Origin: a virus
Virus record (IMG/VR): IMGVR_UViG_3300009506_000008
Span: 1 to 64,000 of that record
Reading direction: 5' to 3' (one strand)
Length of the DNA stretch: 64,000 nucleotides
Shown here piece by piece: positions 1 to 64,000 of the stretch. The position numbers were made by a program, and so were the translations under genes. The notes under the pieces are model-generated. The model was not told the origin of the DNA and searched no databases. It worked only from the letters and a program-made list of their open reading frames with translations. How positions within the stretch are numbered: position 1 is the stretch's first letter; each line of letters starts with the position of its first letter.

Positions 1-482
1 TTGAAACTTACCCGATCCCGGCTTTCAGATCTACACCTGGACTGAAGAGAAGGTATGCAGGTCAATACTGGTGGCCTTTCTCGATTCCTGTCGATGGAGC
101 TGGCGAGGTGACAGTCTCCTTCGATATGTTTGGTTCGGAGACCATGCCTCCCACCGGGCCAACCTGCGTGTTCGGATACGCGGCTGGAGCGGGAGTTTAT
201 CAACGACAGCTGGCATCGAATGTCAGTATAGCCTACGGGGAAGCTCATTCGTTCAGCATAACGATGGAGCCTACCAAAGCGGGGATCATCTTCTTGATGG
301 TAGGGACACCAGATTTCCACGTCATAGACAATCTGGAAGTCACCGGGGACTGTCTGCCTAGTTTGGTAGCAAACTTTGATTCCCTTCGATATCAGTTTGA
401 ACCGTTCCCCGAGCTATCGGACACCAGCCCAACAGGTAGTAGCAGCACGGGCCCAGGTATCGTCTACGGATTCTCGTACTAG
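1..482 (+). CDS. C-terminal part of a probable virion/tail protein (5' truncated by the window)
   Basis: Frame is open from position 3 to TAG at 482; beta-rich composition; followed by the AGGAGG RBS of the next gene. Confidence 0.6.
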   Translation, partial: ETYPIPAFRSTPGLKRRYAGQYWWPFSIPVDGAGEVTVSFDMFGSETMPPTGPTCVFGYAAGAGVYQRQLASNVSIAYGEAHSFSITMEPTKAGIIFLMVGTPDFHVIDNLEVTGDCLPSLVANFDSLRYQFEPFPELSDTSPTGSSSTGPGIVYGFSY

Positions 483-494
483 GAGGTAATCCAT

Positions 495-1652
495 ATGTCG
501 TTCAGCGCACTACTTGAACTCGTTGAAGACGGTACCAATACGGTCACAGTTCAGAACTGGGAACCGGAGGATGCCGACTTCCGCAAGTTCCTCAACTTCA
601 TCACAGGGTTCTGGAACGTCGCAGAGAGCACCCAGACGAAGCAGTTAGTGAACACACCAGAGGCTGGCGACAGTTACAGTACCATCGTAGACGTTTCAGC
701 TGCGGTGTCTGGAGAGACTGCCCTTCGATTGATATACCGCGATTCTGGAGGGCAGTGTATCGGTACGGAGTACGTCAGGGTCGATGATGCGGGCGATCTG
801 TTCCCTGTCGATGCAGAGACGCTAGCGGGAGTTGAAGCGTTGACAGAGCAGTCTGCCAACTTTACAGAGAATGAAAAGGCAGAGCTCATCGACATCCTCG
901 GGATTACCGGAACGGGAACGCCTGAGAATCCTCGGGCCGGATTCTTCGATGCCATGACAGAGGAAGATACCGACGGGAATCTCATGTTCACGTCGAAGGC
1001 GTTGGAGAAGACATACAGAATCCCAGCAGAGTTGGACGTCGTCCAGAGTATTGCTGACGATGCGCAGGTCACCGTTCTCTACCGGATCACGAAGACGTTG
1101 GCCTATGTACCAGACGAAGCTGACAACATCGTTGCCACCAACATCTACAGGACACTTGACCCGACCGACGATCCGTCCACATGGGAGCTTCATCGAACGG
1201 TTGCTTATACACAGGGCGACGAAGAGGTGGTGTTTGACACGCAGTACACGGGCTTCTTCAAGATGGCCTTCGTGGATGGCGAGGGCGAGGTCGGTCAGAT
1301 GTCCGAGACGTTCAGTGTGCATACGGCACTGGCTGATGTGGACTTGAAGTTCAAGCTGGAGAAGGATAGCAAAACCTGGATCGTAGGGGACCAGAGATAC
1401 CTAACCATCGAGGCAATCGACCGCGAGGATACTATCACGACACTTCCAGCGGCTCGGATGTCTGTAATGGCCCCGGATGGAACATACGTCGTCAACGATG
1501 TCCTTGCCCTTGTGGATGGAATGTACGTCAAGCACATGCTCGTGACGGACAGCCTTACTCCTGGTACATACAAGTGCCGTTGCAAGGTGTTGACGAACTT
1601 CGAGGTGATCCAGAGCACCTGGTTTGAATTTGCACTGAGCGCGGCAGCGTAA
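495..1652 (+). CDS. Acidic 385-aa probable virion protein with Ig-like C-terminal region
   Basis: AGGAGG RBS; late-arm context; beta-strand-rich C-terminus. Confidence 0.55.
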   Translation: MSFSALLELVEDGTNTVTVQNWEPEDADFRKFLNFITGFWNVAESTQTKQLVNTPEAGDSYSTIVDVSAAVSGETALRLIYRDSGGQCIGTEYVRVDDAGDLFPVDAETLAGVEALTEQSANFTENEKAELIDILGITGTGTPENPRAGFFDAMTEEDTDGNLMFTSKALEKTYRIPAELDVVQSIADDAQVTVLYRITKTLAYVPDEADNIVATNIYRTLDPTDDPSTWELHRTVAYTQGDEEVVFDTQYTGFFKMAFVDGEGEVGQMSETFSVHTALADVDLKFKLEKDSKTWIVGDQRYLTIEAIDREDTITTLPAARMSVMAPDGTYVVNDVLALVDGMYVKHMLVTDSLTPGTYKCRCKVLTNFEVIQSTWFEFALSAAA

Positions 1653-1663
1653 GGAGAACGACA

Positions 1664-1816
1664 ATGGCGAACCCCGCAGGAATGATCACGGCAGCGGACA
1701 TCAAGAAGTACCGTTGTGTGAACTGTGGAGAACAGTTCAACAGTCAGCGTCCGCTGAGGGAGATTCGGTGTCCCGCTTGCAAGCGACGGGAGATTGAGCC
1801 GAAAGGAACGAACTGA
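1664..1816 (+). CDS. 50-aa zinc-ribbon protein (not in the ORF track)
   Basis: AAGGAG RBS; MANPAGMITAADIKKYRCVNCGEQFNSQRPLREIRCPACKRREIEPKGTN with CxxC...CxxC; stop overlaps next ATG (TGATG). Confidence 0.75.
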   Translation: MANPAGMITAADIKKYRCVNCGEQFNSQRPLREIRCPACKRREIEPKGTN

Positions 1817-2145
1817 TGGGAACCGTTCATCAATTCAAGGGGAAGAAGAACCCCAAGAAACGCCCTATCCAAACGTGTACTCGAAAGGGGTGCGGGGAGA
1901 AGGCGAGATGGAGAGCCGCGTTGGTTCTCCATCCTTTTGTAATCTACATGGATCAGAGGGCTGTCAGGTTTGCCGTACGATCTGTGGTGTGTGACAAGTG
2001 CCGAGAAGAGATCGGCAATGACTGGACCAAACACATTGCGGTGGACTTGGAGTTCATCCGCATGAGACAAGTCGCAGGGATGCGCGGATTCTCACCCATG
2101 GACCCGAATAGAACAGAGGTGGAGTACACACTACACGGTTCATAG
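1816..2145 (+). CDS. Hypothetical Zn-binding protein
   Basis: CxxxxC and CxxC motifs; translationally coupled to the upstream ORF. Confidence 0.6.
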   Translation: MGTVHQFKGKKNPKKRPIQTCTRKGCGEKARWRAALVLHPFVIYMDQRAVRFAVRSVVCDKCREEIGNDWTKHIAVDLEFIRMRQVAGMRGFSPMDPNRTEVEYTLHGS

Positions 2146-2157
2146 GGATACCCTATT

Positions 2158-2931
2158 ATGGCCGCCGGACAGGAAGATCAAATAGGAACCAAACCTCAGG
2201 GAGGAGAGAAAATCGTGAGTGGCGACGTTCTTATTGGCGGGACGCCGTTTGTGAAGTCTGGGGATTGTGCTGACCCCGAGATCCGAGATAATCATGCCAG
2301 AGCTTTGGTCACCGCACTGGAGTTGGGATCGAAGTCCACCCAGATGCTTGCCAGGCTAGATGAAAACATGCGGCAACATCAGGATCAAGTATGTCGCAAG
2401 TTGGAAGATATACGGATAGATCTCAAGGACGTCACGCAACGGTTGATAAAAGGAGACCAGCAGCTGGCTCTAATGGCTAGAGACGTTGAGGAATCCAAGA
2501 AGGATATCAATGGACTAGGAACCAAAGTTCGCGACCATGTGGAAAATCACGCAGACTGTACTACAGTCGAAAACAACTTCAAGAAGCTGGAAAAGCATTT
2601 AGATTGGCATGAGCATCAGCGAGAGCTGGCAGAAGAGCGCAGACATCAACTATTCAGGGACATCAGAACGCCCGTGTTCCGATGGGTGTTGGTGGGATCG
2701 CTAGGACTGGCGGTGCTCGGGGCCATGATTTCGACGGGGATGATGATTATCAAAGTAGTACCTGTATTGAATATGTTGGAACATATTGCGGAGTATAGTG
2801 TTGCCCCAGTAGCCCCGGAGGTAAAAATTGGCAAAGTCCCAAAAAACACCCATCACGGCTTTCAGGGAGGCACTACACAAGACAGCGAATCAAGCCCAAG
2901 TAATGGTAGCGATAGCGGAACAACTCCCTAA
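2158..2931 (+). CDS. Coiled-coil membrane protein in lysis region
   Basis: Long coiled coil followed by one hydrophobic segment (WVLVGSLGLAVLGAMISTGMMII). Confidence 0.55.
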   Translation: MAAGQEDQIGTKPQGGEKIVSGDVLIGGTPFVKSGDCADPEIRDNHARALVTALELGSKSTQMLARLDENMRQHQDQVCRKLEDIRIDLKDVTQRLIKGDQQLALMARDVEESKKDINGLGTKVRDHVENHADCTTVENNFKKLEKHLDWHEHQRELAEERRHQLFRDIRTPVFRWVLVGSLGLAVLGAMISTGMMIIKVVPVLNMLEHIAEYSVAPVAPEVKIGKVPKNTHHGFQGGTTQDSESSPSNGSDSGTTP

Positions 2932-3181
2932 GCCTATCAGCGTTGTGTCTGGAGCTTTAGTGGATGTGCTAGTGAACACGATGAAACAACTACACTTCGT
3001 GACCTCTAACTTGGATGTTGAACTTCAGATCGAGGGTCTGTTGGACAACATCAGGGACAGTCAATATCATGAGGTACTCAATGGCATCGAAGGGAGATTA
3101 GCCAACGGAGTGGAATCAGATGACGTGTCGCTACCATTTGATCTCGACAGCATTGGACGCGATAATTCGGGAGGAGCCTGA
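2828..3181 (+). CDS. Hypothetical helical protein
   Basis: TTG start preceded by GGAGG; overlaps the upstream gene by 104 nt. Confidence 0.5.
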   Translation: MAKSQKTPITAFREALHKTANQAQVMVAIAEQLPKPISVVSGALVDVLVNTMKQLHFVTSNLDVELQIEGLLDNIRDSQYHEVLNGIEGRLANGVESDDVSLPFDLDSIGRDNSGGA

Positions 3182-3288
3182 GATAGACGAAGTGACAGTG
3201 GAGAGAGCCGGTAGAGGCTTGAAGTCGATGTTGTGCGTTTGCTTTGAAATATGTGAACGACCTTTCTTCAGATCGAGCGAGAGTGGCT

Positions 3289-3708
3289 ATGACGGAGTTT
3301 GCTCTGACGAGACTAAGGAAGAGTAACCACGGAACCTTCGGGGTGTTCGCGGGTCCGGGGTTCTGGTGTTTCTCCTTAGAGTTACCATGGAGGGACAACG
3401 AATGCAATTACTCATGTATACCACCAGGCTCATACGACGTGTCGTGTTCCTGGTCTAATGCTTTCAAGCGAAGACTTTACCTGGTGGAAGGTGTGCCTGA
3501 TCGTAGTGGGGTTCGCATTCATCCAGGTAATTGGGCTGGGGATACTCGATTGGGTTTGCGGACGCATAGCCTTGGCTGTATCTTACTTGGTACGAAGGTT
3601 GGAGAATTCAAAGGACAAAAGGCACTAATCTTGAGTGAGCCCAAGGTTAGCTTGCTTCAACGTACCCTACGAGAGCAGCCATTTCGGTTGCACATCATCG
3701 ACTTCTAA
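3289..3708 (+). CDS. DUF5675-like protein, putative lysis/cell-wall peptidase
   Basis: TFG..., LELPWRDN, SCIPPGSY, VPDRSGVRIHPGN, SLGCILLG motifs; next to a holin-like gene. Confidence 0.8.
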   Translation: MTEFALTRLRKSNHGTFGVFAGPGFWCFSLELPWRDNECNYSCIPPGSYDVSCSWSNAFKRRLYLVEGVPDRSGVRIHPGNWAGDTRLGLRTHSLGCILLGTKVGEFKGQKALILSEPKVSLLQRTLREQPFRLHIIDF

Positions 3709-3719
3709 GGAGGAAAGTT

Positions 3720-4334
3720 ATGATCGGTCTAATCACGAGTCTGCTAGGAGGGAGTATCACGGGGATCTTGGGCAACGTTCTGAACGGCGTTTTCGACTTC
3801 TTCAAGGAGAAGCGCCGGATGGAGAACGAGATCGCGCTCAAGAGAATGGACATCGAGATGCTCCAAGCCGAGACGGCAGCGGCTATCAAGCGGGAGCAAG
3901 TGGTCCAGGAGGGACAGATTCTTCAAGCGGAGATTGTAGCGGCTGGAGAGGCTCGGGTACAGGCGTTCCAGTACGACAAGCGCACCTTTAGCGAAGGGCT
4001 AATCGAGTCTTGGGAGCCGACCAATTTCTTCACCAAAGCGATGCGGGGCTTCCTCATCTTCCTTCTCGTTACCGTCGATCTCATGCGTGGGTACACACGT
4101 CCGGTGGTTACTTGGTTCTCTTGCGGAGTGACGGCATACTTCAGCTTGTACATCTTCAAACTCTGGGATTCTCGGGGAGGGTTCGAGCTACTGGAGACGA
4201 ATCAGGTTTACTCTCTCATTGAATACATCGTTTACTTCACGTTCTACATCACGAGCATGGTCCTGTCGTTCTGGTTCTGTGAACGGAACAGAGTTAAACC
4301 GCCGGAACGTCCAGCCATTAGAACCGAGGGGTAA
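3720..4334 (+). CDS. Holin-like multi-TM protein
   Basis: Amphipathic N-terminus, coiled coil, RPVVT and three hydrophobic segments ending FWF, typical of 3TM phage holins; AAGGAGG RBS. Confidence 0.65.
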   Translation: MIGLITSLLGGSITGILGNVLNGVFDFFKEKRRMENEIALKRMDIEMLQAETAAAIKREQVVQEGQILQAEIVAAGEARVQAFQYDKRTFSEGLIESWEPTNFFTKAMRGFLIFLLVTVDLMRGYTRPVVTWFSCGVTAYFSLYIFKLWDSRGGFELLETNQVYSLIEYIVYFTFYITSMVLSFWFCERNRVKPPERPAIRTEG

Positions 4335-4340
4335 TGAACA

Positions 4341-4562
4341 ATGGCCGCCGCCAAGAAGACCTCGAAACCCCGCAGGAAACCGAGGGCCAAAAAAGCACAG
4401 ATCACCGCTCCAGTGACCAAGAGCGGTTCGGAGAAGACGATCACCGTACGCAAGATTTCCAACGGGTACGTTATCAGGGAAGAGACGTACGACAAGAAGG
4501 GGACGTTCAACATCAAGGAGACGTTCACCAAGACGGCTCCAGAACTCAAGATCAACGTCTGA
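4341..4562 (+). CDS. Small basic hypothetical protein
   Basis: GAGGGG RBS; K/R-rich tail followed by ITVRKISNGY. Confidence 0.6.
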   Translation: MAAAKKTSKPRRKPRAKKAQITAPVTKSGSEKTITVRKISNGYVIREETYDKKGTFNIKETFTKTAPELKINV

Positions 4563-4778
4563 ACCTGCCCGACATTCTGCGCCCTGAAATTGCTCGTTGC
4601 TGTATGTGCGGTTGGTCCGGTGTTGAGTTCTGGCACAGTTACTGTCACACAGAATCCGTTCACTTGCGGTGCATGGAACGCTTCCTGAAGACGATGTTGC
4701 GCCGAGGGCCAGATCGTAGGAAGAATCAAAGGGCTTACAGGGGAGTTGATAGAAGGCGGGGGGAGAGAAGAGGGGACG

Positions 4779-4922
4779 ATGCCGTTGATGCGCTGCCAGA
4801 GGAATAAGAAACCGGGTTGGAAGTGGGGAAAGAACGGTAAGTGATACACCGGCAAGAGCGCCCGTGCTAAGGCGCTGAGACAAAAGAAAGCCATCCTAAG
4901 CACCGGATGGCGCGAAAAGTAG
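4779..4922 (+). CDS. 47-aa basic protein with in-frame TGA (candidate selenoprotein)
   Basis: MPLMRCQRNKKPGWKWGKNGK-[TGA 4842-4844]-YTGKSARAKALRQKKAILSTGWREK; GAGGGG RBS; hairpin just downstream of the TGA. Confidence 0.6.
4857..4876 (+). promoter_or_regulatory. Bacterial SECIS-like hairpin
   Basis: Stem AGCGCC/GGCGCT with loop CGTGCTAA (GU at loop positions 2-3); loop begins 18 nt after the TGA. Confidence 0.45.
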
Positions 4923-4959
4923 CCTGTGGGGTGGGGAGGTGGCGACCTCTCTACCTTTT

Positions 4960-5001
4960 GGCGGCTGTGGGGTCCCTCCTTTCCCCCACAGCCGCCTTTT
5001 T
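4960..5001 (+). terminator. Rho-independent terminator ending the late arm
   Basis: GGCGGCTGTGGGG...CCCCACAGCCGCC followed by TTTTT at the junction of the convergent arms. Confidence 0.85.
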
Positions 5002-5194
5002 AGTCAAACGATGTGAGGAGGCTAGACACCTCCCAAATCTTCTCCAACAGGTAAGCTACGGCTAATGAGTAGGCTTCTTTTTCATCGGAGGCTCTCACCG
5101 GGATCTGTCCGTAGTCGCTGCTGGTTTCCCAAGTCACACAATATGAACCCTTTTCTACCTCCATCACACCGATTTTGACATTACCTGGACTCAT
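5000..5194 (-). CDS. Hypothetical protein
   Basis: Last of the tightly coupled minus-strand ORFs. Confidence 0.5.
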   Translation of the reverse strand: MSPGNVKIGVMEVEKGSYCVTWETSSDYGQIPVRASDEKEAYSLAVAYLLEKIWEVSSLLTSFD

Positions 5195-5403
5195 TACAGA
5201 TCCTTTTCAATAGCAAGCCAATCAGGAATTTCGACCTCGATGATCTCTCCTTTGGCACAGTCTTCGTCGTAGTCGATTTGACTCTTCGGCAGCCAGATCA
5301 AATCGTCATCGTCGTCTTCCTCCGTTGTCCTTTTCACTGCAATGGCCTTTTCCGTGTCTCGGATGTACACCAACTCGTATGTGTCGGAATCAATCCTTGC
5401 CAT
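5194..5403 (-). CDS. Conserved small phage protein
   Basis: TEKAI, WLPKSQI and IPDWLA motifs. Confidence 0.7.
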   Translation of the reverse strand: MARIDSDTYELVYIRDTEKAIAVKRTTEEDDDDDLIWLPKSQIDYDEDCAKGEIIEVEIPDWLAIEKDL

Positions 5404-5605
5404 TTCCGTTACTCCTTTTCTGGGTTGTTCCTCCTAGCATGGGGACTGCTTCCTCATTGAGTGTTTTCCAAGCATCGATCAGTATGTGTCGGATCTCCTT
5501 GAGGGGTGCTTGCTCCCCGCTCAATTCCAGGTGCATTATGGCGTACTTGATATTCGTCATTGCCTTATGCACGTTCCTCAACTTAGTACCGTCACGAGGG
5601 CGCAA
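5390..5605 (-). CDS. Hypothetical protein
   Basis: Overlapping, coupled ORF. Confidence 0.5.
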   Translation of the reverse strand: MRPRDGTKLRNVHKAMTNIKYAIMHLELSGEQAPLKEIRHILIDAWKTLNEEAVPMLGGTTQKRSNGNGKD

Positions 5606-6203
5606 CGATACTTACTCCTTTCTTTTGAGAGACAAGGAACGTTTTGTCAGCAGCATCGGTGAGTTCCTCCGAGTGTGTAATCATAATGATCTGAAGACCC
5701 AGTTTGTCGCTCAATCCCTTCAAAAGTTCGGATGCCTTGGGTAGCAGATCGGTGCTCAAGAAACGGAAGGGCTCGTCAAGGATCAACGTGTTTCGGGTTT
5801 TCGGGGACTGAAGTCGCCAGAGAGCTATCCGCAAGGCAAACGCCGCAACGTCTACAGCCCCTCCCCCCGAGGCAGTAAGGGGATGAATACGCTCGTCATC
5901 CCGGCAAAACCAGATGTCAGCTTCTGTCTTGTTCCGTCGTTCTACGAAGTCGAGTTGGAACGTGTAGGGATCGCTGAATATGCTTTCCAGCGCGAGAGTA
6001 ACCGTTTCGCTGATGTGGAATTCCAGTTCTTTCTGGGTAAGTTGGGCGACTCGTTGGAGGATTGTTTGAGCTAGTTGCGTGTTGTCCAATCTCTTCTCGG
6101 CTTCCTTGAGGGAGACTCGCAGTTGTTTCTGGCGCTTGAGCAACTCGTCTCTGGCTCCCTTCCGTTGTTCTATCGCTTGCCGGAGCCCATACACGGTTTT
6201 CAT
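5592..6203 (-). CDS. SbcC/Rad50 C-terminal half
   Basis: Coiled coil, ASGGG signature, Walker B/D-loop ILDEPF, H-loop ITHS. Confidence 0.85.
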   Translation of the reverse strand: MKTVYGLRQAIEQRKGARDELLKRQKQLRVSLKEAEKRLDNTQLAQTILQRVAQLTQKELEFHISETVTLALESIFSDPYTFQLDFVERRNKTEADIWFCRDDERIHPLTASGGGAVDVAAFALRIALWRLQSPKTRNTLILDEPFRFLSTDLLPKASELLKGLSDKLGLQIIMITHSEELTDAADKTFLVSQKKGVSIVAPS

Positions 6204-6385
6204 TTGGTTCCCTTTCCGTTCCTAAGCCTTTCGAGGTTCTCACAAGTGTAGCAGAACGAAGCGCGGAGCCTAGCCACAGCCTTGATCCTGTTCTCCTTGC
6301 TACCCCGAATCAAGATTCTGACAGCACACCCGCACGATCGAACGATGAGATACTTACGACCTCCAGGAAGATCCGAGTGGTCCAC
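6200..6385 (-). CDS. Small Cys-containing hypothetical protein
   Basis: SCGC...CYTC; coupled to both neighbours. Confidence 0.5.
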   Translation of the reverse strand: MDHSDLPGGRKYLIVRSCGCAVRILIRGSKENRIKAVARLRASFCYTCENLERLRNGKGTK

Positions 6386-6624
6386 TACTCAGCCAGGCGT
6401 TCTTCCAGTGCTTCTAGGCCGTCTTCCAACTCCGAGCGTAGGTCTTCACCCTGCTCAGTTAATTCCTTGAGTACCTTGCGGGCCTGCTTGACTGTCGTGC
6501 AATCGAACTCTTCCTTCAATCGGGTCATGAGTTCCTGGAGGCGTCCTTCGTACTGTGCTTTCTTGGTACGGGCTGTTTCCATTTCCTCCTTCAGACTTAG
6601 CAATCTTTCGGCTACCGAGGCCAT
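6385..6624 (-). CDS. Coiled-coil protein, possible middle piece of the split SbcC
   Basis: Heptad pattern throughout; GAGAGG RBS. Confidence 0.6.
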   Translation of the reverse strand: MASVAERLLSLKEEMETARTKKAQYEGRLQELMTRLKEEFDCTTVKQARKVLKELTEQGEDLRSELEDGLEALEERLAE

Positions 6625-6635
6625 GTCGAGTCCTC

Positions 6636-7664
6636 TCATTCCACTGTAGACCAAACGATGCTTTGTACCTCTTTTGACACATCGTTCAGTTCCATGTAAG
6701 TACGCAAGTTGTGACGGAAGTCAAGTCCAATCTCTACGTCATCAGACATCCGGCTTATGAAAGCCTCTATGCGATCATCCCGTTCCTCCGCTGCCTCAAT
6801 GTGTTCTCTGGATACAACTCCTTTCTCGTGAGGGAGGACTACTCGTTCCACTGTGTTATCGTCAGCGGACCACAGGAAGACGCACGGTTCATGATTCGCT
6901 TGCCTCGCGGTGGTTCGCATTATGGAACCTGGATTCACCAGCAATCGGTATCCGGGTTTGTCAGGGAACCGTTCCTTCATGGCGAATGCCGTCTTGGGAT
7001 CTTCCTCGGGATCCACCCAAAGTTTCTGTCCGTTCCCGGTGGCGTACACAAATGTCTGGTGGTTGTCGCCCGTTACTACCAGGTCGAAGCCCTTCATCTT
7101 CCTGAGCATCGTTGCGGCAGTGTTTCCCACCGCTTCCGCGCCGGGATAGATGGGGTGTGTCGAGTACACAAGATGGTGTACTAGAGCAACGGATTTGATG
7201 TCTGGGTCTAGTTCGTACCTCCCGAGGAAGGTGAAATCCGCTCCCCAGGGGTATCCGATGATTTCGGCTCCGCTGTTCCAACACACCGGCAAAACATCCT
7301 CATTTCGAAGGACTTCGATACACCCAGCGGCTTCAAGGACTCCGAGGCCCGATTTCTCATAGAGGCTAAGGGAATGTTGTGGAAGGTCGTGTTGACCTGG
7401 AATGACGATCCATCCAGAGATTCGATGAATTGCCCAGCGCAACAGGGCTGGAGAAGGTTTCCAATGATCGAATACATCTCCTGCCACATAGACAGGGCAC
7501 TCTCCGTTGTCGGACTGCAAATCACGAATGGCCGACAGCTTCCTGTCCATCGCCACTCGAAAATCATCCGTACGACAAACCGGTGCAGTTTCTCTGAGGT
7601 GGATGTCGGCTGCCAATATCGCGGTGGCATGGTTTGAGCTCCTTGGGGGTTTCGTCCTAGCCAT
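6636..7664 (-). CDS. SbcD/Mre11 nuclease
   Basis: DIH, GDVFD, PGQHD, GDNH and NPGS metallophosphoesterase motifs; start MARTKP with GGGAG RBS. Confidence 0.85.
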   Translation of the reverse strand: MARTKPPRSSNHATAILAADIHLRETAPVCRTDDFRVAMDRKLSAIRDLQSDNGECPVYVAGDVFDHWKPSPALLRWAIHRISGWIVIPGQHDLPQHSLSLYEKSGLGVLEAAGCIEVLRNEDVLPVCWNSGAEIIGYPWGADFTFLGRYELDPDIKSVALVHHLVYSTHPIYPGAEAVGNTAATMLRKMKGFDLVVTGDNHQTFVYATGNGQKLWVDPEEDPKTAFAMKERFPDKPGYRLLVNPGSIMRTTARQANHEPCVFLWSADDNTVERVVLPHEKGVVSREHIEAAEERDDRIEAFISRMSDDVEIGLDFRHNLRTYMELNDVSKEVQSIVWSTVE

Positions 7665-7911
7665 CTCGTCGTTCTCCCTGTCTTCTATTCTGCAACGGCT
7701 CTCCGGCCAGGCAACAATCGGGATGATGCACTCGCTCGCAGTTGGGGTAGTGCATATCCCGACATTCCCCTCTTTCATCTCTAGGCCAACGCTTGCAAAT
7801 CGGACACTCAGGATCGGGCACGCCCCCGGCTCCGTCACATACCAGACACTTCTGGTCCGGGCCGCTCTCCCCCGATCCTTGACAACTTTCGCAGATTATC
7901 ATTTCGGCCAC
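7657..7911 (-). CDS. Cys-rich protein with DnaJ-type zinc finger
   Basis: CESCQGSG and CLVCDGAG (CxxCxGxG twice). Confidence 0.6.
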   Translation of the reverse strand: MAEMIICESCQGSGESGPDQKCLVCDGAGGVPDPECPICKRWPRDERGECRDMHYPNCERVHHPDCCLAGEPLQNRRQGERRDG

Positions 7912-8948
7912 TCCTGTTCACACACCGGGCAAACATCTGGCTTGATGTGCTCGAACTCTTGAGTCTTTTCCTGAAGCAGGGTTTCCTGCGTGTTCACATA
8001 GCCCGTTACTGTTTCTAGCTGAGCTATGAGAGCCTTGAGTTTCCCGGCCTTCAGTTCCACTGCTTCTATGGTCAACTGCTTGTCCATCAGCACGTCTACA
8101 TCTTTTTCAGAGGTCAACAAGCTGGATACTTCGTCCAGGTTCCGAGACACTTCGCACGTCTGTTGTATCAACTTGCGAAGCTCTGCCAAGCGAACTCCCT
8201 GTTCCTGGAGATCCTCGTGTATCTTCTCCAGCTTTTTCAACCTACCGGCATGAACCAGTACCCTCTTGAAGCTGTCGAGGTCTTGAGAGACTCCCTCTAT
8301 GAGGGTGACTTGCGCCTCTCCCCAAATTCTCTTCTTGTCAATGTCTTGCACACGGGCGTTGAGGATTTCTAGCCTTTCAAGCTCTGCCTCCTGATCCGGC
8401 AGATTTTTGTACGCCTCCAATGCCGCGTCATTCTCTTCCATCTGCGAGGTAACGTGTACGATCTCCCCCCGAGCACTACGTATCATCGAGTTCACTGCCG
8501 ACATACTGGAGTCGATCTCGTCCAAGTGCGCGATCTTGTTCAAAAGGCGAGCTACTTCAGCGGCGTTGGAGGCAAGGAGGAAGGGAGCATCGTGTTGGGA
8601 CTGGATGTTGAGTTCGCCGAGATTCAACACGTTCTCTACAACTTCGGGAACATCCGTGCCGAATCCTTCCAATACTTCATCGTTCAGTATGTACGCATTG
8701 AGATTGGACTTTCTTTCTCTCGATAGCAGAGTCGAGTCATCCAATCCCATCGTTACGGCAGTATCCCCTCCCCAATTAGATCTGAACGACTCCCCCGAGG
8801 GGCGATTGGTTGTTACCCAAATAGCCCCTCTGATTATTGCCGACTTGCCGGAATCGGACGGGCCAACAATGACGTTGACTCCCGGCGAGAACACCAGTTC
8901 GGTATCCTTGTGGGATTGAAAGTTCTGAAGGTGTAGGTAAGGGATCAT
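7899..8948 (-). CDS. SbcC/Rad50 N-terminal half, ending at the zinc hook
   Basis: LQNFQSH, Walker A GPSDSGKS, Q-loop QSQHD, coiled coil, terminal CPVC. Confidence 0.85.
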   Translation of the reverse strand: MIPYLHLQNFQSHKDTELVFSPGVNVIVGPSDSGKSAIIRGAIWVTTNRPSGESFRSNWGGDTAVTMGLDDSTLLSRERKSNLNAYILNDEVLEGFGTDVPEVVENVLNLGELNIQSQHDAPFLLASNAAEVARLLNKIAHLDEIDSSMSAVNSMIRSARGEIVHVTSQMEENDAALEAYKNLPDQEAELERLEILNARVQDIDKKRIWGEAQVTLIEGVSQDLDSFKRVLVHAGRLKKLEKIHEDLQEQGVRLAELRKLIQQTCEVSRNLDEVSSLLTSEKDVDVLMDKQLTIEAVELKAGKLKALIAQLETVTGYVNTQETLLQEKTQEFEHIKPDVCPVCEQEWPK

Positions 8949-9502
8949 GCTCTTCCTGCCAATCTCTCAATCACCCCGTATCGGGCCATGTGCAAGGCAT
9001 CGGCTTTTCCATTGTCTACCTTATACTGAAGGTCGATGTTTGGATAAAGTCGGCGGGCAAGTGCTAGGGAAAGTTCCTTGGTATCCACCTTCCCCCGACC
9101 TTTGTGGGAATCGAATGTAGCCTTCATCCATTTTCCTGGGGTAATCAAAACATACGGGACGTTGCAGAAAGCCAAAGCCATCCTCCACATCCCGTAGCCC
9201 TCTCCGAATGTGAACAAACCTTTCTTGGCGTCCCGAGGCATCGCACCGACTTTCTCCAGCACGCACAAGCGAATATCGTGATACTTGATTAGCTTCTGCA
9301 TCAGATCCCGCATCCCGTACTCGTCCTTGGGGGTACGGGATGCAGCCATGTCCTGGAAGTCGTGTCGCATGATGGCAATGCCCCCGGTCTTGCCGGGGTC
9401 GATGCCCATGCAGTACCAGCCGTCGGCCTTTCCCAAGACAGGTCTTTCCTCCGGTAACGCGAGCACGGACCTGACGAGAGGAGATTTCTTGGTACGGGCC
9501 AT
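8945..9502 (-). CDS. RuvC-like Holliday junction resolvase
   Basis: MGIDPGKTGG, VLEKV, FTFG and KADAL motifs. Confidence 0.85.
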   Translation of the reverse strand: MARTKKSPLVRSVLALPEERPVLGKADGWYCMGIDPGKTGGIAIMRHDFQDMAASRTPKDEYGMRDLMQKLIKYHDIRLCVLEKVGAMPRDAKKGLFTFGEGYGMWRMALAFCNVPYVLITPGKWMKATFDSHKGRGKVDTKELSLALARRLYPNIDLQYKVDNGKADALHMARYGVIERLAGRA

Positions 9503-9807
9503 TACATCCTCTCTTTGGTAGGAGGAACGTGGGTAGCGAGAGTGATCCCGCTACGTATTTGGGTTTGAACCTTCTCATACTCCTTAGCCAGCGGAGCATT
9601 GGAAGCTATGTGTTGGACAACGAGGTTCTGAGGAAAGATGATCTCTAGCCGGTCGTCCTGCCCTTTGGCGAATCCCTTGCCGGGAACGATGAACAGAGCA
9701 TCGTCCATGATGAGCCTTGTAGGATCCATCGACTTCACCCTGCCGATGATCTGCTGGGCTCCGGGGGGAATGGTCGCGATGATCAGTTTGCCTTCGAAGT
9801 CATTCAT
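9502..9807 (-). CDS. Hypothetical protein
   Basis: Coupled ORF; small beta-rich domain. Confidence 0.55.
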   Translation of the reverse strand: MNDFEGKLIIATIPPGAQQIIGRVKSMDPTRLIMDDALFIVPGKGFAKGQDDRLEIIFPQNLVVQHIASNAPLAKEYEKVQTQIRSGITLATHVPPTKERM

Positions 9808-10891
9808 ATCTACGTTTCCTCCTTAGTTTGAGGGATTCCTCGATCTCGGTCCACTTATTAGCCACTAGCCGCCTGAGCTTGCGTTCCAGGTTTTTGTCCT
9901 CGATGTACTCAATCAACTTCGCCCTGGATAGAGGGGAGCTGGAGATGCCGGGGCACCGGATAGACTGTTTGGTCTTCGTCCAGAACTTCTCTTTCACCAT
10001 CCAGTCGATCATGCTGCCGATGTCGTCAATGCCATAATCATAGTAGATCGAGAATTCCACGTTGCGTCGCTTGCCTGTGGTCTTGTTCTTCGACACCCTG
10101 GCTATGACATTCGCCCCGATGATCCTCTCCCTAGATTTGATCGGACCCTTCGACGCCAGCCAGATCACGTGCGTACAGTAGAACTCAAGAGCCTGTCCGC
10201 CACTCCGTTTCTTTTTCTGGAATGACATGGGGTCGATGTTGTCTCGGGTCTGGGAGATTATTGCCAGGAGGGATTCTGCCGAGGAGATTTTCTTGGTCAG
10301 AGTACGGAACAACTCTGACATCTTCTTGGCCTTCTCCATTTTGTAACTGCCCTTGGGCACCTTCCCTTCCGTGATAGCTTTGGCTTCTGTTTCCACTCGT
10401 TCCATCTCGTCCATAGAGGAGATGCTGTCCAACGAGTCGAGAACGTAGATGAAAGGCCGACCTCCCTGTACGGTTTGGTGAACATAGGCTTGCAAGTGTT
10501 CTACCGTCTCGGAGTAGATGGGTTCTTCATCTTCGTCATAGGCCGGTGCCTCGATCCGTTCGTCTGTCGCGGACCCGAACAGGTATTGCATATTGAAACT
10601 GTTGGCTGCCTCTGCATCATCGTAGATGAGCCGGTAGTCCTCCAGATCCTCCTTGTCCGAGTTGGCGATCTCCGCTAGCAGGGTCAAGGCCAGAATAGTC
10701 TTGCCGGTGTGGGAGTCCCCAACGATGTTGATAATCTTTCCCTTTGGAAATCCCCCGTAGGGCTTGTCGCACAGCGCCAAATTGAGTAACGTGGAACCGG
10801 TAGAGAAGAACCCTCTGAGATTGGGATCAGCCTTCTCCACCGGTTTGCGAGCTGATTTCTTGATGTCTTCTATCAACTTAGTCCTGCCCAT
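9800..10891 (-). CDS. RecA/UvsX-like recombinase
   Basis: STGSTLLNLAL, Walker A GDSHTGKT, VLDS, SQTR, SGGQAL, VSKNK. Confidence 0.9.
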   Translation of the reverse strand: MGRTKLIEDIKKSARKPVEKADPNLRGFFSTGSTLLNLALCDKPYGGFPKGKIINIVGDSHTGKTILALTLLAEIANSDKEDLEDYRLIYDDAEAANSFNMQYLFGSATDERIEAPAYDEDEEPIYSETVEHLQAYVHQTVQGGRPFIYVLDSLDSISSMDEMERVETEAKAITEGKVPKGSYKMEKAKKMSELFRTLTKKISSAESLLAIISQTRDNIDPMSFQKKKRSGGQALEFYCTHVIWLASKGPIKSRERIIGANVIARVSKNKTTGKRRNVEFSIYYDYGIDDIGSMIDWMVKEKFWTKTKQSIRCPGISSSPLSRAKLIEYIEDKNLERKLRRLVANKWTEIEESLKLRRKRRYE

Positions 10892-11180
10892 TGAAAAACC
10901 TTTCCCATTTGTAGCGGTCGATAAGCCATTCCCTGCCTAGCTTCCTTCCTAGCTTGTGCTGGATAGCCCATCTTCGTATGGTTTGCAGGCTTTTGTAGAC
11001 TCCCCTTTCTTTCAGGAACTTCTGAATATCCAATATGGTTATGTACTTGATCTTGTGAATAGCCTCGTCGATGGTGTCGTCATCGTCAAAGGAGACTCTT
11101 CTTCTGAAGTACCTACTTCTGGTAGGTCCCGGTGGTTGCTTCGTTGGATGCTTCATGCTTTTGGTTCTTTGTTTAGCCAC
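10878..11180 (-). CDS. Excisionase/MerR-type HTH DNA-binding protein
   Basis: SLQTIRRWA...GRKLGREWLI; GTG start with GAGG RBS. Confidence 0.65.
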   Translation of the reverse strand: MAKQRTKSMKHPTKQPPGPTRSRYFRRRVSFDDDDTIDEAIHKIKYITILDIQKFLKERGVYKSLQTIRRWAIQHKLGRKLGREWLIDRYKWERFFNGQD

Positions 11181-11241
11181 CGGAAACCTCCCAAAATGAG
11201 GAGGAGGGTTGCCCCTCCTCCCCGAGTTCTACATTGGATGA

Positions 11242-12492
11242 CTATTCTTCGTGGGCTTCGCTACACTCGTCCCACAGGTCACAGTCGTCGCACTCGTCCA
11301 GGGTGTCGCAGTCCTCGCCGAACGTGCCACCATGCGGACATTTGTTCTTGGACTTCTTGCCCTTCTTGCGTTTCTTGGGAGGAGGTGTTTCGTCCTCATC
11401 CTCATCGTCATCTTCTTCGGGCTCGGGTGCTTTCTTCTTGGGTTTGCGTTTCTTGGGAGGAGGCGCTTCGTCCTCGTCTTCATCCTCCTCTTCATCTTCA
11501 TCTTCGTCCTCATCCTCCTCTTCTTCAGGAGGCGGGGCCTTCTTCTTGGGCTTGGACTTCTTCTTGGGAGGAGGCGTTTCTTCATCCTCATCCTCATCCT
11601 CATCGTCGTCTTCCTCGCCCTCGTCTTCATCTTCATCTTCTTCGGGCTCGGGTTTGCGACGTTTGGACTTGGGTTTCCGACGGCGCGGGGTTTCTTCCTC
11701 ATCCTCCTCGCCCTCGTCTTCATCCTCGTCCTCTTCATCCTTGCCGTTTTCCCCGGTATCCTGCTCCAGGTAGATCGCATTCAGCTTGTCGTAGGAATGA
11801 CGGATCGGCAAGGAGTCGAGGTCGATCTCAGCCGCTTTCTCCAGCAACTCTTCGTCCAGAGGCTCTCCCCTGGGTACGAACTCGATCTTGCTGGCGGTGT
11901 AAAACTTGTTGCCCGCCCAAGTATCCTCTTTGAACCGGACCTTGAGGCTGGCACCGTTTTCGGAGGGATCACCGGGAAACGGATCGCTCTCGTCAGAGTC
12001 CTCGATCTCTTCGTCAAACGACTTCCCGAAGAGATGACAGGATATGTCCCAGAGCTTGAGTTCGCCGGACTTGGGATCCTCGACCAGGTACAGTTCCCGG
12101 TCGGAGGCTTTCATCGCCTTCGTCAGATCGTGATCCCACCCGTACTCCTTCTTCAGCACTCCGTACTGTTCGCAATACGGACACCGTTTGCCCCACGTCT
12201 TGAGACAGACGTAGGCTTGCTCCTCAGCGCCGATGTTGCGGTGGACGGAGAACTTGGTGCGGAACCACTCTTCGCCCGGTTCGCACCCCTCTGGATGCGT
12301 CTCGGTTTTGACCACGTACGGGACCAGGTTGAAGGTGATTGTACCGGACTTCTCGATCTTGAACAGTTCCAATCCTTTGGGAAGATTGAGGGTGGTTAAA
12401 CCACCCTTCTTGTCCTTGCGTTCCTTGACGCGCTCTTTGGCCTTCTTGCGCATCGCGGCCCAACGGCTAGTTCCCTTTCGCTTCTTTGCCAT
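11242..12492 (-). CDS. gp32-like single-stranded DNA-binding protein with long D/E and K/P block tail and Cys-rich C-terminus
   Basis: VH...YVCLKTWGKRCPYCE zinc site; lies between the UvsY-like gene and RecA; acidic tail. Confidence 0.7.
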   Translation of the reverse strand: MAKKRKGTSRWAAMRKKAKERVKERKDKKGGLTTLNLPKGLELFKIEKSGTITFNLVPYVVKTETHPEGCEPGEEWFRTKFSVHRNIGAEEQAYVCLKTWGKRCPYCEQYGVLKKEYGWDHDLTKAMKASDRELYLVEDPKSGELKLWDISCHLFGKSFDEEIEDSDESDPFPGDPSENGASLKVRFKEDTWAGNKFYTASKIEFVPRGEPLDEELLEKAAEIDLDSLPIRHSYDKLNAIYLEQDTGENGKDEEDEDEDEGEEDEEETPRRRKPKSKRRKPEPEEDEDEDEGEEDDDEDEDEDEETPPPKKKSKPKKKAPPPEEEEDEDEDEDEEEDEDEDEAPPPKKRKPKKKAPEPEEDDDEDEDETPPPKKRKKGKKSKNKCPHGGTFGEDCDTLDECDDCDLWDECSEAHEE

Positions 12493-12603
12493 TGCTTCTC
12501 CTTTCATGCTCTTCTTTGGAGCGGTAGTATGCTGCCGTCGCCAGACGGACAGCTAGGTAAACGCCAAGTAATCCCAGAAGGGACACCACAACGATTTTCC
12601 ATG

Positions 12604-13113
12604 TCATTTCGTTCTCCTGCGTGTCCTTGCCTCCCTCATCTTAGTGCGAGCCTTTGAAGCTACCCGTTTTCCCTTCGCCTCAGCGATGAAATCGGGAGTG
12701 AGTTCCCGTGGGGTGGACGGGCCTGCAAAGTACGAGGCTCCGTGAAGTCGCACTAGGTTTTCCAGCGCCACCTTTCGTTGCTCGAATGCCTTGACGGCAG
12801 CACTGAGTATCGCGCTCTCGTGCTTGACATCATTGTAATCCGACAGAGCTTGTTGGTACCGGGGATCTTGCATAACCATACCGAGGATGGCTGCTTCTGT
12901 TGGTTTCTTGTCTCCTTTCTTGGTCTTCTGACGGATGTCAGAATCCACTTCGGCTTTCGTTACTTCCAACAGTTCCTTTGCTTTGTCAACCTCCCGTGCT
13001 GCCTCAGCCGACGCTTCCGCATACCGCATGAAGACGGACGCCTGCTCCAGCCATTCGATGTCCAACGCATTGGGATCAATCCTCAAGTCTTTCTCGTAAT
13101 TCAGTTCCGACAT
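12604..13113 (-). CDS. UvsY-like recombination mediator
   Basis: LRIDPNALDIEWLEQ, helical, KPTEAAI, AFEQRK; recombination cluster context. Confidence 0.6.
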   Translation of the reverse strand: MSELNYEKDLRIDPNALDIEWLEQASVFMRYAEASAEAAREVDKAKELLEVTKAEVDSDIRQKTKKGDKKPTEAAILGMVMQDPRYQQALSDYNDVKHESAILSAAVKAFEQRKVALENLVRLHGASYFAGPSTPRELTPDFIAEAKGKRVASKARTKMREARTRRRTK

Positions 13114-13153
13114 GGCAGTCCTCCTTCATGATACGCGGCGCAAGTGACACGGG

Positions 13154-13194
13154 ATTATACACAGGATTGTGGGATGGTACGGAGGAAAAAGTGC
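13154..13194 (-). promoter_or_regulatory. Extended -10 promoter (TGTGTATAAT) with upstream GCACTTTTTCC box
   Basis: Intergenic, upstream of the UvsY-like gene; similar layout at 28775-28816. Confidence 0.6.
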
Positions 13195-14108
13195 TACCCG
13201 TTGACAGCCCTGTATGATGCGAGTACCAAACCCGCGTACCCGGTGTTGAAAAGAGGTTCCTCGAATGCTTCCATGACCATGTACGCTCGGGAGTTGTTCG
13301 ACTTGACAAGAATCGAGGCGAAGTATCCCAACACCATCCTGCGTGCCCCCTCCGGGTCCTGTTCCTTGAGTCCTTGGAGAATAGTACCGATCTCTTTCCA
13401 ATCCTTCCCGGCGATCAGAGCCCGGCACAAGTCTATGACTTGGTTCTCCTCGGATGCTGCTGACTCGATCATCTTCTCCATCTTTTCCGGGTCTAGGTCG
13501 ATGACCTTGTCGAGCATTACGAGAGCGGCCCGTGGAGAGCCGAGAGCATCGGTGGCTAGGCGATTCAACGCCCCTTTCGGGATCTTCTTACCCTCGGCCT
13601 CGCACACGCGCTTGATAAGTCTCTTCAGCGTTATGTCGGATTGCTCTGCTACCTGGAACGGCATACACCGAGAACGGATAGTTGGGAGTAGCTTGACGGG
13701 TTCCGTTGTACACAGCATGAAGTATGCGTGCCTCGGGGCATCCTCCAGAATCTTGAGTAAAGCGTTCTGAGCTTCCCGAGTCAGCATGTGCGCTTCGTCC
13801 ATGATCCAGACTCGAACGTCCCCGTCCATAGGGCGGAGCCTTGCCTGGCGACGGATCTCCCTGACGGTGTCGATCCCTCGGTAATCGCCGATGTCAACCT
13901 CTCTCAGGTCTTTGTCCCCGCAGTTGAGTTCCGCTGCGAGGATGCGAGCCAGGGTAGTCTTCCCGCATCCAGACGGACCCGAGAAGAGGAACGAGTGAGG
14001 AATCTCCTCCATGTCCCGTTCTGTGAGGGATCTGAGTGAATCGACGGTGCCCTTGTTTCCAATGACATCATCGAGTTCTTGGGGACGGTACTTCAGAGCA
14101 AGAGACAT
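13194..14108 (-). CDS. dnaX: DNA polymerase III gamma/tau-like clamp loader
   Basis: LALKYRPQ, GPSGCGKTT, DEAHML, AQNALLKILE, TIRSRC, GSPR. Confidence 0.9.
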   Translation of the reverse strand: MSLALKYRPQELDDVIGNKGTVDSLRSLTERDMEEIPHSFLFSGPSGCGKTTLARILAAELNCGDKDLREVDIGDYRGIDTVREIRRQARLRPMDGDVRVWIMDEAHMLTREAQNALLKILEDAPRHAYFMLCTTEPVKLLPTIRSRCMPFQVAEQSDITLKRLIKRVCEAEGKKIPKGALNRLATDALGSPRAALVMLDKVIDLDPEKMEKMIESAASEENQVIDLCRALIAGKDWKEIGTILQGLKEQDPEGARRMVLGYFASILVKSNNSRAYMVMEAFEEPLFNTGYAGLVLASYRAVNG

Positions 14109-14362
14109 CAGTCCTCTCCTTTCACCATTTCAGGTTTGTTCACATCCAACAGTTGCGGTTGGAGGGGGTGGTCAAACGTTAGAACCTGATGCCACACTTT
14201 CCCGGTAAGCAGCACCTTGAAACGTTCTTTCCACGACAGTCCCCAACAGAATGCAATGCGGCCTTGAGGATCGTTTGGGAACTTGTGCGCCGGGAGAGGT
14301 CTGTACTCTGGTTGGTTCTCGGCATACACGACAGTCTGTTCAGGAAACTCCATCAGGTCCAT
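14108..14362 (-). CDS. Conserved phage hypothetical protein
   Basis: YAENQPEYRPLP and LTFDHPLQP motifs. Confidence 0.65.
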   Translation of the reverse strand: MDLMEFPEQTVVYAENQPEYRPLPAHKFPNDPQGRIAFCWGLSWKERFKVLLTGKVWHQVLTFDHPLQPQLLDVNKPEMVKGED

Positions 14363-14565
14363 CAGTCCTCCTCCTCTCCTATAATGAGACCTATCGTTAG
14401 TCTGAGCGGGAACACGTTATCGCAACTTGGACAATGGAAGATTATCAAATCCCGTGTTTCGCTGTCTAGGTTCCATTCTACGTGGAATGTGTTGCACCCG
14501 CACTCACAGACCACGTGCGTGTAGTTCAACCCTCCCCCCGGATCGAGTCTGATTATATCTCCCAC
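14362..14565 (-). CDS. Small zinc-ribbon protein
   Basis: CECGC...CPSC. Confidence 0.55.
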   Translation of the reverse strand: MGDIIRLDPGGGLNYTHVVCECGCNTFHVEWNLDSETRDLIIFHCPSCDNVFPLRLTIGLIIGEEED

Positions 14566-15260
14566 TATTCCATCCCCTTTGCATGTTTGGCGTAGACGGT
14601 GCTGAACACTTCTGGTAGGTAATCAAACAACTCATACAGCAACGGCAGCATGAGCTCTCTGATCTGTGGATGCGCCGACGGGGCACACCGGAGGTTGAGG
14701 ACGTGTCGCCACTCCCGTAGATTCGCCGTCATGACGATGTCTGTCTTGAGAGAGTTGGGAAGAACCGTTCGCGCCTGTTGCGGAGACCAAGCCGGGTCAC
14801 CGTCATCTCCCTGCGTTCTCATGTCTTTGTATGCCTCTTCTATGTACCTCATGGTCGCAATCCAAGCTAGTTCGTTACGGAGCACTCCCTTGAGACCGGG
14901 AGTATTGTACCATTCAGCCGGATGCTTGAACCACACGGGACGGATGAAGACCATGTCTTCCCCACCGTAATCACAGTATCGGGTGGACTCTTGGGAGTAG
15001 GCAGCAAGACGATGCCGAACCAGTTCGTGTGTGACGCCTCGGTCTGTAATGAAACGGACAGTGATGCTCCCGTGCTCGATCACTGACTCGTGCCCCCGCT
15101 TGACGATGTTGTAGACAAACTTGGCCGGATCTCCCTCGGGGTCAGATTGGTAACACGTTCGCCCGGCTTCCTCTACCAACTCTCGCATTGCTTGCCAGGG
15201 ATCGACAAGCTCGTTGGGCTCCGGCCAAATGATTCTGTGGGATTGTTCCGTGACGATCAT
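14565..15260 (-). CDS. thyX: FAD-dependent thymidylate synthase
   Basis: GHESVIEH, THELVRHRLAAYSQESTRY, ARTVLPN, ANLREWRH, LR. Confidence 0.95.
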   Translation of the reverse strand: MIVTEQSHRIIWPEPNELVDPWQAMRELVEEAGRTCYQSDPEGDPAKFVYNIVKRGHESVIEHGSITVRFITDRGVTHELVRHRLAAYSQESTRYCDYGGEDMVFIRPVWFKHPAEWYNTPGLKGVLRNELAWIATMRYIEEAYKDMRTQGDDGDPAWSPQQARTVLPNSLKTDIVMTANLREWRHVLNLRCAPSAHPQIRELMLPLLYELFDYLPEVFSTVYAKHAKGME

Positions 15261-15463
15261 GATTCCCTCCTTATGTCGGTTTCAGTGCGACGTTCTTCAT
15301 GCCAGTGACCAAAGAAGTACACGGCACCACAGGTATTGCACTTTTCAGGCGACCAAGATCCGCCGGTCCAGGTGTCTTTGCTATGACAGATGCCACATTC
15401 CTGCGTATTATCAGTTTCGACGCTACGTGGTCTTATTGGTTTGCGAAGCGTGCATGTTATCAT
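15257..15463 (-). CDS. Small zinc-ribbon protein
   Basis: CGIC...CNTC. Confidence 0.5.
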   Translation of the reverse strand: MITCTLRKPIRPRSVETDNTQECGICHSKDTWTGGSWSPEKCNTCGAVYFFGHWHEERRTETDIRRES

Positions 15464-15803
15464 CTTGTGCCTCCCAATGTCTGTTCGGATGATCCCCTAC
15501 CCGGAACTCTTTCATACATAGATTGGCAGCATCTACAAGGTGTTCCATGTTGCCTGTCTTTTGGTACTCGCTGAGCCGGTCGATTGCCGATTGTACATTA
15601 TCAAAGCCGTTGAATCCTACCGCTTCGTGTTCTGCGAAGGTGCCGTATCGGAAGGCTCCCATGATAAGACGGTTGCGCATTAACTGTTCAAATTCATAGC
15701 ACCATTCTGTCTGGACTAATTCTTCGTAGGGCGGCATTCGTCTCGGAGGATCACCTAGCCCGAGTCTCTGGAGAATGTGTTGCCTGATGGCGTCGTGCGT
15801 CAT
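15423..15803 (-). CDS. Putative all-alpha NTP pyrophosphohydrolase-like protein
   Basis: MGAFRYG...EHLVDAAN helical motif; nucleotide-metabolism context. Confidence 0.4.
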   Translation of the reverse strand: MTHDAIRQHILQRLGLGDPPRRMPPYEELVQTEWCYEFEQLMRNRLIMGAFRYGTFAEHEAVGFNGFDNVQSAIDRLSEYQKTGNMEHLVDAANLCMKEFRVGDHPNRHWEAQDDNMHASQTNKTT

Positions 15804-15973
15804 TGTTTGCTTTCCTTCCTCCATCTATTCATTACTTTATCTTCACATTCTTTGGAACAGAAACACGGCTCCGTTGGTAATCCTCTACAGTTACAGTCGA
15901 GCCCAGAACAGCAATACTCTGGTACGTAATCAGGGACTTCCTTCCCACAACCTTCGCATTTCCATTTACTCAT
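15800..15973 (-). CDS. 57-aa Cys-rich protein (not in the ORF track)
   Basis: MSKWKCEGCGKEVPDYVPEYCCSGLDCNCRGLPTEPCFCSKECEDKVMNRWRKESKQ; fills the intergenic gap and its stop overlaps the next ATG. Confidence 0.65.
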   Translation of the reverse strand: MSKWKCEGCGKEVPDYVPEYCCSGLDCNCRGLPTEPCFCSKECEDKVMNRWRKESKQ

Positions 15974-15982
15974 CACGCTTCC

Positions 15983-16465
15983 TCACGGTCGTCGTTCTGT
16001 TGTCTTCGCTATGAGGTCTTGTGTCACCTCGTTGTGATTCCATGCCGCCCAAGCTATAGGGATCCACCAACGCAGATTGTCACAGCATCCGGTGAATTTG
16101 GTTCCGTAGAGTTCGTCCATAGAGAACCATCTCAGTTGTTCCCCGGCATCATTGGTGAACGGTACGAGAGCCACTGTAGATCTGGACGACATGACTCCAG
16201 AAAACATGGTACACACATTCTCGGAACCGTCAGACTTGGCAATGTGTATCGAACCGATATGGCGCATGGCGTAGTGTGTGCCAGCATGTACTCTCACTTC
16301 TTCTGTGACTTCCCTGAGTATGCAGGCTGTAGGTGTTTCACCCTTTTCTGTCTTTCCTCCGATGCCGTTCCAAAATCCCTTCACTCCCTCCGGTCCGCTG
16401 GTTTTTTCGACAAGTAACACGTCTTCAAAGTCTGGCGAGAACAGAAAGGCCACTGTCCATTTCAT
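15983..16465 (-). CDS. NUDIX hydrolase
   Basis: Nudix box GGKTEKGETPTACILREVTEEV. Confidence 0.85.
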   Translation of the reverse strand: MKWTVAFLFSPDFEDVLLVEKTSGPEGVKGFWNGIGGKTEKGETPTACILREVTEEVRVHAGTHYAMRHIGSIHIAKSDGSENVCTMFSGVMSSRSTVALVPFTNDAGEQLRWFSMDELYGTKFTGCCDNLRWWIPIAWAAWNHNEVTQDLIAKTTERRP

Positions 16466-16467
16466 GT

Positions 16468-16911
16468 CTATTTCCCCGTGCTTCCGAACCCATTGGTTCC
16501 TCTGTCCGTTTCGGGAAGATATGGAGCGGCGCGGATCTCGGTTGGCATAAAGCATGGGAAGATGCCCAACTGCGCGATCCGTTCCGTTGCTTCGAACTTG
16601 AACGGAATCCCTTCCTTGTTGAAGTTGTGGAGGAGCACATGAACTTCCCCTCGGTAGTCGGAGTCGATGACACCGGCTCCAACCTCGATACCGCTCTTGA
16701 CAGCAAGGCCGGATCGAGCCTTGATAATGCCTACGTACCCCGGAGGAATCTCCACAGCCAAACCTGTGCGGACCACCGATCGTTCCAGCGGCCAGACAGA
16801 TCCTGGTTCTAGTGCATGAAGATCCAATCCCGCCGCTCCCTCTGAGTGGTAGGTGGGGACCTTGGCCCTACTGTCAAGCATCTTCACATACAGGGTGGAC
16901 TTTTTTCTCAT
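16468..16911 (-). CDS. dut: Trimeric dUTPase
   Basis: AAGLDL, ARSGLA, GVIDSDYRGE, RIAQL, RGTNGFGSTG. Confidence 0.95.
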   Translation of the reverse strand: MRKKSTLYVKMLDSRAKVPTYHSEGAAGLDLHALEPGSVWPLERSVVRTGLAVEIPPGYVGIIKARSGLAVKSGIEVGAGVIDSDYRGEVHVLLHNFNKEGIPFKFEATERIAQLGIFPCFMPTEIRAAPYLPETDRGTNGFGSTGK

Positions 16912-17113
16912 CGGACTTCTCCAATTTCTCTATCTGTTGAATGTACATGACCCCTTTGTGTTTGACTACCGTTATCGCGACTGATATGTCTCCCGGAGAT
17001 GAGGCTGGATCCGTGTGGACTTCCCACTTTCCCCGGAGTTTTACCCACCACCGCTTGTGAATAGGCAGATTATGCAGCCAGTTTGAAAGATTCTTTTTCA
17101 TGCCAGCTTCCAT
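16874..17113 (-). CDS. Hypothetical protein
   Basis: Fills the gap between the polymerase and dUTPase genes. Confidence 0.45.
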   Translation of the reverse strand: MEAGMKKNLSNWLHNLPIHKRWWVKLRGKWEVHTDPASSPGDISVAITVVKHKGVMYIQQIEKLEKSDEKKVHPVCEDA

Positions 17114-18455
17114 CTACGGGTGCGAGGTCGGCTTCGACTTCAAGCGGAGTAACGATCCAGTCCCAATGTTTTCGGAGTCGGACAGTAGTTATATCGACAA
17201 TCAGCTTGGACAGCAAGGGAATTTCTTCTTCCACTACGTCCAAGACAATCGAGTCGTGGATCTGTCCGATGATGACAGACTTCATGTTCCTTTCTTTCAT
17301 CTCTCTGTGTAGCTCTGTCAGGCTCCACAGGAGACAATGGAACGCGGCACCTTGAACCGGGTAGTTAATGACTTGGTTCTTCTGCATGAATCCCGAGCAT
17401 CGAAACCCGGTGAAGGTGTCAAAGAACCCTCGCAGCTCATACGCTTTGTACCAATCTTCCTTCCACTGCGTGTAGACCGGGAACCGTACATTCCAGAAAC
17501 CGTTCTCAACTCCTTTGACGTGCTTCTCGAACGCTCCATAGTCTATAACGCCCTTCGATGCTAGATGTTCCCTGAGAGGCACACCATCTGCCGTTTCGAG
17601 GTTGGAGACGGCTATCTCGTTCCATAGTGCCCTCGCACACGAAGCGTAGTAGTCTCCATAGAATTCAGGGAACACGAACTTGTTCTTGGCTGCGTGTCGG
17701 ACAGGTTTCATGACCTGTCGCAGCTTCAGGAAGAACAACTCCATGGCCGTGTCCCGGTGCATGTCAGACTTGGGATCGTTGATGTATTCCAGCATCGTTG
17801 GATCGAGATGGTAGCAAGCGGCAATCCTGACCTCGATACCGGAGTAGTCAACTTCCAATATGCGGCGACCGGGACGGGGAATGAACGCGGATCTGACTAG
17901 CTTTCCGATGGCGGGATCTCGTACGGGGATGTTCTGGAAGTTGGGATCTGAGGAAGATCCCCGGTAGGTTTGCACTGTGTGAAGATGGAAGAAAGGTCTG
18001 AGCAATCCGTCTTCGTTGGTCTCTCGTATGATCCCTTTGATGTACGTGTCTCGGGCCTTCTTCCACTTCTTGTAGTCCAGAACATATTGGAGCTCGGGGA
18101 TCTCTGGAATAAAGGCATCCAGAGCTTCTGCGTTGACCTGTCCTTTTCCGGTGTCCGTTGTGGACGGAGGATTCAGTCCTAGTTCATCGTAGAGGATGGT
18201 TGCTAGCTGTGAATCGGCGCCCAGCTTTGTGTTGCGCCGGTGAACTTTTCTCCAGAGAGCCCCGAACTCCGAGTCATCCAGCTTCTGTAGGGAATGGTCC
18301 ATGCGTTTGCCAAGACGCTTGAATTGCCTGCGGCAGTAGTCCAAGTCCACACGCATACCGGTTTGTTCGATATCAGCCAGAGCTAGCGTAGCTTTGTGAA
18401 GGAACCGGTAGCCTTCACTTGTTATCGGTTGGATTTCGAACGCAGCTTCACCCAT
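17070..18455 (-). CDS. Family A DNA polymerase, polymerase domain only
   Basis: SSSDPNFQNIP, motif A VDYSGIEVR, motif B RHAAKNKFVFPEFYG, NYPVQG, motif C QIHDS. Confidence 0.9.
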   Translation of the reverse strand: MGEAAFEIQPITSEGYRFLHKATLALADIEQTGMRVDLDYCRRQFKRLGKRMDHSLQKLDDSEFGALWRKVHRRNTKLGADSQLATILYDELGLNPPSTTDTGKGQVNAEALDAFIPEIPELQYVLDYKKWKKARDTYIKGIIRETNEDGLLRPFFHLHTVQTYRGSSSDPNFQNIPVRDPAIGKLVRSAFIPRPGRRILEVDYSGIEVRIAACYHLDPTMLEYINDPKSDMHRDTAMELFFLKLRQVMKPVRHAAKNKFVFPEFYGDYYASCARALWNEIAVSNLETADGVPLREHLASKGVIDYGAFEKHVKGVENGFWNVRFPVYTQWKEDWYKAYELRGFFDTFTGFRCSGFMQKNQVINYPVQGAAFHCLLWSLTELHREMKERNMKSVIIGQIHDSIVLDVVEEEIPLLSKLIVDITTVRLRKHWDWIVTPLEVEADLAPVDGSWHEKESFKLAA

Positions 18456-18712
18456 CGTTTCCTCCGTGGGCTCCATCTGAAAGGTTTGTCCACGTAGCGT
18501 TTACCGTGGTATCTGTAAATGAAGAACTTCTCGTTGCCCTTTAACCAATCAGAAGGCCACTCCTCCGATGGGGTACTTTTCCTTTGGGCTTGGGAAAGCG
18601 TGTACGTCTTGGAGAGGTACGTTGCGGCTCCACGTCGGAACCCGATGTGGTAGTAGTATGGCGGGGAGGTACCACCACCTTTCCTTTCTCCTGGCCTAAT
18701 AGTCCGACCCAT
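18422..18712 (-). CDS. Small protein ending in an RWSxxRxxW motif
   Basis: AAGGAGG RBS; MGRTIRP...FRWSPRRKRW. Confidence 0.6.
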   Translation of the reverse strand: MGRTIRPGERKGGGTSPPYYYHIGFRRGAATYLSKTYTLSQAQRKSTPSEEWPSDWLKGNEKFFIYRYHGKRYVDKPFRWSPRRKRWVKLRSKSNR

Positions 18713-19314
18713 CCATCCCTCCTTTGACTCCAGCGATACACGGCAACCCGTTGGAAGTGCTCGCCCCCGCTCTCGATCCGTTCTATGGTGCAGCGGTGGG
18801 TTTTGCTGAACTCGTCCGGTGGCCTGTACGCTAGACACTCTCTGAGTTTCTCACTGTGAACGCACGCACCTTGACCCCCGTTTACATGGTATGTCGCGCT
18901 GAACGACACCCTGGTTCCTTTCTTCTTGGTGCGAGACATAGCTTTCCACTCCTCTCTTTTGTAGCTCCATCGGTGTGTCTTGACGTGCGTACCGTCATCG
19001 TTTCCATGCAGTTCTACTATGAACATCGGGCGACCTAGAACACGCAAGGACTCGTCTGGAGTCTGGAGGATCGACTGGAGCTTGCTCGCCGGTCCAGAAA
19101 ACAACGCCTCCGCGCCCTCGAAACGATACACACCAGCATACTCTGGTTTATCTAAGCATCTTTGAAATGCAGCGTCAAGGTCCTCCTCTTGCCTGTCGGA
19201 GGGATGCTTGGAGATCGGTGTTCGTGATGGGAACGCTTCCTTGATGCGTTCCATCAGTCCCCCGGTCTTCCTCCTGTAGATGCGCTCTTTGGCTTTTACG
19301 AGTCCCAAGGCCAT
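18541..19314 (-). CDS. Protein with two RWSxxRxxW modules and a probable internal start at 18939
   Basis: HRWSYKREEW and YRWSQRRDGW; GAGGAG RBS before the internal MSRTKKK. Confidence 0.55.
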   Translation of the reverse strand: MALGLVKAKERIYRRKTGGLMERIKEAFPSRTPISKHPSDRQEEDLDAAFQRCLDKPEYAGVYRFEGAEALFSGPASKLQSILQTPDESLRVLGRPMFIVELHGNDDGTHVKTHRWSYKREEWKAMSRTKKKGTRVSFSATYHVNGGQGACVHSEKLRECLAYRPPDEFSKTHRCTIERIESGGEHFQRVAVYRWSQRRDGWVGLLGQEKGKVVVPPRHTTTTSGSDVEPQRTSPRRTRFPKPKGKVPHRRSGLLIG

Positions 19315-20522
19315 GTTCCCAACTCTTCCATCTGTAGCATCGCCAGCTTGTGTTCTAGCAACGCATCCATTCCGTTGTAGATCAATAGCTCATTGAGGGG
19401 AGCTTGGCGAATCCTGTTGAATCCGTTCGCTCCGTCTTTCTTGGGAGCTTCCAGATAGGGTTGGATGTGGGAGGCGTAATCTCTGATCCCGAACCGGACA
19501 TAGGCTTGAAACTTTAGTCCGGTGATATCCGGTCTGTTGTCCAAGACGTGTGCCGCGAGCATCGAATCCCAAGCCCAGTTCTCCACCGAGCAACCCAAGC
19601 GCACTTTTGTCCATACGTCCTCGAACTTCATATTGTGCGCGGCCTTCCTTGTCTTCGGGTTCGAGAGTAGCTTTGCCAACGACGCCATCGCCCCTGTCAC
19701 GAGAGGAAAGGCAAAGGTCCGCTTCCCGTCCGAGACTGCGCATGAAAAGATGGCATGTCCCTTGTTGTATGGCTTAAGACCGGTCGTCTCATAATCGAAC
19801 GAGAAGAAGTCTGGCCGGAATCCTCTCAGCGCCTTTCGGATCTTCGACGGTTCCCTGATGACCTCGATCTGTGACCTTTCGTTGATGTTCGGGGGAGGCA
19901 GTTCATTCAACAGGGAGATGGCAGCGGCGAGGTCTTGTTCAAATATCGTCTTGACTACGACTTCTGGGTGTTTGTTCTTGGGAGAGATACTGCGTTGAAC
20001 GTAACTAGGATGGAAGGTGGGCGCTATCCAACAGTTGAGATCCCTGTCGGGAATCTTCCATCCCCTCCATTTGGAGATCGGGCCGGGGGACTCCGTCAAA
20101 TGGTACAGGAACAGGGAACGGATCGCTGTTCCTCCCATGGGCATGATGAGCTTAGGTTTGAACCTCTCAATCTCTGCCCATACCTTGGGATGACAATACA
20201 TGATCTCCTTATCGGTAGGCTTGCGGTTATCTGGCGGTCTGCAACAGATCGCGTTGATTTTCCTACAGTCCCGATTCAGGTCTATCCCGCAGTCCTTGAG
20301 AGCCCTTCGGAGGTAGCGACCGGCCTTGCCAACGAACTGCTGACCTAGCTTGTCCTCTTCTTCTCCCTGAGCTTCCCCTAGAATCAAGATTCCTTTCTCG
20401 CCATCTCCCGTTGCGTCCATCTTCGGGATGTTGCATTCCTTCCAAAGACCGCATCCCCCGCATCCTGGGGCCCGTCTTTGGGGTTTTGTTGCTCGAACCT
20501 CGTCAGCGGCGAATAGTCCCAT
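19296..20522 (-). CDS. Family 4 uracil-DNA glycosylase-like domain fused to a PolA-type 3'-5' exonuclease
   Basis: CGGCGL, ILGEAQG, FVGKAG, CRPPDNRKP and TFHPSY, then FDYETTGL, HNMKFED, DSMLAAH and YNGMD. Confidence 0.9.
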   Translation of the reverse strand: MGLFAADEVRATKPQRRAPGCGGCGLWKECNIPKMDATGDGEKGILILGEAQGEEEDKLGQQFVGKAGRYLRRALKDCGIDLNRDCRKINAICCRPPDNRKPTDKEIMYCHPKVWAEIERFKPKLIMPMGGTAIRSLFLYHLTESPGPISKWRGWKIPDRDLNCWIAPTFHPSYVQRSISPKNKHPEVVVKTIFEQDLAAAISLLNELPPPNINERSQIEVIREPSKIRKALRGFRPDFFSFDYETTGLKPYNKGHAIFSCAVSDGKRTFAFPLVTGAMASLAKLLSNPKTRKAAHNMKFEDVWTKVRLGCSVENWAWDSMLAAHVLDNRPDITGLKFQAYVRFGIRDYASHIQPYLEAPKKDGANGFNRIRQAPLNELLIYNGMDALLEHKLAMLQMEELGTWPWDS

Positions 20523-21554
20523 CTAGTCCTCCTGACGCTCCGCAGCTTTCGTCATAACGTGAGTGAAGTTCTCCCCCTCGAACTTGAGAAGGTCGTCGCC
20601 CACGATCACATCCTGCAACCGTACCATGATCTGGGCGAGGAAGTCGGGGGACACGTCGAACTCCAAAGTGCTGCTGAGTTCGGACTTCGACTTGACCTTC
20701 TCCTCCAGCCATCCCGTGTCCCCTTCCCCTCGAACCTGGATGAACTTCGAGGCTACTCGGATGGTGACCCGTTCGTCGTAAGCGAAGTCTGTGGCCTTGG
20801 AGAAAATCTTCGCCCTCTCGATGACGTCGATCAGTTCCTTCGGTAGAGTGATCCTCTCGCCCTCTACTTGCAGAACCTTGGACATATCAGGGTACGTTTC
20901 GTCCATCGTTCGGCACGAGAAGATGGTATCCTCGTCTGTCTTGAAGTGCGCCCAACCGAACGTGACAGCGTAGGATGTGGGCTTGTACTTGGTGATCTCC
21001 CTCGCCGCTCCGATGGGTAGCAGGATCGGTTGGTCGAACTCTCCGTCATCCGCAAAGGCATACTCGGTGACGCGGAGGTCGTCGCTGGATTGCGCAACTC
21101 CCCCGGTCAGGAAGATGCACATCAGCACAGGCTTCGTCATGTCCGTACCGCAAGAGAACAGGCAGAACTTGACACCCTCCACGAAGTCGCCGGGCAGTTC
21201 CTTCCAATCCTTCTTCTTGGGCAGGTCGATCTCAGTGAGAGGCAGTTTGATCTCTGCTTCCAACCGGATTCCTGCTTTCATGCGTTTCCCTTTGATCTGG
21301 AACTCCGATGCCGTCGCGGAGATGTCCAGTTCCTCGTCCTTCGACTTGGACAGCGTTGAGAACAGTTCCTCAGCTTGCACGGCGCCAGATGCTACGACTT
21401 CAGTGGGATGCGAGATACTGATCTCGTCATTGTAGGTGTACACTCTGCCGTTCTGGAACGCGAAGCATACGGACTGCTCCACTACTTCCTTGGTAGCGAG
21501 TCCCGGCTTTACCATCCTCAGGACTTCCAGCAACTTCTTTCGTTTGACGATCAT
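20523..21554 (-). CDS. DNA polymerase III beta sliding clamp-like protein
   Basis: 343 aa three-domain length; KPVLMCIF, SSDDLRV and YPD resemble beta-clamp motifs; DnaX encoded nearby. Confidence 0.75.
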   Translation of the reverse strand: MIVKRKKLLEVLRMVKPGLATKEVVEQSVCFAFQNGRVYTYNDEISISHPTEVVASGAVQAEELFSTLSKSKDEELDISATASEFQIKGKRMKAGIRLEAEIKLPLTEIDLPKKKDWKELPGDFVEGVKFCLFSCGTDMTKPVLMCIFLTGGVAQSSDDLRVTEYAFADDGEFDQPILLPIGAAREITKYKPTSYAVTFGWAHFKTDEDTIFSCRTMDETYPDMSKVLQVEGERITLPKELIDVIERAKIFSKATDFAYDERVTIRVASKFIQVRGEGDTGWLEEKVKSKSELSSTLEFDVSPDFLAQIMVRLQDVIVGDDLLKFEGENFTHVMTKAAERQED

Positions 21555-22273
21555 GTGCTCTCCTTTGCCATTTGACGGAATCCCTCGGAGGCGATCACCA
21601 CGTCCTCGGGAGTAAGGGCAGTCAGTACGCCGCGACTCCACCGGAACTTCACCTGGCCTTCCATCACCTGTATGATCTCGACCATCTTGAACTCGATCCG
21701 GTTGACGGCTTTCTGATCTTCGGCTAGCTTCTTCTGCTTGGACTTCTTGTCCAACTTAGGGTTGCTCGTGATGACGCACTCTTCTCCGTCATCGTTGATG
21801 TAGAACGCCTTGAATCCCGAACTCTTGACCTTCAGGTGCCCTTCTCCTAGCACCGGCTCGTTGAGAATGATCTGTATGTCTGGTCGGGCTTCCTTCAACT
21901 GTTCTATGTCCAAGTTGATGCTAGCTTGAAGATGCCCGACGAATTTCCACTGCTCCATCATCCATACGTTCTTCCCCTTCATCGCGAGGGATTTGGGAGG
22001 GGGTGGAGGAGGCTTGCGCCGCTTCGCGATGATGTCTTCCAATCGAGGAGCCATGTGAACGTTTCGTTTTTCCTCCATGACCACGGTTGCCGTCGGTTTG
22101 TGTATCACGAGACAGTGATTGTTGGAGAGGTGCGAGGTCACTGCTACGTAGTCAGGACCCAGGGCTTCGTTTACCAATTCGTGGATACGCATTGCCGGAA
22201 CCGGCTTGGATTTCTTCTTCTTCAGTTCCACCACAGGAACGTCTGTCAGTCTTCCTTTCTCTCTTTCGGCCAT
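21551..22273 (-). CDS. Hypothetical protein
   Basis: 240-aa coupled ORF with a poly-Pro linker. Confidence 0.6.
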   Translation of the reverse strand: MAEREKGRLTDVPVVELKKKKSKPVPAMRIHELVNEALGPDYVAVTSHLSNNHCLVIHKPTATVVMEEKRNVHMAPRLEDIIAKRRKPPPPPPKSLAMKGKNVWMMEQWKFVGHLQASINLDIEQLKEARPDIQIILNEPVLGEGHLKVKSSGFKAFYINDDGEECVITSNPKLDKKSKQKKLAEDQKAVNRIEFKMVEIIQVMEGQVKFRWSRGVLTALTPEDVVIASEGFRQMAKEST

Positions 22274-22437
22274 TTGGTCCTCCTGCTGGGCTGCGCTGCC
22301 TCTTTCTTGAACTCGAACTTCAGTACCTCTTTGGGTGCCCTGTCATAGAATGTGTGGAGCGTTCCAAATTCGTACTGGTCGAGTCGCGGATCTGAAGCGC
22401 ATTTGTCAGCAATGCTTCCGGCGAGATAGATGATCAT
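22246..22437 (-). CDS. Hypothetical protein beginning MIIYLAG
   Basis: Coupled to the stop codon of the DpdA-like gene. Confidence 0.5.
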   Translation of the reverse strand: MIIYLAGSIADKCASDPRLDQYEFGTLHTFYDRAPKEVLKFEFKKEAAQPSRRTKWPKERKED

Positions 22438-23360
22438 ACCAGTCTCAGGCTCCTCCTCACCGGCGGTTTCGAGCGAAAGAAAGGCCACGGCCACGTCGGC
22501 AGTGTCCTAGCAAACTCCAGGTAAAAACGAGCATTGAGAGAACCACGAATGTAATGATCATTGAACACTCCTTTCTCCACGACTTCCTCGTGTTTTGTAT
22601 TGGTTAGTTTATCGTAGGAGGTATGAGAAACGCCCTTTTGGAATCCTGTGTCCGCGAGGTATTGGTCCACGAGTTTGTGGTACTGAACCTTGGCGAGATG
22701 CTCCCCTCCGATATGGCCGCTTGGATTTCTCTTTCGATGCGCAACTTGAATAAAGTGAGGACTCTCTGAATAATTCCAGCTCTCTCCTCGGCGCTGAGGG
22801 ACGAGCAAGGTTCCTCTAACCGTATGGAGAAGCCAACTTGTTGAATCGACACTGTACCAAGGGTAACGTTGCATGATTGGGAAGGAGGTGATTGCAAAGC
22901 CGTGTACTCTAGCTTTGGGGAGATGGTCTCTCCCGCCGCAAATGATGTGAAACGCGCCATCGGCCCATTCTGTGTACTGGTTTCTATGAACCTCTTGGCC
23001 AAGTCCTCCAAGTGCAATGTATTCGTAGCCACGATTGATATACCTCCGTAGGTACTTGAGTGGAGTGCCGTAGTGAATGACAGGTATCGGTCGGACCCCG
23101 TACCTCCTTTCCAAGTAGCGTTGAGCCTTGTGTGACAGCTTCGGATCGAATATCACATCAACGTTCGCATAGACTGTGACCTCGGGATGCTGTTGGATAA
23201 ATTCTCCGTACGCATCCAAGTAGAGGTAGAACTCCCGAGTGGTATAGAAATCATACCCATGTTTGTGCTGTTGCTCAATGACGAAGCGGGAATACAGTCC
23301 ATGGGCGCCGGAGTCCAAGAAGAGTAGCTTTCCTGGAACTCCCATCCGTTTCTTGCTCAC
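22434..23360 (-). CDS. dpdA: DpdA-like DNA-guanine transglycosylase (TGT fold)
   Basis: LFLDSGA, NVDVI, PIPVIH, IALGGL, VHGFA, PWYSVDSTSW; clustered with folE, queD and queE. Confidence 0.8.
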   Translation of the reverse strand: MSKKRMGVPGKLLFLDSGAHGLYSRFVIEQQHKHGYDFYTTREFYLYLDAYGEFIQQHPEVTVYANVDVIFDPKLSHKAQRYLERRYGVRPIPVIHYGTPLKYLRRYINRGYEYIALGGLGQEVHRNQYTEWADGAFHIICGGRDHLPKARVHGFAITSFPIMQRYPWYSVDSTSWLLHTVRGTLLVPQRRGESWNYSESPHFIQVAHRKRNPSGHIGGEHLAKVQYHKLVDQYLADTGFQKGVSHTSYDKLTNTKHEEVVEKGVFNDHYIRGSLNARFYLEFARTLPTWPWPFFRSKPPVRRSLRLV

Positions 23361-23590
23361 GAGAAATCCTCCACCAGAACAGTCTTGCCGTTGGGTAGCT
23401 TCGATTCCCGCATCTTGAGGATGACAAGAAGGCCCTCCAGTCCTGCATCATTGCCTATGTCTACTTCATATAGGGAGTGTGGAATCATGTCTCTCCCTGT
23501 GAAGTAGGCTTGGGCAATTCTCCTGGAGGAAGCAGCCACGATCCCGAGGCAGTGCCCGTCGAAGTCAAGCGCCTTGTAGACTTTCTTCAT
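23357..23590 (-). CDS. Hypothetical protein
   Basis: Coupled ORF. Confidence 0.5.
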   Translation of the reverse strand: MKKVYKALDFDGHCLGIVAASSRRIAQAYFTGRDMIPHSLYEVDIGNDAGLEGLLVILKMRESKLPNGKTVLVEDFS

Positions 23591-23970
23591 GTCAGGTCTT
23601 CCATTCCGTCCAGGAGAACATCATCAAATCCGTTCGCCCAGACGATGGCTCCGTTTTCCCCGTCCTCGAACACCGACACCCTGTTGGCACAGAACTTGTT
23701 GATGATGCAGTTCGCCATCATCTCACAAGACAAAGCTCCCAAGTCCTTCCTGTCCCAGGTATTCTGAAGCCAGTCGTCTAAGAGTTCCTTCTGGCGGATG
23801 AACTCGATGTCCCGATTGTTGTGCGTGACGTGGAACCACGCTTCGACGTGGAACTCGTGTCGGTGTGGATGTTTGAGGTACTCTTTCCCCTCGATGTCGC
23901 AATCCGGCCAATGATGGATTGCCGCGAACCTCGTTCTCACTACCACGTAAGCCGTTCGTGTCCTATTCAT
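23587..23970 (-). CDS. QueD paralog, DpdL-like (predicted CDG decarboxylase)
   Basis: T-fold-like with LKHPHRHEF (LxxxHRHxF) in place of the QueD CxxxHGH; SCE and EDGENGA motifs. Confidence 0.7.
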   Translation of the reverse strand: MNRTRTAYVVVRTRFAAIHHWPDCDIEGKEYLKHPHRHEFHVEAWFHVTHNNRDIEFIRQKELLDDWLQNTWDRKDLGALSCEMMANCIINKFCANRVSVFEDGENGAIVWANGFDDVLLDGMEDLT

Positions 23971-24503
23971 GAGTATCTATCCTTGTTGAGTACGATGAAC
24001 TTTGCAATCGTTTGGAGGTCTACCGGGCGATACCCCCAACAGTCTACTCCCACATCCATCGAGAGCCCGTAGGGACGGTTGACAAAGGACCCGTGAACGT
24101 GTCCGTACAAATGCCAACTGCCGTACCCTTTACTCGGCCAAGCCCGATGGGGGTAGTGAGAGAGGAAAATGTGTGCCTTCAGGTCCTCCTCTTTGATCTT
24201 AACCATCGAGGTATCTTTCACCCAGACTACTCTTCCACCGGCTCTGAACAAGGACCTCTTCCACCTGTGATCGTGGTTACCTAGAATCAGATGGAGCCGC
24301 CCGTTGAGCTCCCGAAGATACCGCACGGGATGCTTCCAAGCGAAGTCTCCCAAAATGTACACGTTGTCTTCGGGCTTGACTAGCCGGTTGTGATTCTCCA
24401 GCAGAGCGGCGTCCATTTCCTCGACGGTGCTGAACGGTCTGTTCGCATACTCAAGGATGTTCGCGTGCCCGAAGTGGTGGTCTGCCGAGAACCAGTATTT
24501 CAT
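23967..24503 (-). CDS. Calcineurin-like metallophosphoesterase
   Basis: ADHHFGH, LGD, GNHD, SHYP, GHVH, DVGVD. Confidence 0.9.
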   Translation of the reverse strand: MKYWFSADHHFGHANILEYANRPFSTVEEMDAALLENHNRLVKPEDNVYILGDFAWKHPVRYLRELNGRLHLILGNHDHRWKRSLFRAGGRVVWVKDTSMVKIKEEDLKAHIFLSHYPHRAWPSKGYGSWHLYGHVHGSFVNRPYGLSMDVGVDCWGYRPVDLQTIAKFIVLNKDRYS

Positions 24504-25711
24504 AGGAATCCTACGCCAGGTTCTCCCGTAAAGAGAGGGTCATAATCGGGAACGAGTCTGTCATCGTCATGTCGCATGACTTGCAGCATCCGCTCCCAGG
24601 AGCGGTCAAATGGTTCGTAGACCCATCTGAATGTGTCTACGGTGAAGTCCTCGGGCCGCGCATCCCTCTTGTCGATCCATTGAATGATCCGGTTCGCCGC
24701 TCCGTAGACATCCCCCTTTGGATACATCAACGTCGAAAACTTGAGAACCTCGGGAAACGACAACCAGTAGGGGTAGACCGGGATACACCCCATCGTAGTT
24801 GCTTCCAACAACGTCCATGATACAAAGTCCTGGTGGGCGCAGTTGAATTGTACCGATGACTCCAACAAGTTCTCGTAGTATTGCTCCTTGGTCTGTCCTA
24901 CCCTGACGTCGATGACATCCTTGCCGTACACTTTGAGCGCAGTATCCAGCAAGTACAAAAGCCTCGGATTGTTTGACCGCATCTGGGAAGCGGAAGTGGT
25001 AATGACGAACTTGATATCGTCCCGTCCTCGGCTTGATACGATCTCTCCGATCACGTTCAGGAAGAAACCGGGGTCTTTCTCCTTGTCCCAGCGAGACGAC
25101 CAGATCACCTGTTTCTTCCTCTTGGTAGGACGAACCGCCCTAGTATCCACGTGAGTCATGACTTCCTTGGAATTGTAGGGCAGTCCTGTCAAATGGACTG
25201 TATCCTCGTCGCCAATTCCCGCGTAGACACACAGGTCACGGAGGCACGTTGACGTGACGAAGATGCCGGACAGGCACTTGGCGTTACCTAGCTCGAAGTG
25301 CCGCATCCAATGTCGCATCGGGTACGTGAAATCGTGGATATCGACACTCTGCGCGTGGAGCATCGCGTACATGCGCGGGTGGACGTGCATAAGATCGAAA
25401 GCGTACTGCAACGCCTCGATCCCAGGGTGCCAAAAGTCATCGAAGTAAAACACGTCGTTGGAACTGATCTCTCCGTCGTTCAGGAGTCGCAGTGCTTCTT
25501 GGACCTGGGATAGCGCCCAGTAGCCACGCCCGCAGGCGTCAAGTACAGAACCAACCGTGATCTCCTTGTTGAGAGAAGATCCCTCAATGCGTCGGTAATC
25601 GACTCCATGTTCTCTCCAGTTGCGTTCGAGCCACCCGTCCTCGGCTTTGCTGAGTTGGACGGTGTATCGCTCTGGATAGGGCTCAAGGGGAAAATACCAA
25701 AGTCGTCGCAT
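24500..25711 (-). CDS. GT-B fold (GT4-like) glycosyltransferase
   Basis: SSRWDKEKDP, YYENL, SWTLLEATTMGCIPV, SFPEVL donor-binding motifs. Confidence 0.75.
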   Translation of the reverse strand: MRRLWYFPLEPYPERYTVQLSKAEDGWLERNWREHGVDYRRIEGSSLNKEITVGSVLDACGRGYWALSQVQEALRLLNDGEISSNDVFYFDDFWHPGIEALQYAFDLMHVHPRMYAMLHAQSVDIHDFTYPMRHWMRHFELGNAKCLSGIFVTSTCLRDLCVYAGIGDEDTVHLTGLPYNSKEVMTHVDTRAVRPTKRKKQVIWSSRWDKEKDPGFFLNVIGEIVSSRGRDDIKFVITTSASQMRSNNPRLLYLLDTALKVYGKDVIDVRVGQTKEQYYENLLESSVQFNCAHQDFVSWTLLEATTMGCIPVYPYWLSFPEVLKFSTLMYPKGDVYGAANRIIQWIDKRDARPEDFTVDTFRWVYEPFDRSWERMLQVMRHDDDRLVPDYDPLFTGEPGVGFL

Positions 25712-25712
25712 G

Positions 25713-26060
25713 TCATTCGTCCTCCTCCAGTTGCATCTTGAAGATGCGCAGTTGAAGTGCCTCAATTTCACTCCGGTAGCGTTCCGCTTCCTCCGAGACG
25801 TTCTTGAATGCCCTCGTCAGTTTATCCGTAGTGGCTGTGAAATCTGTCGTTACCTTTTTGAGTCTCTCCGCAATGGTCGCCTCCTTTTCTCTCCAATAGG
25901 AGACACAGGTGACGGGGTAGCCTTGACACAGATACCGGATCTTCATGCTGAATTCGGAGCGGACTTGTGACGCGTTCGGTTTGCCACACAGTTCGCACGG
26001 TTCGTTGGTAACCTCTCTCAGCAGATCGTACACTTCGGGTGGAACTTCCTGTTTGGCCAT
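25713..26060 (-). CDS. Zn-finger/coiled-coil hypothetical protein
   Basis: CELC...C...C followed by a coiled coil. Confidence 0.55.
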   Translation of the reverse strand: MAKQEVPPEVYDLLREVTNEPCELCGKPNASQVRSEFSMKIRYLCQGYPVTCVSYWREKEATIAERLKKVTTDFTATTDKLTRAFKNVSEEAERYRSEIEALQLRIFKMQLEEDE

Positions 26061-26482
26061 CAGAACAACTCCTCAGGATCGCACCCGCCGTTGAGAGGAT
26101 CGTTGTCCAACAACGGCAAAAGCATCCCCAAGTTGCGCAAGGCGTCGATAGCAAACTTGAACTGGGACCGACAGTTCGCCAACTGTTGGCTTAGTTCCTC
26201 CCGTTCCTTCTCGACCACCTGAATCTCCCGTCCCCTGTCCACCATCGGTAGTACCTGGTCGACGAGTTCCTCTAGTGATTCTTTTTGCCCAAGCCGGTCG
26301 TCATGCGGAAACCGGCGGGCTTCCCAATCGGGAATCGGGCCATGAACCGCGAGGCGTAACCGTTCCCACTGTGCTCTGAGATCCCGTTCATCCTCCTTGA
26401 TTTTCTTGTCGAGGTCAAGAATCCGACCCCTCAACCTCGTGATCTCTTCCTGTAGTTCCTTCTTGGTCTGCTCTTTGCTCAT
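26060..26482 (-). CDS. Coiled-coil hypothetical protein
   Basis: Coupled ORF with heptad repeats. Confidence 0.55.
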   Translation of the reverse strand: MSKEQTKKELQEEITRLRGRILDLDKKIKEDERDLRAQWERLRLAVHGPIPDWEARRFPHDDRLGQKESLEELVDQVLPMVDRGREIQVVEKEREELSQQLANCRSQFKFAIDALRNLGMLLPLLDNDPLNGGCDPEELF

Positions 26483-26483
26483 G

Positions 26484-27116
26484 TCACAATTCCTCGTCCC
26501 CGTCGTACATGGGATCACTCAGAAAGTTATGGTACCTCTTGCCGGTAGCAATGTCGTACCAGTCCATGTCCTGTTGTGCCACTATCTTGAACCCGTCGAT
26601 GTAGACTCCTTGCATTGGCTTGGCGTCGGTGTAGGACGTATGAACGATGTACGCACTGCGTTTCAGGAAGTCCGGGGCGTGCTCGATCTCCATCACGTCG
26701 ATTATCTCGATCACGATGCGGTAGTTCATGCGTATGAGAGTGACCGCAACGTCGCAGTGTGCGGGGTTGAGGCCTGTCTCATATCCGGCACCAAAATACA
26801 CACGCCGAATATCAGGATTCTCTCTCAAATGGCTCCTGATTTCTCGCGGGTTAATGGCAGGTGAACCGGAGGGAACGAACAGGGTGACGGTGCCCCGTTC
26901 TGGACCTTCTACTTCATGTCCGATGAACAGACTGTGCTTCTTCTCTACCAAGGGATTATTCCGTATCCCTTGGAAGAACCCGGACAGGGTTTTCCAGCAC
27001 TCGTCACAGTCCTCCGTTGACATAGGATCGAGCCCGGAATTCAATCGGTTAGGGTTGATGTGCTGATCTACGTAGTCATACCACTCTTCCTTGGAACAGA
27101 AAGGATCTTTGCTCAT
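26484..27116 (-). CDS. Hypothetical protein in the deazaguanine cluster
   Basis: FIGHEVEGPERGTVTLFV and RVYFGAG alpha/beta core; N-terminal module duplicated in the upstream ORF. Confidence 0.6.
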   Translation of the reverse strand: MSKDPFCSKEEWYDYVDQHINPNRLNSGLDPMSTEDCDECWKTLSGFFQGIRNNPLVEKKHSLFIGHEVEGPERGTVTLFVPSGSPAINPREIRSHLRENPDIRRVYFGAGYETGLNPAHCDVAVTLIRMNYRIVIEIIDVMEIEHAPDFLKRSAYIVHTSYTDAKPMQGVYIDGFKIVAQQDMDWYDIATGKRYHNFLSDPMYDGDEEL

Positions 27117-27292
27117 CTCGGCCTCCTGTTGATCTCCTCTCGTGACCTTCGGAAGATGTTGTTCAAGGTAGAACGGAACTCTTCGCTTTGCTCAGGCGTC
27201 AATGGAGACAGTCCCCTCCTTTCTCGTTCCGGGTTGACGCAGTTCGCTATGTACCTGTCCCAGCTCTCCTTGGGATACATTTCCTCGCTCAT
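27113..27292 (-). CDS. 59-aa protein paralogous to the N-terminus of the next gene (not in the ORF track)
   Basis: MSEEMYPKESWDRYIANCVNPERERRGLSPLTPEQSEEFRSTLNNIF...; ATGA overlaps at both ends. Confidence 0.7.
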   Translation of the reverse strand: MSEEMYPKESWDRYIANCVNPERERRGLSPLTPEQSEEFRSTLNNIFRRSREEINRRPR

Positions 27293-27843
27293 CGTATCGC
27301 CTGCATCAACTCCGCTCGGGCAGCGGGATCTGTCTTGAATGATCCCCGAAGATGGTTAGACACCATGATGGAGTGTTGCTTACTGACTCCTCTCATCCTC
27401 ATGCAAAAATGCTCTGCCTCAATTATACACGCGGCAGCGATTGGCGTTAGGTGCTGCATGAGAGTGTCTACCACTTGGTTCCCTAGTCTCTCCTGGACCT
27501 GTAGCCTGCGGGCGAATATCTCCAAGAGCCTAGCGAGCTTGGATACCCCTATGATTTTCCCCTCAACAGGGATGTAGGCAATGTGAGCCTTCCCGACGAA
27601 GGGGAGCATATGATGCTCGCACATCGAGTACAGCTCAACGTTCTTGAGAAGGACCATCTCGTCATGTCCCTCCCCGTCAAACGTCTTGAACACATCTGCG
27701 GGGTTCTTGTTGTAGCCAGAGAACAGTTCATCCCATGACCGTACGACACGGGAAGGCGTTTCTATCAACCCATCTCTGTTCGGGTCTTCGCCTATGTGGA
27801 TCAAAAGTTCACGCACGCACGTCTTCTTGTGGTCTATTTCCAT
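27289..27843 (-). CDS. folE: GTP cyclohydrolase I
   Basis: GEDPNRDGLIETPSRV, SMCEHHMLPF, GVSKLAR, LQVQERL, HFCMRMRG. Confidence 0.95.
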   Translation of the reverse strand: MEIDHKKTCVRELLIHIGEDPNRDGLIETPSRVVRSWDELFSGYNKNPADVFKTFDGEGHDEMVLLKNVELYSMCEHHMLPFVGKAHIAYIPVEGKIIGVSKLARLLEIFARRLQVQERLGNQVVDTLMQHLTPIAAACIIEAEHFCMRMRGVSKQHSIMVSNHLRGSFKTDPAARAELMQAIR

Positions 27844-27930
27844 GACCCGTATCCTTCTCAAAGTGGCACCCCCAGTCCGCGAGGGAGCTGGGGGTGCCGG
27901 GTTGGACGGGAGTCGGGGGATGCTCCCGTC

Positions 27931-28698
27931 CTACTTGATGGAGAGGTGGCCCTTCTTGTCCTTGACCACGATGTCTTTCTTCTCTTCGAGGTGCTTGATG
28001 TGCGCCTTGACTCGCGCCTTGCTCTGCGAGGTCACGCGCCCGAACTCCTTGCCGACTTTCTCGGCGATTTCATCGAGCGTTCCGCCCTTGACGAGGAGGT
28101 CGTCGATGAACGCGGCCTGCGATCCGACAAAGTGACCGAACTTGTTCTTCGTGCCGGACTTGATGAGGTTGCTCTCGCCGGTGCCCTTGGCCTTGCCCTT
28201 CTTGGCGGGTTTCTCTTTGCCCTTCGCTTTGCCCTTGCCCTTCTTGGCCGGGGGAGCTTCCTCTTCCTCATCCTCGTCATCGTCCTCCGACTCATCTTCG
28301 TCGGAGTCCTCATCCTCGTCTTCCTCTTCCTCTTCCTTGGCGGGCTTCGCTTTGGGCTTCGCCTTTTCCTTGCCCTTCGCTTTGCCCTTCTTGGCGGGAG
28401 GCGCTTCCTCCTCCTCCTCCTCCTCATCCTCGTCCTCGGTGCCCTCGTCCTCATCTTCGCCTTCGTCCTCGTCCTCGTCCTCGTCATCGGACTCGGCACC
28501 GGGTCGCTCGTACCCGAGGTCTTCCAGGGTAGCCCAGGTCGCTTCCTTGAAATCGTCGCCTTCCTCGATCTCTTCCGCGTTCGCGAGGATCGCGTCCACG
28601 AGTTTCTGCCCTTTCAGGCTCGTGTCGATGGGGGGCTCCAGGCCCATGGAGTCGTTCATGTCCTTCGCCGCTTTCACGAGTGCGCTTCTTGTTGCCAT
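27931..28698 (-). CDS. Protein with D/E and K/A/P charge blocks and a C-terminal winged-helix-like domain
   Basis: Own promoter and GAGGAGG RBS; C-terminal domain resembles 48413-48751. Confidence 0.7.
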   Translation of the reverse strand: MATRSALVKAAKDMNDSMGLEPPIDTSLKGQKLVDAILANAEEIEEGDDFKEATWATLEDLGYERPGAESDDEDEDEDEGEDEDEGTEDEDEEEEEEEAPPAKKGKAKGKEKAKPKAKPAKEEEEEDEDEDSDEDESEDDDEDEEEEAPPAKKGKGKAKGKEKPAKKGKAKGTGESNLIKSGTKNKFGHFVGSQAAFIDDLLVKGGTLDEIAEKVGKEFGRVTSQSKARVKAHIKHLEEKKDIVVKDKKGHLSIK

Positions 28699-28774
28699 GA
28701 TATTTCCTCCTCTGTGGGGTGGAGAGACAGGCTCTCCGGGGTTTTGGGGCTGCGTCGCCCTGCGTCGTCGGGTA

Positions 28775-28816
28775 ATTATACATGGTTACCCGGCATCCGT
28801 TGACTGGAAAAAATGC
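28775..28816 (-). promoter_or_regulatory. Promoter TGTATAAT with upstream GCATTTTTTCC box
   Basis: Intergenic; similar layout at 13154-13194. Confidence 0.6.
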
Positions 28817-28849
28817 ACTTCCACAAAAAAAGTTTTCCGCCCAGTCTCT

Positions 28850-29632
28850 TTAGCGATCCGAGTCTTCCACGAGTCCGATGATCTTATGGAGTTGGAGGTT
28901 CAATACTCCGTCCGTAGTAAACTCGGACATGAGGCCCGCCAATTCGGCGGGGTCCATCACTCCGTACATGGGTGAGAATGCAAAGGTAGCACAACACCGA
29001 TCACTCTGCAACTGATTTTTTATTGCCAGCGCAGAAAAGAAATCGTTGCGGTCACGGATGACGAACTTTACAAAGTCGGCAGGACTCAGATTCATGAAGA
29101 CTGCCGAGTCCATATGACGTTCCATTCCAGACGAGTTCAGCTTCCAATCCACCACGAAGTTCGCGTATTGTGTCAGAACATCCGAGATTGGGATGGAGCC
29201 GTTCGTCTCAATCGTTGTTCGATACCCGTGATGGTACAAGACCGCTACCAACTCCTCCAAAGACTTCGTTTGCAGTAGAGGTTCACCGCCGGTGATTGTT
29301 ACCTTGAAGGAGTCAAAGTGTAGCACTCGACGGAGAATGGCTGCGGTGTCCATGAGACCGCCTTTTCCATACGAGTACGTTGTGTCACAGTACGAGCACC
29401 TGAGATTACATCCCGCGAGACGGATGAAGGTAGTCACCCTCCCTTGGTGACAAGCGTTGACTTCACCATCTATGGAGCGGAAGATGCTGGTTACCCGGAA
29501 TGTCGCCAGGTGGCCCAACTGTCGCAAGTCTCTGTCAGACGGACACTTTTCACATAGTTCTGTTCCGGCAGGTTCGCCATCACTTCGAAGGCAATCCACT
29601 CCACAAGTCTTTCCGCAGTCGGTCTGCTCCAT
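28850..29632 (-). CDS. queE: 7-carboxy-7-deazaguanine synthase (radical SAM); start uncertain
   Basis: IFRSIDGE, FIRLAGCNLRCSYCDT, ITGGEP, IETNG, KFVI, QLHK. Confidence 0.92.
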   Translation of the reverse strand: MEQTDCGKTCGVDCLRSDGEPAGTELCEKCPSDRDLRQLGHLATFRVTSIFRSIDGEVNACHQGRVTTFIRLAGCNLRCSYCDTTYSYGKGGLMDTAAILRRVLHFDSFKVTITGGEPLLQTKSLEELVAVLYHHGYRTTIETNGSIPISDVLTQYANFVVDWKLNSSGMERHMDSAVFMNLSPADFVKFVIRDRNDFFSALAIKNQLQSDRCCATFAFSPMYGVMDPAELAGLMSEFTTDGVLNLQLHKIIGLVEDSDR

Positions 29633-29889
29633 TTCAGTACCTCATTAAGCATTTGGTGATCAAGACGTTCAACGATGGGACCGACGATCTTCTTCAGATC
29701 GCCGAAGTCGATGACCATGTCCGGGTAGTCGGTGTTGGCATAGGCTTCCTTCAATCCTACCTCAACCTCCAACCGGGCGTTATGGCCGTGGACGTTCTTG
29801 CACTTCCCAGGATGCCCTTCCAGGTAGTGCCCATAGCAGAAATCAAACGCTTTGGTTACGGTGATCTCGCACGACTTGGCTACTGCCAT
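29491..29889 (-). CDS. queD: 6-carboxytetrahydropterin synthase
   Basis: CKNVHGHN, MVIDFGDLK, LDHQMLN, PTAE, ET. Confidence 0.92.
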   Translation of the reverse strand: MAVAKSCEITVTKAFDFCYGHYLEGHPGKCKNVHGHNARLEVEVGLKEAYANTDYPDMVIDFGDLKKIVGPIVERLDHQMLNEVLKWSRPTAERLVEWIAFEVMANLPEQNYVKSVRLTETCDSWATWRHSG

Positions 29890-29902
29890 TGCTTACCTCC
29901 TT

Positions 29903-31513
29903 TCAGAAACTCGCTAGGTTGGCGCGACAGATAAACGGTGCTTGGAGCACCGTCACGGTAGCCTCGGAATCAAAGTCGTCGTCCCGAGCCAGCAGGACTC
30001 CAATTCTCATTATCCCTTCACGCTTCTCTTTGGGTGTCTGGTTCAACGTGAGCATGGCCGTGACGTGTCCATACTTCCGTTTGTCCTCGCTGAAGTTCTT
30101 CAGCCCTAGCGTCGTCGTATCATACGACTCGGCGTCAGCCTGTGTGGCGGTAATCACGCACGCCTTCCGACGCTGAGACAACCGACGTAGTGCCTTCCAC
30201 TTGTTGTTTTCTTGGTGTCTGAACTCGTTCGGTGACCCTTGCTCTGGGATGAGGATGTCCGCGTAGTCAACTAGAATGACATCTGGTACGAACCCCTCTT
30301 TCTCCCAAATATCCAACTGCTGATCTATCCACGTTACGCTTACCGTGTCGTTGGGTTGGCATTCGAGACGTATCTCTCCAGCCTTCATCTTCTGTCGTTT
30401 GAACTTCTTGCTGATGTTGATCGCTTCTGTTATGGATAGTTGCTTGACTGTTCTTCTCTCGTAATGGACGACTGGCTCCCATGTCTCGGGTTTGGTGAAT
30501 GGAAGTCGTCTTGTTGTCTTGCAAGCCGTACATGGCTTGTATCCAACTTTCTCCGCTTGCTGGCATATCTCATTCGGCGTTGGATTACGACGTTTCTTCT
30601 TCTTCTTGGAGTCGCCATCACCGTTCTCCTCGTCATCGAAGAAGTCCAACCCTAATGCTACTCTGTTCTCCCTGTGTTTCAAACCACATTCGTCGCCTCG
30701 GTTGTAGAAACAATCCAACACAGGGAAAAGTTTGTCACCGCAATACCTGGCTCGGAAGTTCCTTCTCGCCACATAGATCTGAATGCGGCGGATCATTTGG
30801 TTCTTGGACATGTCTCCCACGCCGAAGAAAGCCACCCGACACTTCTGAGTTACTGCTTTCATAGCGAACTCTATCAGCCATGTCGTCTTGCCTCTCTTCT
30901 CAGGTCCAAGTATCCCGATGAACGATTCACGGTACAGTTGCGGGTCGATAAGAGCGCCCAATGCCCCTCGCATACGGAACAGAGGTTCTTGGGTGTCCTC
31001 GAAAGCCTCTGTGATTGCTAGTTCATCCCCTATAGGGTCCACAAAGGTACGCGACCCGAGCCCTGCGGGGCTGAACGAGGCGATCATGTGCTCTGCATCG
31101 TCCAGTGCCCCGTGTGAGATAGCAGCGGCGATGTCTTCACTGATGTGTTTCAAGGATTGCTTGCGGAGTCTCTTGACTGTTCTGTCTATGAGGTAATCTG
31201 AGTTGAACTTAGATTGGTCGTGCTCGCTTGAGATGTCTGCTAGCAGTTCTCGTATCAGATCCGCTCGTTGCGGATCCAACGAGTCCCGCTCATGGGAAGC
31301 GAAGATGTCTTGGATGTCTTCACCGGGTGCCTTTTCAAACTGTTCATAGTAGTCTAGGCACCATTGAGCTACCGTTCTGACCGCCGGAACCTCTATCAGC
31401 TCATCGTCATACAGAGGCGCGATGGCTCTCAAGAAGTGGTCCGACACTATCATTCCAGCAACAATTCTACGTTCTATGTCATTATCAACCTTACGTTTCT
31501 TCCATTTAGCCAC
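29903..31513 (-). CDS. DnaB-like replicative helicase with a Cys-rich insertion
   Basis: Walker A GPEKRGKT, ILVDYAD, ITATQ, FSEDKRK. Confidence 0.85.
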   Translation of the reverse strand: MAKWKKRKVDNDIERRIVAGMIVSDHFLRAIAPLYDDELIEVPAVRTVAQWCLDYYEQFEKAPGEDIQDIFASHERDSLDPQRADLIRELLADISSEHDQSKFNSDYLIDRTVKRLRKQSLKHISEDIAAAISHGALDDAEHMIASFSPAGLGSRTFVDPIGDELAITEAFEDTQEPLFRMRGALGALIDPQLYRESFIGILGPEKRGKTTWLIEFAMKAVTQKCRVAFFGVGDMSKNQMIRRIQIYVARRNFRARYCGDKLFPVLDCFYNRGDECGLKHRENRVALGLDFFDDEENGDGDSKKKKKRRNPTPNEICQQAEKVGYKPCTACKTTRRLPFTKPETWEPVVHYERRTVKQLSITEAINISKKFKRQKMKAGEIRLECQPNDTVSVTWIDQQLDIWEKEGFVPDVILVDYADILIPEQGSPNEFRHQENNKWKALRRLSQRRKACVITATQADAESYDTTTLGLKNFSEDKRKYGHVTAMLTLNQTPKEKREGIMRIGVLLARDDDFDSEATVTVLQAPFICRANLASF

Positions 31514-31551
31514 AGAAGAACCCTCCTGCCCCCGACGCGAGCCTACCAACT

Positions 31552-32763
31552 TCAGTTGGTTCGGTCGCCCGTCACGAAGCTAAAGTTGAATCGTTTCGAT
31601 TCGTGTTGAAGGAATTGGCGGAAGATGGGAGATGATACGCTAGCCATCTTGATCGAACGGGATTGGATCCAGCGTTGCTTCTCCAGCCACTCAATGTAGG
31701 AATCGCATACAGAATATACATCAGGGTACTCTTGGATGAACAACTTCCTGTGTTGTGGTAACTCTATATCGTCCTTGAGTCTCTCGTACCAGAGTACAAT
31801 CTGATCTACTTGACTGGAGAGAGCGAATGCTTTCCCGTTGATCCTAGATTCCGGCCCGAGGAAGTCTTGGAAGAGTCCTACTGTGGCTTTATCTTTGGTA
31901 GGAAGTTGATCTGGAGTTACAGGTTTGAGATACTTACTACGGGTTTCTTCAGTATCGAATGGAGTATCACCATTTGACGGGAATGGAGATTTCTCTCCTT
32001 GACTTATAGCCCAACAAAGTCTAGTCATTGCTAGTTGAGGTGTTTCTCTAACCAATTGACCTGCTAGCCTATCCTTTTGACTGGGTGTAAGTGGACGTCC
32101 CAATTCACTACGATACTTCAGAAAGTCTCTCCATGCTTCTTGAAACTTTGTATCGTTCTGAAATATGGCAGGAAACAGATGTCTGTTGGCAGGTGGTTTT
32201 GTTCTCTTACTACGCTTCGCGTGCGCGTTTTCACTACTATGAGTATTACTGTGTCTGTTTTTTATGGATAAGGTTTCTTGTAAAGGATATGCACCTTGAA
32301 AAACCTGTTTAGGATTTTCCGGTTTAGGTGATTTGGTTCTCTTTGACTTGATGGGTTTGTCCACCGTGTCCGGAAAATCCGGTTTAGGTGAGTTTTTCCT
32401 TGATGTAGCCTTTTTCGTTTTTGGTTGTATCCCCTCGGGGATTTGATCTTCTGAAGCAGGATGTGCAAAGCACCAGAACTCGATACCTTTGAGCGTTCCA
32501 TCCTTGTGTCGTACTCGTTTCCTGAACACATACCGAAGGACTTCCAACTCTTCAAGTCCCGCTGTTACAGCATCGAGACCATCTTTCGACCTGGCAACTA
32601 TATCCTGCATTCTCCATTCCCAACCGTCCGGTCTGGTTAGGAAGTATGTCAGAATGCCTTTGGCTTTCCAGGTTAGGTTGGGATCTTTTTCGATTGCGTA
32701 GGTATTGATTGCGCGGAGGTACGGATGGGATGGATCGCCTAGACGATTGATGTTCATTGTCAT
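31552..32763 (-). CDS. Replication initiator with N-terminal wHTH
   Basis: DPNLTWKAKGILTYFLTRPDGW...SKDG...LEELE motif; internal repeats; directly upstream of DnaB. Confidence 0.75.
   Translation of the reverse strand: MTMNINRLGDPSHPYLRAINTYAIEKDPNLTWKAKGILTYFLTRPDGWEWRMQDIVARSKDGLDAVTAGLEELEVLRYVFRKRVRHKDGTLKGIEFWCFAHPASEDQIPEGIQPKTKKATSRKNSPKPDFPDTVDKPIKSKRTKSPKPENPKQVFQGAYPLQETLSIKNRHSNTHSSENAHAKRSKRTKPPANRHLFPAIFQNDTKFQEAWRDFLKYRSELGRPLTPSQKDRLAGQLVRETPQLAMTRLCWAISQGEKSPFPSNGDTPFDTEETRSKYLKPVTPDQLPTKDKATVGLFQDFLGPESRINGKAFALSSQVDQIVLWYERLKDDIELPQHRKLFIQEYPDVYSVCDSYIEWLEKQRWIQSRSIKMASVSSPIFRQFLQHESKRFNFSFVTGDRTN
32304..32391. repeat. Iteron-like repeats, probable replication origin
   Basis: TCCGGTTTAGGTGA at 32318 and 32378; variant CCTGTTTAGGA at 32304; inverted pair GGATTTTCCGG/CCGGAAAATCC; AT-rich flank. 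Confidence 0.6.
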
Positions 32764-32936
32764 TGTTTACGACTCCTGAAGTGTTTCCCCTTTGTTCGCA
32801 TGTACCGCGAACATCAGATGAAAAAGGGTGGGAAAAGGCGACTGGGAGTCAACAGTCGCCTTGGGTCGCCCGTTGAACCCTCCAACTTGGCCGAGTTGGA
32901 TCCCGACAGGGCAAAAGGATACCACTATGCACCTAG

Positions 32937-32966
32937 ATTATACGATGGCCCCGTCGGTGGCCACAA
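32937..32966 (-). promoter_or_regulatory. sigma70-like promoter for the initiator operon
   Basis: TTGTGG-18 nt-TATAAT. Confidence 0.55.
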
Positions 32967-32967
32967 G

Positions 32968-33894
32968 CTATCGTATTCCCTGCGACACCATTAGCTTTTC
33001 AGCTTCCTCGTCGGGCATCTCTGCCGGATCTTTCCACTCATTCAGTTCGATGATCTCTGTCGAACCGGGCTTTTGAGATAAGATTCTAGCCAGCTTCTCC
33101 GCTTCGATACCTGCTTGAGGATCTATACTGGGATTGTCGAACATGACGATACGCCTCGGGTAGCGGAGCATCATCTTCACTTGCTGAATCGTAGTGCTCA
33201 CTCCAAACGTTGCAACGGCACCTGGACCTAGTCTCCAAACATCAAACAGTCCCTCTACGATTATGATCGTATCAAAGGGAACCTCGTCAATGCCGTACAG
33301 GATGTGCTTATGATGGATGGTCTCCTTCTCCATCTCACAGGCTTTGTACTTCAACGGCGCCTTGTCAGTTATGTCTCTCCCTTGAAACGAGACAAGAACA
33401 CCTCCAAGATAGACGGGAGCAATGATTCTGTGCTTGTATGAACCGATTGGTCCTGTCCCTTGCAGCTTCCATTTCTTTGTCAATGCTACGGGTCCGAACC
33501 CTCGACCTTTCAAGTAGAGCTTATGGCGCCTCGAAAGGGGACCGGAACCGGAGGGGAGACTAGCCTCTATTCCAGCCTGTGCGTGTTGGTAAGGGGTTAA
33601 ATTTCGACTTTTCGGGCGTCCCGAATATCTTTTAAGGGTAACGCCCGGAGATTGCTGGGAATCGGCTGACAACATCTCGATTACTTCATACGGATGATGC
33701 CACCCGCATCTCCAACAATGCCAGAAGTTCTCTTCGAGATTGAAACCTAAATGCCAGCCGGGGTTTCCCGAACAGAATGGGCATACTGTTTGGATCCACC
33801 CCGACTGGCAGTGTTTGTGACCCTCCGTCAGGAAGGGAATTCCATTGTCTACCAGGAAGTCCTGGACGGAGAAGACACGGGGAGCGCGTTTCAT
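32968..33894 (-). CDS. DNA primase (zinc finger plus TOPRIM)
   Basis: CPFC...HCWRCG, FQGR, IVEGLFD, VMFDN, KDPAEM. Confidence 0.85.
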   Translation of the reverse strand: MKRAPRVFSVQDFLVDNGIPFLTEGHKHCQSGWIQTVCPFCSGNPGWHLGFNLEENFWHCWRCGWHHPYEVIEMLSADSQQSPGVTLKRYSGRPKSRNLTPYQHAQAGIEASLPSGSGPLSRRHKLYLKGRGFGPVALTKKWKLQGTGPIGSYKHRIIAPVYLGGVLVSFQGRDITDKAPLKYKACEMEKETIHHKHILYGIDEVPFDTIIIVEGLFDVWRLGPGAVATFGVSTTIQQVKMMLRYPRRIVMFDNPSIDPQAGIEAEKLARILSQKPGSTEIIELNEWKDPAEMPDEEAEKLMVSQGIR

Positions 33895-34337
33895 TCTTTA
33901 TCCCAGTCAGGATTCGATGCGAGGTGAATGCTGACAGCTTTGCCGTCTCTGCATGGCTTGCAGTCCTCGCACTTGATTCTCTTGTGACGATGAGCGCACG
34001 CTTCAGCATACATGAAACAAGCTCTATCGTGACAGTAGAAAATCTTGGATATGTCGTACTGGGAACAACTCAAATCCAAAGGAGTGATTGTCTGCCCGGT
34101 GGAGGCGCACCGTCTCTGGGCAGAGAGAGGGTTCTTGAAGTCGTAAGAAATGGACATTCCCTTTCTCCAACCGATGCACGTTCGGCAGGAGGGAGTGAAC
34201 TTGGGCCGCTTGGTTCTAGTAGAGGCTTTCTTCAATGGCTGTTTGGTCCTCCGTTTCTTGGCAGGAGGAGGAGGAGGCTTGGTCCTCCTCCTCTTTGGAG
34301 CGGGTTCTGTCGATGCCGCGTGTTTGGTTCTTGGCAT
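33891..34337 (-). CDS. Protein with basic RTK-repeat tail and Cys-rich domain
   Basis: AGGAGG RBS; MPRTK start; four RTK copies; many Cys. Confidence 0.65.
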   Translation of the reverse strand: MPRTKHAASTEPAPKRRRTKPPPPPAKKRRTKQPLKKASTRTKRPKFTPSCRTCIGWRKGMSISYDFKNPLSAQRRCASTGQTITPLDLSCSQYDISKIFYCHDRACFMYAEACAHRHKRIKCEDCKPCRDGKAVSIHLASNPDWDKE

Positions 34338-34339
34338 GT

Positions 34340-34549
34340 CTATGCCTCCTTGGCTGCTCTGACGCCTTCTGCAAAGGCGTCCAACCAATCCCACAGGGTT
34401 GCCTTGGTACCGAAAGGAGATTTGGTGCATCCCATAATGTGGATCTTGTACCCGATGCACGGGTAATGATCGATCTCGACATTGGCATGCACCATTTCTC
34501 CTACCATGTGCGCTTTCTTCCTGAGCATATCCATCGAGACTTTATTCAT
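34340..34549 (-). CDS. Hypothetical protein
   Basis: GGAGG RBS; coupled ORF. Confidence 0.55.
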   Translation of the reverse strand: MNKVSMDMLRKKAHMVGEMVHANVEIDHYPCIGYKIHIMGCTKSPFGTKATLWDWLDAFAEGVRAAKEA

Positions 34550-34868
34550 CCCCCTCCTCCATTAAGACTTCCCCCGTGGCTGGGTGCTCGATTCGCACGT
34601 CCAAAGCCTCTTTGTAGGGAACGATCCCGACGAAGTCCACAGGATCGCAGTCCATCGGCTCTCCGTCAGAGAGCCGGAACATCCTGATCTCGCGTTCGTT
34701 GTCGATTGCCGTGAACAGCATGAAGTCCTGGGACTCGACGACGTACATCAGCTTCCAGAGTTTGTTGCTTCTGTCAGCGAGGATTGGATACAGGTCATAC
34801 TGCGCTTGCTTGTGCGCCTCCTTGTACCCTTCACGATTGTCTCGATACCACCGCAACGTCTTGTTCAT
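34542..34868 (-). CDS. Hypothetical protein
   Basis: Coupled ORF. Confidence 0.55.
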   Translation of the reverse strand: MNKTLRWYRDNREGYKEAHKQAQYDLYPILADRSNKLWKLMYVVESQDFMLFTAIDNEREIRMFRLSDGEPMDCDPVDFVGIVPYKEALDVRIEHPATGEVLMEEGDE

Positions 34869-36889
34869 ATTCCCTCCCTTTCCTTGAACATAGACAGGAG
34901 CATCGACAGCATGGCTCCCTGTCCAGGTGCCTTCCCGTCCAGTACCCTGGAGAAGACATCACGTTTCGCATCCAATAGGTAAGCGATGTCCTCTTCAATC
35001 GTACCGGCAGCCAACAAGTAGTACGCAGAGATGGAGTCAGACTCCTGACCGATTCTGTTTACCCGGTCCTCTGCTTGATCGTGATCCCCCGGAGTCCACC
35101 ATAACTCGGTGAACACGGTAGAGTCAGCAGCGGTGAGGTCTATGCCTTCCTTTGCTGCCTTGGTGCCGACGAACAACTTGATTTCTGGGTCTTTCTGAAA
35201 CCGATCTACTATATTCTGCCGATTGGACGGAGCCGTCCCACCGTCGATCTTGACCGCGATCTCTCCGTAGCGATCCATGAAGTAGCTGACAGCTTCCTTG
35301 TGATGACAGAACAGAACCAACTTCTTGTCGGTATCCAAGTAGTTGTCTATCCAGTCTGCCAATCCGTTCACCTTCCCCGCGAAGGCGAGACGTTTGAGTG
35401 TGTTGATCTTGACTAACGCCTCTGCCCTCTTGGCTCTCTCGTACTTCTTGAGGTCTATCGACTTGAGGAACCCGAGGAAGTCTTGCTCAGCTTTGCGGTA
35501 TGTCACGGCGTTCTCAATGTCCAATGGAACTACGATCCTCCTCTTGGGAGGAAGGTCCTTCAGGACATCTCGCTTCATACGTCGGATCATAACCGACTCG
35601 GTCAGGATCTTGTGTAGCTCAGCAGTGTTCGAGGCACCCCGCATGTTCCAACCGTAGCCGTCGTGATGTCCCTCACAGTATCGTTCACAGAACCGCATGT
35701 AGTTGGGGAACAGACCGGGCTCGATTAGGTTCACTGCATTGTAGATCTCAACCGGCCTGTTCAAGAAGGGCGTTCCCGATAGAGCTATGAAGTGCGGGAC
35801 TCCTCTTGATAGGTGCTTGATATTCCTCGTCCGCTGAGCTTTGTTCGTCTTGATGTAATGAGCTTCGTCGAGGATGATCGTCATCAGCTTCGCTGCCTTG
35901 AGGGTATCCATCCACCCTCCCAAGACATCGTAGTTGATGATGTTGATGTCGCTGCTTGGGCGTTTATTCCCAGGCTTCTTGCCGCTCAGAACGCGAACAC
36001 GCGGACGATCCATCCACTTCCTTGCTTCCCGTGCCCATTTGAGCTTTACTGAGGATGGGCAGACGATCAATACAGGTCTTGCTTCGGGATGCAACTGGAG
36101 CCATGCTAGGGCTTGCATCGTCTTCCCAAGGCCCATATCATCCCCTACCAGGGCACGACCCTTGCGACTCTCGATCCATGCAACCCCGTCTTTCTGGAAC
36201 GGCATCAATTCTCCGCCCAGTCCTGGGATGTCCTCCACTAAGTCATAGATGTCATCGTCAGGGGGTTGCGTGAGACGTCTCTCCCAATCGAGAACCTCTT
36301 CATCGAACCTGAAATCTGCGTCCCGTAGGATCTCCATGGACTCAAGAGACAACGTAGCTGTCCAGAATCCCCTGCCCGGTCCTGTAGGATTCCAGCGGCG
36401 ACCCGACAATCTCTTGACGTTCGCTACTGTGACAGGATCGAATGGGAAGGTGACGTGAAGCTTGCCGTCCTTCAGTTCACAGAATTTCTCTTGGGGAGCG
36501 TCGAGCACGGGTTGGGAGAACTTCTTGGTTATCTTCTCCGGTATGTCGATGGCCTCGTCCGATGGTTCCCGTGCTCTGATCATAGAGATGGGCATCCATC
36601 CCTCGAATCGGATGTCTTCAATCTGCCTCTTCAACCACTCGATGTTCTCTTCCGTGAGGGGGACGTTCCAGTAGTGCTTGCCGCACTCTGGCCCGATCCC
36701 GAGAACCCTACTGACAGGGTGGGTGAGGGTTCGTCCGCAGTGCCAGCAGACGATGTGACGTTCGGTGGTTCCCCGTCCATAGACGTACAACGCCTTGGGA
36801 GTAGACTTGAGCACCGTGCCGACAAAGGTTGCCGGCCAGTTCTTCTTCCTGGCTATGTACGGGGAGATGGTAAAGCGTTCGGCTTTCAT
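34865..36889 (-). CDS. SNF2-family (SMARCAL1/HARP-like) helicase with N-terminal zinc finger
   Basis: DDMGLGKT, DEAH, LSGTP, QAEDRVNRIGQ; CWHCGRTLT...GIGPEC. Confidence 0.9.
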   Translation of the reverse strand: MKAERFTISPYIARKKNWPATFVGTVLKSTPKALYVYGRGTTERHIVCWHCGRTLTHPVSRVLGIGPECGKHYWNVPLTEENIEWLKRQIEDIRFEGWMPISMIRAREPSDEAIDIPEKITKKFSQPVLDAPQEKFCELKDGKLHVTFPFDPVTVANVKRLSGRRWNPTGPGRGFWTATLSLESMEILRDADFRFDEEVLDWERRLTQPPDDDIYDLVEDIPGLGGELMPFQKDGVAWIESRKGRALVGDDMGLGKTMQALAWLQLHPEARPVLIVCPSSVKLKWAREARKWMDRPRVRVLSGKKPGNKRPSSDINIINYDVLGGWMDTLKAAKLMTIILDEAHYIKTNKAQRTRNIKHLSRGVPHFIALSGTPFLNRPVEIYNAVNLIEPGLFPNYMRFCERYCEGHHDGYGWNMRGASNTAELHKILTESVMIRRMKRDVLKDLPPKRRIVVPLDIENAVTYRKAEQDFLGFLKSIDLKKYERAKRAEALVKINTLKRLAFAGKVNGLADWIDNYLDTDKKLVLFCHHKEAVSYFMDRYGEIAVKIDGGTAPSNRQNIVDRFQKDPEIKLFVGTKAAKEGIDLTAADSTVFTELWWTPGDHDQAEDRVNRIGQESDSISAYYLLAAGTIEEDIAYLLDAKRDVFSRVLDGKAPGQGAMLSMLLSMFKEREGI

Positions 36890-36944
36890 GCCAATGTTTT
36901 CCTCCTTCTTCCTGGCAGCCCCAGGACGGTGAGGGTTTCCCTCT

Positions 36945-36953
36945 ATTATACAC
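36945..36953 (-). promoter_or_regulatory. -10 element GTGTATAAT upstream of the SNF2 gene
   Basis: Intergenic, just downstream of the hairpin at about 36983-37007. Confidence 0.5.
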
Positions 36954-37028
36954 CTCAGAGGGTTTGATCGGAAGGCCGATGCTGCCTCCGACACCAGGTC
37001 GGAGGCAGGACTGCCCATCGATCAAGTG

Positions 37029-37235
37029 CTACAGTGTACCTCGGGCACCACAGTCGAGGCAACGCCACTTGAACTCTTGGTCTCCGTTCCTGTACACCAC
37101 GTTCTCATGTGCCCACTTGCCTTTGGCTTCAGGAGGTTTCGGATTGTTTTTGGAGCAGACGTTCCAGCCTGCATCCCCGGCTCGATCCCAGAACTTGGGT
37201 GCAATGTTCCCCGCTTGCTTCGTTCTCATAGCCAT
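37029..37235 (-). CDS. Small zinc-ribbon protein starting MAMRTK
   Basis: AGGAG RBS; CLDC. Confidence 0.55.
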   Translation of the reverse strand: MAMRTKQAGNIAPKFWDRAGDAGWNVCSKNNPKPPEAKGKWAHENVVYRNGDQEFKWRCLDCGARGTL

Positions 37236-37841
37236 ATCTCCTGTGGCAGATCCTTGACAGCCAGGCGCAATTCATGCAACGCGCGACGACGGCAGTAGTC
37301 AGGACTCGTGAATGCTTCCCCTCCCATGGCGGGCATCCTGACGTAAATGCCGGTCCCGCCGTGAACGATGTGCGCAAGTGTGCCCTTGCGATTGACGAGC
37401 ATCTTCCACTCGTTCGTCTTGATGAGTGGCAGTTTCTCGTTGAGCAACGAAGCTCGCAGGTCACAGCCCTCCCTGACAGTGAAGTTATCCTTCCAATCTC
37501 CGGTGTTCCTTCCTCCGAGTGGAATCATTATTCCACCTCCCTTATGTCCCAGAACTCGCATTTGATGTGATGTCCTAGTTGGATGGTCGCGCCGCACGCA
37601 AGGCAGGTTCCCTCTTCATCGGCGCACAGGTTCGGGGCGTCCAACTCGTACACGGTCTTCCAAGTGCCGTCTCCCATGCGCTTGTCAACGCGGAGCCCCT
37701 TACTCATGTCTCCAGTCCTGACTACCGACACTCTGTAAGGCCCGTGATCGAGTTTCAAGTTGCTGTCGTGGCCTTGTGTTAGGGTCGGGAGCATCGTGAT
37801 TGCATCGATCAAATGCCACGGCCCAAGGTCTTGTATCTCTG

Positions 37842-38447
37842 TCATGGCAGCAACTCCTCGGGCACCGTGTCTGGCCTCACGATAGCGATCCACCTCGAAC
37901 CGATGATCTGGTCGTACGTTGCCGAGATGAGGACTTGTGTTTCATCGTCTCTGAAGATCGCCTTGAAGTGGATATCGGACAGGTGAAACATCATCAGCTT
38001 AATACGGTTGAGGACTTCCTCCGTGGGCTGGACGTACCCGTAGCAGTAACCACGGCCCCCGGAGATCGAGATCATGGGACCGATCCGCACCACACGCCCC
38101 TCCGAGTTCTTCCACAAATGAGCTGGAAGCGTTTCCTCTTTCCCCGAGCGGATCCACTTGGTGAAGACTTCCTTGAAGTCGGTGTACTGAGGAAACAGGA
38201 GGGGACGATCACCGAAGAGTTCGATGTCGCCGTTTTCCAACCCGATGCCGTAGGTCAAGGCTACTCTATCCCACTCGTCATCGTCGCCGCTGGGTACGAT
38301 GAACCACTTGATCCTGTGACCTTCTGGCATGTTGTCTGCTGGAGTGACACACAACTGATGTCCCTTGGGAATGAGTTTTGGTTCTCCTCCTTCCCAAGGC
38401 AGGCGTGTGTCGATGTCCCGAGTGGCCCTTCCGTAGAATCTATCCAT
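37842..38447 (-). CDS. Hypothetical early protein
   Basis: GAGGAG RBS; 201 aa. Confidence 0.6.
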   Translation of the reverse strand: MDRFYGRATRDIDTRLPWEGGEPKLIPKGHQLCVTPADNMPEGHRIKWFIVPSGDDDEWDRVALTYGIGLENGDIELFGDRPLLFPQYTDFKEVFTKWIRSGKEETLPAHLWKNSEGRVVRIGPMISISGGRGYCYGYVQPTEEVLNRIKLMMFHLSDIHFKAIFRDDETQVLISATYDQIIGSRWIAIVRPDTVPEELLP

Positions 38448-38663
38448 GCTTCTCCTCCTCTGAGGACACCTCTTGGCGGCGTTTCAACTGCTCGAAAGTT
38501 ACTCCGCGAAGGGGTCCGTAGTCATGTCGCAATGGATTGTCTGGTTCGAGGAATCCGGTCTGGAGAACTGTTCGGCTCTGGCGGAGTCTCGCCACGTACT
38601 TGCTTCTGGCGTACCTGGAGACACGTTCCGCTTTCTTCGAGAGCCAGTACCAGAATGTTTCTC

Positions 38664-39065
38664 TCATTCCAAACCCTCCTCCAACTTCGACGTTCTCGGG
38701 TTTCTCCCCAGCCAAGCCGTAGCCGCCACGACCCAGGCTCCGCTGAAGTTCTTCTGGATGTACTCCCAGACATCGTGTTTGGAAATGTCCGGGTTGGCAG
38801 AGTGTGTCCAGTGGATGCGGTCACCGGCGAGGTCGCGAATGAAAGCGGCGTCGTTGATGAGCTCGTCGGCGTACCATCCAGACAGGTCCGTCACTCCGTC
38901 ACGGCGGGCCTTGCGAAGTTTCTTGGTAGCTTCCTCGGAGAATGCGTGTCCATCCTCAAGGAACTCCTCAGCCTCCGTGGAGGCTGTCTCAAAGGCAGCG
39001 TCTTCCAATGCTCCTTTGATGGCGTGTGCAACGTCTTCCGCTGACTTATACTTCTCACCGTACAT
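38664..39065 (-). CDS. Acidic hypothetical early protein
   Basis: AAGGAG RBS following a structured intergenic element. Confidence 0.6.
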   Translation of the reverse strand: MYGEKYKSAEDVAHAIKGALEDAAFETASTEAEEFLEDGHAFSEEATKKLRKARRDGVTDLSGWYADELINDAAFIRDLAGDRIHWTHSANPDISKHDVWEYIQKNFSGAWVVAATAWLGRNPRTSKLEEGLE

Positions 39066-39164
39066 GGACCTACTCCTTTCTCCCTGCTTCAGCAGGGCTG
39101 TGGGGTTGAACATCCTATGCTGCCCCCCTCCTGAGAGGGGGACAGGAAGAAGGCTCAACCAGAA

Positions 39165-39839
39165 CTACTTGTCTTTCCAGAGCACCCGAGCTTCGACCGG
39201 CACCACCCTCATTTCTGTAGGGAACAGGCGGATCTGACCCGTCGCGAGAAGCACTCCCTTGGAAGTGTTGACTCCCAACATCTGACGCTTCTTGATGGTA
39301 ACGTATACCTGGCACGTTTCCATCTTCATGTACACGTCATTTCTGTCGGGTTCCCGAAAGCACTGTCCATACTCGATGGAGTCGATGCACTCCGTCTCGA
39401 TCAGTACATTTTCGCACTCGACTTTCATTCTTTTGGTCTCCTCCCCCGAGGTGTTTATCCCATCTTCACAATGAGCGTCTCGGATTCGTTCGGTGTTGAG
39501 TTTGTTGACCGAGTCCATGTTGCAGAAATGAATCCCGCGAGGTCGGAACCCGGTGATCGTGTGACCGGATGCTGGCATGAGCATGTACACCTCAGGATCT
39601 ACGGTGATCTTGCTCTCGCTGAGAGTCCTCCGGTAGTAGTCCTCCCAACTTGCCATAGAGGAGGGGCTCTGGCGTATGGCTCGTTCCATCTCCGTCGTTT
39701 CTCTGTGAAGATGATGTGCCAAGAGGTCTACCCAGTTGGGCTTGTCGATCCTGGACAGCATCTTGGCTGTGTTGGAGATGCGGCAGAAGCCATACCCCGT
39801 GAGCCTTTCGGCATCGAGGTTGGGGAATTTAGAGCTCAT
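39165..39839 (-). CDS. Hypothetical early protein
   Basis: Probable start MSSKFP; the longer upstream frame shadows 39829-40224. Confidence 0.55.
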   Translation of the reverse strand: MSSKFPNLDAERLTGYGFCRISNTAKMLSRIDKPNWVDLLAHHLHRETTEMERAIRQSPSSMASWEDYYRRTLSESKITVDPEVYMLMPASGHTITGFRPRGIHFCNMDSVNKLNTERIRDAHCEDGINTSGEETKRMKVECENVLIETECIDSIEYGQCFREPDRNDVYMKMETCQVYVTIKKRQMLGVNTSKGVLLATGQIRLFPTEMRVVPVEARVLWKDK

Positions 39840-40224
39840 CGAACTCGCTCGCTGCCACTTCGTTGGTCTTGACGGTGTACTCAACCGACCGTTCGCAGTG
39901 GACGCACTTGACGTCGATGCTCGCCTCCAACCAGAAGAGGCGCTTGGCGTACCTGCCGCCGCCCTTCTCCATGACCTCGAACTCGGGTTCGTCCACTTCC
40001 TCGAACTCTTGGTCTTCCTCGTCGCAGTCAGGGCACTCGAAGTCCTCGCTGATGGAGAAGAACGCTTCCTTCTTCTCTTCAGCACAGCACTCCGACAACC
40101 TAGCCAGCCGGATCTCCGCTTCCAGGTGGCCCCCCTCTGTCTCGAAGTCCCAACTCTGAACTTCGGGTTCGCCCTCTTCCAGTGAGCAGAATGTGTTGCA
40201 GTTGTCACATCTCGTTGCGGCCAT
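39829..40224 (-). CDS. Acidic Cys-rich protein
   Basis: Three CxxC motifs plus CC; GAGG RBS. Confidence 0.65.
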   Translation of the reverse strand: MAATRCDNCNTFCSLEEGEPEVQSWDFETEGGHLEAEIRLARLSECCAEEKKEAFFSISEDFECPDCDEEDQEFEEVDEPEFEVMEKGGGRYAKRLFWLEASIDVKCVHCERSVEYTVKTNEVAASEFDEL

Positions 40225-40236
40225 GTGTACCTCCTC

Positions 40237-40728
40237 TCAGGTTTGTGGCAAGACACCCTTGCCGTGGTAGGAATAGTAATCATCGGTGCCGTCGCCGATG
40301 ATCACGTGGTCCAGCAACCGCAGTCCCAGCAGGAAGCACCCCTGTTGGAGGCGTGTCGTTAGCTGGTTGTCCTCGTCGCTGGGATCTGCATGACCGGTGG
40401 GATGGTTGTGGATCAGGACAATGCCGTGTGCTTTGAGCACAAGAGCGGGACCAAACACTTCCCTGGGGTGTACCAAAGTTCCGCTCAGTGTCCCTACCGA
40501 TGTGGTGTAGATGCCGATGGCATGGTTGCGTGCATCGACAGCAATGACAGCGAACTGTTCACATCCGTTGTCTTGGAGATGCTGCCGTGCGATCTGCACC
40601 ACAACGCTACTGTGATTGATCTTCGGTAAGGACAGGGCTGGCGGTCCCTCTCGTACCATGCTGATCCTGTACGAGGGAATTTCAATGTACTTCGGGGACA
40701 TCTTTGGAGCCGGTTTTGTCCTCGCCAT
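40237..40728 (-). CDS. RadC/JAB domain protein
   Basis: VHPREVF, HNHPTG, PSDED, LLDHVIIG. Confidence 0.9.
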   Translation of the reverse strand: MARTKPAPKMSPKYIEIPSYRISMVREGPPALSLPKINHSSVVVQIARQHLQDNGCEQFAVIAVDARNHAIGIYTTSVGTLSGTLVHPREVFGPALVLKAHGIVLIHNHPTGHADPSDEDNQLTTRLQQGCFLLGLRLLDHVIIGDGTDDYYSYHGKGVLPQT

Positions 40729-41240
40729 CAGCGCATCGCCTCCTTGAGTTCGTTCGTTACCTTCCAGCACTTATGCCATCCCCATCCCAGTGCCGTCTGC
40801 ATGTGGAATCGCAGTCGGGACCGGATGGCGCCAGGTTTCTTCTCTTCCAGAAGCCCGACGACTTCCTCTGGTGCTTGAAGGATGATCCGAACGATCTCTT
40901 GAGCCTCCGCTGACAGGCTCGCTATCGTTTCCTTGAACGCTAGCTCTGCGAACGGGCTGGGCCCGTTCTCCCTGTCAGGGATCTCGTCCACCAACTCCTC
41001 GTGGAAGTTCCTCACGTGCTCGTTCTGTGCCCAGGTAATCAGCGCGTTCTCCACACACTTGTACACCCAGGTGTTGATCGAGGACTTCTCATCGTCGTAG
41101 CTGCCCAACGCTACGGCAAAGGCGACCAGGGCTTCCGACTCCAACTCGTCGTAGGGCAACCCTGTGGTTTGAGCAAAGGACCGAGCCCTGGCTCTAACCA
41201 ATCCGATTAACTCTGGCGTCACTACAATCCCTTCACTCAT
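40728..41240 (-). CDS. Sigma70 region-2-like phage transcription factor
   Basis: YDELESEALVAFAVALGSYD...INTWVYKCVENAL; C-terminal HTH-like segment. Confidence 0.7.
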   Translation of the reverse strand: MSEGIVVTPELIGLVRARARSFAQTTGLPYDELESEALVAFAVALGSYDDEKSSINTWVYKCVENALITWAQNEHVRNFHEELVDEIPDRENGPSPFAELAFKETIASLSAEAQEIVRIILQAPEEVVGLLEEKKPGAIRSRLRFHMQTALGWGWHKCWKVTNELKEAMR

Positions 41241-41327
41241 GCTACTCCTCTCTCCCAGGTTCTCCTGGGCTGTGGGGTGAGACTTTATCAGAAGGGACGA
41301 AGTCACCCTCGTCCCCTCTGGAATGCC

Positions 41328-41540
41328 TCACATAAGGGTGAACTGCATTGTGCAATTGACACACGTGAAAGAACCGTTGCCGTTGGTAGGCGGGCAGTAT
41401 CCATCCAACGGTTCGTCTATGTCCTTGGAATACTTTCGAGCTAAGTGATTCTCGTGTTCGCAGTGAGGGCAGTGTGCGTATACCAATAACATCAACTTCT
41501 TTGGAGTCGGTTTCATTTGCCTCTTGCGTGTTCTCGCCAT
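41328..41540 (-). CDS. Zinc-ribbon protein starting MARTR
   Basis: CPHC...CVNC; GGAGG RBS. Confidence 0.6.
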   Translation of the reverse strand: MARTRKRQMKPTPKKLMLLVYAHCPHCEHENHLARKYSKDIDEPLDGYCPPTNGNGSFTCVNCTMQFTLM

Positions 41541-41851
41541 TTCCGCCTCCATTCTTTGTTGAATCCTACCCTGATACCCTCCTCGTACACGTCCCAGACA
41601 TCATAGGGTTTGATCTGCTGTGCATCGTTGAGATCGCTGGCCGTGAACTCGAACGGGGAGAACTGGCGATTGTTCTCCTCGGCTTGCCAGCACCGGTGGA
41701 GGAAGACTACCTCCTGGTCGTTCTTGTCTTCCACGATCTTAATGTCAAGATCGTGGTCGTCAATCTCTTCCCCGATCTCAGGGAAGTCCTGGTAACTGGC
41801 AATGCTTTCTCCTCTGTCGCGGCCTTCTTCATAGATTTCTTTCTTGTTCAT
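41513..41851 (-). CDS. Acidic hypothetical early protein
   Basis: GAGG RBS; coupled ORF. Confidence 0.6.
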   Translation of the reverse strand: MNKKEIYEEGRDRGESIASYQDFPEIGEEIDDHDLDIKIVEDKNDQEVVFLHRCWQAEENNRQFSPFEFTASDLNDAQQIKPYDVWDVYEEGIRVGFNKEWRRKWREHARGK

Positions 41852-42596
41852 GTTCCCTCCTCATGCACCATCCTGTGCGTTTCCTCCTTGTGGAAGTTGA
41901 AGTACGAGAACAACCGGAACCTGTCCCAACCCAGCGTGCGTCGGCAGTGTCTGATAGCACCGCGCACTGTCTTGAGTTGAAAGAGAACCCTGTGACTCGT
42001 TCCCAACGGTTCCTTTCCCTCATCGTTTGGAACGTAAGCGTAGAATCTCATCGTCACTCCCCCTTGTAACAATCATCGAGGTTGTGGTTGGCTCTGTCTG
42101 TCTCAGGGACAATCGTTACCAACCCCAAGTCCTCGATTTTGGTCGTTCCCGGCTCGAACCAATAGCCGGGACCGTCGTAGTCAGCGTCCAATGGATCGGT
42201 GCTGACCTCCATTGCTTGCATGGCATCGACACTAACCAATCTAGTGACGAGTTCTCCATGCCTGTTAGTGCCTCTGAACATTCGGTACTTGTTCATGCGA
42301 TCCTCCTCTTGACTGTGCTCCTTCAGGAGCAGGTTGAGAAACCGAGGAAGGGGACGAGGTGACTCGTCCCCTCGACTGCGCCTCAACCTACTTGCTGAGC
42401 TTCTTGATAAGCGAGAGTCGCTTGGTCTTGCAGCAATTCTCACCCCCATCCTCATATCCACAGGAGAGGCACACATCCATATTGGCCGGGTTGTTCGGAC
42501 AGTTCTCCATGTGCCTGTGGAACTTGGTTGCGTCCTCCCGACCTCGTTCATCCTTGTCGCACTTGATTGTTTTGGAACAGAACACGCAGAACATCA

Positions 42597-43094
42597 TCAG
42601 TCCTCCCACAGTATGCTGAGGTCTTTGCTGATGACCCCAAGCCGAACCTTGTCACCGCCGTGCTCCTTCATCCAGACAATGTAGTCCATGATCGACACAC
42701 GGGACAGACCTTTCCACTCCGGGTCTGTCTTGTGCTTGAGAAGCAGAGCTTGGAAAGCACCCGTTACGCCGGCCAACAGGAAGTCGTCGGGCTCTGGACA
42801 CTTGCTCTCTTGACCGTTCTCGATGAGGGGATCGGGCATTGGACAGTTGATTGCGAGTCTCCAATCTTCCTCGAACGCTGCCCTGGCGTCGATTACCGGG
42901 CACCCGACCATGTCAGGGTAGCTACCCTTCTCGCCGTTCTGGAGAGCTTTGACAAAGGATTCTGGAGAGTCATACCCGCTGATGCGGTATGTCGTACGTG
43001 GTCTGCCGTGCTGAGCTCCGTAAGAATCATCCTTGGAGCACTCTACTCCGTGCCCTCCCAACCCGAAGGACACCAAATGTGCAATGTCAGCCAT
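42597..43094 (-). CDS. Hypothetical early protein
   Basis: AAGGAGG RBS. Confidence 0.6.
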   Translation of the reverse strand: MADIAHLVSFGLGGHGVECSKDDSYGAQHGRPRTTYRISGYDSPESFVKALQNGEKGSYPDMVGCPVIDARAAFEEDWRLAINCPMPDPLIENGQESKCPEPDDFLLAGVTGAFQALLLKHKTDPEWKGLSRVSIMDYIVWMKEHGGDKVRLGVISKDLSILWED

Positions 43095-43428
43095 CTCCTA
43101 CCTCCTTCTGAATAATGCTCCGCGTGATGCGAAGCAGTTCGTTGATCTCTTCCAGCATGGCATCGTCCATTCGCTCGGGATTTCTGTTGACGAGTTCCTC
43201 GATGCGCTTGGTAACATATTCCCAATGCCGTTGTGCCAGGAGTTTCCGGGCCGCGGCCTCCAAGATGTGGACGGGCTTGCCGAAGATACCAGCTTCGTCA
43301 TAACTCCAGACGTAGTAGCTGGTACCTATCTGCAACTTCCTCAGCTTGTCCGCCCAATCTTCTGGGACCGCGTAGTCGTAATTCTTCAGGGAGGTGTAAT
43401 TGTTGATGACGTCTAGGCTGGTTACCAT
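43087..43428 (-). CDS. Hypothetical early protein
   Basis: AAGGAGG RBS following a hairpin element. Confidence 0.6.
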   Translation of the reverse strand: MVTSLDVINNYTSLKNYDYAVPEDWADKLRKLQIGTSYYVWSYDEAGIFGKPVHILEAAARKLLAQRHWEYVTKRIEELVNRNPERMDDAMLEEINELLRITRSIIQKEVGDG

Positions 43429-43514
43429 GCGCTCCTCCTTGCCTCTTCAGAGGCACTAGGGGTTGTTGGCCGAACGATCTTACCCCCAACCGAAGTTGGG
43501 GGCAAGGGCGAGGG

Positions 43515-43721
43515 TCAACGACCGTAGGCTCCGTTATCCAGCGCGAACTGGGCCGCTTCGCGGGAAGGATAGTAACCAGATTCTCTGGAGATCGGGCCGC
43601 ACTGTTCGCACCAATACCCGATGTAATAGGCATTGGAACGACAGATTTGGATCTTCAGCTTCGCGCCACACTCAATGCACGTTGTCTCCGTTCCACCTAG
43701 TGTTTCACCGGGCAGTGTCAA
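43515..43721 (-). CDS. Small zinc-finger protein with GYWC...SRES motif
   Basis: TTG start after GAGGAGG; CIEC...YIGYWCEQCGPISRESGYY. Confidence 0.6.
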   Translation of the reverse strand: MTLPGETLGGTETTCIECGAKLKIQICRSNAYYIGYWCEQCGPISRESGYYPSREAAQFALDNGAYGR

Positions 43722-44137
43722 TGTACTACCTCCTCGTTGATGTTGATGTTGATGGTGCCTTTCTTTCCTATCAGACTGATCTCGATCTCTGTGGCTCCGA
43801 GATCCGTGAGACGTGTGATGAGCTCGTCCACGCATTGCTCGAAGGGCTGTCCCAGAGTCGGATCGGCACCAGTGCGCCCGTCCTCGAAACACCAGACGAG
43901 CCTGTTGGTGTACGATTCTTGGTAGACGTAAACGTACATCAGTCCACCTTGATCCCGTCCCACAGATCCTCCTTGATCTGCTTTTCCACTGCGTCACACA
44001 GATAACGCAGTTGGGAGACGGCCTTCTTGATGAGTCCGACGTTGCCAGATCCCCAAGACATCTTGAGATCGGCGGCCATGTTCTCCGCTAGATCCAACAG
44101 TCCCGTGATTTGTTCTCGCTTCGTTGGCTGGACCACT

Positions 44138-44293
44138 CTAGTCCTCCTTGGTTACGTTGGGAACCAGTGCGCACACAAACGCAAGCAATGCCAACAGTCC
44201 ACCTCCCACGTAGTCGAAAGAGGAAGTGACATGCTTGTACGCACTGATTGCAATGAATGCTGACAGTGCATAGAACACGATCTTGAAGATCAT
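44138..44293 (-). CDS. Small two-TM membrane protein
   Basis: Two hydrophobic helices. Confidence 0.5.
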   Translation of the reverse strand: MIFKIVFYALSAFIAISAYKHVTSSFDYVGGGLLALLAFVCALVPNVTKED

Positions 44294-44605
44294 CTCGACA
44301 CGATCCAGGTGTGCTGTATGCGCTGGCGCACCGTGCCGTTTGCTGTGCTGAAGACTACCAGGTAGTCCCCAGCCGTTCTGACCGCATACGCGATCTTCTG
44401 CATGATTCTCCAGGCTTTGTCCTTCATGATACACCTCCTCTTGGTTGTGCCCCTTCTGGGGCAGGGTGGAGAGAGATGGTCTCAATGCTGCCCTGGTTTT
44501 TCCCGGTTTAGGCGAACCGGCACCAGGGCAGGATGAAACTACCTCATCTCGTACCTCCTTTGGTTGCTTGTCGTTCTCAATGAACGCAGCCGAACTGCTT
44601 GAGCT

Positions 44606-44818
44606 CTACTTCTTCTTGCGGTTGACGTTGAGGGAGACGATCACGTCGGCGTGACCGGGAACCGCCGCGAAGCCCGAGGTGGTCGCGATCATGTGCGTCT
44701 TCCCAGACTTGGTGGGACCGTTGTCCTGGGACAGGTCGAACTCCAGGGTGAGCTTGTTGCCGTCCACGGTAGCGACGACGTTGGTTCCCAGCTCGGTGGT
44801 GTCTTTTGCGCGTGCCAT
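44606..44818 (-). CDS. Conserved small phage protein
   Basis: LTLEFDLS...GPTKSGKTHMIATTSG motif. Confidence 0.7.
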   Translation of the reverse strand: MARAKDTTELGTNVVATVDGNKLTLEFDLSQDNGPTKSGKTHMIATTSGFAAVPGHADVIVSLNVNRKKK

Positions 44819-44878
44819 GGTAGATCCTTTCTGGGCATCAGCCCTTGTTTTGGGGCAACGTTGCCCCGGTTGGTGGAA

Positions 44879-47800
44879 CTAGCCTTTGAAGCCGAACTCT
44901 TTCTTGAGAGCCGCAAGGACGGCGGGTTTCATGACGGTCTTCCACTCCTGGTAAATCTTGTACCCGGAGCGTTCAGCGAACACGTCCTCCGCGCTGATGT
45001 TTGCACGAAGAAAGCTCTCCAGGTCCTTGTGAGGCTCGGCCAATTCGATGATCTCTTTGATCTCCAGGCACTCGTAAAGCGAAGTGCAAGGACCAAAGCA
45101 ATCCTTGACCTTCAGCGCCGTCTGTTCCGTCATGTCCATCAGTCTTCCTCCGCTTTGGAGCCCCGCTGCTTGGCTCGTTCTGCCCTGGTCTCCCGTGCTC
45201 GGGCGATGAGTTCCATCATCTTCTGGAGGAGTTCCCCGCCATCTTCGGCAGACATCTCCAGCAGAACACAGTTGAGATTGAGTCCGTAGTACAGCTCATG
45301 TCCCAACTCGGCGGTCATCTTGCACACGCGACCGACCATGTCATCGAGTCCAGCAGGAATCGGGAGCTCCAACGTCTTCGTTTCCGCCAGAGCGATGTTC
45401 CGTTCTGTACCACATGCGCCCGATCCGTACTGGTGAGGGCAGCGCATGATACGAACGTTTACCCAACGCTTGCATTTTGGACACTTCCACAAGTCTACCT
45501 TTGTGGGCCTTCCCATCATTATACTGCCCTCCTTTACTTGGCAGAGATACAGACTCTTTCCCCATCCGGCGAGGTCAGAATCATGTACTCTCCCTGTTGG
45601 AACGAGCAGGCGCGCTCGTTCTTTGTGGGTGTCGTCGCGCATCCTGCCAACAACAGGACGAACGCCAACGCGCTAATCATCGTTCGCATAGGACTCACCT
45701 CCATTCTCCTACGGGTTGCGGGTTGAAGTACCGCAGAGAGGCGCGACCAAAGTCGTGCCCCTCGACGATGTTCAACCGAGCTGGCTTTCCAACACAGACT
45801 TGAGGATGTGGGACGTTCCGGTCAATTCCTCCGTGGACAATCCCTCGGACATTACCAACTCCAGCTTGTCGAGTTCCAGGATGCAATCGTCCAGGCTATA
45901 CCTCCCGCAGTTCAACGCCGCGAGGAAGTTCCTGAAGGTGTTCACAATCTGCGCCGGTGTCATGGATATCTTCTCCACAGGATTCTCCACAGGGCACTGT
46001 TCAAACTCGGTGCCGCACAGTGAAGCGTTCGCATTCGGACAGTTTTCACAGAGCATTGGTACCTCCTAGATGCGTGTCAATGTTGGTCTAGGCCAAGCGG
46101 TTGGACGCCACTCGTACAGGTCACCGTCCTTGGTTAAGATATGCCAAGTTCCCATGTGAGGACCATTGTACTCGACAACCTCCATGCAGGACTTGTCCAG
46201 CATCTTGAACAAAATGTGTGAGTACAAACTGCCCTCCAAGTTCCGCATGTTCTTTGCTGCCATTCCACTCCTCCCTACCGGCTGACGTGGATTCCCCCAG
46301 GGGTAACCCAGTCGGCCTTGTTGTAGGCCAGCGCGAAGTCGCTTTGGACGTCTCGGAAGCAGATGAAGTAGTTCCAGCCCTGCTTCGCCAACATCGCTAT
46401 GGCCCGCTTGCGGTCAGCCGCGTTTGCGTAGCCTCTGGTGTGTTCAATGATGCGCTTCATCTCTACCTCTTCTTTGACGACGTTACGTGAACTGTAACGT
46501 CTCCTCGGTGGTCGATGATGTCCTTCATTGCCTCTTTGGAGATTTCGTCCCCTGGCAACCACTCGATGCTGTTCGTGATCTTGGTGACCACGTACACAAT
46601 CTTGGTCGGCTGGGGAATGTGGCGCTCGTGCGCCTCCACATGGAGAGTGACCGGCTTGTGCCTCACTTTTTCCTCCTGTTGAACCACTCCCCGCACTGGT
46701 TACACTTTCTGACAGTGTCGGACAGTGGTTTCACGTTGCGGGACTTGCACTTGGGGCACTGACCCCACCCCGTGTCAACTCCCTTGTTGTAGTGGACTCC
46801 TGCACGCTCGAAATTGGTCGAAAACGGCATTTCTTGATCCTCCTCTGCTAGGGTTGACTGCCTGGGCCTGCCCTCGTCCAGAGACAAGGACAGGAACAGA
46901 GGTCAACGAGAGTGGTCGAGAGGAACCGGGACCATTGCCGATCCCAGCCAGTACAGGTAGCAGTTCAGCCCGTGTTGGGCAATAATGGCCTCGATCACCT
47001 TTTTGGCGCTCTTGGACGACGTCGAACGGTGAATCGTGGCAAGGGCACGAGCCTTGCTGGCATCATCCGGCATGGACAACGCCGTTCTGATTCGGGACGG
47101 GATGGTTTCGGCCATTACTTCACTCCTTGAACTGAGAGTTTGCACTTCTCACAGACCAGTTTCCGGGGATCGCTTGGAACGCCCTTTGCGGGATTCCAAA
47201 CCATCACCTGTCGAGAGTCTCCAAAGGCCCATCCGCATTCAGTTGTACCCTTACCGTTTACGAGGTGAATTTTGTGCTTCATTAGAATCCTCCTCTCAGG
47301 GACAGCTGGTTCATGACGGGAGCCAAGTAGTACGCGGCCCCAACAGCGAGTGCTCCGAGCCAACCGATTGCCAGCCATACGACATTCATTTGAACCTCCT
47401 TCTGTTGTACCGCTTCAGCGGTAGTTGGCGGGCACCGAACTGGTCGATGCCCTACGGATGACCTAACCAACAGCTTCGTCGTATTCACGCCATGCTGCAC
47501 AGTGTGAATCACATCCGGGGCAGCTATCGTGGTCGCAATCCATGCAGGGATCGTCAATCTCGACAATCGTACCATCCGCCATAGTCGTCTCTCGCATCAC
47601 TTTTCCTTTCTCCGTCGGATAACCTTGGCCCCGTTCGCCAAGGCTTTCTCTTTGGCCTTCTCCAAAGCATGGTCGGCAAACGCCTTTCCGAAGGGATTCA
47701 TCTGGTCGTAGCCGATCAATTGGTCGCGCTCCTCTGCGCGATCCGCTTTGGCGATCAAACCCCGCAACTGCTTGGCGTCGTAGGTATATGGGTGGTACCG

Positions 47801-47890
47801 CTTCTCTTTCTTGATTCGGGGTTTGATCGGACTCTGCATCACCGGGTCTCTGCCGTTCCTTGGAGACCCCACACCAAATCTCTTCGACAT
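44879..47890 (-). other. Run of about 10 small early hypothetical genes
   Basis: Consecutive short minus-strand ORFs, many with GGAGG RBS (for example 44879-45139, 45772-46056, 46066-46263, 46275-46460, 47597-47890). Confidence 0.55.
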
Positions 47891-48412
47891 TCTTGAACCT
47901 CCTTGCAGCAATTGAACAGAACGGGATACAGCTGAATTTTTCCGGGTAGGAACGGACATTGGAAAAGTCCATCTGAATCCTGTTCTACTCTTGGTCGTAT
48001 AGGGGAGAAGCGTCGCGCACGTGAGCTGGTCGTCCGATCCTCGCGGGTACGGCTAACGTCACCCCCCACCTAGCCCGTTGACCCCGCCGCTCCGCTCCAG
48101 GTGGGTTGCACCTATCTTGGCAGAGCTCCAACCCCGTGCGGCCTAGCTTGAACAGATGGCGTCGGCGCGGTATTGGAGAGGTGGCCTGCGTGGACTTCCG
48201 ATACTCTTGGTGGCCCGTATCGGGCGCAGGCTCGTTGGGTTAGGAAGTGAGCATATTTCGCCCAAATCCCGCGTGCTGCGACTCCCGTTGTCAAAGACCG
48301 ATCCTGCGGTTGACCCCCCCTGACAGGGCGCTCCCGTGGCCGGAAGCGGCCTGTCAGGGGAAGGGTCGGCCTGGGCGGCCGATCCTTCCTGGATCCCGAC
48401 TTGCGCGGTAGG

Positions 48413-48751
48413 CTAACTGGCGCGGTATTCTCCCGCTTTTTCGGCCGCTTGCATGGTCGCCTGGTTGAAGCTGAGGCTACCGTCGGCCGCTTCGATAACG
48501 ATGGAACCGAATCTTTTCGCGAGGTGGCGAAGGTGGCACTTCACGCGGCCGATGAGCGCCTTATGGGCTTCTTGTCCGTGGCCGCCACGGCCGCTGTTTT
48601 TCCTTTGCGCTTGTGGGTACTCGCCACCGGCTTTGCCGATGTGGAGCTCATCGGCAATACCGCGAATGTCACGGCCGCCAAACAGGATAAGGGAATCAAT
48701 CCTGGCCGCCTGGGAGTCTACATTGTGACCGAGAAAGTTTTTCTGTGACAT
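48413..48751 (-). CDS. First gene of the early arm; winged-helix-like protein
   Basis: AAAGG RBS; similar to the C-terminal domain of 27931-28698. Confidence 0.7.
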   Translation of the reverse strand: MSQKNFLGHNVDSQAARIDSLILFGGRDIRGIADELHIGKAGGEYPQAQRKNSGRGGHGQEAHKALIGRVKCHLRHLAKRFGSIVIEAADGSLSFNQATMQAAEKAGEYRAS

Positions 48752-50196
48752 GGTGTTCTACCTTTCTGACCGCCTCAGCGGCCGTCGGTTTCCGCGAATC
48801 GGGCTGATCCGCGGGGTGGAACTTTTTATTTTTTAGTTATGCGCGAAGTGTGCCGAAGAGATGAAATCGCGCTGAAAAACATTGTTTGTTTCAGTCGGAT
48901 CATCCCGCAATCAGCCGGAATCGCCCGGAAACAAAGGGAAAAATTATTTTTGCCTATGCTAAGATTTCCAACAAAAATCACGGCACATCAATTGCACAGC
49001 AAACGATGTTTTCATGAAATACTGCGCGAACACACACACCTCATGGACGCAGTTTGCTCTTACAAGTGTTACAAACCAGGGACTTTTCCGCGAGAATACA
49101 GGCTTTTTTGCACTGTGCGAAATCGCGCACCCCTACTGCGCAGAATCGCGCAGTATTCCAAGCAAAGCATGATTCGCGGTACTAGACTGGACAGCCCATC
49201 GCTTATCTATTACATAAGGGAAAACGAGTGTCAGTTGACAAACGCCACCTTTGCAGAAACAAACATGACACTTTCAGGGGATCAAGAAAAGGGAAAACGA
49301 TACCTGAACGGGATGGGCGGGAATGTATGCAAAGGAAGTGTCAGGTTTCAGAGTAAGGGAATAGGGGAAAAGGTTCCGGCCATCCATACATACCGGCGAT
49401 CAACAAAGAGCACAATGAAATCCCTACCAACTGAAGAGACAATTGAGACGATGACACGATCAGTTCCACACTACGCTGTCAGGGGATTGATCGGCCTATT
49501 GTTGACACGGCCGATGCTGGTAGGGGTGTCCGATACCCGACCAAGGGAGGCAGGGTAAGCCGTTTGGGCCCCCGTAGGTAGTATCATCAGTAGGCCCCTG
49601 GTTATGAAAACCTTGGTTTAGTAAAGGAATCAGGGACATGCTAAGGTTGATACATGATTATTGAAAGAGATTAAAGAACAAAGAGTGAGGTGCCGATAAA
49701 GCCTGAAAAGGTTTTCATCAATGTAGGGGGCTGGTTAAGTTGACGTTGACTTTTGCACATTTTCGTTGACGAATACTCATGAAGTATTTTTTATCATGAG
49801 TATTCCGAATCTCCCCCGGTAAAAAATCTTCAAGGGAACGAAATCACCCGTTACGTCCAAGCGGTTATAGGATTTTTGGTCTCTTCCAAGGAAGGAAGGT
49901 GTTTTTGCCTGAAAAAGAGGTGTTGATTCTTCATGGAGAAAGCATCAATGATATTTTGTGTGTGTCAAATGCCGATGACATGTCCATAGTGGTATTGAAC
50001 GCTATAGTGATGTTGATATTGATACTGGTCATTGATTCGTGGAGGAGGAAATAGGTGGTCTTGAATTGGTTTTGGATAGAAAATATGTGGTTTTGAATTC
50101 TATGGAAGAGAAAAAAGTGGTTTACATGCGAGTGACATGAGGTGTACCCTTTGTGATGTGAAGGACAAAAGGTTGTTTTGAACGGAGGACGATATT
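48752..50196. other. Large, more AT-rich divergent intergenic region
   Basis: No convincing gene; separates the early (-) and late (+) arms; contains palindromes. Confidence 0.55.
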
Positions 50197-50877
50197 ATGC
50201 CAAGAACCAAGAACCCGAACGGGAACAGAAGGGATCAAAAAGCCATACGGACCGAGTACGGGTACAAGTATGACTATGACGATGACAGGCATCCCCACTT
50301 GGCATACGTCGCTTGCGCCGAACATGGGCTAACAAACAGAGAGTTGGCCAAGTTGTTCGGGGTGGCGGAGAGTACCATCAAGAGCTGGATCAAGAATCAT
50401 GAGCTCTTCGGGAGGGCTGTCAGGGACGGGAAAGACGAGTTCGACCTGGAAAAGGCCGAGAATGCCTTGTTCAGAAGAGTCACGGGGTTCGAGGTTGAGG
50501 AAACCAAAGTAGTGGACAATGCCAAAAACGGCAGGACGGTGGAGGTAAGGAGGAAAACGATCCTGCCAGACGTGTTGGCTTGCATATTCTGGCTGAGAAA
50601 CAGGAACTCCGAGCGTTGGAAGGATGTCAGGAACGTCAAACAAGACGGGCATGTCAAGCACGACCACGAGCACAGTTTCAAGGAGTCCAACGAGAGACTG
50701 GATCTCGACAAACTATCGGTAGAAGAGTTGGAGAACTTGCATGGCATCCTCGCCAAGGCGGAGAACCAAATTTCCCGCAAAAGGGAGTACGACCCAAAAG
50801 ACTTCGAAGCCATCACTGCCGGACAGGATATTGGTGGAGAAGGCTCTCGCGGAAAGAGACCTCGGTCACTTCATTAG
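50197..50877 (+). CDS. terS: Terminase small subunit
   Basis: HTH (GLTNRELAKLFGVAESTIKSW), ENALFRRVTG, PDVLACIFWLRNR...WKD. Confidence 0.85.
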   Translation: MPRTKNPNGNRRDQKAIRTEYGYKYDYDDDRHPHLAYVACAEHGLTNRELAKLFGVAESTIKSWIKNHELFGRAVRDGKDEFDLEKAENALFRRVTGFEVEETKVVDNAKNGRTVEVRRKTILPDVLACIFWLRNRNSERWKDVRNVKQDGHVKHDHEHSFKESNERLDLDKLSVEELENLHGILAKAENQISRKREYDPKDFEAITAGQDIGGEGSRGKRPRSLH

Positions 50878-52474
50878 ACAAGCCTGGCATGTGTTAGAGC
50901 CAGGAACTCCGTACATTCATGGTTGGCATATTGACGCTATAGGAGAGCATCTTCAGGCTGTTGACGAGGGGGAGATCCGCAGACTTTGCATCAACATTCC
51001 CCCTCGTCACATGAAGAGCACCGAGGTAAGTGTCTGTTGGCCTGTATGGAGTTGGATTAAGCGACCTTGGATCCGGTGGTTGTTCTCTTCATATGCGTAC
51101 AATCTGTCCATTCGAGACTCTGTCAAAGCGCGGCGTCTCATCAATTCTAGGTGGTTTCAAGACAGGTGGAGCGATAAGTTCCAGCTTGTAGGAGATCAGA
51201 ACGAGAAAACACGGTATGAGAATGACAAGTCAGGATTCAGGATAGCCACTTCTGTAGGGGGACTTGGAACGGGGGAGGGGGGTGACAGAATAGTAGTAGA
51301 CGACCCGCACAACGTCAGAGAAGCCGAATCAGACACTGTTCGAGGAGGCGTGGCGTTGTGGTGGGACGAGGTTATGAGCACTCGTATCAATAATCCCAAC
51401 ACAGGGGCCTTTGTCATCATCATGCAGAGGGTTCACGACAACGACTTAGCTGGTCACGTGTTGGCAAAAGGGGGGTACACGCATTTGTGCCTTCCGGCGA
51501 GGTATGAGCCAAGGATACAGATAGAGCTCCATGTACATCCAAGCACTGAATATCGCTTTCAAGACCCCCGTGTAGAACCGGGGGAGCTATTGTGGCCTGA
51601 GCGATTTGACGAGCGGGCTTTATCTGACATCGAAAAAGACCTCGGGGAGTATGCGGTCGCCGGCCAACTTCAACAGCGTCCCGCTCCCAGAGAAGGTGGT
51701 ATTTTCAAGAAACATTGGTGGAGATTTTGGCAGCGTCCGGGTCAGAATCTTCCCGCAGTGACCTTTCAAAGATCGGACGGCGGTGGTTGGAACTGTCCTG
51801 TAGTAACCATTCCCCATGCGTTAGACGAAGAGTCCGTGGATCCCTTGAAATACGATCAATCTTGGGATATGTCCTTCAAGGACACGTCTTCGAGCGATAT
51901 GGTCGTGGGGCAACTGTGGGCTCAGCCTATGCACCTGTGTGAAAATGGAGATGGGTTGACCTTCGGACCCGCTGATGCGTTCTTAATAGATGAGGTTCGA
52001 GGGCGCAAAAACTTTCCTGTCAGCGTGAAAGCTGTCATAGAGTTCAAACGGAAGTACCCAATGACGCGGAGGATTTGGGTAGAGGACAAAGCAAACGGTC
52101 CCGCCGTCATTGCTGTTCTCAAGTCCCAGATCCCCGGCCTCATTGCGGTTACTCCGCAGGGCGACAAAGAGGCGCGAGCTTCTGCTTGCACTTTTGCCAT
52201 TGAATCGGGTAATGTGTATCTCCCTCACCCCCACAATGCTCCTTGGATTTTGGACTGGATCGACGAGTTAGGGGGCTTTCCCAAGAAGACATTCGATGAC
52301 CGAGTCGATGCTGCAACTCAGGCTCTGCTGAAGTTAGTGGTGAAAGCGGCAGGCATCCGGCTAGGGGGTCAGCAGCACTGGATACGGTCGTTGATGAAGA
52401 AACCAAAGGGTCCGATGGGCTTTGTCGCTAAGAAACGCGGTGCTCAGATAGGAGGCATCAGTTATGGCAGATAG
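50741..52474 (+). CDS. terL: Terminase large subunit
   Basis: INIPPRHMKST, TGEGGD, VVDDPH, IMQR, YAVAGQLQQRP, SWD, EDKANG, DDRVDA. Confidence 0.95.
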   Translation: MASSPRRRTKFPAKGSTTQKTSKPSLPDRILVEKALAERDLGHFIRQAWHVLEPGTPYIHGWHIDAIGEHLQAVDEGEIRRLCINIPPRHMKSTEVSVCWPVWSWIKRPWIRWLFSSYAYNLSIRDSVKARRLINSRWFQDRWSDKFQLVGDQNEKTRYENDKSGFRIATSVGGLGTGEGGDRIVVDDPHNVREAESDTVRGGVALWWDEVMSTRINNPNTGAFVIIMQRVHDNDLAGHVLAKGGYTHLCLPARYEPRIQIELHVHPSTEYRFQDPRVEPGELLWPERFDERALSDIEKDLGEYAVAGQLQQRPAPREGGIFKKHWWRFWQRPGQNLPAVTFQRSDGGGWNCPVVTIPHALDEESVDPLKYDQSWDMSFKDTSSSDMVVGQLWAQPMHLCENGDGLTFGPADAFLIDEVRGRKNFPVSVKAVIEFKRKYPMTRRIWVEDKANGPAVIAVLKSQIPGLIAVTPQGDKEARASACTFAIESGNVYLPHPHNAPWILDWIDELGGFPKKTFDDRVDAATQALLKLVVKAAGIRLGGQQHWIRSLMKKPKGPMGFVAKKRGAQIGGISYGR

Positions 52475-54044
52475 CACCAGGCAGATCGACACCACTCATA
52501 AGGAATATGAGAAGTATTCCTCTGATTGGCAACTATATCATGATTCCTATCACGGGGAGGGAGGATTCGCCGACGGGACGTATTTGGTGGCGCATCCTTT
52601 GGAATTGGATGACAACGGCACCGAGTCGGCGTCGTTCAAGAAGAGGAAGGAGGTTGCCTGGTACCTCAACTTCCCGGCTTTCATCATCGACGCCAAACAC
52701 GCTCATCTTTTCAAGCGGCCCATCGTTCGTTCAACGAAGAACAAGGAACTTCAAGCCTTCCTAGAGAACTGCGACGGGAAAGGAACCAAGTACGGGGACT
52801 TTCTCGACGACATCCAACAGGATGCCCAAGTCTTCGGTCATATGTTCATCTTTATGGACAGACCGATGGCCCCGGAACTCAAGAACAGACCCGTAGTGAC
52901 GAAGGCTGACGAGATGGCTGCGGGGCTTCGTCCCTATGTGTACGCTTGCACCCCTCAAGAGGTTATTGACTGGGCTGTTGACCGCCGCGGAAACTTTGAG
53001 TGGATCAAAGTGCGTGAAGTCCATACCGTGTATGAGGGGTATGCGTTAGGCCAGACTAATCCGATGGCGAAGCGGGAAGAGAAGACCTACATCAGGATTT
53101 GGACTCGCGTTGAGACGATTCTGTTCGATGAGCAGGGTGGTCCGGTCCCCGGTTATCGAGATGCTCATAACTTGGGCATTGTTCCTTGCGTGGTCCTGTA
53201 CAACAAGAAGGGGAAGAAGGGGGAATTGAGCGGTTCCTCGGAGATCAGCAAGATCGCTCCGGTCAACAAGCGGTTGTATAACGCTCTGAGCGAACTGGAC
53301 GAATGGCTGCGAAATCAAGCCTTCTCCATCCTTACCATTCCTCTTATGCCCGAGGACGAAATACCGAAGGACGAAGACGGAAATCCACAGATTGGCGTTG
53401 CAACCAACCGTGCTCTAACCTATAACGGGGCTTCCCCTCGTGCTCCCGGCTTCATTAGTGCCGACGCTTCTCATGGAGAATCGTACGAGAAACGGATCGC
53501 GGCGTTGATTGAAGACATCCACCGCCTCGCGCACATGAAGTTCAAGGGAGGAGTGGTACAATCGGGGACTTCCTGGGCATTCGATTGGGAGGAAGTGAAC
53601 AATTCTCTCATGGGACAAGCGAATCTCTTGCGGGATGCTGATTCCAAGATTGTTCGTATTTGGATGAAATGGCAGGGAGTCAACACCGACAAGCTGGATT
53701 ACCAAGCAGAGTACCCGGAGACGTATTCCTTCAGCGATGAGGAAACGGAACTGGCGATGCTGCGCGATTTCAGTCTTACCGAGATGCCCTCGGTGGAATT
53801 CATGCGGGAGTTCTTCAAGAACCGCATTCGCCGGATTCTGCCTAACCTGACAAAGGAACAGTTGCAGAAGATTGATAGCGAGATTGACTCCTGGGATGGT
53901 CCGGCGAAGGACGAAACCCCGGAGAGCAATTTCGACCGTTGGACACAAGGTCAAATTCAATCCGATCGCAACCGGACCATGAAGGGGGATGAAAAGCCTC
54001 CTACTGAAAGTTCAGGGAAGGACAATTCAGGTCAATCTATGTAG
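52464..54044 (+). CDS. Portal protein
   Basis: 526 aa directly after TerL; HNLGIVPCV, QSG and helical content typical of portals. Confidence 0.8.
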   Translation: MADSTRQIDTTHKEYEKYSSDWQLYHDSYHGEGGFADGTYLVAHPLELDDNGTESASFKKRKEVAWYLNFPAFIIDAKHAHLFKRPIVRSTKNKELQAFLENCDGKGTKYGDFLDDIQQDAQVFGHMFIFMDRPMAPELKNRPVVTKADEMAAGLRPYVYACTPQEVIDWAVDRRGNFEWIKVREVHTVYEGYALGQTNPMAKREEKTYIRIWTRVETILFDEQGGPVPGYRDAHNLGIVPCVVLYNKKGKKGELSGSSEISKIAPVNKRLYNALSELDEWLRNQAFSILTIPLMPEDEIPKDEDGNPQIGVATNRALTYNGASPRAPGFISADASHGESYEKRIAALIEDIHRLAHMKFKGGVVQSGTSWAFDWEEVNNSLMGQANLLRDADSKIVRIWMKWQGVNTDKLDYQAEYPETYSFSDEETELAMLRDFSLTEMPSVEFMREFFKNRIRRILPNLTKEQLQKIDSEIDSWDGPAKDETPESNFDRWTQGQIQSDRNRTMKGDEKPPTESSGKDNSGQSM

Positions 54045-54053
54045 GAGGATGCC

Positions 54054-54350
54054 ATGGAACCTGCGGCTGAACCTGGAGCTGCCACTTTAGGCGCTCACGA
54101 AGAGAGGAAACGGAAACGAGCTCAACTGCGAAGAGTTGCAAAGATCATGGAAGAGAAGCGGAATAGGTACGATCAGATCCTTTTGGGTTATCAAAAGGGG
54201 ACCGGTTTGGTTTATGTGGAAGTGAAGGGGCATGACGATCCCAAGAGTAGCGTCATGTGGAAAGAGGGTGAGCGCCTGCCCCGCAAGTTCCGCATTCATC
54301 TCATAAAACAGATGTTCAGGATCATCTTCGGAAAAGGCAGCATCGGCTAG
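54054..54350 (+). CDS. Hypothetical protein
   Basis: AGGAGG RBS. Confidence 0.55.
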   Translation: MEPAAEPGAATLGAHEERKRKRAQLRRVAKIMEEKRNRYDQILLGYQKGTGLVYVEVKGHDDPKSSVMWKEGERLPRKFRIHLIKQMFRIIFGKGSIG

Positions 54351-55601
54351 ATGGCCTTCATTGCCAAGCTGGAGCTAGATCCCAGGGAACAGATTGCGAA
54401 GTCCATCCGCGAGTCGGATCGGACGATCCGGTCTATTCTGAATGAACTGGCTGCGGCAACTACTACCTTGGTAGTAGGTGAAAAGAACATTGGTAAGATC
54501 GAAAAGGCGATAGCAAAGGCTTTCGACACTATCGTGGAAGCGGAATCATCCCTGTTGGAGGCGGGCATCGCCACCGCTATCGAGGAAGTCAACTCTATGT
54601 ATGTGAGGGAGTTAGTGGCAACGTTCCCCCTGCCAGACCTCCTTTCTGTCAAGATCGAACTCCAGCGCCCGAACGTAGAAGCGGCAGCGTGGTTTCAAGA
54701 GATGCGTGCTGTCCAGATTCAAGGGGGAAATGAAGCAGTGTTCTCCCTTAGTCAGAAGATATGGCAATTTGGGCAGGAATCGCGGGAAGCTCTGTTAACC
54801 AGACTTCGCAACATCATCCACGACGGGACCGCCGCTCAGACTGCTGCTGAACAGATAGCGGCTCTGACAGAGATCACTCCCATCACAAACATCTACATAG
54901 AGGACCTCAAGCGCACCATTGCACGGTTGCACGGAGAACTGTCTACTCAAACTCGGGCTTCCATCCGAAATATAATCAAGGAGTACACTGCCTATGCTCA
55001 ACGTCAACTTGCCTCGGGGGCCGCCCAGGTCCTCAGAATACCTACGCAGAAGTTGGTGGAGGAGGTGTCCAAAGCAACCACCGTAGAGGCTGTTCAATCT
55101 GCAATTGACAGGTGGATGCGAGAGAAAGCCCTATATCATGCCAGAACGCTAGCGCGGACAGAACTTAACCGGGCGTTCAATGAGAACATGAGGAGGCGAG
55201 CGGAGAACTCACCGACCACGATTGGTTGGAAGGTTAGCCTGTCGCCTTCCCATCCGCGCCCGGACATTTGTGATGACTTGGTAGGCGATTTCTACTTCAG
55301 GGACGGGTTCAAAGGGATGCGATTGCCTCCCTGGCACCCCAACTGTATGTGTATCGCCCAGCCTATAATCGACACCGGCTACTTCAAGAGGATGCAGAAG
55401 CAACTTGAAACAGGGCGAGTGACTCTGGATGAGTTCACGGCAGAGGTTCTGGGGGAGAACGTAACTAAAGCAGCACTTCGCCAGGCTTTGTCGGTCAAAA
55501 CACTCATTCCCCGTCATGTGTTGAAGAACTTGCCGAAGTCGCAACTTGTAAAGTTCCTCACGATGTCGGACGAAGAGATACGAGCCTTTGTGGGACGGTA
55601 G
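54351..55601 (+). CDS. MuF/gp7-like minor head protein
   Basis: LARTELNRA, DICD, PPWHPNCMC. Confidence 0.85.
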   Translation: MAFIAKLELDPREQIAKSIRESDRTIRSILNELAAATTTLVVGEKNIGKIEKAIAKAFDTIVEAESSLLEAGIATAIEEVNSMYVRELVATFPLPDLLSVKIELQRPNVEAAAWFQEMRAVQIQGGNEAVFSLSQKIWQFGQESREALLTRLRNIIHDGTAAQTAAEQIAALTEITPITNIYIEDLKRTIARLHGELSTQTRASIRNIIKEYTAYAQRQLASGAAQVLRIPTQKLVEEVSKATTVEAVQSAIDRWMREKALYHARTLARTELNRAFNENMRRRAENSPTTIGWKVSLSPSHPRPDICDDLVGDFYFRDGFKGMRLPPWHPNCMCIAQPIIDTGYFKRMQKQLETGRVTLDEFTAEVLGENVTKAALRQALSVKTLIPRHVLKNLPKSQLVKFLTMSDEEIRAFVGR

Positions 55602-55613
55602 GCCACAAAACTC

Positions 55614-55642
55614 TTTACGCGGGGCTTGTGGTCGGTTATACT
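55614..55642 (+). promoter_or_regulatory. sigma70-like promoter for scaffold and capsid genes
   Basis: TTTACG-17 nt-TATACT. Confidence 0.65.
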
Positions 55643-55772
55643 AGCTGAGATCAAGTCCGGTGACGTGTCCGCCCACTGATCCGGCAAGGAAGGGCTAGAT
55701 GCCCTGGTAAAAAGTGAATAGGGGGCTTGATGCTCCCGACTCCAAGAAGGGGTTAGAAACCCCAGGAGGAAA

Positions 55773-56624
55773 GTGATGAAGAAGAAAATCGTCCGGTTCA
55801 AAGGCAAACGGCACAACCTGTACTTCAACGACGAGGGTCCTCAGCATCTCATTCCCCTCGACAAGGACGGGAAGGAAGTTCCCAACGTCAAGATCGAGGA
55901 GTTTGAGGAGTCGGACATCGAAGAACTCAAGATGTTCGATGAGGAGTACGTAGGCCAGCTGCGGGACGAGAACAAGAAGACCCGCGAGGCGCTGGAATCC
56001 CTTCAGAAGCAGTTTGAGGGGTTGGACCCGGAGCAACTTCAGGAAATGGCGAAGAAGCTCAAGGATGCCGAAGATGCCAAGGAGAAGGAGCGTCAGGAGG
56101 CGCTGAAGAAGGAAGGCAAGTGGCAGGAGCTCATGGATCAGCAAAAGGCTGACTTCGAGAAGCAGTTGGATGCTGAGAAGACCCGAGCCGACACCGCTGT
56201 CAGAGACTTGGAAAGTTATCGGGTTTCCACGGTGCTTCGAGACCATGTATCTGTGGTGGAGAACATCGTTCCCGGTGCTGTCTCTCAGGTCGTTGACCTT
56301 CTCAAGCGTTTCGTCGTCGTCCAGAAAGAGGGTACGTTCAAGATTCTGGACGACGACATGACCTCGACGCGACTGAAGCCGGACAGTGCGGACCCTGCAA
56401 CGATCACCGATCTCGTCTCCGTCTTCATGGAGAAGAATCCTTGGTTTATCAAGGGTAGTGGAGCCGGGGCCGGGAGTGGCGGGGACGGAGGGGCTGGCGA
56501 AGGAGAAGTCAACCCCTGGAAGAAAGACACGTGGAATCTTACTCAGCAAGGGCAGATTACCAAGAACGATCCCAACAAAGCCAAGCGTATGAAGGTTGCG
56601 GCGGGAATGCGGGACGCTGCCTGA
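55773..56624 (+). CDS. Capsid scaffolding protein
   Basis: Coiled coil, Gly-rich linker, NPWKKDTWNLTQQG C-terminus; precedes the capsid gene. Confidence 0.85.
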   Translation: MMKKKIVRFKGKRHNLYFNDEGPQHLIPLDKDGKEVPNVKIEEFEESDIEELKMFDEEYVGQLRDENKKTREALESLQKQFEGLDPEQLQEMAKKLKDAEDAKEKERQEALKKEGKWQELMDQQKADFEKQLDAEKTRADTAVRDLESYRVSTVLRDHVSVVENIVPGAVSQVVDLLKRFVVVQKEGTFKILDDDMTSTRLKPDSADPATITDLVSVFMEKNPWFIKGSGAGAGSGGDGGAGEGEVNPWKKDTWNLTQQGQITKNDPNKAKRMKVAAGMRDAA

Positions 56625-56651
56625 GCACAACCGATTAGGAGGTAGTCAAGA

Positions 56652-57701
56652 ATGGCCGCTACCAAGATTGCGGACGTCATCGAACCTTCGGTGTTCAATC
56701 CGTACGTGATTGAGCGCACCGCTGAGCTGTCCGCTCTGTGGACCTCCGGGGTCGTATCCACGAACCCCGAGATCCAGGCCAGAGTGAACGGCGGCTCTCG
56801 ACTCATCAACATGCCCTTCTGGACGGACCTGACCGGCGACGATGAAGTGTTGGCGGACGATACGGCACTGACGCCCGGTGCCATCGGAACCGACATGGAT
56901 GTCGCCTGCAAGCACTTCAGAGGAAAAGCCTGGGGCGTGAACGACCTTGCCAAATCCCTCTCGGGGGATGACCCGATGGGCGCCATTGCGGATCTGGTTG
57001 CTGCGTATTGGGCCCGTCGGATGCAGGTGATGCTGATCAACACTCTCGCCGGTGTGTTCGCTGACAACATTGCGAACGATGCCGGTGACATGGTGAAAGA
57101 CATTCACGAAGCGGATGTTGACACCGACGGTGCCAAGCTGATCGGTGCGGACAGCATCATCGACACTCTCGGTACAATGGGTGACGCGTGGGAGAAGCTG
57201 GCTGCGATCATGATGCACTCGGTTCCCTTCCGAACCCTTCAAAAGGCCGACCTGATCACTTACGAAGAGATTGCTGCTGCTGACGTGAGTGGCACTGCTT
57301 CCATCGTTGCCCAGTCCGCTGGGTACACCGGGGCATCCACGAAGTCGCTCAAGATCCCGTACTACCTCGGGAAGCGGATCATCGTTGATGACGGGTGTCC
57401 CGCTGTTGCTGCCGCCACCTCCGGTATGAAGTACACCTCGTACTTCTTTGGTGCTGGGGCTGTCGGTTGGGCGGACGCTGCGCTTGACGAGGCTACCGAG
57501 ACTGACCGGGACAAGCTGGCTGGGGAGGACTACCTCATCCATCGTCGGCACTACATTCTCCATCCGCGTGGGATCAAGTGGCTGGATGACACCAAGGCTG
57601 GTGTTGGTCCGACGAATGCCGAGTGCGCCCTCGCTGCCAACTGGAACCGTGTGTATGAGCGGAAGAACATCAGGATTGCCGCTCTGATCACCAACGGCTA
57701 A
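56652..57701 (+). CDS. Major capsid protein
   Basis: TKIADVIEPSVFNPY, INMPFWTDL, RGKAWG, GDDPM, ETDRD, HPRG, NWNRVY. Confidence 0.92.
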   Translation: MAATKIADVIEPSVFNPYVIERTAELSALWTSGVVSTNPEIQARVNGGSRLINMPFWTDLTGDDEVLADDTALTPGAIGTDMDVACKHFRGKAWGVNDLAKSLSGDDPMGAIADLVAAYWARRMQVMLINTLAGVFADNIANDAGDMVKDIHEADVDTDGAKLIGADSIIDTLGTMGDAWEKLAAIMMHSVPFRTLQKADLITYEEIAAADVSGTASIVAQSAGYTGASTKSLKIPYYLGKRIIVDDGCPAVAAATSGMKYTSYFFGAGAVGWADAALDEATETDRDKLAGEDYLIHRRHYILHPRGIKWLDDTKAGVGPTNAECALAANWNRVYERKNIRIAALITNG

Positions 57702-57710
57702 AGAGAGTGT

Positions 57711-57737
57711 TGAAGGGGGAGACTTTCTCCCCCTTCA
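57711..57737 (+). terminator. Strong hairpin after the capsid gene (terminator or stabiliser)
   Basis: TGAAGGGGGAG/CTCCCCCTTCA stem; weak U-tract. Confidence 0.55.
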
Positions 57738-57758
57738 CACTTCAAGGGAGGTCCGCAC

Positions 57759-58049
57759 ATGAAGATTTATGTAACACAGGAACTCCAGGCCGATGCAACG
57801 TTGATCAAGCGATCCGATGGAATTCCCACAATTCACGCCGCTGCCGAAGACGATGGCGTCGCCGTGAAGATCCACGTTGACGGTGTCGGTGTTCTCGTCT
57901 TGACGTGCTTGGTGAACGCGACTGCTGACGGTGTCAATTACGCGGCAACAATGGTTCCGTACACCGGAGTTGGAGGAGATTCCATCACTCCAGTCGGTGA
58001 TACGGGGGCCGCTCCGGGCGTGACCGGCGCCATCGGTTCAACAACATAA
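57759..58049 (+). CDS. Small virion protein, possibly head decoration
   Basis: GGAGG RBS; follows the capsid gene. Confidence 0.55.
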   Translation: MKIYVTQELQADATLIKRSDGIPTIHAAAEDDGVAVKIHVDGVGVLVLTCLVNATADGVNYAATMVPYTGVGGDSITPVGDTGAAPGVTGAIGSTT

Positions 58050-58120
58050 CCTGCAAACATCGAGTCAGGGCGGGGAGGGACGGGTTCCCTCCCCCGTTCC
58101 TCCATCCGAGGAGGTTGAGT

Positions 58121-58450
58121 ATGAGTGCAACCGGTTTTCAGAGAGTGCGCAGACTCCAGGCCCTTCGCAAGGAAATTGCGGCTTTGGAGGGAAAGAAGGG
58201 GGACGAAGTCCAGGTGCGGGCGGATGAACTCAAGCCCGTCGGGGAGTTCAAGTTGAAGGGGATGCTTGAGGAACTCAAGAGCAAGACGGCTCAAGCGGCT
58301 CAGTCGCGCAGTGTTCCTCGCTATCCTGCCAAAGCCCCGGAACCGGAAGCCAAGGTTGCGGAAGCCAAGGTTGCGGACGCCCCAGAGGCAAAGCCCGACG
58401 AACCAGTGACCGACGAAGAGAGCACCAGAAGGTCCCGGCGCACGAAGTAA
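58121..58450 (+). CDS. Small head-region protein ending in RRTK
   Basis: GAGGAGG RBS; MSATGFQRVRR start. Confidence 0.65.
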   Translation: MSATGFQRVRRLQALRKEIAALEGKKGDEVQVRADELKPVGEFKLKGMLEELKSKTAQAAQSRSVPRYPAKAPEPEAKVAEAKVADAPEAKPDEPVTDEESTRRSRRTK

Positions 58451-58453
58451 CCC

Positions 58454-59002
58454 ATGGACATCAGCGGTAAGCTCGGGAGTCTGAACCTAGCAATTCCCCT
58501 AGCTCGGTTGTATGACCGATTGGGGGATGTTTGGTTCAAGCTCTTGGTAGATACGGGGAAGGCAGCGGGAGAGCTTGTCGTTGGTGAAGCAAAGATGACG
58601 ACTCTGTTTCAAGATAGTCAGCACCCGGAACGAGGAAGCGGCGGTCAACTGAGAGCGTCGATAACAACTCAGACCTACTCCTCCAGGCGACAAATCACAA
58701 CGATAGTTTGGCCGGGTATGGAGTATGGTAGATACGTTCACGACGGGACAGTAGACACTTCCAAAATCGCCCCCAAGAAAGCCCGGCCAATGGGTCCGGG
58801 CGATCCTCGTTTTATCTTCCCCGTAAACACGCGAGCCCTGCGGTTCTTCATAGGTGGAGAGGAAGTATTCGCCGCTTGGGCGCGAAAAGGAAGGCGCAAG
58901 GCTCGTCCGTTCCTGTACGATGCGTTGGGAAAGAAGCAGAAGGAAATCACAACGATGTTTGCTGATACAGTAAGTCTGTTGATGCAAATAGCAGGAAGGT
59001 AG
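58454..59002 (+). CDS. HK97 gp10-like neck/tail-completion protein
   Basis: GQLRASI, YGRYVHDGT, KARPFL. Confidence 0.75.
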   Translation: MDISGKLGSLNLAIPLARLYDRLGDVWFKLLVDTGKAAGELVVGEAKMTTLFQDSQHPERGSGGQLRASITTQTYSSRRQITTIVWPGMEYGRYVHDGTVDTSKIAPKKARPMGPGDPRFIFPVNTRALRFFIGGEEVFAAWARKGRRKARPFLYDALGKKQKEITTMFADTVSLLMQIAGR

Positions 59003-59008
59003 GGGGTC

Positions 59009-59380
59009 ATGGCAAAAGTCTACTCGGAAACAGATGACGTCTTCGACCCTCTCATCCAAGGCATAACACAGGACGAGGACCACGAAGAGGCTGGCCGGGT
59101 AATCGAGAGGGAATTGAAGAAGCGGGGGATTGATCCCGCTCTCGTTACCTCGGAGGATGGCATCGAGTACCTGAGGCGTCTGTCAGTTCTGTACGCTTCA
59201 CTGTATCGGTGTCGGCTGTCGATGTCGGATGAAGGGGATTCTTACCATGTGCGGGTTGTAGATCTCAAGGAGCAATGGCAGGACGCCCTGGACGAAATCA
59301 CGTATGAGGGACTACTGGGAAAGATTCCCGATTCAACAGGCACGTCGCTGCTGGGATCGGTATCAGTCAAGCGAGGGTAA
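59009..59380 (+). CDS. Putative head-tail adaptor
   Basis: Helical 123 aa ending SVKRG; neck context. Confidence 0.55.
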   Translation: MAKVYSETDDVFDPLIQGITQDEDHEEAGRVIERELKKRGIDPALVTSEDGIEYLRRLSVLYASLYRCRLSMSDEGDSYHVRVVDLKEQWQDALDEITYEGLLGKIPDSTGTSLLGSVSVKRG

Positions 59381-59381
59381 A

Positions 59382-59807
59382 ATGCCACCTGCGGCAATCG
59401 TACATTGGAGCATGAAGGCCGGGAGAAGCGAAGACTTCACCCGGTTCCAGTTTCAACAGTACGACTACACTTGTCGTGCCTTCAACATTCCCTTAGTCCT
59501 AGTTGACGAGTTCGATTCGTTCGGGCTTGAAGTATTGAACGGTATCTTCCCTACCTTGGTCCAAGCAGTTTCCCTATTCCCTCGCCACATTCCTGTCTAC
59601 ATGGATAAAGAGGCTGAGCACCGCCTCCAAGATGTAGAGTTGCCTGAACAGAGTGTGTTCATTGTCGGCCCTGATTTCGGAAGTATGGAAGATAAACCGG
59701 AACACGCTTTCAGAATCAGAGTTGATTATCCTCGCATGGAGCAGGAACTGTGGTCTTGCAGTGTGTTGGCGATCTGTTTATTTGAGTGGAGTCGCCAATG
59801 GCCGTAG
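59382..59807 (+). CDS. SPOUT (TrmH/TrmL-like) methyltransferase-fold protein
   Basis: LQDVELPEQSVFIVGPDFG and IRVDYP...ELWSCSVLAICLFEWSRQ resemble SPOUT knot motifs. Confidence 0.6.
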   Translation: MPPAAIVHWSMKAGRSEDFTRFQFQQYDYTCRAFNIPLVLVDEFDSFGLEVLNGIFPTLVQAVSLFPRHIPVYMDKEAEHRLQDVELPEQSVFIVGPDFGSMEDKPEHAFRIRVDYPRMEQELWSCSVLAICLFEWSRQWP

Positions 59808-61390
59808 CAACTAATCTGACCACCGTCGATTCCTGCGAGGGGATCACTGGATGGAGCGCTCATAACATTTCAGGTGCCGTAGGCACATTGGGTGCCATCC
59901 AAGCTAGCGATGAAGAAGCCCCTCCCGTTGAGGGAACTTACTGTCTCTCGTATGATATTGACATAGAAAACGGGGGATATGTTTACGAGGTCAATGCTAG
60001 CGGGGAGGATTGGTCTGCCCAGACTGCCTACATTTGGTTGCTGTGCATGACGGCAGCATCTCTCCAGGTGCTGACTCCGGGTAGCGGACAAAGCGGAGTT
60101 TACTTCATAGCCATAGATACCAGCGGAAACGCTGGTTACTGGCATGTAGGGGGTTCAGACACATACAGTGGCGGATGGAAGTGTTTCACTTGCTACTTTG
60201 GGAACACCCCGGATACCAATAACGGTACCAATCCCACGATGTCTTCTATTCGATATGTTGGGATAGGTACGAACCACCTTTCCAAGTCTAAAGCCACTCA
60301 TAACGTCTTCTTCGATTTCTTCAGAAAGGGAAATGGAGGAATCACGGTTACTGGAGGATCTTCTGGTACTCCGTTGACGTGGGACGACATTGTATCGGGT
60401 GACGCGAGTATCGCGGCGGGCATCATCCGAAAGCAGGGAGGTGTTTACTTCGTCCAAGGTCAGATTGTCTTCGGCGATGGTACCGGATCGACTGACACAT
60501 ATTTCGATGACGAAGGTCAGACCATCGTGTTCGAGGGCAACGAGCACGTGGCCAATGATACCTATGGTTTGCAAGTCGTAGAGAACGGGGCAAGCAACCT
60601 AACCAGCTTCGTCATAGGAAACAAGACGGGTGGACAGGGGTTGCAGGGGGGCTCGATCCTCGGGGCTTTGCCGTGGGACTTCGATGCCAGTGACGAGGAC
60701 ATTACCAAACTTCTCATCTATGGAGCGGTCCTTCAGAACTTCAGGACGTTCGATCTGCCGTCCAATGCTACCGACCGCGAAGTCTTAGGATGCAATTTTC
60801 TGGACGGTGGCGAGATTACACCCAACACTATCGTTTTCCAATACTGCAATGTCATCAATGCAGACGCTAGGGGACTGAAGCTGGAGAGTACCAGTCACAA
60901 TATGTCGTATTGCAACTTCATCTCCAATCCTCACAGCATTCACATAGACACGGCAGGCACGTACACCATTAGCGGGTGCAAGTTCTTTGGATCTGACGGT
61001 TCGTCTACGTATGATTTGGAGAATAGCAGTACGGGCGCGGTTACAATCAGTGCGACAAATGACTCCGACATAGCTGACTATGAAAATACTGGAGGAGGGT
61101 CGGTAACAATTCAGAATCAGAAGTCGCTCACTATCGGGACAACATCCAATCCGTTGGTGGCGAACAGTGAGGTGAGGATCTATCGTACGAGTGACGATGC
61201 TGTGTTGGATGGGGTGGAAAATAGTGGAACCACGTTTGCGTACAGTTACAATTACACCGGTGATACTGACGTGTACGTTCACATCATTCACCCGTCCTAT
61301 GTGTGGGAACGACTAGACTTGACGTTACTAAGCACCAACCAAGCGGTTCCGGTCAAACAACGGCCAGACCGGATGTATTCTAACCCGTGA
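59798..61390 (+). CDS. Virion/tail protein with beta-helix-like region
   Basis: T/S/G/N-rich; repeated short beta strands; ends DRMYSNP. Confidence 0.65.
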   Translation: MAVATNLTTVDSCEGITGWSAHNISGAVGTLGAIQASDEEAPPVEGTYCLSYDIDIENGGYVYEVNASGEDWSAQTAYIWLLCMTAASLQVLTPGSGQSGVYFIAIDTSGNAGYWHVGGSDTYSGGWKCFTCYFGNTPDTNNGTNPTMSSIRYVGIGTNHLSKSKATHNVFFDFFRKGNGGITVTGGSSGTPLTWDDIVSGDASIAAGIIRKQGGVYFVQGQIVFGDGTGSTDTYFDDEGQTIVFEGNEHVANDTYGLQVVENGASNLTSFVIGNKTGGQGLQGGSILGALPWDFDASDEDITKLLIYGAVLQNFRTFDLPSNATDREVLGCNFLDGGEITPNTIVFQYCNVINADARGLKLESTSHNMSYCNFISNPHSIHIDTAGTYTISGCKFFGSDGSSTYDLENSSTGAVTISATNDSDIADYENTGGGSVTIQNQKSLTIGTTSNPLVANSEVRIYRTSDDAVLDGVENSGTTFAYSYNYTGDTDVYVHIIHPSYVWERLDLTLLSTNQAVPVKQRPDRMYSNP

Positions 61391-61405
61391 TAGGAGGTAC
61401 CAAGC

Positions 61406-63043
61406 ATGGCCAAGATTACCGACCCCGATAGCCTAACCAGATGCACCACAGGTCAGTTAGGGACGGACGGGAACTTGGAAATCGACACGACCAACCATAC
61501 TCTCGGTCTGGCTGCGTACGGGTCGCTTTCCGATTCTGGTTCGTCCGCCACAAACGGAGTCAGCCTTCAAGCGGTGTACTCCAAACTCAAGGAACTGTGG
61601 AAGTCGGAATCGGATCTCCCGGTGGAAAAGTTCCCCATCGAGGCGCTTCAACCAGACAAGTACGAAGTCAAGAACGGCTGGACGTGGAAGGATGCTAACA
61701 CGAGAACACTTCTGCGTGACGGCGGCTGGGCTGTACTAGACACTTCCGAAGTCACTCAGAATGCCGAGGAAATGTTCATGAACGTCATCTCCCTCGGTTC
61801 GTTCGATGACAGCGCGAACGACTTGGCGTACTTCCAGCGTACGGATGGAGGTGATCCGGTAGACTTCGACTTCAACGGCGAGGTTAACCAGGGCGTCCAG
61901 ATCTATCAGGACGACAATGCGGATGGCACGCCAGACAACGACTGGCGCGACTACTTCGTCATGTTCCTGCGCGAGGAACAGAAGACGTATGACCGGTACG
62001 ACCTGATCACCGAGCAGGGCATCAGCCAGCTGACATACATCACGTACAAGTTGCCGTTGTCCAACGGCACGGACCTCAAAGCGTCGGTGACGGACTTGAC
62101 CATCGACTCCAACACCGATTACGACCCTGAAGGCGACTACGCGAACATGACCATCGAGTGGTTGTACGGATCGGCTGGTCGGTTCAACATTCGGGGCAAT
62201 GCTGCGATTGACACTTACGCTGTGGATGACGTGGTCAAAGACGGCGACTCTCCGGCGCGGTGGGCGAAGTGTACGGGTGCTGGCACGATCACGGGCGGTG
62301 AAAGCGGTCCTTACGCATCCTTCACCGGTACTGCGACTTGGGCTGCTTACACCGAGGGCGAACACCAAATCGGTACCAGTTACTACGCTTTCACCGTCGA
62401 GATCGACTTCGATTCCAAGGTCATGCAGAAGGGTTACGAGTTCGTCCAATGGCGACTCCGCAACCCGGTTGGGCAGGACATTGACGACAACGCCACCGGA
62501 ACCTACGTTGGTAAGATCGCGCCCGAGCTTCTGTACTACATCGGTGACGTACTTCACACGATGCCGGAAGTTTGGATCGCCAATTACAACTCCGGTGACG
62601 TGAACAGCATCGTGTTCCACGATCACACAGACACTGGACGACAGTTCCCGTATACTGCATCCATTACCCTCAACTTCAACCAGAACTTGCAGGATGATAG
62701 TGGACCTGCTGAGTACTGGCTGTTCTTCCTCGATCCCGAGGGCGATGGCTCGACCAACATCTGGCCGGGACAGAATGCCATCGTTGTGGACGATGACACG
62801 ACAGCCAACATCGAGGGCAACATTTCCGGTCCCAGCGTCTCCAAGGGATTCGCAATCGACACCAACACTCAGGGTTCCGAGACGAACTACACCACTGCGA
62901 GCGGTCCAGTTCCTGTTGTGGCTGTAGCGGCTGGAACAGACAAAGCGCAGTACGTGTTCCAGACCGGCGTAATCGACCGTACCACAACGAACAGCATCAC
63001 GCTCAATGCCGCACTGGAGAGAAACTACTCCAACCCGGCATAA
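61406..63043 (+). CDS. Virion/tail structural protein
   Basis: AGGAGG RBS; followed by a strong hairpin; ends ERNYSNPA. Confidence 0.7.
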   Translation: MAKITDPDSLTRCTTGQLGTDGNLEIDTTNHTLGLAAYGSLSDSGSSATNGVSLQAVYSKLKELWKSESDLPVEKFPIEALQPDKYEVKNGWTWKDANTRTLLRDGGWAVLDTSEVTQNAEEMFMNVISLGSFDDSANDLAYFQRTDGGDPVDFDFNGEVNQGVQIYQDDNADGTPDNDWRDYFVMFLREEQKTYDRYDLITEQGISQLTYITYKLPLSNGTDLKASVTDLTIDSNTDYDPEGDYANMTIEWLYGSAGRFNIRGNAAIDTYAVDDVVKDGDSPARWAKCTGAGTITGGESGPYASFTGTATWAAYTEGEHQIGTSYYAFTVEIDFDSKVMQKGYEFVQWRLRNPVGQDIDDNATGTYVGKIAPELLYYIGDVLHTMPEVWIANYNSGDVNSIVFHDHTDTGRQFPYTASITLNFNQNLQDDSGPAEYWLFFLDPEGDGSTNIWPGQNAIVVDDDTTANIEGNISGPSVSKGFAIDTNTQGSETNYTTASGPVPVVAVAAGTDKAQYVFQTGVIDRTTTNSITLNAALERNYSNPA

Positions 63044-63065
63044 GGGCATATCCTTCAGGGTTAGT

Positions 63066-63093
63066 TGGCCGACTCCTTTCGGGGAGTCGGCCA
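63066..63093 (+). terminator. Strong intergenic hairpin
   Basis: TGGCCGACTCC-TTTCGG-GGAGTCGGCCA. Confidence 0.55.
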
Positions 63094-63110
63094 CTTGATG
63101 GGAAAGAACG

Positions 63111-64000
63111 ATGGCCGATCCCGTAACCTTCGACGGACCAGGGAACCAGATCAACGTCGATTTTGGTGTGACGGAGATCGACGTTCGCCGGGATCTGTAC
63201 AGTGCTTGGAAAAGATGGGTGATTACTGGAGAGGGGGCCAAGTACATGCCCCTCATGCGGACGGTTGCTGGTGACGATCTCGGTGGAGGGAAGAAGCTAG
63301 GTTCTGCTTACTTCATGTTGGAAGGGTGCAAGATCAAGCCTCACGAAGCTAGCCACACGTTGAATGTTACCGGTAGCTTGTTCGTGGAGAATGCGGCAAC
63401 GTACGGGGATGACCCGTTTATTCCTACCACGGGAGCTTACACAGTCAGCATCAGGTCTGCAACTTCTGAGGTCTTGTTGGCAGATGTCGAAGAGACCAAT
63501 CTCATCCCTCATCTAGGAGCCATCTACTACGACGAGAACGCCAACAATACCGGAACTGTAGTAGGGACTGATGGGGTTCCCGGCAATCCTGTTAGTTCTG
63601 AGGCAGCGATTCACGGGTTACACGATCAATCAGGTCTAAACCTTGTGCGTATTATGGGGACGCTAACGTTATCCGAGGATCATGCCGAACCGTGGATGTA
63701 CGAGGGATTGAATCCTTCGTCTATGTTGAACATGGATGGGTACAGTGTTGACGGTGGTCGTATCTCCCGAATGGGTGTTACTGGACAACAGGGCGGGAGC
63801 GGACAAGTTCAATGGGATATGGTGGTATGTTCCGGGGTAACCAACGCTTTTGTATTCGGTGACAAGGTATGGCTAAAGGGCGACTTAGAAGTCAGGGCCG
63901 GTAGCCATGTCCTAACCAACGTATTCGATTCGGTGCCTGGAGATGACGAACCTGTCCTGTCCTTCGGGAGTTCTTCTGCTACCGAAGTGAACATTCAGAA
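63111..64000 (+). CDS. Virion/tail protein, 3' truncated by the window (not in the ORF track)
   Basis: MADPVTFDGPGNQINVDFGVTEIDVRRDLYSAWKRW...; frame appears to run off the window end. Confidence 0.65.
   Translation, partial: MADPVTFDGPGNQINVDFGVTEIDVRRDLYSAWKRWVITGEGAKYMPLMRTVAGDDLGGGKKLGSAYFMLEGCKIKPHEASHTLNVTGSLFVENAATYGDDPFIPTTGAYTVSIRSATSEVLLADVEETNLIPHLGAIYYDENANNTGTVVGTDGVPGNPVSSEAAIHGLHDQSGLNLVRIMGTLTLSEDHAEPWMYEGLNPSSMLNMDGYSVDGGRISRMGVTGQQGGSGQVQWDMVVCSGVTNAFVFGDKVWLKGDLEVRAGSHVLTNVFDSVPGDDEPVLSFGSSSATEVNIQ

Follow-up and report, generated by a model that had tools for sequence, protein, structure and literature searches.

The window, the whole 64,000-nucleotide stretch of DNA that was analysed, corresponds to the initial 64 kb of an IMG/VR virus record that is complete at 101,020 bp and bears direct terminal repeats, and the best sequencing-run match to this phage record is a marine sediment metagenome. 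On its plus strand, at 4779-4922, lies a short gene with an in-frame TGA (Table 1), whose translation is MPLMRCQRNKKPGWKWGKNGK*YTGKSARAKALRQKKAILSTGWREK* and whose frame remains open across the TGA at 4842-4844. An earlier note on this DNA had described an open reading frame led by a ribosome-binding site, read across the TGA and closed by a TAG just before a terminator, and the sequence agrees with that description. A profile of the protein family to which the product belongs found one match only in the 101-kb genome, namely 4779-4922, with an E-value of 1e-21 across the TGA; a profile match of this strength spanning a stop indicates that the open frame exceeds what chance would produce. Because a strong terminator follows at 4928-5001, the gene is placed as the last of a long rightward late transcription unit.

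Table 1. Coordinates of the TGA-bearing gene, of its sequence features in the window, and of the column-6 TGA loci in related phages.
Feature	Coordinates	Strand	Remarks
Gene with in-frame TGA	4779-4922	+	47 codons, stop TAG at 4920-4922; two-Cys phage module (phrog_31267-like)
Shine-Dalgarno-like GAGGGG within a purine-rich run	4770-4775	+	3 nt 5' of the ATG; direct reading
Codon 6, TGC (Cys), partner of the column-22 Cys	4794-4796	+	TGA in relatives L017, L062 and L073
In-frame TGA at family column 22, proposed Sec codon	4842-4844	+	homologs have Cys there
SECIS-like hairpin	4857-4876	+	fold, geometry common to TGA22 members, bSECIS consensus
Tandem hairpins and U-tract, intrinsic terminator	4928-5001	+	fold dG -50.5, z -5.43
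Column-6 TGA loci in relatives	L062:2418-2570; L017:3001-3140; L073:8013-8159	+ (L062); - (L073)	motif and peptide scans

The start of the gene overlaps by 29 nt with a small Cys/His-rich ORF at 4565-4807 (+), which contains RCCMCGWSGVEFWHSYCHTESVHLRCMERF; no family match was found for this ORF, and its product looks zinc-binding from its sequence. The upstream neighbours at 3244-4562 (+) include a DUF5675 protein (E=2e-23), a 204-aa phrog_6637 protein that is presumably a membrane protein, and a 73-aa ORF whose PHROG match to a virion structural protein is marginal (E=0.068), and together these genes may form a lysis or late cassette. A second hairpin, of 7 bp, lies within the 3' end of the TGA-bearing ORF at 4890-4911 (+; GCCAUCC / UAAGCACC / GGAUGGC), with its loop 52 nt past the UGA, beyond the consensus SECIS spacing.

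An exhaustive phmmer search with the window peptide, read with Cys at the TGA (P0001), returned 379 representative clusters at E<=1e-3. The best E-values, 3e-11 with phmmer, 1e-17 with tblastn and 1e-21 with the profile, correspond to a whole-module match to a phage family. The phmmer match almost always covers residues 1-46 of proteins that range from 45 to ~1500 aa, and the module itself, of ~40 aa with two Cys, is either free-standing or N-terminal in MuF, ADP-ribosyltransferase and DUF2213 proteins. The domains identified in the long homologs are Phage_Mu_F / SPP1 gp7, ADP-ribosyltransferase exoenzyme, DUF2213, and inteins or HINT; in P0007, P0060, P0009 and P0012, for example, the module heads ADP-ribosyltransferase exoenzyme, pretoxin-HINT, intein and MuF proteins. 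The module resembles a common 'address' placed at the N-terminus of phage proteins that are packaged or ejected. Matched directly to phrog_31267, the window peptide scores weakly (E=0.055) and the homolog P0005 reaches 9.7e-6. No family for P0001 was found in Pfam and NCBIfam, deposited phage genomes gave no matches in DNA and tblastn searches, and the matches in the ESM Atlas were unnamed viral clusters only.

The AF2 model of the module, computed from a 79-row alignment, has a pLDDT of 92, with strands at residues 3-8, 11-16 and 22-24 and a helix at 28-41; as modelled, the module protein is small and basic and consists of three beta strands and one helix. A Foldseek search of the PDB with this model gave no match at E<=0.001, and the best VIA-align scores (Z 3.4-4.2), obtained with AP2-domain chains and dsRBDs, represent a weak resemblance. 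The links to MuF and ADP-ribosyltransferase proteins, together with the late-operon position, suggest that the module protein is head-associated or packaged. The genome's own MuF gene, at 54351-55601, is intact under table 11, uses ordinary codons for its Cys residues and lacks the module, and a search for MuF in all but three of the other TGA-bearing contigs found none. In three TGA-bearing relatives, a large terminase gene lies directly 3' of the free-standing module (L058:8283-8450 (-), L067:5621-5776 and L068:4127-4281), with a stop/start overlap, TAATG, between the two genes in L058 and a P22-type portal after the large terminase gene in L068. The slot just upstream of the large terminase is usually that of a small terminase or packaging accessory gene.

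The two Cys columns of the module are almost invariant, with Cys at column 22 in 149/151 homologs and at column 6 in 148/151. The earlier note had cited a motif of similar small phage proteins that would place the TGA at a Cys position, and the homologs agree with it. Among the IMG/VR loci collected with unbiased peptide patterns, 54/56 have Cys22, while L009 and its identical copy L018 read GTC (Val). Only two full-length homologs are without Cys22, P0105 (V/V) and P0148 (G/K), and both are also without Cys6. Since these proteins have lost both residues, columns 6 and 22 behave as a pair, and we infer from their joint conservation that Cys6 and Cys22 are linked, either covalently or by a metal bridge. 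The window peptide itself carries Cys6 (TGC) with a TGA at position 22, and has both members of the pair only if the UGA stands for Sec.

Motif scans that demanded a TGA at column 22 identified at least five further distinct sequences, namely the L058 group, L061, L062, L067 and L068. Within the L058 group, L058 equals L063, and these, with L064, L065 and L066, are records of one phage from four datasets. A TGA at column 6 was observed in three sequences (L017, L062 and L073), with L062 carrying a TGA at both columns; L017, which derives from the unbiased peptide set, starts with TTG behind an AGGAGG ribosome-binding site. With the window included, nine TGA codons occur in eight distinct sequences, all of them on the two Cys columns, and the members found have no in-frame stop at the remaining module columns. 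By comparison, 8.3% of the stop-creating single-base changes in the module fall on the two Cys codons. Control scans of IMG/VR for stops at Tyr23 or Trp16 returned 0 matches, and they are weak controls because the counts are small and the TGA scans were targeted. This targeting means that the unbiased part of the argument consists of L017 and of the selection test given below. L062 (U,U), L067 (C,U) and P0017 (C,C) are 79-90% identical, and TGA members interleave with Cys members, which points to repeated Cys/Sec exchange.

Other scans bear on the reach of these searches. The narrow motif GWKWGxxGx-TGA-Y had 0 matches in IMG/VR, and so had a pattern that set Cys6 and the GW motif 18-24 nt apart, a range outside which the short L058 type falls. 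The candidates L069-L071, from a genome-contig scan for a TGA at column 22, were rejected as false positives, with nothing else found there, and L060, from the metagenome scan for the same column, was likewise a false positive. As the genome-contig scan yielded false positives only, a prophage with a named host was not found.

The codons that follow the TGA carry a clear signature of constraint in pairs of related sequences. Over 27 codons past the TGA, L062 and L067 differ with a pS of 0.58 and a pN of 0.04, and over 14 codons past the TGA, L058 and L068 differ with a pS of 0.60 and a pN of 0. Low pN against high pS after the TGA implies that the codons past the UGA are translated in at least two lineages; judged from these sequence comparisons, the TGA has persisted there over long divergence while purifying selection acted on the codons behind it. 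Several relatives retain the TGA together with the hairpin and show purifying selection past it; the earlier note had named the lack of any relative with both TGA and hairpin as the mark of a simple nonsense mutation. In the window lineage, a second close TGA-bearing relative was not found and the nearest relatives are 69% identical; the selection result accordingly covers L058, L062, L067 and L068.

The hairpin that the earlier note had drawn, with 6 bp and a loop 18 nt past the TGA, is indeed the MFE structure, at -10.8 kcal/mol. It pairs AGCGCC (4857-4862) with GGCGCU (4871-4876) around the loop CGUGCUAA (4863-4870), and starts 12 nt past the UGA, with the loop starting at 18 nt. Compared with shuffled sequence it has a z of -0.77 to -0.93 and is, taken alone, not unusual for its composition; the case consequently rests on the comparison with relatives. 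The published bSECIS consensus specifies a loop of 3-9 nt, a stem of 4-16 bp, an MFE <=-7.5 kcal/mol and a distance of 16-37 nt from the UGA (PMC13188914), as well as a G in the first two loop bases, mostly as G[G|U] (PMC13188914). The window hairpin agrees with this consensus in full, with an 8-nt loop, 6 bp, a G followed by U from the second loop base, and 18 nt of spacing. The agreement extends to the hairpins of L058, L068 and L061. In L062 and L067 the loop opens with AA, against the loop-G rule, and the local fold of L062 (-6.7 kcal/mol) is outside the energy limit.

The comparison with relatives associates this geometry with the TGA. A stem of at least 4 bp with its 5' arm ending 18 nt past the UGA is present in 6/6 members with a TGA at column 22 and in 2/41 non-TGA members (Fisher p=2.6e-6, or 1e-4 with the six collapsed to four lineages); the loop is of 8 nt in five of the TGA members and of 5 nt in L061. 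Local folding energies follow the same division, with a mean of -10.1 kcal/mol for the TGA members versus -5.8 kcal/mol for the others (Mann-Whitney p=0.004). In the six-sequence alignment, a 4-bp core is found in 6/6, one pair shows a compensatory change (C-G to A-U), and pairing holds in 78% of cells versus 22-50% with the partner slid. The window, L058 and L068, whose proteins are 50-60% identical, have in common an identical run of 14 nt, GCCCGTGCTAAGGC, and the same loop as the window is present in these two TGA lineages; L061 has the loop start CGUGC in common with them. At the same columns, the Cys members L004 (ARAKA) and L006 (ARARA) use codons that differ from GCCCGTGCTAAGGC. The window stem is the longest among the TGA members, the conserved core is only 4 bp, and the stem is partly a consequence of conserved Ala codons.

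Two non-TGA relatives also have a 7-bp hairpin at the SECIS-like position, L009:3001-3117 (Val, GTC) and L002:3001-3123 (Cys), and the hairpin is thus not exclusive to TGA members; in these two it may be left over from Sec coding or precede it. The hairpins that follow column-6 TGAs are heterogeneous. An Rfam search of 4600-5100 gave no SECIS family among the matches to E=10, a null result that carries little weight because sequence-based models capture bacterial SECIS elements poorly.

Across the genome, TGA behaves as a normal stop codon: 42/100 long ORFs end in it, and table 11 gives a coding density of 92%. Use of TGA as an ordinary stop elsewhere excludes global recoding, in line with what the earlier note had argued, and TGA is also a normal stop in most (4/6) of the other TGA-bearing contigs checked. 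A tRNA search of the whole genome found none, and the other TGA contigs yielded no suppressor tRNA. Likewise, the phage genome was searched for tRNA-Sec, SelA, SelB and SelD and has none of them, from which it follows that the phage would depend wholly on its host. A crude genome-wide screen for ORF-TGA-ORF arrangements, judged by eye, gave nothing convincing. Four same-frame ORFs separated by TGA on the minus strand at 98.4-100.9 kb were dismissed, being the antisense image of a gene on the plus strand; that gene, of 899+ aa, occupies L074:824-3520 (+), equal to genome positions 98323-101019, up to the record end, and its open frame continues from there into window 3-482 across the terminal repeat.

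The identity of the base was considered at the level of contigs, since a sequencing error had been raised as a possible explanation. In the Logan assembly of the probable source run (X1), a 25.9-kb contig with a mean depth of 13 reads the same TGA at 4842-4844, so that a second assembly reproduces the codon. Runs X2, X3 and X5 contain near-identical phage DNA on contigs that do not span 4842-4844; coverage of the TGA thus comes from the probable source run only, and contigs hide minor variants. No RNA runs were present among the sequencing runs listed with the phage DNA.

Taken together, these comparisons make it probable that the UGA at codon 22 stands for selenocysteine in the 47-residue protein encoded by 4779-4922, and hence that the product is a phage selenoprotein. 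We infer that the residue is Sec rather than another amino acid, that its insertion depends on SelB, that the host is competent for it, and that the pair has the corresponding chemistry. In the proposed mechanism, host SelB with Sec-tRNA(Sec) would bind the hairpin at 4857-4876 and deliver Sec at the UGA in competition with release factor 2, after which translation would run to the TAG at 4920. Sec22 might then form a selenylsulfide with Cys6, and the two Sec residues of L062 a diselenide, both of which are speculative. A selenylsulfide holds at a lower redox potential than a disulfide, and we speculate that it could help in anoxic sediment. For the family as a whole, we hold with moderate confidence that in a phage-specific group of small proteins, which are probably associated with the virion, one or both Cys of the pair have repeatedly been replaced by Sec (C..U, U..C and U..U) by means of host SelB and a minimal in-ORF hairpin, possibly preserving a cross-link in reducing, anoxic habitats.

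The reading as selenocysteine has to be weighed against other ways in which a TGA could come to interrupt this gene. A nonsense mutation of recent origin in the window phage, which would mean a defunct or decaying gene here even with relatives that truly encode Sec, appears rather doubtful to us. It would take one base change from TGC or TGT to TGA, a close TGA-bearing relative of the window lineage was not found (which leaves selection past this stop unmeasurable), the closest hairpin-bearing relative, L002, has Cys, and one sample covers the site. However, the complete 101-kb genome has no other copy of the module, the family-invariant residues past the stop are all intact, the gene's hairpin is the longest of the TGA members with the loop CGUGCUAA as in the independent L058 and L068, and the TGA falls on the exact column where five other sequences have TGA. 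Leaky termination independent of Sec, in which a near-cognate tRNA (Trp, Cys or Arg) rarely reads the UGA, perhaps with the aid of the hairpin, would produce a 21-residue peptide and little full-length protein. Downstream purifying selection is compatible with such a process, given that it shows continued translation and not the identity of the residue, and the hairpin is short, unremarkable alone, and devoid of the loop G in L062 and L067. We nevertheless regard it as unlikely, because 9/9 TGA codons (8 sequences) lie on two ~99% conserved Cys columns where only 8.3% of the possible nonsense changes fall, a regulatory read-through stop has no reason to occupy an essential Cys, and Trp or Arg would break a pair that is otherwise kept or lost jointly. 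Alternation of Sec and Cys at a conserved Cys is, by contrast, the standard signature of selenoproteins (PMC13188914).

The two remaining explanations concern the base itself and the genetic code. A sequencing or assembly error that conceals a true TGC or TGT involves a single-base difference, and the support for the TGA comes from contigs only; with Logan's independent assembly giving the same base at a mean depth of 13, and with TGA at column 22 recurring in unrelated assemblies of other phages, such an error is very improbable. Least credible is that TGA is a sense codon throughout in the phage or its host, whether by code 4 or 25 or by a suppressor tRNA of the phage. In favour of the idea stands the precedent of certain uncultured phages whose stop codons are recoded. 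In the present phage, though, TGA ends 42/100 long ORFs at a coding density of 92% and the MuF gene is intact, all under table 11; the genome is without a tRNA and the other TGA contigs without a suppressor, with TGA a normal stop in 4/6 of these contigs; and the series of ORFs joined by TGA at 98-101 kb mirrors a plus-strand gene on its antisense strand.

If the selenocysteine reading is correct, phages exploit a costly, host-specific form of recoding for a protein that is likely packaged in the virion, and their host range would be tied to the Sec trait of the host, which offers a new marker for host prediction. Such genes would be systematically truncated by standard gene callers. The occurrence of one Cys pair in S-S, Se-S and Se-Se versions would amount to a natural experiment on the replacement of sulfur by selenium, within a selenoprotein family native to bacteriophages and endowed with natural selenylsulfide and diselenide variants.

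The mechanism would probably be of a known kind, a Sec codon, in a new setting, a phage-specific two-Cys module. That phage selenoproteins are scarcely described, as the earlier note had remarked, is consistent with our full-text literature search, in which a natural bacteriophage selenoprotein was not found. A 2026 review of prokaryotic selenoproteomes never mentions a phage or virus (PMC13188914), and a 2021 review of viral recoding lists two poxvirus GPx genes and no other viral selenoproteins (PMC8310308). The closest parallel in mechanism is provided by bacterial genes with an in-ORF SECIS read by SelB, with E. coli fdhF as the prototype (PMC13188914 Fig. 2A), which resemble the window gene in having the UGA at the Cys column of homologs, a stem-loop just 3' of the UGA within the coding sequence, and Cys and Sec forms that interleave in one family. 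The window gene differs from them in being viral, in a phage that carries no Sec machinery. Its stem is short compared with the bacterial prototype (4-6 bp in the TGA members), and two lineages are without the loop G. Unlike the known selenoprotein oxidoreductases, the window protein is a 47-residue module tied in relatives to head-internal proteins. Among viruses, the GPx selenoproteins of the poxviruses molluscum contagiosum and fowlpox, derived from a captured host GPx gene (PMC8310308), are alike in that a virus-encoded gene relies on the host Sec machinery, and the fowlpox SECIS is also located within the coding region (PMC8310308). These are eukaryotic viruses with a eukaryotic SECIS, whereas the window family is phage-specific and has a bacterial-type element.

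With regard to the protein itself, natural diselenide and selenylsulfide pairs exist in selenoproteins, such as the UxxU of SelL. The module family is comparable in that C..U, U..C and U..U variants of one pair occur, with U..U in L062, and it differs from SelL-type CxxC pairs in that its two residues are 15 apart in a protein that lacks the thioredoxin fold, their bonding being only presumed. The nearest relative of the window protein is the phrog_31267 module, which is also the N-terminal module of MuF/SPP1 gp7-type proteins (PF04233 and TIGR01641 in the fused relatives). It has the same predicted fold and the common motif MP-x3-C-x6-G-W-K-W-G-x2-G-K-C-Y-x-G...A-x2-Q-x2-A-I. In contrast to the MuF-fused module, that of the window is free-standing, is encoded by the last gene of a late unit, and has UGA as the codon for its second Cys position.

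What the first reader, a model, noticed from the sequence alone, without database searches (positions are those of the whole stretch)
6636..58450. A shared terminal R-T-K peptide on more than a dozen unrelated proteins
Seen at N-termini: MARTKP (SbcD, 7664), MARTKK (RuvC), MGRTKL (RecA), MAKQRTK (HTH, 11180), MSRTKK (18939), MPRTKH (34337, four RTK copies), MAMRTKQ (37235), MARTKP (RadC), MPRTKN (TerS) and MASSPRRRTK (TerL). Variants: MARTRK (41540), MNRTRT (DpdL-like), MGRTIR (18712), MARAK (44818). Seen at C-termini: RRRTK* (UvsY-like) and SRRTK* (58450). KRTK occurs twice in the initiator linker. Codons differ between copies (CGT ACC AAG, AGG ACT AAG, AGG ACG AAA, AGA ACC AAG, CGC ACC AAG), so the constraint is on the peptide rather than the RNA. 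The motif sits in extensions outside the conserved folds and mostly on DNA-acting enzymes. ARTK is also the histone H3 N-terminus. Inference: a phage-wide address tag, for example docking to a hub or replication compartment, a modification site, or a degron.
Basis: partly seen in the sequence, partly recalled or inferred. Interest (0 to 1): 0.85.

Follow-up and report, generated by a model that had tools for sequence, protein, structure and literature searches.

The report
Shared R-T-K end tag on phage DNA enzymes
About a tenth of the proteins of this uncultured 101-kb phage, nearly all of them DNA-handling enzymes, begin or end with the same three residues Arg-Thr-Lys, and a few distant relatives do the same, which points to a common address label whose reader is still unknown.

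Summary
With curated starts, 10 of 137 proteins carry R-T-K within residues 2-11 (0.5 expected). Seven read exactly M-x-R-T-K (0.07 expected) and two end in RTK. The five other orders of R, T and K are at or below expectation.

The constraint acts on the peptide. The excess is frame-specific, Arg codons of both families are used, and copies also occur inside disordered K/R/P-rich linkers and at C-termini.

The tag is not private to this phage. Among 15 whole related genomes sharing the same replication/recombination module, four (33-56% GC) carry 4-7 N-terminal tags each; eleven carry 0-1. Tagged proteins include RecA/UvsX, RuvC, SbcD, a portal, a DNA methyltransferase and three different small-terminase families. 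In the nearest relative the tag persists while the RuvC linker shrinks from 25 to 6 residues.

Most likely it is a short linear motif on flexible tails, read by one specific partner. I identified a gp32-like SSB with a giant acidic tail as the best candidate hub, but nothing shows binding. Direct DNA contact and a modification site remain open. No reader gene specific to tag-positive genomes was found. I found no description of this motif. This scan has noted other shared phage tags on other DNA, not this one.

The parts
7650..7658 (-). RTK codons of the N-terminal tag MARTKPP of the SbcD/Mre11-like nuclease (gene 6636-7664)
   Evidence: the Metallophos domain starts at residue 18
9488..9496 (-). 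RTK of MARTKK on the RuvC-like resolvase (gene 8945-9502). A roughly 25-residue linker precedes the fold.
   Evidence: The start overlaps the upstream stop (TAATG). The nearest relative keeps MARTK with a 6-residue linker.
10877..10885 (-). RTK of MGRTKL on the RecA/UvsX-like recombinase (gene 9800-10891)
   Evidence: 18 of 120 orthologues have RTK in their first 12 residues
11160..11168 (-). RTK of MAKQRTK on a small HTH-like protein (gene 10878-11180, GTG start)
18925..18933 (-). RTK of MSRTKKK on an ORF between the two halves of the split family-A polymerase (18541-18939). Whether this is a gene is uncertain.
   Evidence: the coding score is weak
34209..34331 (-). Four RTK copies in the basic, proline-rich first 43 residues of a Cys-rich 148-aa protein just upstream of the primase (gene 33891-34337)
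37218..37226 (-). RTK of MAMRTKQ (or MRTKQ from ATG 37229) on a 66-68-aa Cys-containing protein (37029-37235)
40714..40722 (-). RTK of MARTKPAPK on the RadC-like JAB-domain protein (gene 40237-40728)
50203..50211 (+). RTK of MPRTKNP on the small terminase (gene 50197-50877)
   Evidence: a 53%-identical homologue starts MGRTKD
50762..50770 (+). RTK of MASSPRRRTKFP on the large terminase, if it starts at ATG 50741 (gene 50741-52474)
12607..12615 (-). C-terminal RRRTK-stop of the UvsY-like mediator (gene 12604-13113); a second RTK lies at 12640-12648
58439..58447 (+). C-terminal SRRTK-stop of a 109-aa head-module protein (gene 58121-58450)
32197..32340 (-). Two KRTK copies (32332-32340 and 32197-32205) in the disordered linker of the replication initiator (gene 31552-32763)
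11242..12492 (-). gp32-like single-stranded-DNA-binding protein: basic N-terminus, OB/zinc core, and a roughly 170-residue tail of alternating acidic and basic blocks. It is the candidate hub for the tags, not a tag carrier at its ends.
   Evidence: AlphaFold2 model of residues 1-255, pLDDT 88.5. Foldseek top hits are the T4 and RB69 gp32 cores, probability 1.0. Sequence.
27931..28698 (-). 255-aa protein with the highest coding score of its size and the same acidic/basic block architecture. It is a second possible acidic scaffold; its function is unknown.

Best explanation
x-R-T-K, often followed within one or two residues by Pro, is a selected short linear peptide motif. It sits on flexible basic tails at the extreme N-terminus, less often at the C-terminus or inside linkers. 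In one lineage of uncultured phages it marks proteins that process DNA ends, branches and concatemers: recombinase, mediator, Mre11-like nuclease, resolvase, RadC, terminase subunits and, in relatives, a portal and a DNA methyltransferase.

I think one stereospecific protein partner reads it, so that these otherwise unrelated proteins are gathered or handled together. The most plausible partner is the phage's gp32-like SSB. That protein has a giant acidic tail, and in T4 gp32 is the known recruiter of UvsX and UvsY.

Shown: enrichment, peptide-level constraint, position outside the folds, recurrence and turnover in relatives.
Inferred: that there is one reader.
For: 1. Enrichment and order specificity: 10 of 137 proteins against 0.5 expected, 7 exact M-x-RTK against 0.065, and the five permutations at or below expectation.
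2. Specificity at every position in the four positive genomes: RTK 6/6/4/4, against RSK 1/0/0/0 and KTK 0/1/1/0. Plain charge would not give this.
3. Peptide level: in frame 0 AGRACNAAR occurs 16 times against 1-3 for the permuted orders, while frame 1 shows no such contrast. Arg codons in the tags of G001 and G002 are both CGN and AGR. Copies also occur at C-termini and inside linkers.
4. Bimodal distribution among 15 whole genomes that share the replication/recombination module: 4-7 tags in four genomes (33-56% GC) and 0-1 in eleven. The negatives have no alternative tripeptide and no RT-over-TR bias.
5. Recurrent use: small terminases of three different families are tagged, and so are a portal, a DNA methyltransferase and a radical-SAM protein in relatives.
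6. Purifying selection: the nearest relative keeps MARTK on RuvC while the linker shrinks from 25 to 6 residues, keeps x-RTK on RecA, and a 53%-identical TerS homologue starts MGRTK.
7. A gp32-like SSB is present. T4 gp32 recruits UvsX, UvsY, gp59 and Dda through its C-terminal region (PMC11551737). Its own N-terminal Lys-Arg-Lys-Ser-Thr 'LAST' peptide docks on an acidic region of the neighbouring core (PMC12893549).
Against: - No reader is identified. No gene is shared by the positive genomes and absent from the negatives: the one candidate, a MuF-like head protein, is present in seven negatives.
- No SSB alignment column separates positives from negatives beyond chance.
- Negative genomes also have acidic-tailed SSBs.
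- A portal, a methyltransferase and a radical-SAM enzyme are not obvious SSB clients.
- The positive genomes sit in one large RecA clade, but inside an unresolved polytomy, so one origin with losses cannot be told from several gains.
- Arg codons within RTK of this genome are AGR in 16 of 21 cases against 33% usage. This nucleotide bias is only partly explained by A-rich gene starts.
Confidence: 0.4

Rival explanations
1. The tails are direct nucleic-acid-binding arms. Arg enters a groove while Thr and Lys hold the backbone, giving each DNA enzyme a non-specific anchor on DNA. No protein reader exists.
For: Every tagged protein of known function acts on DNA. The motif lies in K/R/P-rich tails resembling SPKK-type, AT-hook-type or homeodomain-arm sequences (the resemblance is recalled from memory). 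UvsY-like C-termini are basic in relatives without RTK as well, and many SbcD orthologues carry basic N-terminal extensions without RTK. The N-termini of the RuvC and Mre11 folds lie near their active sites (established structural knowledge).
Against: DNA is the same in tag-negative relatives, so the bimodal distribution is unexplained. The strict R, then T, then K, with RSK, KTK and KTR absent, is more specific than backbone binding needs. The RecA N-terminus points to the outside of the filament, away from the bound DNA (established knowledge). The core replisome DNA binders are untagged.
Confidence: 0.25
2. RTK is a substrate site for a modifying enzyme of the phage or the host (Thr phosphorylation, Arg ADP-ribosylation, or Lys acetylation or methylation). 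Modification would switch a set of DNA enzymes on or off together.
For: Position-by-position specificity is typical of enzyme substrates. Exposed terminal tails are typical modification sites. The same four residues in histone H3 are modified at R2, T3 and K4 (general knowledge).
Against: No kinase, ADP-ribosyltransferase, SET or acetyltransferase domain appeared in the roughly 55 window proteins scanned against Pfam or PHROGs. No enzyme gene is shared only by the positive genomes. The hosts must differ widely (33-56% GC, with and without Shine-Dalgarno sequences), so a host enzyme would have to be near-universal.
Confidence: 0.12
3. The motif acts during or just after translation. It is either an N-terminal sequence that tunes initiation or early elongation, or an N-terminal stability signal (degron).
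For: There is a strong preference for residues 2-5. The second residue in this genome is A, G, S or P, which permits Met removal. Gene starts are A-rich, and AGR codons are over-used in the tags of this genome.
Against: C-terminal and internal copies exist. Tags occur with E, K, I or V at position 2 in the AT-rich relatives. Arg codons of both families are used. The carriers are low-copy enzymes, whereas the capsid protein, scaffold and SSB lack the tag. There is no match to the ClpX N-terminal motifs as I recall them.
Confidence: 0.1
4. Chance, or a by-product of K/R/T-rich N-termini and mis-called starts.
For: N-termini in these phages are about twofold enriched in K and R. A few starts are uncertain (18939, 50741, 37235).
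Against: None of 20000 and none of 5000 composition-preserving shuffles reached the observed count. The permutations are absent. Most starts have Shine-Dalgarno sequences or stop-start coupling. Three further genomes of very different base composition show the same pattern.
Confidence: 0.02

Closest known systems
T4 gp32 N-terminal 'LAST' motif (Lys-Arg-Lys-Ser-Thr) and gp32-centred recruitment of UvsX, UvsY, gp59 and Dda
   Same: Both are very short basic Ser/Thr-containing peptides at the extreme N-terminus, in a phage with a gp32-like SSB and UvsX-, UvsY- and gp46/47-like recombination proteins. In T4 the peptide docks on an acidic region of the SSB core (PMC12893549), and the SSB is the recruiting hub (PMC11551737). 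This phage's own SSB starts MAKKRKGTSR, which has LAST-like composition.
   Different: In T4 the motif sits on the SSB itself and serves self-cooperativity, and partners are recruited through the SSB's C-terminal region binding folded partner domains. Here a different, strictly ordered tripeptide sits on the partners. Its binding to the SSB is untested.
Shared terminal docking tails of phage replication proteins (T7 gp2.5 and gp4 acidic C-termini ending in Phe; clamp-binding C-terminal peptides of T4 gp43, gp33 and gp55)
   Same: The logic is the same: several unrelated proteins carry one short terminal peptide that is read by one partner.
   Different: Those tails are acidic or hydrophobic, C-terminal, and their readers are known (recalled from memory). 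RTK is basic, mostly N-terminal, marks recombination and packaging proteins rather than the replisome, and has no known reader.
Histone H3 N-terminus ARTK and viral histone mimics (for example the influenza NS1 ARSK tail)
   Same: After Met removal SbcD, RuvC and RadC would begin A-R-T-K, identical to H3 residues 1-4. The small protein at 37235 continues RTKQ.
   Different: The identity ends after 4-5 residues. Relatives use E, K, I, V or P before RTK. No PHD, chromo, WD40 or SET reader was found in the proteins scanned, and the hosts are prokaryotes. This is a resemblance, not membership.
Minor-groove and backbone arms (AT-hook RGRP, SPKK repeats, homeodomain N-terminal arm R-x-R-T)
   Same: Basic, proline-flanked tails on DNA-binding proteins; the R-T-K-P pattern loosely resembles R-G-R-P.
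   Different: The defining Gly-Arg-Pro core is absent. There is no evidence for groove binding. The resemblance is recalled from memory.

Membership tests
gp32-type SSB (for the 416-aa candidate hub, 11242-12492) | OB-fold core with a zinc-binding subdomain, structurally superposable on the T4 and RB69 gp32 cores | tested here: met
   AF2 model pLDDT 88.5. The top six Foldseek hits are gp32 cores, E 3e-6 to 1e-4, probability 1.0, TM about 0.5-0.6. His84, Cys96, Cys104 and Cys107 are invariant or nearly invariant in 38 orthologues.
gp32-type SSB (for the 416-aa candidate hub) | Basic N-terminal cooperativity peptide and acidic C-terminal region | tested here: met
   The N-terminus is MAKKRKGTSR. 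The C-terminal roughly 170 residues are mostly D/E blocks interrupted by PKK-rich blocks. No sequence-level Pfam, PHROG or PDB hit was found.
LAST-motif-like docking peptide | (Lys/Arg)3(Ser/Thr)2 composition at the N-terminus | tested here: not met
   The minimal tag is x-R-T-K, with two basic residues and one Thr. Only some copies (MSRTKKKGT, KRRRTK) approach the LAST composition.
LAST-motif-like docking peptide | Binds an acidic surface of the SSB core | not testable with these tools
   No binding measurement or interface is available from these tools; this needs a binding assay.
Bacterial or phage sliding-clamp-binding motif | Hydrophobic consensus of the QL[SD]LF type at a terminus | tested here: not met
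   The tags are basic and polar, with no hydrophobic pentapeptide. The consensus is recalled from memory.
AT-hook | Arg-Gly-Arg-Pro core | tested here: not met
   No Gly at the centre: the copies read R-T-K-P, R-T-K-x-P or R-T-K-H.
Histone H3 tail mimic | ARTKQTARKS-like tail together with a reader of that tail in the system | tested here: not met
   Only A-R-T-K is shared, in 3 proteins. Relatives have E, K, I, V or P before RTK. No reader domain was seen in the roughly 55 window proteins scanned.
Twin-arginine (Tat) signal peptide | S/T-R-R-x-F-L-K followed by a hydrophobic h-region | tested here: not met
   No hydrophobic stretch follows any tag; polar, proline-rich linkers or the enzyme fold follow directly.
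Lineage-wide terminal tag (shared short linear motif) | The same peptide on non-homologous proteins, conserved while flanks diverge, recurring in related genomes | tested here: met

The most novel reading that the evidence does not exclude
RTK is a phage-encoded address code. A so far unrecognised reader, either a surface on the gp32-like SSB or another conserved module protein, binds the free x-R-T-K terminus. It thereby assembles recombinase, mediator, Mre11-like nuclease, resolvase, terminase and portal into one concatemer-processing and packaging factory. The code is gained and lost protein by protein while the genome-level system persists across hosts as different as 33% and 56% GC.
Probability: 0.25. 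Interest if true: 0.8.

Novelty: new variant of a known kind. Interest (0 to 1): 0.62.

Why it matters
If one partner reads the tag, three residues would be enough to enrol a protein into a phage's DNA-processing machinery. That gives a compact, evolvable wiring principle linking recombination, branch resolution and packaging.

The tag would also be a practical handle. It could be used to find new members of the machinery among proteins of unknown function: six or more small tagged ORFs here and in relatives. It could also serve to pull down the hub.

The patchy but recurrent distribution across very different hosts offers a natural experiment on how short linear motifs arise and spread within a viral proteome.

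If the tails turn out to be only DNA-binding arms, the finding is a modest note on a lineage-specific sequence habit.

Tried and rejected
- Complex prediction of the SSB core (alignment of 38 orthologues) with RuvC residues 1-30: no verdict, score 0.00, controls not run. This is not evidence either way.
- Reader search by gene content: tblastn of all ORFs of the four positive genomes against 15 genomes found only a MuF-like head protein shared by three positives and no negatives. A Pfam PF04233 search then found MuF in seven negatives, so it was rejected.
- SSB residue association with tag status: the best column difference was 0.85 against a null 95th percentile of about 0.82, in a poorly aligned N-terminal column. 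Not significant.
- RNA-level motif: rejected on frame specificity and mixed Arg codon families. An AGR excess in this genome remains unexplained.
- General 'M-x-R-T' habit of the family: rejected, RT equals TR in the negative loci.
- An alternative tag in the negative genomes: none found.
- METARTKK at 6582 as a tag: rejected. Alignment with orthologues puts the start at ATG 6624, and the RTK lies inside a coiled coil.
- Sequence searches of the SSB against Pfam, PHROGs and PDB sequences found nothing. Only the fold search identified it.
- Host assignment from 11 MAG contigs: the labels are scattered over archaea and six bacterial phyla, so they are uninformative; all 11 are tag-negative.
- Cultured relatives: none. 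The best RecA match in GenBank phages is 34% (Vibrio phages). The TerL-related Roseobacter phage CRP-902 has no tag in any annotated gene.
- Literature: a full-text search for ARTK with bacteriophage returned nothing relevant.
The 14.9-kb contig of the nearest relative therefore could not be read, and only three near-relative proteins were seen: RecA and RuvC on that contig, and a TerS homologue on another 1.3-kb contig.

Full report
**What the window is**

The window is the first 64 kb of a complete 101,020-bp phage genome with direct terminal repeats. Genes are led by AAGGAGG-type Shine-Dalgarno sequences.
- A long minus-strand arm (about 5-48 kb) encodes replication, recombination and nucleotide metabolism.
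- A plus-strand arm from 50 kb encodes TerS, TerL, portal, a MuF-like protein, scaffold, major capsid protein and the tail.

The recombination set is T4-like in logic:
- a RecA/UvsX-like recombinase;
- a UvsY-like protein;
- an SbcD-like nuclease flanked by the two halves of a split SbcC;
- a RuvC-like resolvase;
- a 416-aa protein that no sequence search could name. Its AlphaFold2 model (pLDDT 88.5) matches the T4 and RB69 gp32 cores at Foldseek probability 1.0.

Most starts are backed by a Shine-Dalgarno sequence or by stop-start overlap with the upstream gene.

| Gene set | RTK in residues 2-11 | Expected | Shuffle control |
|---|---|---|---|
| Automatic, blind to the motif | 7 of 136 | 0.47 | 0 of 20000 within-terminus shuffles reach it; any tripeptide reaches 7 in 10 of 20000 |
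| Curated starts | 10 of 137 | 0.52 | 0 of 5000 |

In the curated set seven proteins read exactly M-x-R-T-K (0.065 expected) and two end in RTK.

Across the proteome RTK is the third most over-represented tripeptide, after the acidic repeats EDE and DED. It occurs 21-24 times against 6.1 expected. The five other orders of the same residues occur 1-8 times.

Beyond the termini, RTK sits in K/R/P-rich disordered segments:
- four times in the first 43 residues of the protein at 34337;
- twice in the initiator linker;
- twice in the UvsY-like tail.

A proline usually follows within one or two residues, as in RTKPP, RTKPAP, RTKSP, RTKNP, RTKFP and RTKQP.

**Peptide, not RNA**

- The nucleotide pattern AGRACNAAR occurs 16 times in frame 0 of genes, while the permuted orders occur 1-3 times. 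In frame 1 all orders are similarly common.
- In two AT-rich relatives the tag arginines use CGG, CGA and CGT as well as AGA and AGG.
- C-terminal and internal copies cannot act on initiation.

One loose end remains. In this genome 16 of 21 RTK arginines are AGR against 33% usage. A-rich gene starts explain this only in part.

**Position relative to folds**

Profile matches begin at residue 18 (SbcD), 32 (RuvC), 5-45 (RecA), 17-37 (RadC) and 36-39 (TerS). The tags therefore sit on extensions outside the conserved folds.

**Relatives**

The RecA-like protein has more than 1900 metagenomic homologues. Of the best 120, 18 have RTK in their first 12 residues.

I fetched 80 IMG/VR loci around RecA orthologues and 14 whole related records. 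All share the same replication/recombination module. Tag counts are bimodal.

| Record | GC | N-terminal x-RTK proteins |
|---|---|---|
| G001 | 37% | 6 |
| G002 | 33% | 5, plus two near-terminal C-terminal copies (one ends in RTK, one in RTKF) |
| G003 | 56%, 34-kb fragment | 4 |
| This phage | 53% | 7-10 |
| Eleven others | various | 0-1 each |

Further points:
- The permuted tripeptides score 0-2 everywhere.
- Two shorter loci (L013, L020) are also positive.
- The negative genomes show no alternative shared tripeptide and no RT-over-TR bias.
- Within positives the motif is specific at each position: RTK 6/6/4/4 against RSK 1/0/0/0 and KTK 0/1/1/0.

*Who carries the tag.* In this phage: SbcD, RuvC, RecA, the UvsY-like protein (C-terminus), RadC, an HTH protein, TerS, TerL, two small Cys-rich proteins and a head-module protein (C-terminus). 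In relatives:
- RecA, RuvC, SbcD and small unknown ORFs;
- a portal, a DNA methyltransferase and a radical-SAM protein;
- small terminases of three different families: an HTH type here, Terminase_2/phrog_51 in G001 and phrog_309 in G002.

The processive replisome (both polymerase halves, clamp, clamp loader, DnaB-like helicase, primase, SSB) and the virion shell are untagged.

*Turnover.* The sister genomes G001 and G002 differ in whether RecA is tagged. Many SbcD orthologues elsewhere have no extension, or a basic one without RTK.

*Conservation.* In the nearest relative (RecA 71%, RuvC 75% identical):
- RuvC keeps MARTK while the linker to the fold shrinks from about 25 to 6 residues;
- RecA keeps x-RTKL.

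A 53%-identical TerS homologue, on a separate 1.3-kb contig, keeps x-RTK while the following residues change. More distant RuvC and TerS homologues lack the extension.

*Phylogeny.* On a quick RecA tree all positives fall in one of the two large clades, but inside an unresolved polytomy and next to negatives. One origin with losses and several gains are both possible.

**Interpretation**

The data show a selected, order-specific, terminal short linear motif that marks DNA-processing proteins in one phage lineage.

Its specificity at all three positions, and its all-or-nothing distribution among genomes with the same DNA and the same module, argue for a stereospecific reader, either a docking partner or an enzyme, rather than plain charge.

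The best candidate hub is the gp32-like SSB:
- It is shared by all these phages.
- Its tail holds about 170 residues of acidic blocks.
- In T4, gp32 recruits UvsX, UvsY, gp59 and Dda (PMC11551737).
- T4 gp32 receives a neighbour's basic N-terminal Lys-Arg-Lys-Ser-Thr peptide on an acidic region of its core (PMC12893549).

This remains inference. The rivals in order are:
- direct DNA-binding arms;
- a modification site;
- a translational or stability signal;
- chance, which the statistics exclude.

Several searches for a reader gave nothing:
- No SSB column tracks tag status.
- Negative genomes also have acidic SSB tails.
- No gene is specific to the positives.
- No modifying-enzyme domain was seen in the roughly 55 proteins scanned.

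**Comparison with what is known**

The logic resembles the shared terminal docking tails of T7 and T4 replication proteins and the gp32 LAST motif. The peptide, its position, its carriers and its unknown reader are all different.

The likeness to histone H3 (ARTK) is four residues and is not kept in relatives.

I found nothing on this motif in the paper library. There is no cultured relative.

Earlier notes of this scan describe other shared phage tags on other DNA whose 'one hub' readings were later marked down. That history is one reason I keep the hub claim at modest odds.

**Limits**

- Gene starts are computational.
- The ORF at 18939 is doubtful and the TerL start at 50741 is only likely.
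- Relatives' genes were called with a crude ORF and start scan.
- G003 is a 42%-complete fragment.

Noticed in passing
window 5592-8948 (-): SbcC is split. An N-terminal ATPase half lies at 7899-8948 and a C-terminal SMC half at 5592-6203. They flank SbcD (6636-7664) and a small coiled-coil ORF (6385-6624). The same layout recurs in relatives such as L013 and L009.
   Followed up: partly
window 17070-20522 (-): The family-A DNA polymerase is in two genes. One is a UDG-plus-3'-5'-exonuclease half (19296-20522) and the other a polymerase half (17070-18455). About 840 bp separate them and hold two overlapping small ORFs in different frames (18541-18939, MSRTKKK...; 18422-18712, MGRTIRPG... with a strong Shine-Dalgarno). 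Which ORF is real, or whether a frameshift joins them, is open.
   Followed up: partly
window 11242-12492 (-) and 27931-28698 (-): Two proteins, the gp32-like SSB and a 255-aa protein with the highest coding score for its size, carry long alternating blocks of D/E runs and PPKK-type basic runs. The SSB family also ends in a conserved Cys-x-x-Trp-x-x-Cys-like motif. A charge-block architecture of this kind could drive condensate formation.
   Followed up: partly
window 50741-50877 (+): If TerL starts at ATG 50741 it overlaps the end of TerS by 137 nt in another frame. The alternative GTG at 50834 would cut a helix that is conserved with Roseobacter phage CRP-902 TerL.
   Followed up: partly
G014 (record of L069), whole record: Five ORFs of this tag-negative relative share the tripeptide VDF within their first five or six residues. 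This may be another shared N-terminal peptide or a paralogue family.
   Followed up: no
window 47, 21 RTK codon triplets genome-wide: Arg in RTK is AGA or AGG in 16 of 21 cases against 33% genome usage. Thr is ACC in 13 of 21 against 34%. This holds for internal copies too. The AT-rich relatives do not show it.
   Followed up: partly
general: From memory, not checked here: bacterial EF-Tu has a near-universal R-T-K-P-H near its N-terminus, and E. coli EF-G begins MARTTP. Several tags read RTKP or RTKH. This is probably coincidence.
   Followed up: no
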